Positions 1 through 35,962 of a stretch of DNA of 35,962 bases are shown piece after piece. The number at the start of each line of letters is the position of its first letter. Positions within the stretch are counted from its first letter, which is position 1. Source of the stretch: Terriglobia bacterium. Its GTDB lineage: Bacteria > Acidobacteriota > Terriglobia > UBA7540. The notes beneath the pieces were generated by a model. That model worked only from the letters and a program-made list of their open reading frames with translations, was not told where the DNA came from and did no database searches. The DNA lies in NCBI GenBank assembly GCA_049698675.1, contig JBAVYG010000735.1, positions 1 to 35,962 on the forward strand, written 5' to 3'. The position numbers and the translations under genes were made by a program.

Positions 1-1
1 C

Positions 2-3000
2 GGCAGCGAACTCTTGACGAAAAAGGTCTTGGACCTGCTTGCTCCCGGGTCGGTTGAGCGGGCGACTGAAATGTTGAACCTGAAACTTCAGAGCGGTGCG
101 AGTACCCAGTATGAAATAGAACTGGTCGCCAAGGATGGTCGCCGGATTCCTATCGAAGTCAGCACCCGCTTGATCGAGAAAGAGGGCAAGGTCGTGGGAA
201 TACAAGGGTCGATCCGCGATATAAGTGAGCGGAAGAGAGCGCAAGAGGCGCTCCGGCGGCGTGACGCCATTCTGGAGGCGGTTAGTTTCGCCGCCCAGCG
301 GCTGTTGCTGGCGGCGGACTGGAAAGAGGCCATCGAAAGCGTGCTCGCCAGGTTGGGGCGGGCAACGGGGGTTAGCCGAGTGCACATCCTTGAGAATCAT
401 CGCGGCCGGAACGGGGAGTTGTTGGCAAGCCAACGATTTGAATGGGTGGCGCCGGGAATCGCCCCTGATATCAACAACCCAAAACTCCAAGGATTTCCCT
501 GGGAAGCCGGTGGCTTAGGGAGCTGGGCGACGGCTTTTCGCCAGGGGGAGGTGATTAAGTTCCGCGTCTCGGATCTGCCTCAACAACAACGCGCGCTGCT
601 CCCGCAGGGCATACGCTCTTTAATCGAGGTCCCTCTCTTTGCAGGAAGCGAGTGGTGGGGAAGCATCGGATTCCACGATTGTATAGACGAACGCCAATGG
701 TCCTCACCTGAGATGGAAGCGCTGCGCGCGGCGGGGGGAACTCTGGGCGCCGCCATCCACCGGCAACTTTCACAGGAAGCTCTGCGACTTGATGAGGCAC
801 GTCTCGAGGCTCTCCTGAAGCTCAGCCACATGTCAGAATTTTCTCCCCAGCAAATCGCCGACTTTGCGCTCGAGCAGGGAATCTTGCTCACCAAAAGCAA
901 GCACGGCTTGCTGACTCTCATCAACGAAGATGGATCGCTGCTGACCGTGCGCTCCTGCTCCGGAGCGGCCGTGGAGGGGTGCGCGAAGGACGAGAAGCAG
1001 AGACCGCACTCCGTGCCCAGCATCGGGTTGTGGGGAGAGGCGGTACAGCAGCGCAGGCCGGTCATCGTCAATGACTACTCGGCAGCTAACTCTCTCAAGC
1101 AAGGATATCCGGAAGGTCAGATCGACATCCTCCGCTTCATGAGCATCCCGGTACTTGACCATGAGAACGTTGTGGCCATTGCGGGTGTCGCCAACAAGGA
1201 CGATGGGTACGACGAGCCGGACGTACGGCAGTTGACGTTGCTGATGGATGGGATGTGGAAACTGATCCGGCAGAAGCGGGCCGAGGAAGCTGTGCGCGCG
1301 AGTGAGCAACGCTACCGCTTGTTGTTTGAGCGGAACATGGCGGGAGTTTTCCGCACCTCGCTGGACGGCCGGTTCATCGACTGCAACGAATCATTTGCGC
1401 AGATTCTTGGCTACTCCTCCCCGGCGGAAGTGCTCGGCCTTCGAGTGGAGGACTGTTATGACGTCGGAACGCGCGAAGTGCTCATTTCACGGCTGAAGGA
1501 GCACAAGGCCGTCGCTTCCTATGAGATTTGCATCCGTCGCAAAGACGGCAGTCGCGCCTGGCTATTGGAAAACTCCAGCCTGGTAGAGAATGGCAACGGT
1601 GCGAGTCCTGAGATCGAAGGCACCGTGATCGACATAACGGAAAGGAAACGCGCCGAAGAAGAATGGCGGCAGGCCAAAGAGGCCGCAGAAGCAGCCAATC
1701 GCGCCAAAAGCGAGTTCGTTGCCAATATGAGCCACGAAATCCGCACCCCCTTGAATGGCGTGATGGGCATGACGGAACTCGCCCTCGATACTCCTCTGAG
1801 CCCTGAACAACGTGAATACCTGGAAGCCATCAAGTCGTCCGGCGGTTCTTTGCTCAGCGTGGTCGATGACATCCTCGACTTCTCCAAGATCGAGGCCCGA
1901 AAGCTTGATTTGGATTCCGTGGAGTTTCGCTTGCTCGACACGCTGGGAGAGGCCTTTGAGCCGCTGGCGCTTCCTGCCCAGCAGAAGGGACTGGAGCTCT
2001 GTCTGGAGATCTCTCCCGCCGTTCCGGGCATACTCCAAGGTGATCCCGGGCGATTGCGACAGGTCATCGTCAACCTTCTGGGTAATGCCACCAAGTATAC
2101 GGACCAGGGGGAGGTTGTATTAACAGTCGAAAGGGAAACCGAGGAGCTGGGAAATCTGTGTTTGCATTTTTCCGTCCGAGACACTGGCATTGGGATTCCC
2201 CCTGAGAAGCACCAGGTGATATTTGAGCCCTTTGCCCAAGCCGATGGCTCGACAAAGCGGCGATTCGGTGGGACGGGGTTGGGGTTGACCATCTGCGCGA
2301 GACTGGTCGAGATGATGGGTGGGAAGATCTGGCTGGATAGCGAAGTGGGCAAGGGAAGCACGTTTCACTTTACCGCCTGCTTTCGCTCTACCGTGCCCCG
2401 CCTGGAAGAAGCACCGCCACCCAACCTTCGTGGCCTGCAAGTACTTGTCGTGGACGACAACCCCACTTGCCTTCGAATCCTGGGAAGTCTGCTCCGGCAA
2501 TGGAACGCCCAGCCGGCTCTGTGCGGAAGCGGCGGGGAGGCGCTTATCAAACTGGACCAGGCAAAACACCAGAAGAGACCTTTCGGCGTAGTCCTGCTGG
2601 ATGCGCGCCTGCCCGACCCAGATGGCTTTACCGTCGCCGAACGAATAAAGAACGACCCGGAGCTGGCTAAGGCTTCAGTGTTGCTGTTGAGCGGCTCCAC
2701 CCAGGGTGGAGACGTCGCGCTGTGCCAAGAATCGGGGATTGCGGCCTGTCTGACAAAACCGGTATTTGCGCCGGAACTTCTGAATGCAATCCTGCGCGCC
2801 TCCGGCACGGTACAGGAGCAGGCGGCGGAAGCGACAGGACCTGAGGGACCTCCGCAGCCGAAAGCCACCCGCAAGTTGCGGATACTCCTCGTGGAGGATA
2901 ACCAGGTGAATCGCAATCTTGTGACCCGCTTGCTCGGCAAGCAGGGACACAACGTGGTGGTGGCACGCAACGGCCGGGAAGCAGTGGCGGCGGTGCAGCA

Positions 3001-3664
3001 CGGCTCTGGGGGTGTATTTGACCTGATCCTGATGGATGTGCAGATGCCGGACATGGATGGTTTCGAGACTACGGCGGCCATCCGAGCGCGCGAATTGTTG
3101 ACGGGCGGACGTGTGCCGATCGTTGCGGTCACCGCACATGCGATGAAGGGCGACCGGGAACGCTGCCTTGCGGCCGGGATGGATGGGTACCTGTCAAAAC
3201 CCATACGGGTGAAGGAACTGCTTGACCTCTTGCGCGAATATGAGGCGCTACCCGGCCAGACCTCAGAGGTCTCTCATCCACATGAGCAAGAGGAATGTCG
3301 GCATGTGGGCGACGATGGTGAACATGTGGATAGGGGCGCCCTTATGGAGCGCCTCGGTGGCGACTCGCAGCTTTTGAGCGAACTCATCGAAATTTACTTG
3401 AGCGAAAGCCCTTCCTTGCTGGCGGCGGCCCAACGAGCCCTTCAAGAGAAGAATGGGCAAGATCTGGCGCGGGCGGCTCACACCATTAAGGGCTCAGCCG
3501 GCAATTTCGTTGCCCGAGCCACCCTCGAGACGGCGGAGCGGCTGGAGGCGTTTGCCGAGCAGGGAGATTTCTCGCGCGCCCAGGAAGCGATGGGTGCGTT
3601 GGAGCGGGAAATGGCGCGCCTTGACCGTGCCCTCATTGCGTTACGTGGAGTGACTGTACCCTGA
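2..3664 (+). CDS. Hybrid sensor histidine kinase (PAS-GAF-GAF-PAS-HisKA-HATPase-REC-REC-HPt), 5'-truncated at window edge
   Basis: The frame is open to the window edge upstream of the TTG at 14. H-box 'MSHEIRTPLNG'. ATPase boxes 'DTGIGI' and 'GGTGLGL'. Two receivers ('VVLLDARLPDPDG...LTKP' and 'LILMDVQMPDMDG...LSKP'). C-terminal HPt 'AHTIKGSAGNF'. Confidence 0.9.
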   Translation, partial: GSELLTKKVLDLLAPGSVERATEMLNLKLQSGASTQYEIELVAKDGRRIPIEVSTRLIEKEGKVVGIQGSIRDISERKRAQEALRRRDAILEAVSFAAQRLLLAADWKEAIESVLARLGRATGVSRVHILENHRGRNGELLASQRFEWVAPGIAPDINNPKLQGFPWEAGGLGSWATAFRQGEVIKFRVSDLPQQQRALLPQGIRSLIEVPLFAGSEWWGSIGFHDCIDERQWSSPEMEALRAAGGTLGAAIHRQLSQEALRLDEARLEALLKLSHMSEFSPQQIADFALEQGILLTKSKHGLLTLINEDGSLLTVRSCSGAAVEGCAKDEKQRPHSVPSIGLWGEAVQQRRPVIVNDYSAANSLKQGYPEGQIDILRFMSIPVLDHENVVAIAGVANKDDGYDEPDVRQLTLLMDGMWKLIRQKRAEEAVRASEQRYRLLFERNMAGVFRTSLDGRFIDCNESFAQILGYSSPAEVLGLRVEDCYDVGTREVLISRLKEHKAVASYEICIRRKDGSRAWLLENSSLVENGNGASPEIEGTVIDITERKRAEEEWRQAKEAAEAANRAKSEFVANMSHEIRTPLNGVMGMTELALDTPLSPEQREYLEAIKSSGGSLLSVVDDILDFSKIEARKLDLDSVEFRLLDTLGEAFEPLALPAQQKGLELCLEISPAVPGILQGDPGRLRQVIVNLLGNATKYTDQGEVVLTVERETEELGNLCLHFSVRDTGIGIPPEKHQVIFEPFAQADGSTKRRFGGTGLGLTICARLVEMMGGKIWLDSEVGKGSTFHFTACFRSTVPRLEEAPPPNLRGLQVLVVDDNPTCLRILGSLLRQWNAQPALCGSGGEALIKLDQAKHQKRPFGVVLLDARLPDPDGFTVAERIKNDPELAKASVLLLSGSTQGGDVALCQESGIAACLTKPVFAPELLNAILRASGTVQEQAAEATGPEGPPQPKATRKLRILLVEDNQVNRNLVTRLLGKQGHNVVVARNGREAVAAVQHGSGGVFDLILMDVQMPDMDGFETTAAIRARELLTGGRVPIVAVTAHAMKGDRERCLAAGMDGYLSKPIRVKELLDLLREYEALPGQTSEVSHPHEQEECRHVGDDGEHVDRGALMERLGGDSQLLSELIEIYLSESPSLLAAAQRALQEKNGQDLARAAHTIKGSAGNFVARATLETAERLEAFAEQGDFSRAQEAMGALEREMARLDRALIALRGVTVP

Positions 3665-3676
3665 GAATACTGGGCG

Positions 3677-4609
3677 ATGCGGAAAGGAGATAAGACTACG
3701 AGAATACTTGTTGCTGAAGATGACCCTCTTTTTCTCCGCCTCCTCCAGGCTTGCCTGGTCGAGTGGGGGTACAAAGTGACGAGTGTAAGGAATGGTCAAA
3801 AGGCCTTGGAAGTCCTTCAAGGCCGTGAGGCGCCACGGCTCGCCATCCTTAACTGGATAATGCCGGGCATGAACGGCATCGACATTTGCCGCGAGATTAG
3901 GAAGCGGACCAGAAAGCCCTACACCTACATCTTGATGTCAACGGCGAAGGTAAAGAAGCAGGACATCGTTGAGGGTTTGCAATCCGGCGCGGACGACTAC
4001 CTGATCAGGCCCTACAACCCTCACGAACTGCGCGCGCGCTTGCGCGCGGGAAGGCGAATCCTGGACCTGCTGGAGCAGCTTCTCTCGGCCTATCGTCTGA
4101 TCGAAGCTCAAATGACCGTCGATCCGCTGACCGGCGTCTGGAGCCGCAGAGTGATTCTGGATATCCTGAAGCGCCAGCTCACTCTTTCATCTCAAAGCGA
4201 TTCCCCCATGAGTCTGGTGATCGCGAATATTGACCACTTCCGGGACATCAATGCCAGCTTCGGCCCACTCGCCGGGGATGCGGTCCTGCGGGAAGTTGGG
4301 AGAAGGTTTCGCGCCGCCCTGCGCCCGCCCGATTCGATCGGCCGATCTGAAGCGGACGAGTTCGTGATGGTCCTGCCGGGATGCGACGCGCCCACGGCTG
4401 CAAGCCTGGCGGAAAAGTGCCGGGCCCGAGTTGACCGGCGCGCTGTTGACACCTCCGAGGGCATGGTCCCGGTGACGGCAAGCCTCGGTGTTATGGTGAC
4501 CCCGTCGGAGAAGGCGCTGGATTTGGATGCGGCCTGGCGCTTGGCCACTGAGGCCGTCTCGCGCGCCCAACCAAAGGGGCGCAAGCGCGTGGAGTTCGCG
4601 ACGCTCTGA
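3677..4609 (+). CDS. Receiver-GGDEF protein with degenerate phospho-acceptor and degenerate active site (likely non-catalytic, I-site retained)
   Basis: REC fold ('RILVAEDD', 'MPGMNG'), but Asn59 replaces the acceptor Asp ('AILNWIMPG') and Arg111 replaces the conserved Lys ('DYLIRPY'). The GGDEF-domain fold is present ('DPLTGVWSRR'), but the motif reads 'EADEF' (4349-4363). An RxxD 'RPPD' sits 5 residues upstream. The gene starts 13 nt after the kinase stop. Confidence 0.85.
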   Translation: MRKGDKTTRILVAEDDPLFLRLLQACLVEWGYKVTSVRNGQKALEVLQGREAPRLAILNWIMPGMNGIDICREIRKRTRKPYTYILMSTAKVKKQDIVEGLQSGADDYLIRPYNPHELRARLRAGRRILDLLEQLLSAYRLIEAQMTVDPLTGVWSRRVILDILKRQLTLSSQSDSPMSLVIANIDHFRDINASFGPLAGDAVLREVGRRFRAALRPPDSIGRSEADEFVMVLPGCDAPTAASLAEKCRARVDRRAVDTSEGMVPVTASLGVMVTPSEKALDLDAAWRLATEAVSRAQPKGRKRVEFATL

Positions 4610-4837
4610 AGTCAGGAGGCTGCCGGCTTGGGGGTTTCCAGTGTTATCTGCTGCCCTATTTCACTCGGCCGGCGTCAGAAGCTTTCCTGCGGAACACGGG
4701 CCTGCACAATTTACTTCTGCGGGTCGATCGACACCCACCGCCCCATCGATAAGGATGGAGACAAGAAGAAGCGCCCGCAGCACCTGCCCGCGTGTCCCCT
4801 CCCCAGTCGGCCCGCATTCGCACTCATCATCCGGCAA

Positions 4838-7141
4838 CTATTCCAGCCGTTCCAGGATTACCAGGGTGCCGTCGTAGTCTCCGGTGAGATTCAGATTCAG
4901 CCCGTGGCGCATCAGATAGGCGCCGCTCAAAGCTTCCTGCTTTTCAACGAGCTTGCCATCAAGCGGCTTCACCCGGTACGTCGCGTTTTCATCAAGCCCG
5001 CGCAAGCGGACGGTGGGAGCCGGGCGCAGGTATTGCTGGGAGTGGAGGAATGCGAACAAAACCGCCTGCTTTCCGTCAGCGGAGACGTATTGATTCGCCG
5101 TCAGCCCACCCTGGCGGGGAGAGAACAAGCGGTAGAGGTCCCCTTCTTGCACCGTTTCGCGGATGCTCTTGTAGGTGCCGATCATGCGGGTGGCGAGAGC
5201 AAAATCCTCTGCTGTCCACTTGTTCAGGTCGGCCCCGACGCCCAGCGCCCCCTGCATCGCCACCAGGAAACGGAATTCGAGCGGCGTAGAGCGCCCGTTC
5301 AGATTAGGAACATCGGTAACCCAAGCCGACATGACCTTGGAGGTGTATGCGTAGCTGAAGCCCTCCTGGATTCCCAGGCGATCGAAGGCCTCAGTATTAT
5401 CGGAAGTCCAGACGATGTTGACGCGTTCCAGAATGCCCAGGTCCACGCGCCCGCCGCCTCCGGAGCAGGCCTCAATTTCAAGGTTCGGGTGCTTGGCGCG
5501 CAAGCGGTCGATGATCTCGTACAGGTTGCGAACGTACTTCACCCAGATTTCCTTTTGCTCCGCCATGGGAACTTCCGCCCAGCCCGGCTCACCGAAATGC
5601 CTGTTCATGTCCCATTTGATGTACCTGATGTTGTTCTCGGAAAGCATCTTGTCGAGCACACCGAAGATGTATTCCTTCACATCCTCGCGGGCCATGTTAA
5701 GAACAAGCTGGTTGCGAGCCTCGCTGCGCGGACGTCCCGGAAAGTTCGTCGCCCAGTCGGGGTGATGGCGGTAGAGGTCGCTGTCAGGGTTCACCATTTC
5801 CGGCTCGAACCACAGGCCGAAATCCATGCCCAAGCTGTTCACGTAAGCGATGAGCGGCTGTAGGCCGTGGGGGAACTTTTGCGGATTCACGTACCAGTCG
5901 CCCAGGCCGGCGTGGTCATCGTTGCGCTTGCCGAACCAGCCGTCGTCCATCACGAAAAGCTCCACGCCGAGTTTCGCGGCCTTCTCCGCCAAGGCCTTCT
6001 GTCCTGGCTCGTTCACGTCAAAGGTGGTTGCCTCCCAGGAGTTGTAGAGCACCGGCCGCACATGCGGATGGGCGTGGTCGGGAAGAATTTGGTTGCGCTC
6101 AAAACAGTGCATCAGCCGCGAGGCTTCACCGAACCCGCGACTGCTGAAGCCACCGTAGTAAGGCGGCGTGCTCAGGCTCTCGCCCGGCTTGAGCGGCCAA
6201 GCGAAGTCAAAGTCGTTGTAGCCGCCGGTCACCCGCACCTGGTGGGCGGCAGGCGTGTCCTCCACCACCAGTTTCCAGTTGCCGCTCCAGCCGAGGGCGC
6301 CGAACCACACGCGGCCGTGTTCCTCATCGGCCTTCCCTCCTTCGTCAATGGCGAACCAGGGATTCAATTGGTGGCTGGTGTTGCCGCGGCGGCTTTCCAG
6401 CACCTTCTCGCCGGGATGAAGGGGTTCCTGCACCAGTTGTGTCTCGCCCGCCCAGCGCCCGGTGAGATAGCTGAGCCGATAACCTTCCCCTGCGGGCACG
6501 TACCAGACCCCCGACTGCGCGCTCTCCACAGTCACGACCTGCGGCGTCCGATTCTCAATTTCCGCCTGCTTGCGGATGATGTCTTCTTTAGGAAACACCT
6601 TGTAGGTGAGTCTTACAAACAGGTCATATTGAATATCCTTCAGACGGATTTCCAGCGTGTCGCCGTGGATCTCGTGACTGGCGTATTTCAACACCAAGTC
6701 GCGGACGCCCGATGCCAGCGTCACCTTCAAGGCGGGCTCGTTGTAATACCGGCCGCCCCATCCGGGGTATTCAAGATTGCTCATGCCTTCCTGGGATTCA
6801 AAGGAGTTGAATTCAGGGCGCAGACGCGCGGCGGAAAGGTCGTGGTCGCTCCCGAGTTTCCCGCCCCAGTAAATTGTTTGCAGCTCGTCGCGTTCATTGA
6901 GCCCCATCACATAGGAGGTTTGCTCGGTCGTGAGGACCCACAAGCGTAAATTGGCGACATAACGCACCGGCGCGGCGCCTATCGTCCCCTCCCCGCAAGC
7001 CCGGCCGGGCGCGAGCATCATGGCAACCATCAGTGCCCCAAGCATAACGGCTTTACCCAATCTTTCCGTGCGTGGCGACGAGGCGGGGACCGCGTCGCTT
7101 GCGGGCTCCTGGCGTTCTGTTTCAACTTCCGTGGCTTTCAT
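4838..7141 (-). CDS. Alpha-galactosidase, glycoside hydrolase family 36 (secreted or membrane-anchored)
   Basis: GH36 signatures 'FVMDDGWFGKRNDDHAGLGDW', 'IKWDMNR' and 'EACSGGGGRVD'. Hydrophobic N-terminal segment 'AVMLGALMVAMMLAPGRA'. A GGAGG lies 5 nt upstream of the ATG at 7141. Confidence 0.85.
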   Translation of the reverse strand: MKATEVETERQEPASDAVPASSPRTERLGKAVMLGALMVAMMLAPGRACGEGTIGAAPVRYVANLRLWVLTTEQTSYVMGLNERDELQTIYWGGKLGSDHDLSAARLRPEFNSFESQEGMSNLEYPGWGGRYYNEPALKVTLASGVRDLVLKYASHEIHGDTLEIRLKDIQYDLFVRLTYKVFPKEDIIRKQAEIENRTPQVVTVESAQSGVWYVPAGEGYRLSYLTGRWAGETQLVQEPLHPGEKVLESRRGNTSHQLNPWFAIDEGGKADEEHGRVWFGALGWSGNWKLVVEDTPAAHQVRVTGGYNDFDFAWPLKPGESLSTPPYYGGFSSRGFGEASRLMHCFERNQILPDHAHPHVRPVLYNSWEATTFDVNEPGQKALAEKAAKLGVELFVMDDGWFGKRNDDHAGLGDWYVNPQKFPHGLQPLIAYVNSLGMDFGLWFEPEMVNPDSDLYRHHPDWATNFPGRPRSEARNQLVLNMAREDVKEYIFGVLDKMLSENNIRYIKWDMNRHFGEPGWAEVPMAEQKEIWVKYVRNLYEIIDRLRAKHPNLEIEACSGGGGRVDLGILERVNIVWTSDNTEAFDRLGIQEGFSYAYTSKVMSAWVTDVPNLNGRSTPLEFRFLVAMQGALGVGADLNKWTAEDFALATRMIGTYKSIRETVQEGDLYRLFSPRQGGLTANQYVSADGKQAVLFAFLHSQQYLRPAPTVRLRGLDENATYRVKPLDGKLVEKQEALSGAYLMRHGLNLNLTGDYDGTLVILERLE

Positions 7142-7502
7142 GGATTCCTCCTGGAGAAGGTGACAATCTGCGTGAATTCACTTAGGAAATACCCGGCCCG
7201 AAATCCCCTCGCTCCAATATCTTTCACATTATAAACCAGTTGTTGCACTATTGCGTTACGCATAAGTAATACTAGGAGTCGTGCCTGCCCTATTGTGCCA
7301 GGCGCCCACGAGGAGTGCCCCTCCGCTAATCGCAACGCGGTGATGGATGGAGGGTCAATTTCGCTCTGGCGCGTTTCGAGGATGCGGCTTAGAATCTACC
7401 TGTGGAGTTCTGAGCGCCGTCCTGAGCGTATTTGAACTGAAAGCGAACCCGGCCGGGAACCTCGGTGGGCCGGGGCGGGCGCCCATACTACTCTATTAGG
7501 CG

Positions 7503-7712
7503 ATGAGCAAGGCTGTGGACACACCTGCGGTGAAACCGCCGGCTGGATCCTGCCAGCACAAATGGCAAAACCAGGAAAGTCCCTTCATCCTGGCGCAGGT
7601 CTGCGCCCTTTGTCGATTGTTCCGGTACAAGGCAGGCTTGACGGCAGATTGGGAATATAGGGCTCCCATTCCCATCGGGGAGCTTCCCCCCGAAGAGCAA
7701 ACGCAAGTCTGA
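7503..7712 (+). CDS. Possible small Cys/His-containing protein (69 aa), hypothetical
   Basis: ATG-started ORF in an otherwise gene-free 750-bp gap. Third-position GC is about 65% by my count. It has a 'CQHKW...CALC' knuckle-like motif. There is no clear SD, and an antisense ORF overlaps it. Confidence 0.25.
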   Translation: MSKAVDTPAVKPPAGSCQHKWQNQESPFILAQVCALCRLFRYKAGLTADWEYRAPIPIGELPPEEQTQV

Positions 7713-7893
7713 AGCTCGTTTTGCTGGACACACCACTAGTCTAGTAACCACGCTTCTTACCCAGCACGCTGCGTCGGAGCAAGTAGAGCGACGCCGCGGC
7801 CTTCGGCAACCAGCTATCCTGCCCGCGCTTAAGACCGGCAATCCCTGGGGTCGCTGTGATATACTGTGAGGAAACATAATTGAAGGGTGCTAC

Positions 7894-9570
7894 ATGAAAA
7901 CCTGCCCCACATGCCAGGGAAGCTACCCCAATGACTACGCAGTGTGCCCGCAGGATGGCTCGGCGCTTCAAGATGTTGGTATCTGGACCGAAGGGAGCGT
8001 CATCCGCGGGAAGTATCGCATTCTGAGCAAAGTGGGCCAAGGAGGAATGGGAGCGGTTTATAAGGCTTTGCACCTGGCGTTCGACGAATTGCGCGCCCTC
8101 AAAGTGATCGCTCCGGGGATCCTGCACGACCAACTTTTCGTGAGGCGGTTTAGACAGGAGGCCGTAATCACTCGCAAGCTCCAGCATCCCAATGCCGTGC
8201 GGGTGGACGATATTGACGAAGCCGAGGACGGCCGGCCTTTCATCGTCATGGAGTTCATCCAGGGCAAGAGCCTGAAGAAAGTCATTGAGGAAGAAGGACC
8301 ACTGCGCGTACCCCGCGTTTGCTCGATTATCAAACAGGTGGCCTCGGCCCTGGACGCAGCCCACCGCCTTGGGATGGTGCATCGGGATATCAAGCCGGAT
8401 AACATCGCGCTGATTGAAAGGCCGGAAGGTGAGCTGGTGAAGGTGCTTGATTTCGGTATTGCCAAGATGAAGGAGGCACGCGTTGGCGAGGCGTCAAGCA
8501 TGACGCTAACAGGGACGGGAATGGTGATCGGGACGCCGCAATATATTTCCCCCGAGCAGGCGCTGGGGAAGCGCGGAGACGAACTCGATGGGCGCTCGGA
8601 CCTTTATTCGCTCGGTGTGGTCATGTATGAGATGCTGACAGCCGCTCTTCCCTTCAAAGCCGAAACTACCATGGAAATGCTGCTGGCCCACCTGCAGCAG
8701 CCGCCGAGGCCCATCCCCACACTCCGCCCGGAGTTGCAAATACCCGAGCCAATTGTCCGCTTGGCAATGCGCCTGCTCGAAAAAGACCCTGCCCAGCGCC
8801 CCGCGAGTGCCAAGGCTCTGATCGAAGAAGTCGAAGCTGCGGAGAAGGGAAATGCATCTCCGGGCGCGAGGTGGGCTAAGCAACCGACCGAAGTCACATC
8901 ACGGGAGGAAATTCGAGCCGCACCAGAGGCGGTCCGTTCAGTTCCCGAGAAGGGCCAGGCCGCCCTCGTTAGCACTCTTGTTCCGGCCTCGGCTCACCCT
9001 GTTCAACCTCAGGTTGTTACCTCCCGCACACCGGTGCCGGTCGTATTACCGACGCCGCAGCCAGAGAAACAATCCCACTGGGGAATCTGGGTTGGGATCG
9101 CAATCCTGCTGGTAGGCCTGGGCGGAGGAGGCTGGTATACCCTGTCTCGGCATTCATCCTCACTTAGCACAACTCCTGTTTCCACAACATCCGGCCAAGG
9201 AGGGGGGACATCGCCGCAGACCTCGAGTCAGCCGCCCGCCCCTGAGCAAAATCCGCCCGTTCCTGAGTCCCCACAGGGGAAAACTTCCGGTGGCCAGCGG
9301 ATTCGACCTGAAGAAGCGCGCACGGCTTCTGAAACTCCGACGAGTAATGTCAATATAGCCCCTACGGGGACAGCCGCTTCGGTAGTGGACCCGAAGAAGA
9401 TCAAGGCTGCCATCACCTTGGGGGATTTTTACCTCAAAGATGGAAAATATGACGACGCCATCAAGGCTTACCAGGAAGGTTTGAATCTCGATCCTTCAAA
9501 CGCTGACCTGCGTAGCAAAATGGAACGAGCGGAGAAAGCCAAGGCTGCGGAAGAGAGACTTTTGAAGTAA
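7894..9570 (+). CDS. Serine/threonine protein kinase with N-terminal zinc ribbon, one TM segment and C-terminal TPR
   Basis: 'CPTCQG...CPQDG' ribbon. Hanks kinase motifs 'GQGGMGAVYKA', 'HRDIKPDN', 'DFGIAK' and 'GTPQYISPEQ'. TM segment 'WGIWVGIAILLVGLGGGGWY'. TPR-like tail 'YDDAIKAYQEGLNLDPSNADL'. Confidence 0.9.
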   Translation: MKTCPTCQGSYPNDYAVCPQDGSALQDVGIWTEGSVIRGKYRILSKVGQGGMGAVYKALHLAFDELRALKVIAPGILHDQLFVRRFRQEAVITRKLQHPNAVRVDDIDEAEDGRPFIVMEFIQGKSLKKVIEEEGPLRVPRVCSIIKQVASALDAAHRLGMVHRDIKPDNIALIERPEGELVKVLDFGIAKMKEARVGEASSMTLTGTGMVIGTPQYISPEQALGKRGDELDGRSDLYSLGVVMYEMLTAALPFKAETTMEMLLAHLQQPPRPIPTLRPELQIPEPIVRLAMRLLEKDPAQRPASAKALIEEVEAAEKGNASPGARWAKQPTEVTSREEIRAAPEAVRSVPEKGQAALVSTLVPASAHPVQPQVVTSRTPVPVVLPTPQPEKQSHWGIWVGIAILLVGLGGGGWYTLSRHSSSLSTTPVSTTSGQGGGTSPQTSSQPPAPEQNPPVPESPQGKTSGGQRIRPEEARTASETPTSNVNIAPTGTAASVVDPKKIKAAITLGDFYLKDGKYDDAIKAYQEGLNLDPSNADLRSKMERAEKAKAAEERLLK

Positions 9571-9626
9571 GTGGTTGACAGGTGAGATCGTGTACTTTCC
9601 TCACTTGGACGCACCAACGACGGCCC

Positions 9627-9655
9627 TTGACTGCTCGGACTAGTCGGGCTATAAA
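9627..9655 (+). promoter_or_regulatory. Putative sigma70-type promoter (TTGACT-17 nt-TATAAA) for the PEGA/PDZ gene
   Basis: TTGACT at 9627-9632, a 17-nt spacer, then TATAAA at 9650-9655. This is a pattern match only. Confidence 0.3.
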
Positions 9656-9708
9656 AGCCATAGGTGCCAAGCTCAAGAGATTCGCATCGTCAAAGCAGGT
9701 TTCGCGAA

Positions 9709-10617
9709 ATGGCTGTTCGAAGGCTCTGCACAATTCTGGCTGTTTTCATCGCGCTTGCGTTTTGTCTGCCTGGTGTAAAGGCGCAGAAGAGTTCGAAGCC
9801 CCTGGCGAAAGAGAATGTACTCGAACTTCTGACCGGGGATGTACCACCGGAGCGCGTTGCCGCCATCGTTCGCGAGCGAGGAGTTTCATTTAAACTGGAC
9901 CGAGCTGCGGAAGACCAGATCCGTCAAGCTGGCGGCAACGATGAGCTCTTGAAGGCAATTCGCGAGCTTGCGCCAAAGCCTCCCACTTCTCAGGCCGGGA
10001 AGGCGAAGCCCCCTGCGACGCCGAAGCCTGCTGGTCCGCCGGTTCTGCTGATTGAGGCCACTCCGGGCGACGCGCACGTCTATATCGATGATGAGCTGGT
10101 GGGGACCACAAGCCCCGAAGGGAGACTGAAAATCAGCACCCTCTCACCGGGCGCGCATCGGGTCCGGCTTGCGCACAGGAGCTTCCAGGATCATGAAGAA
10201 ACGGTGCAATTGACTTCGGGAGAAACCACCCTAGTTGCCTCGAATCTGCAAGCAGCGGATACAACGCCCGTCCAGGCCCCGGCGGAGCCGGCAGCAACGG
10301 CCACTAATCCGACGGCCACTGTCTCGGTTGCCCCGGGTTATTTGGGCGTTCGTGCCGCCCAACATCAGCCGGCCGGGAGCAAGGGGGTTGTAATCTTAGA
10401 TATCGCACCTGGGGGACCTGCCGACAGGGCCGGGCTGAAGCCTAACGATACAATCCTCAGCATCGGCGGCCAGCGAATAAGGACGCCGCAAGACCTTCAG
10501 GCTGCTCTGGTTAGCCACAAGGCAGGAGAGACGGTAGAGATCATCTGGTCCAGCGGCAACAGCGTGGTGACGAAGTCCATCCGGTTATCCGCGCGCCTAG
10601 CCGGCCCTCCTACGTAG
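9709..10617 (+). CDS. Secreted PEGA-domain / PDZ-domain protein
   Basis: Signal peptide 'MAVRRLCTILAVFIALAFCLPGVKAQ' from the ATG at 9709; an in-frame GTG at 9664 is an alternative start. PEGA-like 'PGDAHVYIDDELVGTTSPEGRLKISTLSPGAHRVRL'. PDZ 'GVVILDIAPGGPADRAGLKPNDTILSIGGQRI'. Confidence 0.8.
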   Translation: MAVRRLCTILAVFIALAFCLPGVKAQKSSKPLAKENVLELLTGDVPPERVAAIVRERGVSFKLDRAAEDQIRQAGGNDELLKAIRELAPKPPTSQAGKAKPPATPKPAGPPVLLIEATPGDAHVYIDDELVGTTSPEGRLKISTLSPGAHRVRLAHRSFQDHEETVQLTSGETTLVASNLQAADTTPVQAPAEPAATATNPTATVSVAPGYLGVRAAQHQPAGSKGVVILDIAPGGPADRAGLKPNDTILSIGGQRIRTPQDLQAALVSHKAGETVEIIWSSGNSVVTKSIRLSARLAGPPT

Positions 10618-10682
10618 GAGAATGCCACCCGCCAGCCTGTGCCGCCCGCCGAGAAATCCGGCTGTACGACCTTGGCGCGGCA

Positions 10683-12065
10683 ATGGCGCCATTATTCCGC
10701 AATCTTTGGGAACAAACGCACAGGGTAAAGATGCTTGAACTCGATTCCAATCGCGCACTGCTGGTGGACCTTTACGAATTGACCATGGCGGCAGCGTACT
10801 TCGAGCAACATGTGGACTGCCGCGCAAGTTTCGAACTCTTCGTCCGCCAGTTGCCCCCCGAGCGCGCTTACCTCGTGGCCGGTGGCATCGAAGACGCCGT
10901 GGATTACCTCGCGGCCTTGCGATTCACTCGAGAGGACGTGAACTTCGTTCGCAGCCTGCCTGTGTTTCGCAATGTTTCTTCTGAATTCTTCGAGTATCTT
11001 CGCGAGTTCCGCTTTGCCGGCGACGTTGAGGCGGTCGAGGAAGGCACACTCATCTTTGCGGAAGAGCCGCTTCTTCAGGTGACCGCGCCGATTCTGGAAG
11101 CACAAATTGTTGAGACCTACCTGCTCTCCATCACCAATTTTGAGACGCTGGTTGCCTCCAAGTCGGCTCGCGTAGTGCGGGCGGCGCGTGGCCGGGGCGT
11201 GTTCGAGTTCGGCACGCGGCGGGCGCAGGGGCCTGAAGCCGGCGTTCGCGCCGCGCGCGCCGCGTACCTCGGCGGGTGTGTTGCGACCTCGAATGTTCTG
11301 GCGGGCTTTCAATACGGCATCCCGCTTGCAGGCACGGCAGCCCATTCCTGGACCCAGGCTTTCCCAACCGAACGTCAAAGCTTCGAGGCCCTCCTGGACA
11401 CGTTCCCGGAGGATGCCATCCTGTTGATCGACACCTATGACCCAATTGCAGGAGCGGAGACCGCAGCCACCCTCGGGCGGAAGATTGCGGGCGTACGCAT
11501 CGATAGCGGTGACCTCCTCGCAACGAGCCGCCGGGTTCGGGAAATCCTGGACCGTCACGGCCTGCATGAGGCCAAGATCGTGGCCAGCGGGGATTTGAAC
11601 GAGTACAAGGTGGAAGCCCTGCTTTCGCAAGGAGCGCCCATCGACCTCTTCGGCGTAGGGACCGATCTCGCCACCTCGCGCGACGTCCCTGCGCTCAACG
11701 TGGTCTACAAGCTGGTTGAGATCGAACACAACGGGCAGGTGGATTACAAGAGCAAATTCAGCGAAGGGAAAGTCTATTCGCCGGGCCGGAAGCAGGTCTT
11801 CCGGTTCTCGGCTGGCGGTCATTATCATCATGATCTGATCACACGCTCCCGCGAAGAGCCTTCGGAGGGCACACCGCTGCTCCACCCCGTGATGCGCAAT
11901 GGCAGGAGGCTCAGGTCCCGGCCATACCTCCAAGACGCGAGGACTAATGTCCTTGCGAATCTTGACCGCTTGCCGGAACCTTACCACGCTCTGCGGAACG
12001 CGCCTGGTTATCCCGTAGCCAAGAGCGAGGCGCTCCAGCGCCTCCTGGAGGAGGTTCGCGAGTAG
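10683..12065 (+). CDS. pncB: Nicotinate phosphoribosyltransferase
   Basis: N-terminal 'ALLVDLYELTMAAAYF' and 'FGTRRA...GTAAHSW...IDTYD...VRIDSGD' are typical of the NAPRTase family. An alternative ATG start lies at 10731. Confidence 0.88.
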   Translation: MAPLFRNLWEQTHRVKMLELDSNRALLVDLYELTMAAAYFEQHVDCRASFELFVRQLPPERAYLVAGGIEDAVDYLAALRFTREDVNFVRSLPVFRNVSSEFFEYLREFRFAGDVEAVEEGTLIFAEEPLLQVTAPILEAQIVETYLLSITNFETLVASKSARVVRAARGRGVFEFGTRRAQGPEAGVRAARAAYLGGCVATSNVLAGFQYGIPLAGTAAHSWTQAFPTERQSFEALLDTFPEDAILLIDTYDPIAGAETAATLGRKIAGVRIDSGDLLATSRRVREILDRHGLHEAKIVASGDLNEYKVEALLSQGAPIDLFGVGTDLATSRDVPALNVVYKLVEIEHNGQVDYKSKFSEGKVYSPGRKQVFRFSAGGHYHHDLITRSREEPSEGTPLLHPVMRNGRRLRSRPYLQDARTNVLANLDRLPEPYHALRNAPGYPVAKSEALQRLLEEVRE

Positions 12066-12086
12066 AGCTTCGGGGCGCGACAGGCG

Positions 12087-12226
12087 GGCAGAAGGGATTA
12101 GGGAATAGGGAACAGCGAGTAAGCGGGAAGCGGCAGGAAAGAGGCAGAAAGCGGAGGGCAGAAGTCAAATGGCAAAAGGCAAATGGCAAATGGCAAAAAG
12201 CAGAAGGCGGGAGGCAGTAAGCGTCA
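12087..12226. repeat. Heptamer array A1: 20 in-phase degenerate heptamers, consensus RGCRRRA (for example ggcagaa, ggcaaat, ggcaaaa)
   Basis: Parsed by hand. It has 20 consecutive 7-nt units (140 bp) and the top strand is almost purine-only. It starts 21 nt after the pncB stop. Confidence 0.85.
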
Positions 12227-12241
12227 GCTGTTGTGCGTGAG

Positions 12242-12304
12242 TTTCCAGTTTCGAGTTTCGATTTTCGAATTTCCAGTTTCTAATTTCTAGTTTCTGATTT
12301 CCAG
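12242..12304. repeat. Heptamer array A2: 9 in-phase heptamers TTTCNNN (tttccag/tttcgag/.../tttctaa/tttctag/tttctga)
   Basis: Nine perfect-phase units. It ends 11 nt before the pncA ATG. The core TTTCCAG is the reverse complement of the CTGGAAA core at 14553-14573. Confidence 0.85.
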
Positions 12305-12315
12305 TTGGTGCGAGA

Positions 12316-12951
12316 ATGAGTGAACCGAACAAGTCTGGCCGTTTGGTGTTTCTTGATGTCGATACGCAGGTGGACTTTATGTCTCCGAGTGGAAGGCTTT
12401 ATGTGCCACATGCGGAGGAGATCATCCCTAACCTGACGAAATTGATGTTGTGGGCGCGGGACCACAGAATCCCCATCATTTCATCCGCTGATACGCACGC
12501 GCCGGACGACCCGGAGTTCGCCCAATGGCCTCCTCACTGTGTGGTGGGGACGCCCGGCCAGCGCCGCATTCCTGAGACGTTCTTCCCTGACGCCGTGGTC
12601 GTGGAGGACCGTCCGGGTGCCTTTCAGGCCTCCAAAGAATGGGTTGGACAGCTCATCGTGGAGAAGCCAGTGTACGTGGTCTCCGCAAACGTGAATTTCG
12701 ATGCCATCCTGGCTTCGCTTGGCCGGTCTCGCTTCGTGGTGTTTGGCGTGGCCACCGAATACTGTGTACTGTCGGATGTCCTGGCACTGCGCAAGCGCAA
12801 CCTGCCTGTGGCTCTCGTTCGGGATGCCATTAAGCCCATCACCGAAGAGGGGGGTCGGAAGGCCATTGAGGAGATGGTCGCTGCAGGGGTCCAGTTAGTC
12901 ACGACCGCGGCCGTTTGTAGTCCAGGGTTTCAAGGTTTCTGCATGCAGTAA
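12316..12951 (+). CDS. pncA: Nicotinamidase / isochorismatase-family hydrolase
   Basis: 'LVFLDVDTQVDF...YVP', 'SSADTHAPDDPEF..WPPHCVVGTPG' and 'VFGVATEYCV' (catalytic Cys context). Located next to pncB. Confidence 0.8.
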   Translation: MSEPNKSGRLVFLDVDTQVDFMSPSGRLYVPHAEEIIPNLTKLMLWARDHRIPIISSADTHAPDDPEFAQWPPHCVVGTPGQRRIPETFFPDAVVVEDRPGAFQASKEWVGQLIVEKPVYVVSANVNFDAILASLGRSRFVVFGVATEYCVLSDVLALRKRNLPVALVRDAIKPITEEGGRKAIEEMVAAGVQLVTTAAVCSPGFQGFCMQ

Positions 12952-13002
12952 GGCGGCGTGAGCGCCGGTTTCGACAGGCGATTAAATAAACTGGAGGCAA
13001 AT

Positions 13003-13440
13003 GTGGTCAAAGCAAAACTGATGGTGGCTCTGCGAGACCCGGAGTCGGTCGAGAGTCTCATGACCCTGGCGGTCCATCTATCGAACGGCATGGATGCTGA
13101 ACTTGTTGCTCTGCACGTGGTTGAAGTGCCGCCAGCAACGCCCCTCGAGGCAGAGGATGAGGTTTTGGACCACGAGGGAAAAGAGATCCTAGCGGCTGCA
13201 AGACGGGTTGCGGAGAAATCTTCCAAGAAGATATCCACTGAACTGCTGCGGGCACGCGAGGTGGGAGAAGCCATAGTGGGCGAGGCCAAGGACCGGGGCG
13301 CGGAGTTGCTCATCGTGGGACATCGCGGATCCCATACCTCTGCCCTGGGCGAACTTCTCCTGGGAAGCACCGCGCAATATGTAGCCCATCACGCACCGTG
13401 CCGAGTGATCATTCAGATTCCAGCACCCAAGCCGCGCTAG
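13003..13440 (+). CDS. Universal stress protein family (UspA-like)
   Basis: 'AELLIVGHRGSHTSALGELLLGSTAQYVAHHAPCRVIIQ' is the USP C-terminal ATP-binding-type motif. I prefer the GTG at 13003, with GGAGG 5 nt upstream. The ORF track starts at the GTG at 12958. Confidence 0.8.
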   Translation: MVKAKLMVALRDPESVESLMTLAVHLSNGMDAELVALHVVEVPPATPLEAEDEVLDHEGKEILAAARRVAEKSSKKISTELLRAREVGEAIVGEAKDRGAELLIVGHRGSHTSALGELLLGSTAQYVAHHAPCRVIIQIPAPKPR

Positions 13441-13496
13441 GTGAATCTGAACGCAGTATTGGCCCGCACTTTTGAGTGAAGATCGGAAATCGGGAG

Positions 13497-13721
13497 TCAG
13501 ATGAACAAGGGTATGTCGCCATCGACGACATAAGCTTCGGGTTCCAGTGGTGGCTCGGCGATGGTCTGTTGGTTCATGTCCTGTTTGCACGCCAGCATCG
13601 TCCCCACGGCGAGGGAACTGAGTAACAAGACTCCCGGTTGGCACATTGCCCACTGCAGCACTTGCTGCGGGCGAAGGGGCTCATCCTGATTCTTCGACGG
13701 CTCCGGTTGGTTATTCAACAT
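13497..13721 (-). CDS. Possible small membrane protein (74 aa), hypothetical
   Basis: ATG at 13721 with 'gagaagg' upstream. Third-position GC is about 72% by my count. One hydrophobic segment, 'PGVLLLSSLAVGTMLA'. I recognise no homology. Confidence 0.3.
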   Translation of the reverse strand: MLNNQPEPSKNQDEPLRPQQVLQWAMCQPGVLLLSSLAVGTMLACKQDMNQQTIAEPPLEPEAYVVDGDIPLFI

Positions 13722-13947
13722 AGCGCACGACCTTCTCGATTCGTTTATCGGCATTTCCGGCCCAAGCTTGAGCGCTGAATCGCCCGAAATCGAAGGGGCT
13801 GGACCGTCGGTTTGTGGCTTGACTCTACGAGCCGGAGATGGCGTAGAATAGCTGAGGGTTCTTAGTGTTAGCGGACTTTTGTGCTGGCTCTTTGCCATCG
13901 CTGAGCCGCGCCAGAACGGCCCATAACTGCCCGCCTTCGAGGTTCCT

Positions 13948-14526
13948 ATGGTGATCGCATCCCAGCTCCGTCCAGGAACGGTTCTGAAGATAAATAATGA
14001 CCTCTTTAAGGTGATCGACTCGCAGTATCACATCGGACAAGGCAAGATGCCCGGCAGCGTCCACGCGAAGCTGCGCAACGTCCTAAAGGGCACGTTCAAA
14101 GAGTTGCGCTTCCGGCCGGAGGAGCGGCTGGAGGAAACCCAACTCGAGAAGCAAGAGATGGAATTCCTTTACAGCGACACTGATTCGGCAACCTTCATGA
14201 ACCCAAGAACTTATGACCAGGTTTCCATCCCGCTCGAGGCCATCGGCGCGGCGGCGACATATCTCCAGCCTGAGGTGAAAGTGCCGGTGGAGTTCTACGA
14301 AGGGCAGCCGGTCAGCATCGTCTTCCCGGAGATCGTCGAGGTGAAGATCCAGACGACCGCGCAGCCAGTCCACCAGCAACAAGACAACACCTACAAATCC
14401 GCTACGCTGGAAAATGGCACGGAACTGATGGTTCCACAATTCATCAAACCCGGGGAGACGATACGCGTCGAAGTGACTACGGCCAAGTACGTGGACCGCG
14501 TGCGAGCCGATACGAAGAGGTTCTAG
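13948..14526 (+). CDS. efp: Elongation factor P family protein (divergent loop and domain III)
   Basis: 192 aa with EF-P architecture: 'LRPGTVLKINNDLFKVIDSQYH', '...AKLRN', 'MEFLYSD..ATFMNPRTYDQV' and 'VPQFIKPGETIRVEVTTAKYVDR'. The tip Lys33 is retained in the atypical loop 'HIGQGKMPGS'. Confidence 0.85.
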   Translation: MVIASQLRPGTVLKINNDLFKVIDSQYHIGQGKMPGSVHAKLRNVLKGTFKELRFRPEERLEETQLEKQEMEFLYSDTDSATFMNPRTYDQVSIPLEAIGAAATYLQPEVKVPVEFYEGQPVSIVFPEIVEVKIQTTAQPVHQQQDNTYKSATLENGTELMVPQFIKPGETIRVEVTTAKYVDRVRADTKRF

Positions 14527-14551
14527 CAGTGACGAGGGAGAAGAGGAGACT

Positions 14552-14656
14552 AGAAACTGGAAAATGGAAACTGGGATCCTGGTCTTTCCCCACCTACGAC
14601 ATACGACCTACCACCTACCACGTACGACCTACCACCTACCACGTACGACCTACCAC
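14552..14656. repeat. Heptamer array B: CTGGAAA-type units followed by about 9 CTACSAC units, including two perfect 21-nt copies; left arm of the inverted repeat bracketing the GNAT gene
   Basis: Units gaaactg/gaaaatg/gaaactg at 14553-14573. Units ctacgac/atacgac/ctaccac... at 14594-14656. 14608-14628 is identical to 14629-14649. The stretch 14552-14621 is the reverse complement of 15289-15372. Confidence 0.9.
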
Positions 14657-14733
14657 CCACCCCGTCATGCAATTTGTACTATGGCAAACATCGCCTGAGC
14701 TTGCTAAGATAGACCTTACTTTTCGCTAAAATC

Positions 14734-15279
14734 ATGGATACGCCAGGCCTCAACGTCTCCGCCAGACCGCACTTCCAGCTCAAAGTGCGTCCGGCCGAAT
14801 TGCGGGACGCATCCGACATTGCCCGCATCTATCTCCAGGCGACGCAAGACAACCTTGCTACCTTTGAGAACTTCCTCCATACGCCCGAGGAGCGAACGCG
14901 CTGGGTGAATGAACATGGGGGGAAGTATCCTCTCCTGGTGGCGGAGTTGAATGGTTGGATTCTGGGCTGGGCAGCGCTCAGTCCATACCTCGTCCGTCCC
15001 CGCATGGAGGGAATCGCTGAGCTCCTGATCTACATTGACCGCGACTACCGGCGGCATGGCGTGGGGCGGGAAATAATGCGCGCGGTCCTGGCAATCGCCG
15101 AGGCCGTGGGCCACTTCAAGCTGGTGGGCCGGTTCCTGGCGCACAACGATGCTGGCCGGACGCTCTGCCGCCTGACGGGCTGGCGCGAGGTGGGAGTGCA
15201 CTTGAAACACACCAAGCTGGAGGGGCGCTGGCACGACGTGGTGGTGGTTGAGTATCTAATCGCCGAGAACTTGAAGTGA
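14734..15279 (+). CDS. GNAT N-acetyltransferase, phosphinothricin/L-amino-acid acetyltransferase (PAT/YncA-like) family
   Basis: 'VRPAELRDASDIARIY...ATFE...EERTRWVNEHGGKYPLLVAE..GWILGWAALSPY..R.....AELLIYIDRDYRRHGVGREIM' and 'KLEGRWHDVVVVEYLI' fit the PAT-type GNAT pattern. Confidence 0.85.
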   Translation: MDTPGLNVSARPHFQLKVRPAELRDASDIARIYLQATQDNLATFENFLHTPEERTRWVNEHGGKYPLLVAELNGWILGWAALSPYLVRPRMEGIAELLIYIDRDYRRHGVGREIMRAVLAIAEAVGHFKLVGRFLAHNDAGRTLCRLTGWREVGVHLKHTKLEGRWHDVVVVEYLIAENLK

Positions 15280-15288
15280 CGGCAATTG

Positions 15289-15372
15289 GTGGTAGGTGGT
15301 AGGTCGTATGTGGTAGGTGGGGAAAGACCAGGATTCCAGTTTCCGCCTCCCAGTTTCTATTTTCCAGTTTCT
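15289..15372. repeat. Heptamer array C: GTGGTAG units followed by AGTTTCC-type units; right arm of the inverted repeat bracketing the GNAT gene
   Basis: Units gtggtag x3, gtcgtat, then agtttcc/agtttct. The reverse complement matches 14552-14621 at 68/70 positions, with a 14-nt (two-unit) insertion. Confidence 0.9.
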
Positions 15373-15397
15373 GCTTTCTTGCTCGTCCTTGAAAAGA

Positions 15398-15474
15398 TGG
15401 CAGGCGTGGAGGGACTCGAACCCCCGACCCACGGATTAGAAATCCGTTGCTCTATCCACCTGAGCTACACGCCC
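15398..15474 (-). tRNA. tRNA-Arg (anticodon TCT), CCA encoded
   Basis: The reverse complement GGGCGTGTAGCTCAGGTGGATAGAGCAACGGATTTCTAATCCGTGGGTCGGGGGTTCGAGTCCCTCCACGCCTGCCA folds as a cloverleaf. Anticodon stem ACGGA/TCCGT, loop TTTCTAA, T-loop GGTTCGAGTCC. Confidence 0.9.
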
Positions 15475-15551
15475 CCAGCACCTTACAAATGAATAATATC
15501 GGTGGCTTCGGCCCAAGTCAAATAAATGGACTGTCAGGTAGGGTCCTAATA

Positions 15552-15628
15552 TGGGGTGGGTGACGGGATTCGAACCCGCGACGTCCAGATCCACAGTCTG
15601 GCGCTCTACCAGCTGAGCTACACCCACC
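15552..15628 (-). tRNA. tRNA-His (anticodon GTG) with encoded G-1 and CCA
   Basis: The reverse complement is G+GTGGGTGTAGCTCAGCTGGTAGAGCGCCAGACTGTGGATCTGGACGTCGCGGGTTCGAATCCCGTCACCCACCCCA. Anticodon loop CTGTGGA. An extra 5' G lies opposite discriminator C73. Confidence 0.9.
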
Positions 15629-15741
15629 ACAACTGCGGGGCTCGCGTGCAGGTAGCCTCTATACCTTTGTAACACCGGGGGTGAAGGGTGTCAACTAATC
15701 GGGTGATCGAGTGAGCAAGAAACCGCCCCCTCGGCTCTCAT

Positions 15742-15833
15742 GTCATTCCGAGCGTAGCGAGGAATCTTGCTCTGGGCTTGGGCGTATGTGGAGGCAATAA
15801 TCGAAGCGAGATTCCTCGCTACGCTCGGAATGA
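15742..15833. repeat. Palindromic element: 25-26 bp perfect inverted repeat (gtcattccgagcgtagcgaggaatct / agattcctcgctacgctcggaatgac) with a 41-nt spacer
   Basis: Arms at 15742-15767 and 15809-15833 are exact reverse complements. The element lies in the intergenic gap between tRNA-His and the gene at 15899-16372. Confidence 0.85.
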
Positions 15834-15898
15834 CACCTGGGGCATTCCACCTGGAGCATCACGCCTCTTTTTGAACGCCCGATCACCGGAACGCCCGA

Positions 15899-16372
15899 TT
15901 ACCGGGTTGACTCGTCGGCGGGGATTTCCTGGAGCTCCGTAGGATGCTGGCAGCAGACGCAATCGCCGGGTTCAAGGGCCTCGATATTACATACTTTGCA
16001 GAAATAACGCACTCGGAAGAGCTTCCCACTCTTGACCGTGTAGAGCCGCTCGACCTCAAATGTTCCATCGGCTTTCATCGTTCCTTCGAGCCGGATCTCG
16101 CGGTTGGCCAAGCGTTTGTCCAGCAAGGTGTGGAACAGATAAGTGGTGGTGGCGGAGAGGGGCTGGTCCTTTTCATGTATTCGTAAGACCGGCCCTTGCC
16201 CAGGGATGGAGAGCAGCTTCCCTTCCAGGGCTGCCAAATGAAGTGTTTCGCCTTGGGCCGCGTATAAAGGGGAAGCTGACAGCGCAGCCGTCCACACAAT
16301 CAGGCCAATCGCCATCACTCGCATTGAGGGGCTCGGGCAGGTCTCGTGCTGTTGTTTTTCTGAGGAGTACAT
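15899..16372 (-). CDS. Hypothetical secreted protein with C-terminal Cys cluster (CxxC-x9-CxCC)
   Basis: Signal-like 'MRVMAIGLIVWTAALSASPLYAAQG' (alternative start ATG at 16324). C-terminus 'CKVCNIEALEPGDCVCC'. I recognise no family with confidence. Confidence 0.6.
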   Translation of the reverse strand: MYSSEKQQHETCPSPSMRVMAIGLIVWTAALSASPLYAAQGETLHLAALEGKLLSIPGQGPVLRIHEKDQPLSATTTYLFHTLLDKRLANREIRLEGTMKADGTFEVERLYTVKSGKLFRVRYFCKVCNIEALEPGDCVCCQHPTELQEIPADESTR

Positions 16373-16392
16373 CAAGTTAATTTCACCATTGC

Positions 16393-16462
16393 TTCATTGA
16401 GTCATTGATTCATTGACAAAAAAACCTTGGAATGCTTTTCAATGATTCAATGACTCAATGAA
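16393..16462. repeat. Octamer-repeat hairpin: (tcattgaN)x3 and (tcaatgaN)x3 arms, 23/24 complementary, 22-nt A-rich loop
   Basis: Left arm 16393-16416 (ttcattgagtcattgattcattga). Right arm 16439-16462 (tcaatgattcaatgactcaatgaa). It lies between two tandem minus-strand genes, just after the stop at 16484. Confidence 0.8.
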
Positions 16463-16483
16463 CCAATCACTCAATGCCGTTCG

Positions 16484-17149
16484 TCAGCCCTCCCACTTTC
16501 CGACCACCGTGAACGCTATCGGAAGATCGCCGCCTGACCCGTGAACCTTCACCTGGAGGTCCCAATGGCCCTGATCATCTTTGACCACAGCCGGGAAGCT
16601 GTCTCCATTCAACGGCGCGCCCACGAGGAAACCAGGGTGCGGCGTGCCCGACGATTGGCGGCCCAACTTTACGAGGTCATCAAATTTCAGGGCGGTGGCG
16701 AGATCGTTGTCCACGGCGACGGGGCAGAGGATCAATACGTCCCTGGTAGGGTTCACCCCCATATGATTTCCGTCCTGAGGAATCAACCCGTAGCGCAAAG
16801 TATAAAACCCCGGCTTGATGGCCTGGCCGCGGAAATCAGCTCCCTGACTGGGGAAGTGCAGCACGCCAAGGAACACTCCTTCACTCAGAGAAGCATAGAG
16901 AAAGTCCGAAGAACCGCCGGCGCTGGAGCTGGTGGGCACGCTCTTGCGTAACCACACCTCCAGCAACGTGCCTCCCTGGTCGTTTAATACCCGCGTTCCC
17001 TGTGATTCCAATGCATCTTGCAAGGGTTTGGAAAGGTCTGCGACTGGCGGCGCTCCGGCGTTTTCCACTTTGTAGGTCTGTCCAAACGCCATGCTTGCCA
17101 AGACAAGTTGCGAGGCAAGAATCAACACCTGCGCGCGATGCAGTTTCAT
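16484..17149 (-). CDS. Hypothetical secreted protein
   Basis: ATG at 17149 with an upstream 'gaggg'. Signal peptide 'MKLHRAQVLILASQLVLASMAFGQ'. Long ORF with coding-like composition. I recognise no family. Confidence 0.65.
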   Translation of the reverse strand: MKLHRAQVLILASQLVLASMAFGQTYKVENAGAPPVADLSKPLQDALESQGTRVLNDQGGTLLEVWLRKSVPTSSSAGGSSDFLYASLSEGVFLGVLHFPSQGADFRGQAIKPGFYTLRYGLIPQDGNHMGVNPTRDVLILCPVAVDNDLATALKFDDLVKLGRQSSGTPHPGFLVGAPLNGDSFPAVVKDDQGHWDLQVKVHGSGGDLPIAFTVVGKWEG

Positions 17150-17282
17150 AAAGTAGCCCTCATTTCTTAGATGCTCTGAACTCAAAACCGGGAACGCCGG
17201 AATAACCTGCTTCCCGTTTCTATTCTATTGTGCGGCACGCGACCGGGAAAAATCTAGCAGGTTGCTGAAAAATGGTATTGGG

Positions 17283-17324
17283 GGCAGAAGTCAGGCGTCA
17301 GAAGTCAGGAGTCAGAAGAAGAAA
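17283..17324. repeat. Heptamer array E1: ggcagaa gtcaggc gtcagaa gtcagga gtcagaa gaagaaa
   Basis: Six in-phase units with core GTCAG. Related to the A1 units (ggcagaa, gtcaaat). Confidence 0.8.
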
Positions 17325-17438
17325 CCAAGTGCCAGCACCGATAGCGCAAGTCACGCCGTCTTGATCTGGGGCTTGCCAGGCGAAAAATGGAGTAACCATA
17401 GGGCAGCCGGCAAGCAGGTCAGTGGAATGGGGCTGGAG

Positions 17439-17510
17439 GCTGACCGCTGAACGCTGACCCGCCGCGGCGGGACGACTGACCACTAACCACTGACTACTGA
17501 CCACTGACTA
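17439..17510. repeat. Heptamer array E2: gctgacc gctgaac gctgacc ... gactgac cactaac cactgac tactgac cactgac
   Basis: About ten in-phase units with core CTGAC, the complement of the E1 core. An embedded palindrome, ccgccgcggcgg, is present. The array abuts the stop codon (17511-17513) of the minus-strand gene. Confidence 0.8.
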
Positions 17511-18188
17511 CTAGAGCGAGAGCGAAAACCTGCCCACAAAGGCGCTGCGTTTACCCATGTGGTTCCAGACCACATTCAAACCCTTGCCTTGGAACGAATC
17601 CTCAATTGTGAACGCAGGCATGGCGTGAGCCAGTTGAACGAGCGGCGGATAGAATACGAACTCGTTCCCGCAGATGTCGTCGCCATGGCACAAGCTGCGC
17701 GTTTCAATGCGCGCCAAGTTCCCGGCCACAAGGCGGGCAGTGCCGTGGTCCTCTCCCTGAGCGAAGGCCAAATGAATAGGGGCTGTTTCAACGCGAACCA
17801 CGTGGCTCAGGAGCTTCCCGGCCATGGCAGCGGCGAAATCCTGTAGGGCCAAGCGTTGCCGGGGGGTGGCCCGTTGGTCGACAATCAGTACGGACTCGGC
17901 TGGATAAGGAGTATGGTAGGGATCACCTAATGTGGCATGGGCCTTCACGACTGCCACAACGCCCAGGCCGTTCAAACTGGTTCCCCTCCAGTCGCCTTCT
18001 TTGATTCTCCATGCCAGGATCGCCTCGTTTCCAACCAGGCCAACTTCGCCGTTGGCGAAGCATGGGCCGGTGTAAACATCTGCGCTTCGCGCTTCGATAT
18101 AGTCTCCCTTGATTGCCGCGCTGCCTGGGATGGCCAACAGCACCATCAGAGCTAACCCCACAACCGCTTGAAGACAAAGCTTCCGCAT
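17511..18188 (-). CDS. Hypothetical secreted protein (resembles DUF1326-type proteins; family assignment tentative)
   Basis: ATG at 18188 preceded by 'aaggaggg'. Signal peptide 'MRKLCLQAVVGLALMVLLAIPGSAA'. 'GDYIEARSADVYTGPCF...ILAWRIKEGDWRGTSLNGLGVVAVV' recalls the DUF1326 layout. This is from memory only. Confidence 0.65.
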   Translation of the reverse strand: MRKLCLQAVVGLALMVLLAIPGSAAIKGDYIEARSADVYTGPCFANGEVGLVGNEAILAWRIKEGDWRGTSLNGLGVVAVVKAHATLGDPYHTPYPAESVLIVDQRATPRQRLALQDFAAAMAGKLLSHVVRVETAPIHLAFAQGEDHGTARLVAGNLARIETRSLCHGDDICGNEFVFYPPLVQLAHAMPAFTIEDSFQGKGLNVVWNHMGKRSAFVGRFSLSL

Positions 18189-18548
18189 GATGTACCCTCC
18201 TTCGAGCAAATTACTCAGATCGCCCCACGCCTATTCGATGTCTGAGGAAACCGAGAGTTACTCCCACGACGCGCGCGGCGAGTCCATCCCGCCACTGGCG
18301 TCTGGTTCCAAAAGCTCGCTTGCTTACGGCTGAATCGGAAGGGCGGGGTATTAACCTGAATCAAAGTTGGAGTGGGCACTATGCGTGTCTTGTAGGGACA
18401 CGGTCCCGCCCTGCGAGGCCAGATGAGGGGTCCGAAACGGGGATAGGATTTCCGCGACTGAGGTGGCAATCTTGCGGTTAACAGCGGGGTCGCGTGTTCT
18501 GCCCCGGCTTCCTTCAGGACGTGGATTTTCGGGTCGCGCTCACGCAGA

Positions 18549-19886
18549 TCACATCCGTGGGTTCACAAGTGCTTGATAGACCACGGATTGGCTCAGCGCC
18601 TCCACATTGGGTTCCCCAGGGCCGATCCTGCGCTGGGTCATGCCTACAAAAATCAGATCGTTGGTGGGATCGACCCAGAACCAGGTGTCCGCTGCTCCCA
18701 ACCAGAAGAAAGTGCCTTTGCCCACCACTTCGTCAGCCTCGAGGGGGTCCATGTAGACCGCGCAATCGTAGCCCCACCCCATGCCGGGCCGGATGATCGC
18801 TGGACCAATTGAGAACTCGCCCGTCAGGAGGCTGGGGGCGAGATGGTTTGAGGTCATGAGCTGTACCGTGGCCGGCGCCAGGATGCGCACGCCGTCCGGT
18901 CCGCCGCCATTCAGGAGCATCTGAGCGAAGCGCAGATAGTCCTCGGCGGTCGAGACCATACCGCCGCCGCCCGAGGGCATCGATGGTTGCGTTGCATAGT
19001 CGGTGGGCAATCCCCCGCCCTTCGCGTCCGCGACCAGTTCGCCTTTCTCGTTTTCCGCATAGAGCGTGGCAAACCGGTCGCGCTTTTCTTTGGGAACGAA
19101 GAAGCCGGTGTCCTTCATGCCGAGGGGCCCGAAAATGTGCTGCTGCATGAAATCGGGCAGAGACTGGCCCGACAATTTTTCAACGATATAGCCCTGGATA
19201 TCCATCGACGCGCTGTAGACCCAGCGTGTTCCCGGCTGGTAGAGCAACGGGATTTTCGCCAGCTTGTCGATCATTTCTTGCAGGGATCGGGATTGCCACA
19301 CCTGCTGGTCCAGGTACATCTTATCGACCAATGTATTGCCGAAGAACCCGTAAGTAAAGCCCGCGGTGTGGGTCATCAGCTCGCGCATGGTCGGGGGATG
19401 GACGGGGTCTTCCACGATCATGTTGCCGCTCTGATCCACGCCCTTGAAAACTTTCAAATGGGCGAACTCGGGGATGTACTTCGAGACCGGATCCAAAGGA
19501 TGCCATTTGCCCTCTTCGTAGAGGATCATCATGGCAACGCCGGTGACAGGCTTGGTCATGGAGAAGATGCGGAAGATCGTGTCCCTCGTCATCGGAGCGC
19601 CGCTCGCGATGTCTTTCTTGCCGTAGGTCCTCTCCTCGACCACTTTGCCGTGGCGCGCCAGAATTGTTACGACGCCGGCAAGCTGCTTCTGGTCCACTTC
19701 CCGCTGCATCGCCGCATGGAGGCGCTCGAGTCGCTCGGACGAGAAGCCGAGCGCCTCCGGCTTATTCTCGGCAAAATCGGGGGCCTTCTTGTTCGCTTGC
19801 TGAGCCTGGGTCTGATGCGCCCCGGCGACAAAGAGCAGTCCGGCGAGGAGCGATAGGGCGAAACGCGAGAGTCGTGTATTTTTCAT
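18549..19886 (-). CDS. Serine hydrolase, beta-lactamase/transpeptidase-like family (secreted)
   Basis: Signal peptide 'MKNTRLSRFALSLLAGLLFVAGAHQTQA'. SxxK motif 'FSMTKPVTG'. Length and overall pattern fit class-C-like esterases/beta-lactamases. Confidence 0.85.
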   Translation of the reverse strand: MKNTRLSRFALSLLAGLLFVAGAHQTQAQQANKKAPDFAENKPEALGFSSERLERLHAAMQREVDQKQLAGVVTILARHGKVVEERTYGKKDIASGAPMTRDTIFRIFSMTKPVTGVAMMILYEEGKWHPLDPVSKYIPEFAHLKVFKGVDQSGNMIVEDPVHPPTMRELMTHTAGFTYGFFGNTLVDKMYLDQQVWQSRSLQEMIDKLAKIPLLYQPGTRWVYSASMDIQGYIVEKLSGQSLPDFMQQHIFGPLGMKDTGFFVPKEKRDRFATLYAENEKGELVADAKGGGLPTDYATQPSMPSGGGGMVSTAEDYLRFAQMLLNGGGPDGVRILAPATVQLMTSNHLAPSLLTGEFSIGPAIIRPGMGWGYDCAVYMDPLEADEVVGKGTFFWLGAADTWFWVDPTNDLIFVGMTQRRIGPGEPNVEALSQSVVYQALVNPRM

Positions 19887-20031
19887 TTGCCTTAGTCCTG
19901 TTTGATTTGCGGAGCTGCTGCGGATGGTCGGCGACCCTGGTTGAGCCCGATGCGCTCTTCAGGCTCCGCTTCCCTGGTCGGTCGCAGCAGCCACTCGTTT
20001 ATTATTGCCGTACCGATCCGTGCCGGAGGCA

Positions 20032-20250
20032 TCAGAGGGATTCGTAGCAAGCACGGCCCGGTTTGCAGTTCTCCATACTGGCTATCTCACCATCCGGCCC
20101 AAGGCAATTCTGGGTGTGGACGCACCAACAGATGCCGCTGTCGGAGCGGGGGACTGTCGGGTCAGGTTCAGCTTCGATAAACATCCACTTGGAGCGCAAC
20201 AACCGGCAACGCTCCTGGGAAATGCCAGGCTGAGGAGTGGGTTCAGGCAT
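20032..20250 (-). CDS. Small Cys-rich protein (72-74 aa) translationally coupled to the molybdoenzyme operon
   Basis: The GTG at 20256 overlaps the upstream TGA stop (GTGA), or the ATG at 20250 lies 2 nt after it. Six Cys residues ('ERCRLL', 'GICWCVHTQNCLGPDG', 'ENCKPGRACY'). Confidence 0.55.
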   Translation of the reverse strand: MPEPTPQPGISQERCRLLRSKWMFIEAEPDPTVPRSDSGICWCVHTQNCLGPDGEIASMENCKPGRACYESL

Positions 20251-20252
20251 AA

Positions 20253-21239
20253 TCACACTTCTCCTTTCACCGCGCGCAACAAGGCGCGCTTGACCGCCAC
20301 TCGGGCCAGTTGGATCTTGTAGGCATTCTTTGACAGCGGGGTGGCTTTGCTAAGGGCGGCTTTTCCGGCTTCGTCCGCCAGTTCGTCAATAAAGGTCTTT
20401 CCCAGCAAGGCTTGTTCCGCCTCCGGTGACGGCCAAGGCACGGGCGCCACATGACCGAGCACGACGCGCGCCCTTCCGACCGAATCACCCTGGAGGCTGA
20501 GCGCAACCGCGGCGGCAGCCAAGGGCCAGTCCAGCGCCTCTTTTTGGCGAACTTCGTACACTGCCATCTTGATTCCGTCGGCAGCGGGCACAACGATCTC
20601 AGTGAGGATTTCGTGCGCTTTGAGCGCGTGCTCGCTTTCACTTTCGCTTGCAGGCGTAACAAAGAACTTCTCGACTTCGAGCTCCCGCGCTCCCTCGGGA
20701 CCGTGCAGCCGAACTTTCGCACCCAGGGCTAAGAGGGCCGGCCCCAAGCTTGACGGGCTCACGAAATAAGCGGGTCCAGAATTGCCCAGGATGGCGTGGT
20801 AGCGGTTGTCGCCATCCGGCACCAAGGGCTTCCCCTTATAAGTCGCCAATAGGCCATATCCCGCCCGGTAGTACCAGCAGCGCGGCCGCTGGCAAAGGTC
20901 GCCACCCACAGTTCCTACACTGCGAATCTGTGGGCTGGAGACGCCTTGGGCAGCCTGGACCAAGGCCGGATAATGCTGTCGCACCTCCGCATTCTCGATC
21001 AACTCGTCTAAGGTAACCAAGGCGCCCAGGCGCAAGCCGGACCCCGATTGGAACTCGATTCGCTTCAGTTCCTCGAGTTTTTGCAGGTCGACTACACGCC
21101 CCGGACTGACGATCCGGTCTTTCATCAGACTCAGCAGGTCAGTTCCCCCTGCCAGGATCGCAGCTTCACCCTTCGCGTCGGCCAACAATTGGACGGCTGC
21201 CTGTAGGGTTGTGGGGCTAACATATTCGAAGGCTTGCAT
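20253..21239 (-). CDS. FAD-binding subunit of xanthine-dehydrogenase-family molybdoenzyme (PaoB/CoxM-like)
   Basis: 'FEYVSPTTLQAAVQLL...AILAGGTDLLSLMKDRI' is the FAD-binding-5 pattern. The ATG overlaps the large-subunit stop (ATGA at 21239). Confidence 0.85.
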   Translation of the reverse strand: MQAFEYVSPTTLQAAVQLLADAKGEAAILAGGTDLLSLMKDRIVSPGRVVDLQKLEELKRIEFQSGSGLRLGALVTLDELIENAEVRQHYPALVQAAQGVSSPQIRSVGTVGGDLCQRPRCWYYRAGYGLLATYKGKPLVPDGDNRYHAILGNSGPAYFVSPSSLGPALLALGAKVRLHGPEGARELEVEKFFVTPASESESEHALKAHEILTEIVVPAADGIKMAVYEVRQKEALDWPLAAAAVALSLQGDSVGRARVVLGHVAPVPWPSPEAEQALLGKTFIDELADEAGKAALSKATPLSKNAYKIQLARVAVKRALLRAVKGEV

Positions 21240-23398
21240 CAGGCTTCCCCTCCTTTCTCGAGTGCGGCCAGAACCTTTTCCGGAGTGATCGGTAAGGTGG
21301 GCACGCGCACACCAAGGGCGTTGGCCACGGCGTTGGAGATGGCGGCCCCGGGCGAAATCACAGGCGGCTCACCCAAGCCAATCGTGCCGCGTTCGTCGTA
21401 TCCCGGTCCAGTCATCAGGTGGACCACCAATTCGCCGATGTCGCCAATGCCCGCCAGCTTGTAAAACTCCATATTGGGATTCAGCATACGGCCCGTGGCA
21501 TCGTCCATGATCCTTTGCTCGAACAGTGCGTAAGAGATGCCCATGATCATGGCGCCGTAGCACTGGCTCTCCGCAGTCTTGATGTCGATGATGAGCCCGC
21601 AGTCCTGCGCACACACCATCTTGTTGATCTTCACGATTCCTGTCTCGGTGTCCACAGAGACATCTGCCATTTCCACTCCGCCCACCCCGCTAGAGCCCAG
21701 CGAGCAGGGACCGGGATGCTTGCCAGTCACCTGGATCGTCTTCACACCTAGCTTGGCGCAGGCTTGCTTCCAGGTAAGGCTCTTAGAAGAGTCATCCTTC
21801 GCCTGGATCTTTCCACCCGCGGCGACGAGTTGGTCAGCGGGAACCCTCAGGCTCGGGGCCACGGCAGCGAAGAGTTGATCGAGGGCGTCCACGCATCCGC
21901 GACGAGTGGAAGCGCTTACTCCGCCCACGGTGGTGCTGCCGCCGGAGGCGCCGTCGGTCGGATACTTGCTATCTCCGATGTTTACCGCAATCGCCTCAAG
22001 CGGAAGACCCAGGGTCTCTGCCGCCACGATGTTGATTACGGTCCGCGTCCCGGTGCCCAGGTCTTGGCTCCCCAGATTTACCTCCACGGAGCCATCGGGA
22101 TGAATGTTCACATTGCAATTGCTGTTGTGCCCACGGCCACCCCAGGTGTGGAGGCTGATTCCCAGACCACGCTTGATGGAACTGGGAGTCTGGTGGCCGC
22201 GCGCGTGCCAGTTCTTCTCCCAATCAATCAGCTCAGCAGCCTTTCGAAGCTCCTGCCGGTACACGTCCGCGCGCTCGCCCGTGAGGTCGGCGTTCTTGGA
22301 GAAGAACTCAAGCGGGTCCATGTTCAGCTTAGCGGCAAGGTCTTCAAGAGCAGCCATCGTAAGCAGTGCCGCCTGGGGGTGGTTTGGCGCCCGCCAGGCG
22401 CGCGCGGGACCGGTGTTCGTGCTGACCGAGGTGTGGCGAGTAACCTTGTTGGGAATGCCGGTGAAGACGTAGGGAAGGGGAGGCATGGTAGCGCCCGCCG
22501 GGCCCCCCGTGCCCCAGGAGTCCGATTGCCAAGCAACGATCGTCCCGTCTTTCTTTGCCGCCACTTTAATCTTTGCGAAGCTGGAAGGTCGCGCCCCGGC
22601 CACTTCCAAATCCATGTCGCGCTCGAGCAGCAGTTTGACGGGCTTGCCGGCAATCTTTGCCAGCCGGGCGTTCTCAATACCCCAACGGTCGGCGCCGAAC
22701 TTGCTGCCAAACCCTCCGCCAATGTTTTGGCAGATGGTCTCAATGTTGTTGTTCTTGACATCGATGCCCGCCTGCCTTAGTGCTTCACCGACTTCACCCG
22801 GTATTCCGGATACGTTTTGAGTGGAGAAATAGGTTTTCAAGGTGTCCGGACCCGTCCACTCAGCAACACTACCGTGTGTTTCAAGGCAGCAGTGTGTGAT
22901 CACGACCATGCCGTAGTAACCGTCGGAAACGACCACATCTGGGGCGCTGAAAGCCTTGTCAGGATCACCACTCTTCTCGCTGCCGGCCGCTTTGGCGTGA
23001 TCACCCGCCTTACTCAAGTCTTCTTCATTGGCCAAGTGGGGTAGTTGTTCAAATTCGATTTTGATCTTATCCAAGGCGTCTCGAGCAATCTCTTCGCTTT
23101 CCGCCGCCACGGCCACGATTTCATCGCCTGCCCATTGAATCTCCTTGCCCACGTCCTGAATCTTGCGAACTGCCTTCACGCCAGGTGTGCTCTCAGCGGC
23201 CGATGTGTCCAAGGCGGTGATTTTGGCATGAGCATAAGGTGAGCGCAGAATCTTGCCATAGAGCATGCCCGGGAGGTTGACATCGAAAGTGTACTTTGCC
23301 TTGCCGCTTGCCTTGGCGGGCCCGTCGATGCGGCTGATCCGCTTGCCGATGAGTTTCCTTTCCCCTGCTTCCGGCCAATCGTATTTGCACTTAGGCAT
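21239..23398 (-). CDS. Molybdopterin-binding large subunit of xanthine-dehydrogenase/aldehyde-oxidoreductase family (PaoC-like)
   Basis: 'RIDGPAKASGKAKYTFD', 'GGGFGSKF' and 'GLGEPPVISPGAAISNAV' are typical of this family. 719 aa. Confidence 0.9.
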   Translation of the reverse strand: MPKCKYDWPEAGERKLIGKRISRIDGPAKASGKAKYTFDVNLPGMLYGKILRSPYAHAKITALDTSAAESTPGVKAVRKIQDVGKEIQWAGDEIVAVAAESEEIARDALDKIKIEFEQLPHLANEEDLSKAGDHAKAAGSEKSGDPDKAFSAPDVVVSDGYYGMVVITHCCLETHGSVAEWTGPDTLKTYFSTQNVSGIPGEVGEALRQAGIDVKNNNIETICQNIGGGFGSKFGADRWGIENARLAKIAGKPVKLLLERDMDLEVAGARPSSFAKIKVAAKKDGTIVAWQSDSWGTGGPAGATMPPLPYVFTGIPNKVTRHTSVSTNTGPARAWRAPNHPQAALLTMAALEDLAAKLNMDPLEFFSKNADLTGERADVYRQELRKAAELIDWEKNWHARGHQTPSSIKRGLGISLHTWGGRGHNSNCNVNIHPDGSVEVNLGSQDLGTGTRTVINIVAAETLGLPLEAIAVNIGDSKYPTDGASGGSTTVGGVSASTRRGCVDALDQLFAAVAPSLRVPADQLVAAGGKIQAKDDSSKSLTWKQACAKLGVKTIQVTGKHPGPCSLGSSGVGGVEMADVSVDTETGIVKINKMVCAQDCGLIIDIKTAESQCYGAMIMGISYALFEQRIMDDATGRMLNPNMEFYKLAGIGDIGELVVHLMTGPGYDERGTIGLGEPPVISPGAAISNAVANALGVRVPTLPITPEKVLAALEKGGEA

Positions 23399-24041
23399 GT
23401 GCTTTGCCTCCCTTCATGGACTTGGCGGCCTCCAGCACGGCTTGCCGAACGCCCACGTACGTCCCACAGCGGCAGAGATTCCCCCCCAGTCCCTCTTCAA
23501 TCTCATCAAACGTGGGGTTTGGATGTTTGTCCAGGAAGGCCTTGCACGCCACGACAAAACCGGGCGTGCAAAAGCCGCATTGCTGCGCGTCGTGTTCGAC
23601 AAAGGCGGTCATGACGGGATGCAGTTGGCCATCGTGGGAAAGTCCCTCGATGGTCACGATGTCATGGCCCTCCGTCTGTATGGCGAGCAAGTTGCAGGCA
23701 TAGACTGGTTTGTCATCCAGAATGACCGTGCAAGCGCCACAGACCCCGCGATCGCACACCTTCTTAGCCCCTGTTAGGTCCAGATGGTTCCGAAGAGCAT
23801 CGAGCAGTGTGACGCGGGGTTCGAGATTCAGTTTGTGAGGCTTGCCGTTAACCCTCAAAGTGATGGGGACAGGCCCCGGGCCAGCGACAGCATCCGACCC
23901 TGTTGGAGGAGAGGCCGCGTGCGCTTCCGTCATCAGCAATCCGCTGGATACGGCGACGCTGGCCCCTTTCAAAAAGTCGCGCCGGGTCAGACTTTCCCTC
24001 GTTGGCGCGGCCTCTTTTGGCTTCTGCTTTTTCCGTTTCAT
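23391..24041 (-). CDS. [2Fe-2S] small subunit with twin-arginine (Tat) signal (PaoA/YagT-like)
   Basis: Tat motif 'LTRRDFLKGASVAV'. Ferredoxin-type 'CDRGVCGACTV' and 'QCGFCTPGF...NLCRCGTY'. AAGGAG lies upstream of the ATG at 24041. It overlaps the next gene by 8 nt. Confidence 0.9.
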   Translation of the reverse strand: MKRKKQKPKEAAPTRESLTRRDFLKGASVAVSSGLLMTEAHAASPPTGSDAVAGPGPVPITLRVNGKPHKLNLEPRVTLLDALRNHLDLTGAKKVCDRGVCGACTVILDDKPVYACNLLAIQTEGHDIVTIEGLSHDGQLHPVMTAFVEHDAQQCGFCTPGFVVACKAFLDKHPNPTFDEIEEGLGGNLCRCGTYVGVRQAVLEAAKSMKGGKAHA

Positions 24042-24455
24042 GCTTAGCTCCTTCGATTCCTGAACGCGACAAGACTCGTGAGTATGAATCGCCCCGCTTG
24101 CGGGTTCATCAGCAGATGAAGCCCAACCGTCTCAGTTGATTGGTAGCAAAGGGACATTATAGCACTTTTTTCGATGTCCGAATTGCAACTTCTTGCGCGG
24201 CGCAGGTCTCCTTACTTGCCCTGGTCAATCCACAGATGATGCAGATCATGCAGATGGTTATTCTGTTACAGTCTTATTGTGGTTGGGGTCCGCTGCCGAG
24301 TCCAAGTCTGTAGTCAGCTTTTCGCCCTCTGGCGGCAGGCGGGCACATCGTTTATACTTCGCTTCGTTTCAGTTGGAATGGACTAAGGTGGATACATGCG
24401 GGCTTAACAGTCTCCGCCGGGGTGATCGTAGGTGAGAGGGAGGGAATAGTTCTTG

Positions 24456-25373
24456 ATGTTTCAGCATCTCTCGAAGGGGGACTTAGTGACGGGCCTGACT
24501 GAAAGGGCCCAAAGCCGCAGCGAACTGTTCAAGGGAATTGGAGGCCGTCTCGTTCTGAGCCTGCGTTATTTGTTTGCGACGGAGGTACACGCCTACGCGT
24601 TCTCGATAGCCGCGAATGTGTATCTCTCTTTTTTTCCGTTCACACTCCTCTTGCTCACAGTTTGTCTGCGATGGCTGCACTGGGAGGGCGCCTACCGCGT
24701 GATCCTGGAACTTTTGCGGATTCACTTGCCTGCGGGAGCGGATTCCATCATTCGAAACCTTACCCAGCTCGCACAAGGGCGTCCCAGGCTTCAACTCATC
24801 TCCGTGGTTATGCTCTTTTTCACCAGTTCGGGGGTCTTTCTGCCCTTGGAAATCGCGCTGAATCATGTGTGGGGTATTCGGCGGAACCGCAACTTCCTGA
24901 GGAACCAGGTTATGTCCTTCTTTCTGGCTCTGGCGACGGGTCTTATGGCGTTTCTTTCGATTCTCCTCTCCACCGCCGCGCAATGGGTGCTGACCTTCAC
25001 CCTCGGATGGATCCCGTTCCGAGGGGTAGTGGCGGCAGTCTCTCGTGGTGTTATGGAAATGATCTCGGTCCCGTTCGCCGTCTCGATCTGCTTCGTGATT
25101 TATTTCTTCCTGCCGAACGGCCGGGTTCCGGTCAACCGGGTTCTTCCCGCGGCCATGATCGGGGGTATTTTGACGGAGCTGGGGAAACTCATTTACACGC
25201 AGACATTGCCGCTCTTTCGCTTCCGGGAGGTCTACGGGCCATTCGCTATTTCCGCAACTCTGTTGCTCTGGGCTTATGGAGCAGCTTTGATCCTGCTCTT
25301 TGGCGCCCACCTCTGTGCGCATGGTTCTGCTATTTCCGCGGAAGCAGGGATGCCTGGCGTTGAGCGATCGTAG
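24456..25373 (+). CDS. YihY/BrkB-family membrane protein
   Basis: Six or so hydrophobic segments. 'YAFSIAANVYLSFFPFTLLLL' and 'GPFAISATLLLWAYGAALILLFGA' are typical of YihY. The ORF track starts 3 nt earlier at a TTG. Confidence 0.8.
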   Translation: MFQHLSKGDLVTGLTERAQSRSELFKGIGGRLVLSLRYLFATEVHAYAFSIAANVYLSFFPFTLLLLTVCLRWLHWEGAYRVILELLRIHLPAGADSIIRNLTQLAQGRPRLQLISVVMLFFTSSGVFLPLEIALNHVWGIRRNRNFLRNQVMSFFLALATGLMAFLSILLSTAAQWVLTFTLGWIPFRGVVAAVSRGVMEMISVPFAVSICFVIYFFLPNGRVPVNRVLPAAMIGGILTELGKLIYTQTLPLFRFREVYGPFAISATLLLWAYGAALILLFGAHLCAHGSAISAEAGMPGVERS

Positions 25374-25429
25374 CGGCGACTTTACGTCGCCATCGCAATT
25401 GGGGTCATGGCGATGTAAAATCGCCGCTA
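25371..25429 (+). terminator. 23-bp near-perfect inverted repeat (hairpin) that includes the yihY-like stop codon; possible terminator or operator
   Basis: tagcggcgactttacgtcgccat (25371-25393) pairs with atggcgatgtaaaatcgccgcta (25407-25429), 21/23 complementary. No U-tract follows, so it is not a canonical intrinsic terminator. Confidence 0.35.
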
Positions 25430-25475
25430 CATCGCCCGGATTGGTTCTCTTAGCATCTTGCCAAGGTGGCCGCAT

Positions 25476-26501
25476 ATGGAAACAAGAGCGAGGATACTGG
25501 AAATCCCCCGGCTTCTCCGTGAGACGCTCGAAAAGGGCGTCCGCGAATACGAAACGCTTATCCGCCACGTCCGATGGGGTGAAGCACCCATCTACATTTG
25601 CGGCTGCGGCGCATCATTGCCGATGGGTATGGCGGGGGCTTATTTGTTCGAGTGGCTGGCCGGCTGGCCGGTGCTGGCACGCTCCGCAAAGGTCTTTGAA
25701 GCCTACACGCTTTCCACGCTGCGTCCCCGCTCGGTCGTGGTCGTGATTTCGGCATCGGGCGAAGACCCCGAGGGGCTCGAGGTCGTCCGCATCGCGCGCT
25801 CCCGAGGCGCCGTACTTCTGGCATTGACGCGTGACCCCGATGGCCCGCTGGCCAGGGCGTGCGAGGGCGTTTTTCTCACGCGGGATGAAGGCCCTGAGGA
25901 TTCCGCGGCCGCCGCAGTTTGCCAGCTCGCTGCACTTTCCAGCATAGCTCTGATTGCGGCGCGCGTCCTCAAGCACTCCAGCGCAGGGCTTGAGTTGTTC
26001 GAAGACGAACTGACGCGATTGCCGGGGCAAATGGAGTGGTCTTTTACCCAGCTCTCTGACGCGCTTCGCTCGTTGACGCAGGAACTCCGAGCTCTGGACC
26101 GGTTCTGGCTGGTAGGAGGCGGTCTTTATCATCCCGTGGTTGTTCGCGGCGCCCGGCGGCTAAGTGCATTGGGGGGGATTCATGGGGAGGGAATTGAAGT
26201 GTCCGAATTCTGTTCATACCCCCTGCACCATTTGCGGCGCGGGGACGTCGCCGTGTTCGTTTCCGGGTCGCGTCTGAGGATCAAGCGGGAGGTTCATCAG
26301 GCCGCCGCCCAAAGCAAGCTCAAAGGGGCAAGGCTGATTGCGCTTACCGACACTAACGATCGTGAGCTTGTTGATCGGTCGGAGATGGCGATTCTCGTGC
26401 CCCCTCTTAGCGAGGTGGGGGGCTCAATACTCGTTTTGGCGCTCCTGGAGCTGCTGGCTTCGCAAGTGGCGAGGAGTCTCGAGAGCAACCATGTTAAGTA
26501 A
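25476..26501 (+). CDS. Double SIS-domain sugar isomerase/aminotransferase-like protein (GlmS C-terminal/AgaS-like)
   Basis: 'IYICGCGASLPMGMAG' and 'VVVVISASGEDPEGLEVVRIARSRGAVLLALT', plus a second SIS-like half 'FWLVGGG...VAVFVSGS...ARLIALTD'. I prefer the ATG at 25476 over the TTG at 25458. Confidence 0.8.
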   Translation: METRARILEIPRLLRETLEKGVREYETLIRHVRWGEAPIYICGCGASLPMGMAGAYLFEWLAGWPVLARSAKVFEAYTLSTLRPRSVVVVISASGEDPEGLEVVRIARSRGAVLLALTRDPDGPLARACEGVFLTRDEGPEDSAAAAVCQLAALSSIALIAARVLKHSSAGLELFEDELTRLPGQMEWSFTQLSDALRSLTQELRALDRFWLVGGGLYHPVVVRGARRLSALGGIHGEGIEVSEFCSYPLHHLRRGDVAVFVSGSRLRIKREVHQAAAQSKLKGARLIALTDTNDRELVDRSEMAILVPPLSEVGGSILVLALLELLASQVARSLESNHVK

Positions 26502-26528
26502 GTCGGAGACTATATTAACTTCGCGTGA

Positions 26529-26557
26529 TTGACACTTGTGTTCAATTCTGATTTAAT
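26529..26557 (+). promoter_or_regulatory. Putative sigma70-type promoter (TTGACA-17 nt-TTTAAT) placing the transcription start at about the XRE ATG (leaderless)
   Basis: TTGACA at 26529-26534, a 17-nt spacer, TTTAAT at 26552-26557, and the ATG at 26564, 6 nt after the -10. No SD is present. Confidence 0.35.
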
Positions 26558-26563
26558 AACCGC

Positions 26564-26902
26564 ATGGAACTTGGAAAAAGATTAAGAGCGCTGCGCGAAG
26601 CAAAGGGCTTGTCGCAAGGTGACATCGAAAGACGGTCCGGTCTCTTGCGATCTTACATATCTCGTGTAGAAGGCGGGTATACCGCCCCCTCCCTTTCGAC
26701 CCTGGAGAAGTTTGCGAAGGCACTGGAGGTCGAACCGTATCAGCTCTTGTTTCATGGAGAGGGCAAGCCCAGTGCGCCCAAGGTGCCTGAGCAAGTCGGC
26801 TCGGGGAAACCTGTCAAGCGGTTGGTGAAGATGTTCGAAGGTATGTCGAGCGCCAATCGCAAGCTGCTCCTGAGCATGGCTGGCAAGCTCGGCAAGCACT
26901 AG
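26564..26902 (+). CDS. XRE-family helix-turn-helix transcriptional regulator
   Basis: 'LGKRLRALREAKGLSQGDIERRSGLLRSYISRVEGGYTAPSLSTLEKFAKALEV' is a Cro/C1-type HTH. Confidence 0.85.
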   Translation: MELGKRLRALREAKGLSQGDIERRSGLLRSYISRVEGGYTAPSLSTLEKFAKALEVEPYQLLFHGEGKPSAPKVPEQVGSGKPVKRLVKMFEGMSSANRKLLLSMAGKLGKH

Positions 26903-27076
26903 TGCAGGGCGAGTTCGCGCAAAGCAATCATCGGGTCTCTATCGGCGGGGAAACGAGGGTGGGCGTGTCTCCCGGCGGCACGCTGAGCCAACGTAGCGCA
27001 GACCTTTCTTTATGCCTTTCGGCTCTGGTTGAGATTCCTGCCCCTGGAGACCCTGAGCCACGAAGCCCATCCGGCC

Positions 27077-27118
27077 CCACATACCACCTACTACCTACCA
27101 CATACCTGCTGCCTCCTG
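27077..27118. repeat. Heptamer array F: ccacata ccaccta ctaccta ccacata cctgctg cctcctg
   Basis: Six in-phase units, C-rich and G-poor on the top strand. The CTACC/CCACC vocabulary matches arrays B and C. Confidence 0.7.
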
Positions 27119-27495
27119 CTCGTCGGTTCGTGAACAACTCAGTGGATGTGCTTGACCTTCTTTTGCAGGTAATCCATCAGGGGGAGATCTCACAGCCGGC
27201 GATGAAGGGGATGGAATCGTCGAGAAGCGTTACCAGCGAGCGAAGAATATAGAACTCCGCCCGGCATTACTCTGCTAGGTTCAGGTGAGAATACGGTAGT
27301 GGGTCAGTTTCCGCCAAGGGCGTTATCCGGCCCAGCGGCGCCCTGCTGCTTAGGGAGTGGCAAGGTTTCTTCCGAGCGCGCCGTCATCCGTCCGTAATCT
27401 CTGGCGCCGTAGAATGATCAGTAAACACAAGGCGACTTATGGGGAGAAATACGGAGGACCGGCAGTAACCGTTCGCCGATGAGCCACTTGAAGCA

Positions 27496-27759
27496 TCATT
27501 GGTGCTGGGGACTTGTGCCACCCCAATTCGCGGCGTTCATGCCGCTGCTAACCTGGCAGCTTGCGGAAAAAGTCGGTAATGGCTGACCTCCGGGAAGTTG
27601 ATCTATGGCGATGCTTGTTGTACAAGTTCTGAGCGCCGCACCCGCTGCCTCGAGCATCGTCCACCAAGCCTCGTTCCATCGGCGCGGGCGCACGACCACC
27701 AGGGCGAGCATCGTCGCGAAAACGGTTAGAGTGACGACGATGCGCGCTGTGCCTGTCAT
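27496..27759 (-). pseudogene. Probable N-terminal remnant of an ArsB/NhaD-superfamily permease (87-codon ORF coupled to the MFS stop)
   Basis: Its ATG overlaps the MFS TGA (ATGA at 27756-27759). The first ~43 residues, 'IVVTLTVFATMLALVVVRPRRWNEAWWTMLEAAGAAL', parallel the N-terminus of the intact permease at 29682-30998 ('LLTLAGIMIRPLRWSEARIAMAGAG'). Similarity is lost after that, and I saw no continuation in other frames. Confidence 0.4.
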
Positions 27760-29006
27760 TCTTTTGCCAATCGTGTGTTGCGCGTCTCGGGCATCAACAT
27801 ATAGAGAATAGCGAACGCTGCCAACGCCACCCCCACGAGGAATAGGAAGCCGGCGCGAAAGCCCCGGTGGTGAACGATAGTACCAGCGATGACCTGGCTC
27901 AGGGCCGCGCCGATACCGACCGCAGTGGTGATGGCTCCCAGCGTGAGATTGAATCGGCCGGTACCGCGCGTCAGATCGGCAATCACGAGCACGGACACGA
28001 CGCCGAAGATCCCCGCCCCGACGCCGTCCATGACCTGGATGGCCACAAGCAATGCCGTCTTGGTCGTGAGGGTGTAAAGAACGCCACGAATCGGAAGTAC
28101 GCCGAACGCGATCAGCAGAAGTGGCTTTCGACCCCACGTTCCGGCCTTCCGTCCCGACCAAGACGCGATCAGCGTGATGACGAACTGGGTCGTTACCACG
28201 CACGCCCCCATGAAGAGCATCGAGCTTCGCCCCCGACCCTTTGCCAGCAACTCGCCGAGCAGCGGCAGCATCGCCGCGTTCGCAAAATGGAACATCACGG
28301 CGCAGACGAGGAAGAGGATCAGTGGGCGATCCCGGAAGAGCACCCGGACGCTTTCCGCTTTGCCGCCTTTCTCGCCATCATTTGCGCCCCGCGCGAGCTC
28401 GTAGTCAATCTCCGCGGGTCTGATCAGAAGCAGGACGAGAATCGTGGGCACCGCGAGAGCCACGACGAAGAAGAAGATGCTCCGGTTGGAAACGAGGTAG
28501 CCGAGGAGGCCCATCGACACGGCGGCAGTCACGTTACCTGCCGAGTTGAACGTCTGATTGCGACCTTGGCGGGTGTCGAATGAGGCATGTCCGACGATCC
28601 CGAGCGACATCGCGCAGATGGCTGGGATGAAGACGCTGGACGTGCCGCCAATCAAGACCTGGGTGCCCATGATGGGCCAGAACGACGGAAACCGAGCGAT
28701 CAGCAGCGCTCCCGTAGCCAGCGCGGCCACGGCCACACCGACCAGCGCTCGCTTCGATCGGATGAGGTCAACGAGCCCGCCCGCCGGCGTCTGCGTGAGA
28801 ATTCCTGCGATCCCGCCGACCGTGAGCGCGAGCCCGACGCGCTCTTCGTTCCACTTGTAGCCAGCGAGGTAAATCGCGACGAACGGCCCCACCCCCGTCT
28901 GCACGTCGGCGAGGAGGAAATTGAGCCAATCGAGGCCACGCAGCGTTCGCCGCGAAGGGGGCGTTTTGGTTGCAATGGAGGCGTCAGGCTCGCGCGCTCT
29001 CTTCAT
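27756..29006 (-). CDS. MFS transporter
   Basis: About 12 hydrophobic segments. '[23 protein letters not shown]' and the overall MFS_1 pattern. I prefer the ATG at 29006. The longer ORF to 29114 has an Arg/Trp-rich non-protein-like extension. Confidence 0.85.
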
Positions 29007-29014
29007 TAATCGGA

Positions 29015-29182
29015 ACCCACATATTGGAAGAAGGCGCGGATCTGCGCGCCATCCAGGAACCGCTCGGCCACGAGTGGCTTTCCACCACCCAGCGCTACAC
29101 CCAAGCCACCACAAAACAGGTGCTGGAAGTTTACCACAAGACCCCTCCCCGGGCGCGCTCAGCGCGTTTTACCAGCGGCTGA
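29015..29182 (+). pseudogene. C-terminal remnant of a tyrosine recombinase/integrase (XerC/D- or phage-integrase-like), about 50 codons
   Basis: '[47 protein letters not shown]' matches the box II region, with the catalytic Tyr in 'QRYTQ'. No N-terminal 250-300 codons exist upstream; the MFS gene occupies that DNA on the other strand. Confidence 0.7.
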
Positions 29183-29657
29183 TCGGAAATTGTTCGCCAG
29201 CCAGCGGCCGCAAGAGCAGCACCGGGCAGGGCGCATGATCCAGAACAAAGCGCGCAACATGCCCGACTGATCGCGGGCCAATATGTGGTGGCTCCCCATA
29301 TTCCGCACGCGGGCAAATGAGAATCACATCCGCTCCCCACTCTGCGGCGGCGTTTACGATTTCAAGCTCAGGACGCCCCTGTCGCGACAGTGTCTCCGCC
29401 TGGGGCAAGTAACCGAGTCCCGCCTTCAAAATCTCTTCCGAAGCTGCCCTTTCTGCCGCCTGCATTTCATCTGTAACGGGTTCATGGTGCAACGGCGGCC
29501 GCCAGAATCGTTCACGTGTGCGGTCGATGTCTCTGCGCGGGCCAACATCAATCACCGTCAGCAGAGCAATCGTCAGAGGCTCAGCCGTGGAAAACATCTG
29601 TGCTGCATGGCTGACCTGTTTGGCATTTGTGCCATCCAGACAACAAAGAATTCGCAT
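29169..29657 (-). CDS. Universal stress protein family
   Basis: '[10 protein letters not shown]...' and '[10 protein letters not shown]...[25 protein letters not shown]'. AAGGAGG lies upstream of the ATG at 29657, which is 25 nt after the permease stop. Confidence 0.8.
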
Positions 29658-29681
29658 CAATGCCTCCTTCTGCAAACCTGC

Positions 29682-30998
29682 CTACAAGCACAGCCAGATT
29701 GTGAACGCACCTGCGAGTAACATCAACGGAGTAACGACGACGCCCACTTTGAAATAGTCGAGCCCCGAAACATCCACGTCCCGTTGGCGCAGAATGAGTA
29801 ACCAGAGAATCGTAGCCAAAGACCCGACCGTAGTAAGGTTCGGGCCCAGATCGCAACCAAACATGGTGGCCGCGACGAAGCCATTTCTTGTTGCCGGAGC
29901 CGCATTCTGAACAATACCGAGAGAAGAATTCATGACTACAGCCATGGGTACGTTATTGATTAAGTTTGTCCCTAGGGCCGACCCCAACGCGCCAACCATC
30001 ACTGCTCCAAAGCTCGTACCGCCGGAGAGATGCAGGAGCAGGTTGCCCAGTTTGAGCGTAAGTCCGGTGTCCTCGATGGCACGCACGACAACGAACATTC
30101 CCGCGATGAATCCAAAAATCGGCCACGAGATCCCTTTACATGCTTCCAGCACGGTCGTCCGCTTCCAGAACAGGGCGCCCGCAAGTAGTAACAACGCGCC
30201 CGCCACTGCCACCACGGAAAGCGGAAACTGAAAAGCAGATGCAAGCACATACGAGGGCGCAACCAGCGCAAGCGCCCCCAATGTATAACGAAAGTAAGTC
30301 CGATGCTTAACGGCCTTCTCTGCCGTGGGCAGACGGCTGGTGTCAAAAGATCCTCTAAGCTTCTTGCGGTAGAGTAGGTAGAAAATCCCAAGGTTAATTG
30401 CGATTACAACGAGACTGGGAAGTAAGAGCAGCCGCAGGAAGGTTAGAAGATCGAGCGGGAAGCGCGACATGATAATGATGTTGATCGGATTGCTGATGGG
30501 TAGCAGGAACGATGCGGTATCAGCAATGAAGGTGCATGCGAACAGGTAAGGCAGAACCGGAAGCCGTAACCTTGTCACCAACACATAAACGACTGGCGTC
30601 AGGATAAGCGCCGTCGCATCGTTGGAAAATATCATCGTGATAAGTGTTCCCAAGAGAAACACATTCAGGAACAATCTGGCCGCACTTCTTTTGGCGAATC
30701 GCGCGGCTTGTACTGCCAACCAATCAAACAACCCGGCCGTTTCCGCCAGCGCAGATAACCCCATCATTCCCAGGAAGAAGAGAAACGTATTCCAGTCGCG
30801 GAGCAGAGTAAATGCAGCATCCGCAGGCCGGATCAAACCCAAAAGAAGCAGAGTGCCCGCGCCGGCCATGGCGATTCGCGCCTCACTCCAGCGAAGGGGA
30901 CGAATCATGATGCCGGCCAGTGTCAGCAAGCCGATGATCGAGGTAAGAAGTGTTCTCCAGAATTCCGATAGGGGGAAGAACAGAAACACAGGCCGCAT
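29682..30998 (-). CDS. ArsB/NhaD-superfamily (arsenical pump / citrate-transporter-like) permease
   Basis: 438 aa, polytopic. 'NDATALILTPVV', 'FLLPISNPINIIIM', 'GTNLINNVPMAVVM' and 'GPNLTTVGSLATILW' are typical of the ArsB/NhaD/CitMHS fold. Confidence 0.85.
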   Translation of the reverse strand: MRPVFLFFPLSEFWRTLLTSIIGLLTLAGIMIRPLRWSEARIAMAGAGTLLLLGLIRPADAAFTLLRDWNTFLFFLGMMGLSALAETAGLFDWLAVQAARFAKRSAARLFLNVFLLGTLITMIFSNDATALILTPVVYVLVTRLRLPVLPYLFACTFIADTASFLLPISNPINIIIMSRFPLDLLTFLRLLLLPSLVVIAINLGIFYLLYRKKLRGSFDTSRLPTAEKAVKHRTYFRYTLGALALVAPSYVLASAFQFPLSVVAVAGALLLLAGALFWKRTTVLEACKGISWPIFGFIAGMFVVVRAIEDTGLTLKLGNLLLHLSGGTSFGAVMVGALGSALGTNLINNVPMAVVMNSSLGIVQNAAPATRNGFVAATMFGCDLGPNLTTVGSLATILWLLILRQRDVDVSGLDYFKVGVVVTPLMLLAGAFTIWLCL

Positions 30999-31849
30999 CC
31001 TTTCAACAGGAATCTCGTTTTTCAGCCCTAAATCGCCCGAATTCTACTACTCCGGAGCGGTTTTGCAAGGCCAAAGCTGCATCTTCAAACGAAAAGCGGA
31101 GTGATGCCGCACCATGTCGGGCTTTGCCGCGTAATCGAGCGCGTTCCTCGTCGATTTCTCGGTCACTGCTCCCTCCTCCTTCGTTCTCAGCGATTCGGTT
31201 TTCGCACCTTGAAGCCAGTTGTTAGCTCCAGCCCTGACCCTGAAAGAGACTATGAAGACGACCGCGAGACTGGTCCTCAATGACATGCGCGTTCGGTCTG
31301 TTCGGCATGTGACGTTCTTCTTTCGGCCTAACTTATGTAGGCTGGTCTGGATAAAACCGGCCCTGGCGAGCATAAGATGCAACCGCCACCGCACTAATGT
31401 CAAGCTGATCGTATAAAATTGTAACGGCAAGGTGTCTGCGCAAAGAAGACAGCGCCTCATCACGCTGCCGAGCGGTTTCCGCGCCTTGGGTGCCGGGGAT
31501 TACCTCCTGTCACCGGAAATGCGGGATAGATCCCGTGTAACGCCGTTGTGTAGACCGAAGCCCCTCAACTCCTGTATCGTCGTACGGACTCGGAAACTAC
31601 CTAGCCCCTTGCGTTTCTTCCTCTGACGCCGGTGGTCACTTGGCCGTGTAGTCGGCTTGACCGGAAACTGATCCAGCACCGGGAATACCGATGAATTGCC
31701 TTTTCGATCGAGAGGAATTGCACGGACTGCTGCAAATGCCAAGAGCGTGATCCAAGGGTCATTGTCATTAGCGTTCGCCTCGTTCCAACCTGACCGAATG
31801 TAACAGAGTAATACCAGCCAACTGCTCAAGAGGGCCACAGGGGCGGTGT

Positions 31850-32494
31850 CTAACGCCGTATGTTACCGTTCCCCCCGGCCTTATCGCGGGCTTCTTGAGC
31901 GGCGTCGATTTGGTGGATCAGTTGGTCCATCGCGTGGACCACATGCTGAAGTCGCTCCGGTTCATTTCGCAGCGAAAGGAGTCGTTGCTTGAATTCGAGC
32001 GCCACAGGAAGCGACGCAGCGAGACGGAAGGATAGGTGGCGGTAAGGCTGGGGCAGGTCGACCGGCATCTCAGATGCCTGGTGCAACCGTCGCATGATTT
32101 CCCGGAAAAGTCGGACGGCGTTTTCAGCCTCTGTCTCTCCCGGCGTGTCTGGACCTTCGTCGTCGAAGAACTCGACGGAGGCGCGCAGGTAAGATTTCTC
32201 CTCGTTGGTCAACAGTATCTCGAACCGGCGTTTGCCCACCGTCAGGATGTCCATGCGGCCGTCATCGTATTTCCGCGTGACAGTCACGATCTGTGCGCTG
32301 CAACCGACATTTGAAATCTCCTGGCCCTTGCCCAAAACCACCCCGAAATCCTGCCTGCCGAAGCCGGAAGTCTTCGCCCGGAGGCACTCGCCGATCATTT
32401 CACGGTAGCGTTCTTCGAAGATGTGGAGAGGCAATGCTTCTTCAGGAAGGAGCACCAGCTCGAGGGGAAATAGGGGCAGGAGAATCTCTTCCAT
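31850..32494 (-). CDS. Lon protease N-terminal (LON substrate-binding) domain-only protein
   Basis: 'LLPLFPLELVLLPEEALPLHIFEERYREMIGECL' plus 'GCSAQIVTV.....DGRMDILTVGKRRFEIL'. I prefer the ATG at 32494, 10 nt after the upstream stop. Confidence 0.8.
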   Translation of the reverse strand: MEEILLPLFPLELVLLPEEALPLHIFEERYREMIGECLRAKTSGFGRQDFGVVLGKGQEISNVGCSAQIVTVTRKYDDGRMDILTVGKRRFEILLTNEEKSYLRASVEFFDDEGPDTPGETEAENAVRLFREIMRRLHQASEMPVDLPQPYRHLSFRLAASLPVALEFKQRLLSLRNEPERLQHVVHAMDQLIHQIDAAQEARDKAGGNGNIRR

Positions 32495-32504
32495 GGGGCA
32501 CCAA

Positions 32505-33470
32505 CTACTGGAGCGGCTCGAACTCGGAACCATTCCAGGCGCACGCCTTGGTGACTTTTACTGAGTTCAGGGGTTTGTCTTGCCCGACAGCGCGGAACTC
32601 CACTGTAGCTTTCCAGACAGGTATGTACATGTTGCCGCGCGGTTGAAATTCCACTTCAGCTTTGGTCACCGTGCCAGGCGCGCCGGCGTTCTTCTCGAGG
32701 GGATGGAGTATTTGCAGCTCGGAAGGGAAAAAGTCGAGGTTTCGAGACTCGAGGGGAGCTGACCAGAGCGTTCTGAAATTGCCGCGCTCGAGGCGGCGAA
32801 TCACGATGTTCACTCCAAAAGCCTCGGGGCCCTTGCGGAAGGGCTCGTGCGTGATGAGGCACTCGATTCCGTCCCCCAGGAGGTCGCGCACCTCCACAGA
32901 CAGGATTCCGGGCTTCATTTCGGAGAAAGGGAACTCGAGCCAAGGGCCGCGTGTGAAATTCCCCCCGCGAGGCAGGAAGGCTACCAGTCGCGAAGCTGGA
33001 AGCATAACCGACGCAACCAAGCAAACCAGCGCAGGGCCGGAATTCCCCTGTTTGACCAGCCAGCGCGACAACGCTACCTTTGATAACGTGAAATCGTCCT
33101 GATATTCGCCGCCGAGCTGGCGCAGTAGCTCTTCGTCACTGGGAAAACGATCGATGGGAACAATCTCCACCTTGCTGGGATCTACCCAGGCATCGACAGG
33201 ATTGAGCGTCGAGAGGTCGGTAATGCGGAGCATGGCCCGATTCTTGCCATGCTTTGACTCCGTTCTTAGCACGGGTACCAGCGCTCCCCGGCCCACACTC
33301 AGTGGCTTGGTTCTTCGGCCCAGCGCCCTTTGCATAAGCTCGAGCGGTCCTTCTTGGACATAGCACCATGCGATTGGCTGATGACTATCCCTGTCTTGGG
33401 CGGAGACAATCGTGACGGCAATGATACCGGTGATTATGAGCCAGCCGAGACCTTTCGATGAAAATCGCAT
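32505..33470 (-). CDS. Hypothetical secreted/anchored protein
   Basis: N-terminal hydrophobic 'GLGWLIITGIIAVTIVSAQ'. A 320-aa ORF with coding-like composition, in tandem with the Lon-N gene. I recognise no family. A GTG at 33479 is an alternative start. Confidence 0.65.
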   Translation of the reverse strand: MRFSSKGLGWLIITGIIAVTIVSAQDRDSHQPIAWCYVQEGPLELMQRALGRRTKPLSVGRGALVPVLRTESKHGKNRAMLRITDLSTLNPVDAWVDPSKVEIVPIDRFPSDEELLRQLGGEYQDDFTLSKVALSRWLVKQGNSGPALVCLVASVMLPASRLVAFLPRGGNFTRGPWLEFPFSEMKPGILSVEVRDLLGDGIECLITHEPFRKGPEAFGVNIVIRRLERGNFRTLWSAPLESRNLDFFPSELQILHPLEKNAGAPGTVTKAEVEFQPRGNMYIPVWKATVEFRAVGQDKPLNSVKVTKACAWNGSEFEPLQ

Positions 33471-33662
33471 GTTGTCCACTATTGTTCACACCCGGCGGGA
33501 GTTTGACAAACAAAATCGTGCGCCCTAGACTGTGCAGTCGCCCTGCTAGGCCCTCCGGGCGGAGGCGTCCGGAAGATGGGCGCGTATTACCATGAGCGCG
33601 GCACAGATTTTGGCAGGCATCAGCCCCACCCTCGTCAAGCCTGCGCGGGGCTTACGTTTCTT

Positions 33663-34631
33663 ATGGTCACATACGAGATACATTCTGCACAGGTTCCATC
33701 CCGCCCTTCCGGGGTGAATTCTCCGGGCAGCGCAACGGTTTTGCTCTGCGTCTTGGCTGCAACGCTTTCGATTCTGCTGTCGCCCGCGGCGTCCGCGCGC
33801 ACAGTTAAAGATCAGACTGGCCGAAGTGTAGATGTCCCGAACAAACCTCACCGCCTGGTTTCCCTTGCTCCCAATATTACGGAGATCGTTTATGCTCTGG
33901 GGCTGGGCGACGAACTGGTAGGGGACACGGATTACTGTGATTTTCCACCGCAGGCCAAGAACAAGCCGCACGTCGGAACGATGGTGAATCCCAGTCTGGA
34001 AAGGATCGTCGCGCTGAAGCCTGACTTGGCGCTGGGCACGCCGGAGGCCAATCGGCGTGAGACAGCCGACCAGCTTGAACGGTTGGGTATACCCCTTTAC
34101 GGCGTGACGGCAAGCACCCTGGTAGGGACTCTGGCCTCGATCGAGGACCTGGGGAAAATACTCGGACGCGCTTCGGAGGCGAGGAGTCTTGTGGCGGAGA
34201 TGCAAGCCAGGATTGACCGGGTGGAAAAACGGATTGAAGGTCAGCCCAAGCCCAAGGTGCTCTTCGTCGTTTGGTATCGCCCTCTAATCACGGTCGGCCC
34301 CAGTACATTTATTGCCGACGTGATCCGCGCCGCAGGCGGGATTCCTATCGGAGAGAACCTGAAGGGTGAATGGCCACGATTAACCCTGGAGGAGTTGCTG
34401 CCGCAGAATCCCGACGTGATCCTCTTACCCAAGACCGAGTCTTTTTCTCCCAGCGCGGAGGAATTCCAAAGCCTCCCCGGTTGGAAGGATTTGCGGGCGG
34501 TGAAGGAACGCCGAATGTTTTTCGTCTCCGAAACCGTCATGCGGCCCGGCCCGCGCCTCGTTGATGCCTTGGAAGAGTTGGCAGGTGTCCTGCACCCTAC
34601 GGTGGCCTTCAAGACGGGAGAGCACCAATGA
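33663..34631 (+). CDS. ABC-transporter periplasmic binding protein, cluster A-II (BtuF / Fe-siderophore-type, PF01497-like)
   Basis: Signal 'ATVLLCVLAATLSILLSPAASA'. 'RLVSLAPNITEIVYALGLGDELVGDTDYCDFP' and 'KPDLALG' are BtuF-like. The ORF track starts at 33576; I prefer the ATG at 33663. Confidence 0.85.
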   Translation: MVTYEIHSAQVPSRPSGVNSPGSATVLLCVLAATLSILLSPAASARTVKDQTGRSVDVPNKPHRLVSLAPNITEIVYALGLGDELVGDTDYCDFPPQAKNKPHVGTMVNPSLERIVALKPDLALGTPEANRRETADQLERLGIPLYGVTASTLVGTLASIEDLGKILGRASEARSLVAEMQARIDRVEKRIEGQPKPKVLFVVWYRPLITVGPSTFIADVIRAAGGIPIGENLKGEWPRLTLEELLPQNPDVILLPKTESFSPSAEEFQSLPGWKDLRAVKERRMFFVSETVMRPGPRLVDALEELAGVLHPTVAFKTGEHQ

Positions 34632-35629
34632 CCTTTCCGGCAACACCCAGGAATGTGATTGTGGTTGCGGCGGTAATGTCCTTGCTTCTTGTCCTAACGG
34701 TGTTGGTTTCTTTGACGATGGGCGCGGTCCACTTGCCGTTGTCGGAAGTCTGGGCGGCGCTGGTATCGCCGGGGAAGAACTCCGAGGCGGCTGTCATCGT
34801 GCGGGGGATTCGACTCCCACGAATTCTCCTGGCCATTCTCGTGGGTGCTGCGCTTTCGGTTGCAGGCACGAGCCTTCAGGCCTTGCTGCGCAACCCTCTG
34901 GCCGACCCCTACGTTCTGGGAATCTCCAGCGGCGCAGCGGTGGGAGCCATCTTCGCTCTTTGGATTGGTGGGCGCATTGCGGCTGCCTCACCGCTGGCGG
35001 CTTTTGTCGGGGCAGTGATCACCATGGTTTGGGTTTACTTGCTGGGAAGGCACGGCGGACGCCTGTCGAGTTACACGCTGATCCTGGCCGGCGTCATTAC
35101 GGCCTCCTTCTTATCCGCCGTAATCCTGTTCATGCTGACCCTGCTTTCCACCAGGGATGTCCGCGGCATCGCGTTTTGGCTGATGGGTGACCTCAGCGTG
35201 ACACCGGTTGCGGAGCTGCGTTTCCTGGCGCCGGCAATTATCCTGGCCATTGCGGGTTTGTATGTGTTTGCCAAGGATCTGAATGTCCTGCTCCTGGGCG
35301 CTGAGGAGGCAGCCCACTTGGGAGTAAATGTTGCGCGCGTAGAGGTGGGCGTCTATATCCTGGCGTCGTTGCTGACCGGGATTGCGGTCTCTGCCAGCGG
35401 CGCAATTGGCTACCTTGGCTTGCTGGTGCCGCACCTGGGCAGAATGCTGGTGGGTAACGACCACCGCATGCTGTTGCCCACCGCGGCCCTGGGAGGCGCT
35501 ATCCTCCTGGTGCTGTCAGATACACTCGCTCGAACCGCGGTGGCGCCTGCGGAACTTCCGGTCGGCGCCGTCACCGCCGTGGCGGGCGCGCCGGTGTTCA
35601 TCTACTTGCTGAGAAAGACCGCAGGATAG
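34628..35629 (+). CDS. ABC-transporter permease, FecCD/BtuC family
   Basis: 'RLPRILLAILVGAALSVAGTSLQALLRNPLADPYVLGISSGAA' and 'GAIGYLGLLVPHLGRMLVGNDHR' are FecCD signatures. ATGA overlap with the binding-protein gene. Confidence 0.9.
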   Translation: MTFPATPRNVIVVAAVMSLLLVLTVLVSLTMGAVHLPLSEVWAALVSPGKNSEAAVIVRGIRLPRILLAILVGAALSVAGTSLQALLRNPLADPYVLGISSGAAVGAIFALWIGGRIAAASPLAAFVGAVITMVWVYLLGRHGGRLSSYTLILAGVITASFLSAVILFMLTLLSTRDVRGIAFWLMGDLSVTPVAELRFLAPAIILAIAGLYVFAKDLNVLLLGAEEAAHLGVNVARVEVGVYILASLLTGIAVSASGAIGYLGLLVPHLGRMLVGNDHRMLLPTAALGGAILLVLSDTLARTAVAPAELPVGAVTAVAGAPVFIYLLRKTAG

Positions 35630-35630
35630 G

Positions 35631-35770
35631 GAATTCTGAATTGTGAATTCTGAAGTGTGGAGTCCGAAGTGTAAAGTCTGAAGTGTGAAGTCTGAATGAT
35701 GAGTCTTGAATCTTGAATCTCGAATTTTGAATTGCCTTCAACTGACAACGGACCACGGACGACCAACCTT
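35631..35770. repeat. Heptamer array G: 20 in-phase heptamers (15 x GAAKTST-type, then cttcaac tgacaac ggaccac ggacgac caacctt)
   Basis: Parsed by hand. 140 bp in unbroken 7-nt phase. It starts 2 nt after the permease TAG and ends 5 nt before the ATPase ATG. Confidence 0.85.
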
Positions 35771-35775
35771 AAACA

Positions 35776-35962
35776 ATGGACGAACGCGCTTTGCAAGCCG
35801 ATATTACCGAATTAAGTCCAGCACAGGGAATACGCCATCATTTGCGGGTGGAAGGAGTTTCATTCCGTTACCCACACTTTGAACTGGCGTCGATAAGCTT
35901 CGAAGCGCATTCGGGGGATGTTGTCGCCCTCATTGGTCCCAATGGCTCGGGCAAGTCAACGC
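35776..35962 (+). CDS. ABC-transporter ATP-binding protein (FecE/BtuD-like), 3'-truncated at window edge
   Basis: My translation is 'MDERALQADITELSPAQGIRHHLRVEGVSFRYPHFELASISFEAHSGDVVALIGPNGSGKST', with Walker A 'GPNGSGKST'. The frame is open to the end of the window. Confidence 0.85.
   Translation, partial: MDERALQADITELSPAQGIRHHLRVEGVSFRYPHFELASISFEAHSGDVVALIGPNGSGKST

Follow-up and report, generated by a model that had tools for sequence, protein, structure and literature searches.

Heptanucleotide repeat arrays in the intergenic spacers of a Terriglobia (Acidobacteriota) clade

Phased arrays in the window

The intergenic spacers of an uncultured peat-soil Terriglobia (Acidobacteriota) lineage, the source of the 35,962-nt stretch of DNA analysed here (the window), carry tandem arrays with a 7-nt period. 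We consider it somewhat better than even (probability about 0.55) that these are heterogeneous heptanucleotide simple-sequence repeats (SSRs), of the 'long SSR' class that includes STRR and GGGANTN, which proliferated in one peat Terriglobia clade and whose order around genes reflects tolerance. The eight 7-nt-period intervals listed in the initial annotation were confirmed, with identities of 0.57-0.77 at lag 7 and 0.11-0.42 at lags 5, 6, 8 and 9. TRF called period-7 arrays at 12093-12208, 12240-12306, 14545-14574, 14590-14665, 15288-15320, 15334-15378, 17285-17318, 17439-17513, 27077-27106 and 35631-35760, often with periods of 14 and 21 on the same arrays. As a chance control, 200 dinucleotide-preserving shuffles of the window were each run through TRF. 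The window gave 15 period-7 rows (shuffle mean 0.74, maximum 4) and 6 period-14 rows (0.1 in shuffles). The window's arrays were base-for-base identical in four separate JGI metagenome assemblies, with no copy-number variation seen among them, and comparable arrays were present on 0.8-1.3 Mb contigs of relatives (Microflora Danica MAGs). Together these observations ruled out an assembly artefact.

Some details of the first description needed adjustment. The period held in all eight intervals, but at 17439-17510 the phase was not strictly unbroken, because the CTGAC core moves by 1 nt across a GC-rich insert. The count of exactly 20 units given for two arrays hinged on the chosen ends, as TRF stopped at 12208 and 35760. 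Two perfect 21-nt copies (CCTACCACCTACCACGTACGA) were indeed found at about 14608-14649. Strand asymmetry was evident in single-word arrays (79% purine at 12087-12226, 32% at 12242-12304; C 48% and G 7% at 27077-27118). It did not extend to the whole intervals 14552-14656 and 15289-15372 (46-48% purine), because each joins two different arrays through a unique 15-21 nt junction. The gene identities (NAPRTase, EF-P, acetyltransferase, XRE-type HTH and FecCD) stood, and the placement of arrays 0-25 nt past stop codons agreed with measured gaps of 21, 18, 8, 0 and 1 nt.

Downstream of pncB, a purine-rich arm of GGCAGAA, GGCAAAW and GGGAATA units (12087-12226, forward strand; TRF periods 7 and 14; lag-7 identity 0.65) begins 21 nt past the stop codon (12065). 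The pyrimidine-rich arm that follows, TTTC plus three variable bases (12240-12306, forward; TRF periods 7, 14 and 21; lag-7 identity 0.77; 32% purine), ends 9 nt ahead of the ATG (12316) of an isochorismatase-family gene and showed no significant pairing with the first arm (fold z +0.67 and -0.22). A purine-rich GGAAACT/GGAAAAT arm called by TRF (14545-14574, forward) lies 18 nt past the efp stop (14526). Next to it is a C-rich, G-poor arm of CCACCTA, CGACCTA and CCACGTA units (14590-14665, forward), which has a 21-nt higher-order repeat (TRF period 7, score 88; period 21, 92% matches), is located 68 nt 5' of the acetyltransferase start (14734) and is 93-97% complementary to 15289-15320. Past the acetyltransferase stop (15279), after 8 nt, comes a G-rich GGTGGTA arm (15288-15320, forward; TRF), whose position L005, L006 and L008 share, apart from indels of 7 and 14 nt. 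The neighbouring pyrimidine-rich TTCCAGT arm (15334-15378, forward; TRF) reads ACTGGAA on the minus strand, where it begins 19 nt past the tRNA-Arg 3' end (15398).

The spacer between the DUF1326 and 221-aa genes holds two TRF-called arms on the reverse strand. The stop-adjacent arm (17439-17513; sense GTCAGTR; TRF periods 7, 14 and 21; sense strand G 38%, C 25%) includes the TAG stop codon within its last unit. The TTCTGAC units (sense) of the second arm (17283-17324) complement its GTCAG core, and in the fold of 17285-17513 (z = -2.96) 32 pairs bridge the centre. Outside the initial list, we also noted an inverted pair of TCATTGAN units (16388-16467, reverse; TRF periods 8 and 16), which shares the array architecture with a different period, of 8 nt. 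It lies 7 nt past the stop of the 221-aa gene, and its 32-nt arms, 91% complementary, form a strong predicted hairpin (z = -5.9). Its 8-mer word recurs in the pncB-pncA spacer of L006.

The array at 35631-35770 (forward; TRF periods 7 and 14; lag-7 identity 0.67) is operon-internal. Units of the GAAKTST and TGAATCT types, and after them C/A-rich ones, occupy all of the DNA from the stop of the FecCD permease gene (35629) to the start of the ABC ATPase gene (35777); FecCD was assigned by Pfam, and the product of the downstream ORF contains the Walker A motif GPNGSGKST. The window's sole exception to the two-arm syntax described below is an orphan C-rich CCACMTA array (27077-27118, forward; C 48%, G 7%; TRF), 174 nt past the stop of the XRE-type gene and 76% like 14590-14623. 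It has no partner arm or adjacent gene end, and no convincing small ORF was found near it.

Placement relative to genes

In an 894-kb set, the arrays covered 80 bp per kb of non-coding and 6.6 bp per kb of coding DNA. They followed a consistent syntax. On the sense strand, a purine-rich arm stood a median of 3-6 nt past the stop codon and a pyrimidine-rich arm adjoined the following gene, the order purine-then-pyrimidine outnumbering the reverse by 84:8 and 50:3. Lone arrays behaved likewise: purine-rich ones lay a median of 3 nt from a stop (nearer the stop in 27 of 36), and pyrimidine-rich ones a median of 9 nt from a start (nearer the start in 24 of 28), genes having been called with our own codon-usage caller and start codons being approximate. 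Many arrays stopped about 9-16 nt short of the next start codon. Divergent spacers were under-used, while convergent and co-directional spacers were occupied in 26% and 33% of cases. Some arrays occupied operon junctions that are only 4-11 nt long in sister species.

Within the arrays, cores of 4-5 nt were fixed and the other positions varied. Purine-oriented consensus units contained about 30% G and about 14% C. They comprised 133 different words, with GAAA in 52% and GGA in 47%, counts biased towards the GGAAACT-type word that served as the seed for fetching the metagenome loci. With so many words, there is no conserved recognition sequence.

Distribution and turnover

The arrays were restricted to one clade and absent from relatives with a PncB identity of 70% or less. 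In the pncB downstream spacer, 15 relatives carried arrays that differed in length and wording, and sister species could differ in array presence or absence. Third-codon-position identity in flanking genes was 0.92-0.94, and identity in an orthologous array 0.77-0.87, with 7- and 14-nt indels. Array turnover, which proceeds through 7-nt indels, outpaces that of synonymous sites. Unlinked spacers had words in common, the unlinked copies being only about 76% alike. The same genomes also hold a separate, truly conserved palindromic family.

One clear event surrounds the acetyltransferase (gnat) gene, which is enclosed by a long inverted repeat (14535-15389, forward; 90% over 77 nt, with a possible extension to about 100 nt). 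Segments 14545-14621 and 15289-15365 are 90% reverse complements, and 14535-14576 matches 15334-15389 in inverted orientation. The predicted RNA duplex reached -149.8 kcal/mol, against -55 +/- 6 with a shuffled partner, and the full fold had 105 pairs spanning >500 nt. The upstream copy was found only in the window and L006, where the efp-gnat spacer holds 198-207 nt of arrays; the same spacer is 4-11 nt in L005, L008, L009 and L011. In all likelihood the upstream copy is the derived one, produced by inverted duplication of the entire gnat-tRNA spacer.

Folding and the case for functional stem-loops

Of 38 independent bipartite elements, 35 formed strong predicted hairpins (z below -3 versus shuffles), a fraction biased by the same GGAAACT-type seed. 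Near-perfect hairpins of 25-40 bp lay between convergent stop codons at four loci (L155, L137, L152 and L123). These folds, together with the starts of arrays within a few nucleotides of stop codons, raise the possibility of functional RNA stem-loops in 3' UTRs and intercistronic regions, acting in RNase III processing, in the protection of 3' ends or as weak bidirectional terminators. At 11.5-18.5 kb, 7.1 canonical terminator-like sites were expected and only 1 was predicted, which may call for a different 3'-end device. With the purine arm first, the 3' arm also carries the U tracts whichever strand is read, and an experimental precedent exists in the (ATCTTTC)n hairpin of Haemophilus influenzae, which is cleaved by RNase III (PMC12721329). 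If such a role applied, the stem of about 100 bp around gnat, with its very stable duplex, would excise or insulate the cistron, like rRNA processing stems.

We regard this as a possible but less probable account. Most arm pairs in the window did not pair (z from -0.3 to +1.2), and most window arms, including those of housekeeping operons, seem by folding prediction to have diverged or decayed to a non-pairing state. Shuffling the unit order left the fold as strong; therefore there is no unit-by-unit compensation. Convergent spacers, moreover, were no more occupied than co-directional ones, the arrays invade 4-11 nt junctions where termination would be harmful, and their turnover exceeds that of synonymous sites.

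Less favoured readings

It is also conceivable, though unlikely, that the arrays are multivalent binding platforms, the 7-nt spacing fitting the footprint of a single-strand-binding protein that would coat them as RNA or as DNA and thereby adjust translation or the structure of the chromosome. Cold-shock/OB-fold proteins, ribosomal protein S1, and CsrA (on GGA motifs) would be candidates. The fixed cores, the frequency of GGA and GAAA, and the pyrimidine-rich arms just before start codons (compare MacGregor's proposal for TAACTGA, PMC4679880) are consistent with binding. Against it stand the 133 unrelated unit words, the fast turnover with presence/absence differences between sister species, the failure of Rehm et al. 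(PMC4692102) to find a regulatory effect in analogous repeats, and the fact that no candidate protein was identified.

The initial annotation had read the C-rich, G-poor arrays as loading Rho on the incoming transcript and terminating transcription. The rut-like composition was borne out at 14590-14665 and 27077-27118: CCACCTA-type arrays of 42-76 nt have 45-48% C and 7-8% G and are unpaired in the window. Canonical intrinsic terminators are scarce at 11.5-18.5 kb. For those two arrays the Rho reading keeps some plausibility. As a general reading it is disfavoured, because in the 894-kb set the purine-rich, G-rich arm stands first after the stop. This stop-adjacent arm holds more G than C. The C-rich arm lies farther off, adjoins the next gene and was predicted to pair with the first arm in those 35 of 38 independent sites. 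Most units are A/T-rich GAAA or TTTC words rather than C-rich. In addition, many arrays are operon-internal, ending 9-16 nt ahead of the next start, where efficient termination would silence the downstream gene. We find this reading quite doubtful.

Non-autonomous MITE- or REPIN-like elements spread by a transposase are highly improbable: the arrays are hairpin-shaped, intergenic and stop-adjacent like REP/REPIN, include one clear local inverted duplication and share words between unlinked spacers, but those unlinked copies are poorly alike, conserved ends, loops and target duplications are all lacking, arm lengths vary continuously by 7-nt steps, and the conserved palindromic family of the same genomes provides a contrast.

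Relation to known repeats

STRR had been put forward as the only analogue. The arrays are supported as non-coding phased heptanucleotide arrays of that same general kind, but a closer syntax was already published for (GGGANTN)n in Xanthomonas campestris and X. axonopodis and GGGGA(C/T)T in Nostoc PCC 7120 (Rehm et al. 2015, PMC4692102). Those repeats have heterogeneous units with fixed positions, are about 90% intergenic and lie much nearer the upstream ORF, and downstream of it the coding strand is the one with the G-rich sequence; convergent pairs of inverted copies are frequent and few repeats occur between divergent genes. A regulatory role was sought in Xanthomonas and Nostoc and not found (PMC4692102). 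Our arrays share the 7-nt unit with fixed and variable positions, the mostly intergenic location, the upstream-ORF proximity, the convergent pairs, the deficit between divergent genes, the occupation of the same spacers in sister species with different lengths and sequences, and the lack of a link with gene function. They differ in phylum (Acidobacteriota), in their GAAA-, GGCA-, GGTGGTA- and GTCAG-type words, in reaching up to 20 units, and in arm pairs that often take up the entire stretch from stop to start as long hairpins rich in A and U. Unlike GGGANTN, the window-type words mostly lack G3-4 runs and would not be expected to form G-quadruplexes; tandem 14-mers of GGGAATC occurred only 4 times in 1.6 Mb and not in the window.

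PMC4679880 cites Mrazek (2007) for heptamers being the most frequent kind of long SSR among prokaryotes, and STRR of Calothrix PCC 7601 are mentioned in PMC4692102. Like STRR of heterocystous cyanobacteria, the present arrays are tandem heptanucleotides in non-coding DNA with several word families per genome, in an organism that is not a cyanobacterium. The STRR units are CCCCAGT, TTGGTCA and CAACAGT; no tandem copies of them were found in the window. To our knowledge, STRR are defined without reference to two arms anchored at a stop codon. The TAACTGA direct repeats found in marine Beggiatoaceae and in some Cyanobacteria and Bacteroidetes (MacGregor 2015, PMC4679880) are likewise intergenic heptamers with 7-nt indels between strains and arrays abutting start codons, as our pyrimidine-rich arms do. 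That system, however, has one dominant word in 2-6 forward-oriented copies just 5' of start codons, whereas many words, longer arrays and the stop codon as main anchor characterize the present one, in which TAACTGA tandems were sought and absent.

In the H. influenzae hmw1A 5' UTR (Rapun-Araiz et al. 2025, PMC12721329), a transcribed heptamer array similarly pairs with a purine-rich partner arm into a long hairpin. That case concerns one phase-variable virulence locus in which the pyrimidine arm leads, unlike the hundreds of housekeeping spacers here, with the purine arm first and constant copy number in the four assemblies. The arrays also resemble REP, BIME and REPIN sequences in being high-copy, hairpin-forming, just past stops, within operons and rare in promoter regions. 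These intergenic palindromes of Enterobacteria and Pseudomonas can modulate mRNA 3' ends. REPs have a conserved sequence recognised by the RAYT transposase, while our arrays share only period, polarity and position.

Proposed origin and implications

The SSR reading with a tolerance filter draws on the period-7 excess, non-coding density, clade limit and fast turnover; the growth of the efp-gnat junction relative to four relatives; the diversity of words under strict arm order and stop/start anchoring; the frequent hairpins without unit compensation, alongside decayed window arms; and the same syntax with no regulatory role found by Rehm et al. (PMC4692102). A mutational origin alone does not predict the strong arm order or stop anchoring, and the GAAA-core skew could be a binding preference.

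According to the proposed model, slippage in replication would add or remove 7, 14 or 21 nt, and a whole spacer would occasionally be copied inverted, as the comparisons suggest. The arrays would persist only in untranslated DNA and would be transcribed with their neighbours, since many operon junctions leave no promoter room. Survivors would obey a transcript-level rule, with a G>C purine-rich arm after the stop and a pyrimidine-rich arm before the next gene. The purine-first order would never expose C-rich RNA alone, and Rho would therefore have little chance to load. Where the two cores complement each other, the arms would pair in any register of 7 nt and form a long hairpin with the insert looped out. 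We read this filter as tolerance rather than sequence-specific function.

No description of such arrays was found for Acidobacteria, in agreement with the initial annotation. Because Rehm et al. (PMC4692102) published the same syntax, the arrays add a lineage and a set of words to a known class and do not form a new one. For the organism, the hairpin would keep the upstream stop and downstream start codon physically close, and any function would be secondary and structure-dependent, for instance in RNA processing or in stabilisation by a stem-loop.

Heptad arrays in the window

TRF recovered period-7 arrays at every place where the initial annotation had described one (eight intergenic intervals, from 12087-12226 to 35631-35770), and often scored them at periods 14 and 21 as well. 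Inspection confirmed the heptad reading of the array sequences, and identity at lag 7 was 0.57-0.77 in the eight intervals, compared with 0.11-0.42 at lags 5, 6, 8 and 9. Together, these results bear out the phased 7-nt arrays that had been claimed. Period 7 was also enriched over dinucleotide-shuffled DNA, with 15 TRF rows in the window against a mean of 0.74 (maximum 4) in 200 dinucleotide-preserving shuffles. Period-14 rows numbered 6 against 0.1 in such shuffles, and all other periods were close to the shuffle expectation. The units were heterogeneous around fixed positions, as in TTTC+NNN, C[CG]AC[CGA]TA and GGCA[AG]A[AT].

The gene identities and stop-to-array distances described previously also held. 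The arrays began 21 nt after the stop codon of the NAPRTase gene (pncB), 18 nt after that of the EF-P gene (efp), 8 nt after that of the acetyltransferase gene (gnat) and 1 nt after that of the FecCD permease gene. At the DUF1326 gene the distance was 0 nt, the stop codon lying inside the array. Several details needed revision. The intervals 14552-14656 and 15289-15372 do contain repeats, but each consists of two different arrays around a unique junction. The 7-nt repeat at 17439-17510 is present, but its phase is interrupted by a 1-nt slip. The count of exactly 20 units given for two arrays varied with the choice of array ends.

An assembly artefact can be set aside, because the locus was identical through all arrays in four separate JGI metagenome assemblies and comparable arrays occurred in relatives' contigs of 0.8-1.3 Mb. 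The gap between the FecCD permease and ABC ATPase genes of an iron-siderophore-type transporter operon (35631-35776) was entirely repeat DNA, with no obvious Shine-Dalgarno sequence before the ABC ATPase ATG at 35777.

Three other assemblies of the locus (L001-L003) differed structurally from the window at one point only. A 42-bp segment beginning CTACCTGTGGAGTTCTGAGCGCCGTCCTGAGCGTATTTGAA, single in the window (~7396-7437), was tandemly duplicated in them (~6672-6755). Upstream of this repeat, L001 (1-6715) and the window (727-7438) differed at 73 positions (98.9% identity); downstream, they were 99.99% identical. The break in identity points to a strain mosaic or, alternatively, a chimeric assembly, with its boundary at the repeat.

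Arm order and position

The arrays follow a stop-anchored, purine-first syntax, which the initial annotation had not noticed. In all 30 bipartite clusters at pncB loci, where two arrays share one spacer, the top strand carried a purine-rich arm on the left and a pyrimidine-rich arm on the right. Independent sites came from a scan of metagenome contigs for the array word GGAAACTGGAAAWTGGAAA, which yielded 120 loci (792 kb), mostly of 56-62% G+C. In these loci, TRF returned 519 rows of period 7; the neighbouring periods 6 and 8 had 19 and 79 rows. The arm order was purine-then-pyrimidine in 84 cases and the reverse in 8 (p = 4e-17).

Gene context was examined in 104 loci (894 kb, 79% coding), with genes called by a simple codon-usage caller that reproduced the JGI calls on the window. 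Array density was 80 bp per kb in non-coding DNA and 6.6 bp per kb in coding DNA, and predicted coding sequence held just 23% of the array bases. Arrays occupied 33% of co-directional spacers (140/422), 26% of convergent spacers and 15% of divergent ones (13/87), the co-directional and divergent occupancies differing at p = 5e-4. Within co-directional spacers, the first array lay a median of 6.5 nt from the stop codon, and the purine arm preceded the pyrimidine arm in 50 cases against 3. Arrays occurring singly kept the same positions: purine-rich ones lay a median of 3 nt from the stop codon (27/36 nearer the stop than the start), and pyrimidine-rich ones a median of 9 nt from the next start codon (24/28 nearer the start). 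At convergent spacers, each stop codon was followed by a purine-rich arm on the sense strand of its own gene. Within the window, the syntax held for six of seven heptamer spacers. The exception was the orphan array at 27077, for which a search found no convincing small gene.

Distribution and turnover

A NAPRTase protein scan of species-representative genomes gave 44 loci, nearly all from Terriglobia/Acidobacteriota MAGs and many from the SPRUCE peat and Microflora Danica projects. TRF counts on these loci showed abundant period-7 arrays where PncB was 95-97% identical to that of the window (L005-L008) and also at about 81% identity (L012-L017 and L040). The arrays were short or degenerate in L009-L011 (86-87%) and L039 (75%), and essentially absent from relatives at 70% or less. 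The counts therefore mark the arrays as a lineage-specific trait. The exact 19-mer GGAAACTGGAAAWTGGAAA also turned up in metagenome contigs of 30-40% G+C (L054, L089, L099, L107, L109, L122, L143, L154 and L162), as short arrays of 4-5 units in the two inspected (L143 and L162). Such contigs cannot be Terriglobia, and the word therefore also occurs outside the clade.

The gene order pncB - isochorismatase gene (pncA) - (usp) - efp - acetyltransferase was conserved, which makes the spacers directly comparable. In distant relatives, the pncB spacer was 45-105 nt long and free of arrays; inside the clade, it measured 128-417 nt and was full of arrays varying in words and lengths. The birth of one array could be traced at the efp-acetyltransferase junction, which spanned 4-11 nt in L005, L008, L009 and L011 and 198-207 nt in the window and L006. 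The insertion duplicates, in inverse orientation, the whole spacer 3' of the acetyltransferase gene. The arms around this gene were 77 nt long with 90% complementarity, and the match continued beyond them. The downstream copy was found in all four close species, and the upstream copy is therefore the derived one. A 62-nt unique segment (14666-14727) arrived with the inverted array; a search for its source matched only the window's own assemblies and L006.

Turnover of the arrays was rapid. Between the window and L005, L006 or L008, third codon positions of the flanking genes were 92-94% identical, and the orthologous array was 77-87% identical, with indels of 7 and 14 nt. The arrays thus outpace synonymous sites and change in unit steps, a signature of slippage and not of sequence conservation.

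Predicted folding

Predicted hairpins were frequent in the family. Of 38 bipartite elements at the independent metagenome sites, 35 had predicted folds much stronger than those of dinucleotide shuffles (median z = -6.3), and some formed near-perfect stems of 25-40 bp placed exactly between two convergent stop codons. In the window, the arm pair at 17285-17513 gave a significant fold (z = -3.0). However, the pncB-pncA, efp-gnat and gnat-tRNA spacers had z values of about 0 against dinucleotide shuffles, as the words in their two arms are not complementary. On these values the window arrays could not be called hairpins, although most independent sites fold. Predicted hairpins are thus typical of the family and mostly decayed in the window.

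With the heptads of the second arm in permuted order, the folds were no weaker (median z = 0.18). This speaks against unit-by-unit compensation and gives no support to palindrome maintenance or selection on matched units; the predicted pairing therefore rests on complementary cores, which can zip together in whichever 7-nt register they meet. The array blocks flanking the acetyltransferase gene were predicted to form a duplex of ~100 bp at -149.8 kcal/mol, compared with -55 ± 6 for a shuffled partner; the full fold comprised 105 pairs and spanned >500 nt.

An inverted pair of period 8, with TCATTGAN units, was observed at 16388-16467 on the minus-strand transcript, starting 7 nt past a stop codon. 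Its predicted hairpin was strong (z = -5.9), and the 8-mer word recurred in the L006 pncB spacer. A 7-nt unit is therefore no strict requirement of this architecture.

Comparison with known elements

Heptamers are the commonest class of long simple-sequence repeat in prokaryotes, according to the account of Mrazek 2007 given in PMC4679880. The repeats described by Rehm et al. 2015 (PMC4692102) are (GGGANTN)n from two species of Xanthomonas and GGGGAYT from Nostoc, and their units are heterogeneous around fixed positions. These were 89-93% intergenic, with mean distances of 28 nt to the upstream ORF and 160 nt to the downstream one, and under-represented in divergent spacers. The 70-75 nearby pairs were always convergent in orientation. 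The repeats were transcribed and varied between sister species, and no regulatory role was found (PMC4692102).

The present arrays share this syntax but use different words. They are 7-nt tandems with a non-coding bias, fixed positions, ordered arms and variable length. The purine/G-rich strand lies 3' of the ORF on the coding strand, pairs are convergent, divergent spacers are poor in arrays, and the same spacer varies in length and sequence between close relatives. The published words STRR1-3, TAACTGA (from arrays adjoining start codons; MacGregor 2015, PMC4679880), GGGAATC, GGGGAYT and ATCTTTC were essentially absent as tandems from the window and the searched loci. We found no literature on such repeats in Acidobacteria.

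The STRR units of heterocystous cyanobacteria are CCCCAGT, TTGGTCA and CAACAGT. None occurred as a tandem 14-mer in the window, and STRR3 tandems appeared in one searched locus. Since these words are missing from the window and the relatives are Terriglobia MAGs, the arrays are not STRRs proper. The earlier likening to STRRs was nonetheless right as to kind, namely a long heptameric simple-sequence repeat. With a lineage and a word set that are both new, the arrays belong to a known kind of repeat and do not amount to a new kind of system.

CRISPR arrays have repeats of 23-50 nt with unique spacers between them; the units here are 7 nt and contiguous, too short for CRISPR, as had been noted. 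Among Rfam families, only two tRNAs matched at gathering score. A canonical intrinsic terminator is a short G+C-rich hairpin followed by a U tract, and neither such terminators nor sigma-70 promoters were found at the arrays. In 11500-18500, one terminator-like site was detected, away from any array, against 7.1 ± 2.2 in shuffles. Terminator-like sites are thus depleted there, although several gene ends lie in this region.

Discussion

We give a probability of about 55% to the reading that the arrays are passive repeats passing through a filter of transcript tolerance. The arrays would be co-transcribed with their neighbours, since many fill junctions without room for a promoter, and the syntax would be set by the tolerance of transcripts. 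If the purine arm comes first, C-rich RNA would pair on emerging and would thus offer little chance for Rho loading. A hairpin reaching from the stop codon to the ribosome-binding site would keep two cistrons adjacent.

A selected RNA stem-loop, acting as an RNase III site, a stabiliser or a weak bidirectional terminator, is a less likely alternative. The (ATCTTTC)n repeat in an H. influenzae 5' UTR forms a long hairpin cleaved by RNase III (2025 study, PMC12721329). In our predictions, a long duplex with the partner arm was present at the 35 of 38 independent sites and at the gnat-flanking pair, but not in most window spacers. A protein-binding platform seems improbable.

Still less probable is the proposal of the initial annotation that the C-rich, G-poor arrays are Rho-utilisation sites. 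A rut site is C-rich, G-poor, unstructured RNA of ~70-80 nt, upstream of the release zone on the terminated transcript. The composition of 14590-14665 and 27077-27118 is rut-like. Family-wide, however, the stop-proximal arm has G>C, and the C-rich arm comes second, adjoins the next gene and is usually paired in the predicted folds.

A mobile element is very improbable, as the units fall into 133 rotation classes and unlinked arrays are only ~76% alike, whereas REP/REPIN elements are conserved palindromic sequences in many copies. The window does contain a conserved palindrome of ~95 nt, GTCATYCYGAGCGNAGCGARGRATC and its complement (15741-15835), also found in 31 of the 168 fetched loci. This palindrome forms a separate REP/MITE-like family, which by its true sequence conservation contrasts with the heptad arrays. 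Copies often sit inside the loops of heptad hairpins, as in L012-L014 and L123.

It is also conceivable, though unlikely, that the purine-first, stop-anchored syntax in three phyla reflects an unrecognised general process and not passive tolerance. At the H. influenzae hmw locus, change in repeat number requires RNase III and transcription (PMC12721329); by analogy, a process linked to transcription or to RNA hairpins could write the arrays or alter their size. Alternatively, they could be a widespread class of 3'-UTR or intercistronic element read by a dedicated protein. If either version were true, the cell could adjust operon polarity in steps of 7 nt, as with a dial.

By itself, the result carries a known repeat class into a new phylum. 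The syntax is now seen in three phyla, the Gammaproteobacteria and Cyanobacteria of the literature and the Acidobacteriota here. Because this shared syntax allows a clean arm-flip reporter experiment, the function of bacterial heptamer repeats becomes a more testable question. In the loci sampled from this abundant peat-soil lineage, about one-third of co-directional gene gaps carry arrays, and operon junctions have been stretched from <12 nt to 200 nt or more. The arrays therefore matter for gene calling, assembly and the reading of operon structure in Terriglobia.

Follow-up and report, generated by a model that had tools for sequence, protein, structure and literature searches.

The window, by which we mean the whole 35,962-nucleotide stretch of DNA analysed here, comes from a peat metagenome and belongs to a member of the Terriglobia (Acidobacteriota). 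On its plus strand the gene for elongation factor P, efp (13948-14526), is followed by a GNAT acetyltransferase gene (14734-15279), and two tRNA genes, tRNA-Arg(TCT) at 15398-15474 and tRNA-His(GTG) at 15552-15627, face the pair from the minus strand. An earlier reading made from the DNA alone (the sequence-only reading) had named these same four genes, and profile and ARAGORN searches confirmed all of them. The efp product carries the Pfam domains EFP_N, EFP and Elong-fact-P_C and scores 171 bits against the NCBIfam EF-P subfamily model NF001810 (cut-off 161). The GNAT product matches Acetyltransf_1, 3, 4, 7 and 10 and is of the PAT/ArsN1-like type, reaching 149 bits against NCBIfam ArsN1a, which is below the cut-off of 170. 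Both tRNAs were found by ARAGORN and by Rfam, and at a permissive threshold Rfam returned from the 12-18 kb region only these two, plus spurious miRNA-type matches on a hairpin at 16388-16467. A scan of 13.4-16 kb predicted no terminator, including between efp and the tRNA, and a promoter scan of the same interval gave a single match (minus strand, 15521-15493) that was no better than those of shuffled sequences. Near the locus there are also two small ORFs (158 and 233 aa) with no Pfam match and a true REP-like palindrome at 15741-15835.

The GNAT gene is bracketed by a pair of inverted repeats, here called the left and right arms. Positions 14552-14621 are the reverse complement of 15289-15372, with 68 of 70 positions matching and one 14-nt insertion that equals two heptamers. 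Our comparison reproduced what the sequence-only reading had reported of this match: the core stretch 14576-14621 is identical to the reverse complement of 15289-15334 at 45 of 46 positions and includes a perfect 22-mer, ATCCTGGTCTTTCCCCACCTAC (14576-14597 on the plus strand, 15313-15334 on the minus strand), and the outer stretches (14552-14575 and the reverse complement of 15335-15372) differ by one mismatch and by the 14-nt insertion TCCAGTTTCCGCCT at 15335-15348. An inverted-repeat search of the window gave ungapped arms of 77 nt (14545-14621 and 15289-15365) that are 90% complementary and lie 667 nt apart; looser pairing extends outward and ends at about 14531 and 15389. The match is beyond chance, as the 22-mer with up to three mismatches had no match in 100 shuffles of the window. 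It is also greater than shared heptamers alone would give, and the array-bearing spacers of relatives show only generic inverted matches of 59-67 nt at 75-76%, without a non-repeat core. The arrangement is not an assembly artefact: the layout is identical in contigs of two JGI samples (L001 and L002), and L019, an independent metagenome-assembled genome (MAG), has a homologous pair of arms.

Each arm is a single array spacer made of GGAAACT units, a 15-nt unique core and then CCACCTA units, and the two arms differ from each other in steps of 7, 14 and 42 nt. In plus-strand coordinates, the left arm begins a few bases past the efp stop codon with a purine-rich outer part of GGAAACT-type heptamers (14531-14575; TRF period 7 at 14545-14574) that is complementary to 15335-15389. 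The non-repeat left core ATCCTGGTCTTTCCCC (14576-14591), the exact reverse complement of 15319-15334, marks the switch from purine-rich to pyrimidine-rich arrays. The pyrimidine-rich inner part of CCACCTA heptamers (14590-14665; TRF periods 7 and 21) has a 21-nt super-period of 3.6 copies, of which the right arm matches only 14590-14621; the two further 21-nt units are a local expansion. Between the left arm and the GNAT gene, alignment with relatives delimits a unique leader (14666-14733) that lies outside the inverted repeat; its stretch 14682-14713 (about 32-33 nt) is invariant among the window and the related lineages L018, L019 and L021. The right arm starts 9 nt past the GNAT stop codon with purine-rich GGTGGTA heptamers (15289-15320; TRF period 7 at 15288-15320), which have orthologous arrays in L019, L020, L017, L021 and L003. 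It continues with the right core GGGGAAAGACCAGGAT (15319-15334), the reverse complement of the left core; orthologues of this right core in relatives belong to one of three types, A, B or C. A pyrimidine-rich outer array of AGTTTCC-type heptamers (15335-15389; TRF at 15334-15378) holds the 14-nt insertion and stops 9 nt short of the 3' end of tRNA-Arg.

Gene order and arms in related genomes

In relatives the gene order is NAPRT-isochorismatase-Usp-p74(-)-efp-GNAT-permease(-), and efp, GNAT and the permease follow one another in this way in about 20 to about 35 related genomes. In the lineage of the window tRNA-Arg stands in the place of the ancestral convergent amino-acid permease, which is absent from the window. 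efp and GNAT stay adjacent in relatives whose GNAT identity is as low as about 74-77%, and the pairing of GNAT with the permease on the minus strand reaches further. Most of the relatives with this conserved order have other arrays, or none, beside GNAT, so the gene predates the arms. The comparison of loci thus contradicts the idea, raised by the sequence-only reading, that GNAT had been captured between two repeat copies: relatives without arms still carry the gene at the same place, and by its synteny it is an old resident of the efp-GNAT-permease block, not captured cargo. In five relatives (L003, L017, L020, L022 and L024) the spacer between efp and GNAT measures just 7-14 nt, which suggests an efp-GNAT operon. 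In every relative with both genes, GNAT and efp point the same way, and the five contigs of the source population with an identical efp or GNAT protein share one gene order and one orientation.

Six close lineages have the right arm (the window, L019, L020, L017, L021/L009 and L003), and only three have the left one (the window, L018 and L019). Both arms therefore occur together in the window and L019, two of seven close lineages, and the roughly 30 lineages at greater distance all lack the pair; close relatives in this sample are limited by the clustering of the underlying protein database at 90% identity. A strong inverted match between the flanks of GNAT is likewise confined to the window and L019 (scores 53 and 55), the other 32 scoreable loci ranging from 6 to 17. 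Since the remaining five of the seven close lineages have a single arm (L018 the left; L003, L017, L020 and L021 the right), arm pairing is dispensable. By this distribution the right arm would be the ancestral 3' spacer of GNAT. L019, with both arms, and L020, without the left one, are sisters with 98.5% nucleotide identity in GNAT, which implies that arms are lost quickly.

At the left-arm position of L021 there is a weakly array-like sequence, with local alignment scores that were reached by 8-24 of 500 shuffles. We considered a decayed left arm in L021/L009 and do not rely on it, as the similarity is marginal and a CTGTTC core variant was matched by eye only. The L021 locus is also interrupted by an IS. 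Likewise, we dropped the 11-nt efp-GNAT junction of L003 as proof of a recent insertion of the left arm. The leader shared by L018, L019 and L021, a hairpin just after efp that L023 and L018 have in common, and the sisterhood of L019 and L020 make repeated deletions the more likely source of the short junctions. The ancestral length of the efp-GNAT spacer in the 94-97% group would follow from parsimony on gene trees, which recombination may have blurred.

The cores of the two arms vary together. In the window both left and right cores read ACTGG[G/A]ATCCTGGTCTTTCCCC, and in L019 both read ACTGGTATCTTGGTTTT(T)CCCC; the two genomes differ at three core sites, at which the two arms of either genome agree. 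The right arms of genomes that lack a left arm have one core type or the other. Over about 54 nt the left arm of the window shows 2 mismatches to its own right arm, compared with 5 mismatches and 1 indel to the orthologous left arm of L019. The match of each left arm to its own right arm points to concerted evolution, most simply by gene conversion, and because only two genomes have both arms the case rests on the three diagnostic core sites. This agreement of core variants within each genome supports the sequence-only reading where it argued from the likeness of the arms for recent duplication or gene conversion. Gene conversion predicts this co-variation, and so would selection that favours complementary arms or a second, independent copying event. 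The left arm of the window is without the 14-nt insertion and carries CGACATACG, like the right arm of L021, and for this reason it seems to have been copied from an earlier state of the right arm.

No further copies of the core, for which the sequence-only reading had proposed a search, were found outside the GNAT locus in the 36-kb window and in related populations, and among 64 fetched loci the degenerate core occurs solely beside GNAT. A degenerate form of the 22-mer gave nine matches in JGI metagenome contigs, which we rejected as dispersed copies: orthologous right arms of a single related population account for five, and the other four are fortuitous hits in unrelated sequence.

Heptamer arrays across the clade

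In this uncultivated clade of peat Terriglobia heptamer arrays fill many spacers at gene ends, and there is roughly one array per 2.6 kb. TRF, applied to 540 kb of Terriglobia loci, returned 227 rows with period 7, 97 with period 14 and 52 with period 21, compared with 13 and 38 rows for periods 6 and 8. Where arrays are neighbours within one spacer, a purine-rich array is followed by a pyrimidine-rich one 51 times and the opposite order occurs 3 times, on either strand; both arms follow this rule. With genes called by a greedy longest-ORF approximation, arrays are found in 22% of tandem, 22% of convergent and 7% of divergent spacers. The first array past a stop codon is purine-rich in the sense direction in 74 of 103 cases, with a median start 5 nt after the stop. 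There are dozens of unit families in these Terriglobia, mostly A/G-rich and with runs of GG at most; GGAAACT is the commonest family of the clade and GGTGGTA the fifth. The pyrimidine-rich orientation of the arrays consists of 41% U, 31% C and 13% G. Orthologous spacers of relatives have different arrays or none, that is, neither the number nor the sequence of the units is conserved.

Tandem 7-nt units, an excess of period 7, siting at gene 3' ends, opposite-strand pairs and hypervariability are all features of intergenic heptameric simple sequence repeats (SSRs), and all were found here. The arms are a real but ordinary feature, an additional case of this known kind of intergenic heptamer repeat. 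The sequence-only reading was right that the repeat exists, but it gave too little weight to the fact that arrays of the same kind fill many other spacers. Full-text literature searches found no description of heptamer arrays in Acidobacteriota.

Origin of the arms

We hypothesize, with reasonable though by no means full confidence, that the arms are inverted paralogous copies of a heptamer-array spacer, most likely kept alike by gene conversion, and that GNAT was not mobilised. Both arms would be copies, in opposite orientation, of one intergenic module. The right arm (GGTGGTA units, core, AGTTTCC units) would represent the original spacer that separated GNAT from its convergent neighbour, and before the window, L018 and L019 separated its sequence would have come to fill the efp-GNAT spacer in inverted form, so that copying probably ran from right to left. 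Because the reverse complement of the module preserves the purine-then-pyrimidine polarity, an inverted copy still obeys the rule of the clade. Intrachromosomal gene conversion between the inverted arms may then have held them near-identical within each genome, and it would have proceeded without crossover, as GNAT is never seen inverted. Each arm would gain and lose heptamer units independently, probably by slippage, through which arrays at gene 3' ends would grow and shrink in steps of 7, 14 or 21 nt, and one arm or the other would have been deleted in several sister lineages. Under this hypothesis the arms would not have moved GNAT, and their pairing would need no function.

Could the arms instead act together as RNA? 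In a read-through transcript of efp and GNAT they may pair over about 50-77 bp, so that the GNAT cistron is looped out; the sequence-only reading had suggested a similar duplex, of ~70 bp. We regard this model as unlikely. By analogy with the stalks around 16S and 23S rRNA, such a stem would be a candidate RNase III processing or stability element, and the co-variation of the arms would stem from selection for pairing instead of gene conversion. Both minimum free energy (MFE) and centroid folds do pair the arms in an 881-nt segment of the window and an 876-nt segment of L019 (z about -10), whereas neither arm folds on its own (z of -0.9, +0.3 and +1.1 against shuffles). But a near-perfect inverted repeat folds automatically, and for this reason the pairing in silico is uninformative. 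The three core differences between the window and L019 are complementary within each genome, and one of the two arm mismatches in the window would be a G-U pair in RNA; the other is G-G, however, and the indels of 7, 14 and 42 nt between the arms would bulge the duplex. The absence of a predicted intrinsic terminator between efp and the tRNA and the operon suggested by the short spacers are in keeping with a read-through transcript. Against the model, five of the seven close lineages have one arm only, and in distant relatives the arrays are unrelated, with a direct instead of an inverted arrangement in some (L004). The locus thus has the flanking complementary segments of an rRNA-type stalk but not the conservation of pairing across relatives, and with a single arm in most close lineages the stem would at best be a lineage-specific by-product. 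No direct translational control follows from it either, since the start region of GNAT lies inside the loop.

A related proposal, which we consider quite improbable, is that the arms are a young RNA element born from simple-sequence repeats and that their stem, some 50-77 bp long, undergoes processing, perhaps by RNase III. If so, the expression of GNAT would be uncoupled from that of efp, and the three matched core differences would be true compensatory changes. More broadly, the purine-then-pyrimidine arrays of the clade may be bidirectional 3'-end elements, because their pyrimidine-rich orientation is C-rich and G-poor and resembles Rho-loading sites; the arm pair would then be one visible case of arrays gaining a new role.

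The remaining alternatives concern how the DNA came to be arranged. The left arms of the window and L019 might each be a recent copy of their own right arm, for example by template switching between inverted heptamer arrays during replication. The core type that each left arm shares with its right arm, the heptamer families common to both sides, which could seed a template switch, and the high instability of the spacers would suit two such events. However, the left arms of all three lineages that have one (the window, L018 and L019) occupy one and the same position, with a common outer flank, TAG(C/T)AGTGACGAG, a common inner flank, ...CCACGT(C/A)ATGCAAT, and an invariant 33-mer. Identical place and flanks indicate a single origin of the left arm, and we give little weight to independent re-copying, which shades mechanistically into gene conversion. 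An invertible or excisable cassette, in which recombination flips or removes the 667-bp segment and so causes phase variation of GNAT, was another proposal of the sequence-only reading. A complete gene bracketed by inverted repeats invites this explanation, and in bacterial homologous recombination an identical stretch of 45-77 nt is sufficient for occasional RecA-dependent exchange. Yet a Pfam scan that covered the ORFs from about 3.7 to 26.5 kb turned up no domain of an integrase, invertase or transposase, and no recombinase lies within about 10 kb, in agreement with the earlier remark that none lies nearby. All five source contigs and all relatives show a single orientation in their assemblies, and the core is not dispersed. 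Flipping would moreover give no on/off switch, as the segment contains GNAT together with its own leader. A cassette of this kind is thus most implausible, and we give next to no credence to the capture of GNAT between two mobile repeat copies, be it a composite transposon or a pair of MITEs. The arms are indeed composite with a unique core, and the left one is present in some close relatives and missing from others, as a mobile element might be. But most of the genomes with the efp-GNAT-permease block are without arms, the core is found only at the GNAT locus, and there is no transposase, no target-site duplication at the arm ends and no empty site without GNAT.

Our preferred explanation, the copied and converted spacer, implies that the arms mark neither a mobile resistance-type cassette nor a phase switch, and GNAT is accordingly to be read as an ordinary operon partner of efp. 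The locus offers a small, datable example of how spacers may have been copied, made alike and lost again over about 5% of sequence divergence. Such turnover bears on assembly breaks, on misannotated ORF ends and on future tests of array function.

Comparison with known systems

Invertible switches such as fimS, hin and the Bacteroides invertons have short inverted repeats that are recombinase sites, a recombinase nearby and both orientations in the population. They resemble the GNAT locus in that a segment is bracketed by inverted repeats, but none of short recombinase sites, a nearby recombinase or two orientations was found at the arms. REP units are self-complementary hairpins of about 35 nt that are spread by the RAYT transposase. 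Like REP/BIME elements the arms are repetitive, lie in intergenic 3' regions and are strand-symmetric; unlike them, they have no structure of their own, as the z-scores given above indicate, and their core is confined to a single locus. Closer to the process proposed here, tufA and tufB in Salmonella and the inverted repeats of plastids undergo concerted evolution by intrachromosomal gene conversion. There, as at the arms, inverted copies within a genome are closer to each other than orthologues are between genomes. In contrast to tufA/tufB, the arms are non-coding SSRs of about 50-100 nt, near the lower length limit of RecA, and the comparison draws on three sites in two genomes.

The short tandemly repeated repetitive (STRR) heptamers of cyanobacteria, reportedly described by Mazel and co-workers in 1990, belong to another phylum and have other units than the Terriglobia arrays. 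These and the TAACTGA repeats are, like the arrays of the clade, abundant intergenic heptamers of several families with hypervariable copy number. TAACTGA repeats lie mostly just upstream of start codons (MacGregor 2015, PMC4679880), whereas the Terriglobia arrays track gene 3' ends with a strand-symmetric polarity.

The (GGGAATC)n intergenic heptameric SSRs of Xanthomonas, which include "convergent pairs" (Rehm et al. 2015, PMC4692102), share more with the arrays of the clade: imperfect 7-nt tandem copies, about 90% of them intergenic, near the stop codon of the upstream gene. They lie a mean of 28 nt from the stop of the upstream ORF, and 7-8% of them are between divergent genes (PMC4692102), compared with a median of 5 nt and 7% of divergent spacers here. 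A plus-strand array in Xanthomonas is often followed by a minus-strand array, which corresponds to the purine-then-pyrimidine layout of the Terriglobia, and in both groups neither the length nor the sequence of the arrays is conserved between close relatives. The two differ in their units, which in Xanthomonas are essentially a single G-rich type capable of forming G-quadruplexes and in the Terriglobia comprise dozens of families with runs of GG and not GGG. A whole two-array module that has a unique core and is duplicated as an inverted pair on the two sides of a gene, as seen at the GNAT locus, is undescribed for Xanthomonas. An array layout that is known, and unexplained, in Xanthomonas and cyanobacteria is thus repeated here in a third phylum.

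The inverted repeat around GNAT

The sequence-only reading had placed a PAT-type acetyltransferase gene (GNAT, 14734-15279, plus strand) between the arms of an inverted repeat, the left arm (14552-14621) lying in the spacer behind the elongation factor P gene efp (13948-14526, plus strand) and the right arm (15289-15372) following GNAT. We reproduced the reverse complementarity of 14576-14621 and 15289-15334 (45 of 46 positions), the mismatch-free 22-mer ATCCTGGTCTTTCCCCACCTAC (14576-14597 on the plus strand, 15313-15334 on the minus strand), and the outer pairing of 14552-14575 with 15335-15372, which contains one mismatch and a 14-nt insertion, the latter being two heptamers of the right arm (15335-15348). 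The neighborhood of efp, GNAT, tRNA-Arg(TCT) and tRNA-His is also as described there. By an ungapped repeat search, the arms measure 77 nt, with 90% complementarity and a separation of 667 nt; weaker complementarity reaches ~14531 and ~15389, close to the efp stop codon on one side and the tRNA-Arg 3′ end on the other. The 22-mer had no match in any shuffle of the window, even at three mismatches. Because contigs from two different samples show the identical arrangement, it is not an assembly artefact; the arm pair is real and statistically unambiguous.

On the plus strand, the left arm runs from GGAAACT-type heptamers through a non-repeat core of 15-16 nt (14576-14591) to CCACCTA heptamers, and the right arm from GGTGGTA heptamers through the complementary core (15319-15334) to AGTTTCC heptamers. 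The shared non-repeat core shows that the arms are true paralogues. Inverted matches between different array-bearing spacers of relatives extend over 59-67 nt at most, at only 75-76%, and the GNAT pair exceeds what common heptamers give. We compared, at 39 loci, the spacer upstream of GNAT with the reverse-complemented downstream spacer (five spacers being too short to score); the window reached 53 and the relative L019 55, compared with 6-17 for the other 32 loci. At a few loci, e.g. L004, the flanks are similar in direct rather than inverted orientation.

Heptamer arrays across the clade

The window originates from a 113-kb JGI contig of a peat metagenome and is placed in the Terriglobia (Acidobacteriota) by its GNAT protein. 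Similar arrays occupy many other spacers of the window (12093-12306, 16394-16476, 17285-17513, 27077-27106 and 35631-35760). In 540 kb, made up of the window and 37 Terriglobia loci, the tandem repeats are dominated by a period of 7 or a multiple of it (period 7, 227 rows; period 14, 97; period 21, 52; vs. 13 for period 6 and 38 for period 8), with GGAAACT the most frequent and GGTGGTA the fifth most frequent unit family. Array density in the clade is about one per 2.6 kb (window; L004, L017-L051). Arrays are present in 22% of tandem, 22% of convergent and only 7% of divergent spacers, start at a median of 5 nt past the stop codon and, if first 3′ of a stop codon, are purine-rich in the sense of the gene in 74 of 103 cases. 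In spacers with two arrays, the plus-strand order is purine-rich then pyrimidine-rich in 51 cases and the opposite in 3, so that the layout is identical on both strands; this polarity rule survives reverse-complementing of a purine/pyrimidine module. Both arms are therefore ordinary instances of the clade's gene-end spacer. The pyrimidine-rich orientation contains 41% U, 31% C and 13% G, and one may speculate that it resembles Rho-loading sites.

The ORF of an amino-acid permease, convergent and downstream of GNAT in most relatives, enters a GGAAACT array in L009 (7164-7200, minus strand) and L003 (~1829-1853). Array sequence supplies about a dozen codons at its end (...GRKARRQKPETGK*) as well as the stop codon; arrays can therefore remodel protein C-termini.

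Gene order and alternative readings

The order NAPRT-isochorismatase-(Usp)-p74(-)-efp-GNAT-permease(-) recurs in ~20 genomes, most of which have different arrays or none beside GNAT. The genes efp and GNAT remain adjacent down to a GNAT identity of ~74-77%, and the permease remains next to GNAT in still more distant genomes. In five lineages the efp-GNAT gap is 7-14 nt, so efp and the PAT/ArsN1-like GNAT gene presumably form an operon, which is conserved and tightly spaced across the clade. The loop of EF-P has GQGKMPGS in place of the usual KPGKG (13948-15279 region and relatives), and one can conceive of a functional link between EF-P and GNAT, for instance acylation of EF-P. A 32-nt segment just upstream of GNAT, TGGCAAACATCGCCTGAGCTTGCTAAGATAGA (14682-14713; 33 aligned columns), is unchanged in the window, L018, L019 and L021, whose coding sequences differ by 4-6%, and lineages whose efp-GNAT junction is 7-14 nt do not have it; the segment is a possible promoter or regulatory site of GNAT.

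Capture of GNAT between two repeat copies, as had been proposed, is contradicted by this synteny and by the core, which was not found beyond this locus in the metagenome collection and the fetched loci; GNAT is not cargo. An invertible or excisable cassette fails as well: the ORFs scanned (~3.7-26.5 kb of the window) have no recombinase domain, the orientation of GNAT is the same in all relatives and in each of the five source contigs, and the inter-arm segment includes GNAT's own leader. At a low rate, RecA-mediated inversion of the segment may still occur. As for the suggested RNA duplex, the window and L019 arms, being complementary, fold onto each other in silico, and single arms folded alone show no self-structure, but five of seven close lineages have only one arm, so that any role of a duplex is lineage-specific at most.

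Probable concerted evolution and history of the arms

Core type A, ACTGG[A/G]ATCCTGGTCTTTCCCC, is found in both window arms and the L021 right arm and, with one substitution (CTGTTC for CTGGTC), in the L018 left arm. Type B, ACTGGTATCTTGGTTTT(T)CCCC, is found in both L019 arms, with variants in the right arms of L017 (one substitution) and L020 (more diverged), and type C in the L003 right arm. Judged by position, the window and L019 left arms are orthologues, yet at three diagnostic core sites each has the state of its own right arm. Over ~54 nt, the window arms differ from each other by 2 mismatches, the two left arms by 5 mismatches and an indel. Such co-variation looks like the signature of exchange between arms. 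We suggest that gene conversion between inverted repeats without crossover would homogenise the arms; this fits the fact that GNAT is never inverted and is probably the simplest cause of their likeness, judged from two informative genomes. Selection for complementarity would leave an identical pattern in these two genomes.

Among genomes with 94-97% GNAT identity, the right arm immediately follows GNAT in the window, L019, L020, L017, L021/L009 and L003, and has been lost from L018. The window, L018 and L019 have the left arm, at a common position and between the same flanking sequences; L003, L017 and L020 have the minimal efp-GNAT junction. The sisters L019 and L020 share 98.5% GNAT nucleotide identity, with the left arm in L019 but not in L020. 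A hairpin just 3′ of efp is common to L018 and the more distant L023. The simplest reading would be a single origin of the left-arm spacer and then repeated clean deletions, a pattern that strain recombination could blur. The window left arm is without the 14-nt insertion and has CGACATACG, as has the L021 right arm, and thus resembles an older right-arm state; a right-to-left direction of copying would fit.

In the window, L019 and L020, tRNA-Arg or its fragment takes the place of the permease, with the breakpoint 9 nt from the tRNA end. Remnants follow the right arm in L019 (3′ ~38 nt, 8655-8700) and L020 (~29 nt, 8655-8690), and L019 further has a gene for a Gp3-like recombination directionality factor together with a fragment of a DNA methylase (~10496-12385). 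This suggests an integrative element at tRNA-Arg, which may explain the replacement in the window's lineage. In L009 (5022-6414) and likewise L021, an IS of 1393 bp, which encodes a DDE_5 transposase and has terminal inverted repeats of 24 nt, lies 140 nt upstream of GNAT and parts it from efp. MAG SPRUCE 311 has both the IS version (L021) and the efp-GNAT version (L020), which could be strain mixture or duplication.

Neighboring repeats

A near-perfect palindrome built on GTCATTCCGAGCGTAGCGAGGAATC (15741-15835; 31-nt arms, 97% complementary) has relatives in L017 (6470-6856) and L026 (5799-5892, 6581-6676) and is probably a REP-like dispersed element. Octamer arrays (TCATTGAG / CTCAATGA) form an inverted repeat between two minus-strand genes (16388-16467); as RNA this spacer is a strong hairpin (-39 kcal/mol, z -5.4) and, unlike the GNAT arms, self-pairs. 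Beside the two tRNA genes lie two minus-strand ORFs of 158 and 233 aa (15899-17185) that gave no Pfam hit. Of the fetched loci, only those of the source population (L001, L002) contain these ORFs, which are possible island cargo.

Comparison with known heptamer repeats

The GNAT arms are two inverted paralogous copies of the heptamer-array spacer that is standard in the clade, placed on either side of a resident gene, apparently homogenised within genomes and readily lost. The pair is ordinary in kind, a case of the intergenic heptameric simple-sequence repeats already known; more interesting is the strictly polar system of arrays throughout the clade, the GNAT locus being one example. Our literature search found no account of heptamer arrays in Acidobacteriota. 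Cyanobacteria and Beggiatoaceae have such arrays too (PMC4679880). In Xanthomonas, the GGGAATC repeats are intergenic, lie near the upstream stop codon, are rare between divergent genes and include 70-75 “convergent pairs” per genome, and their layout is the same as in the Terriglobia arrays (PMC4692102).
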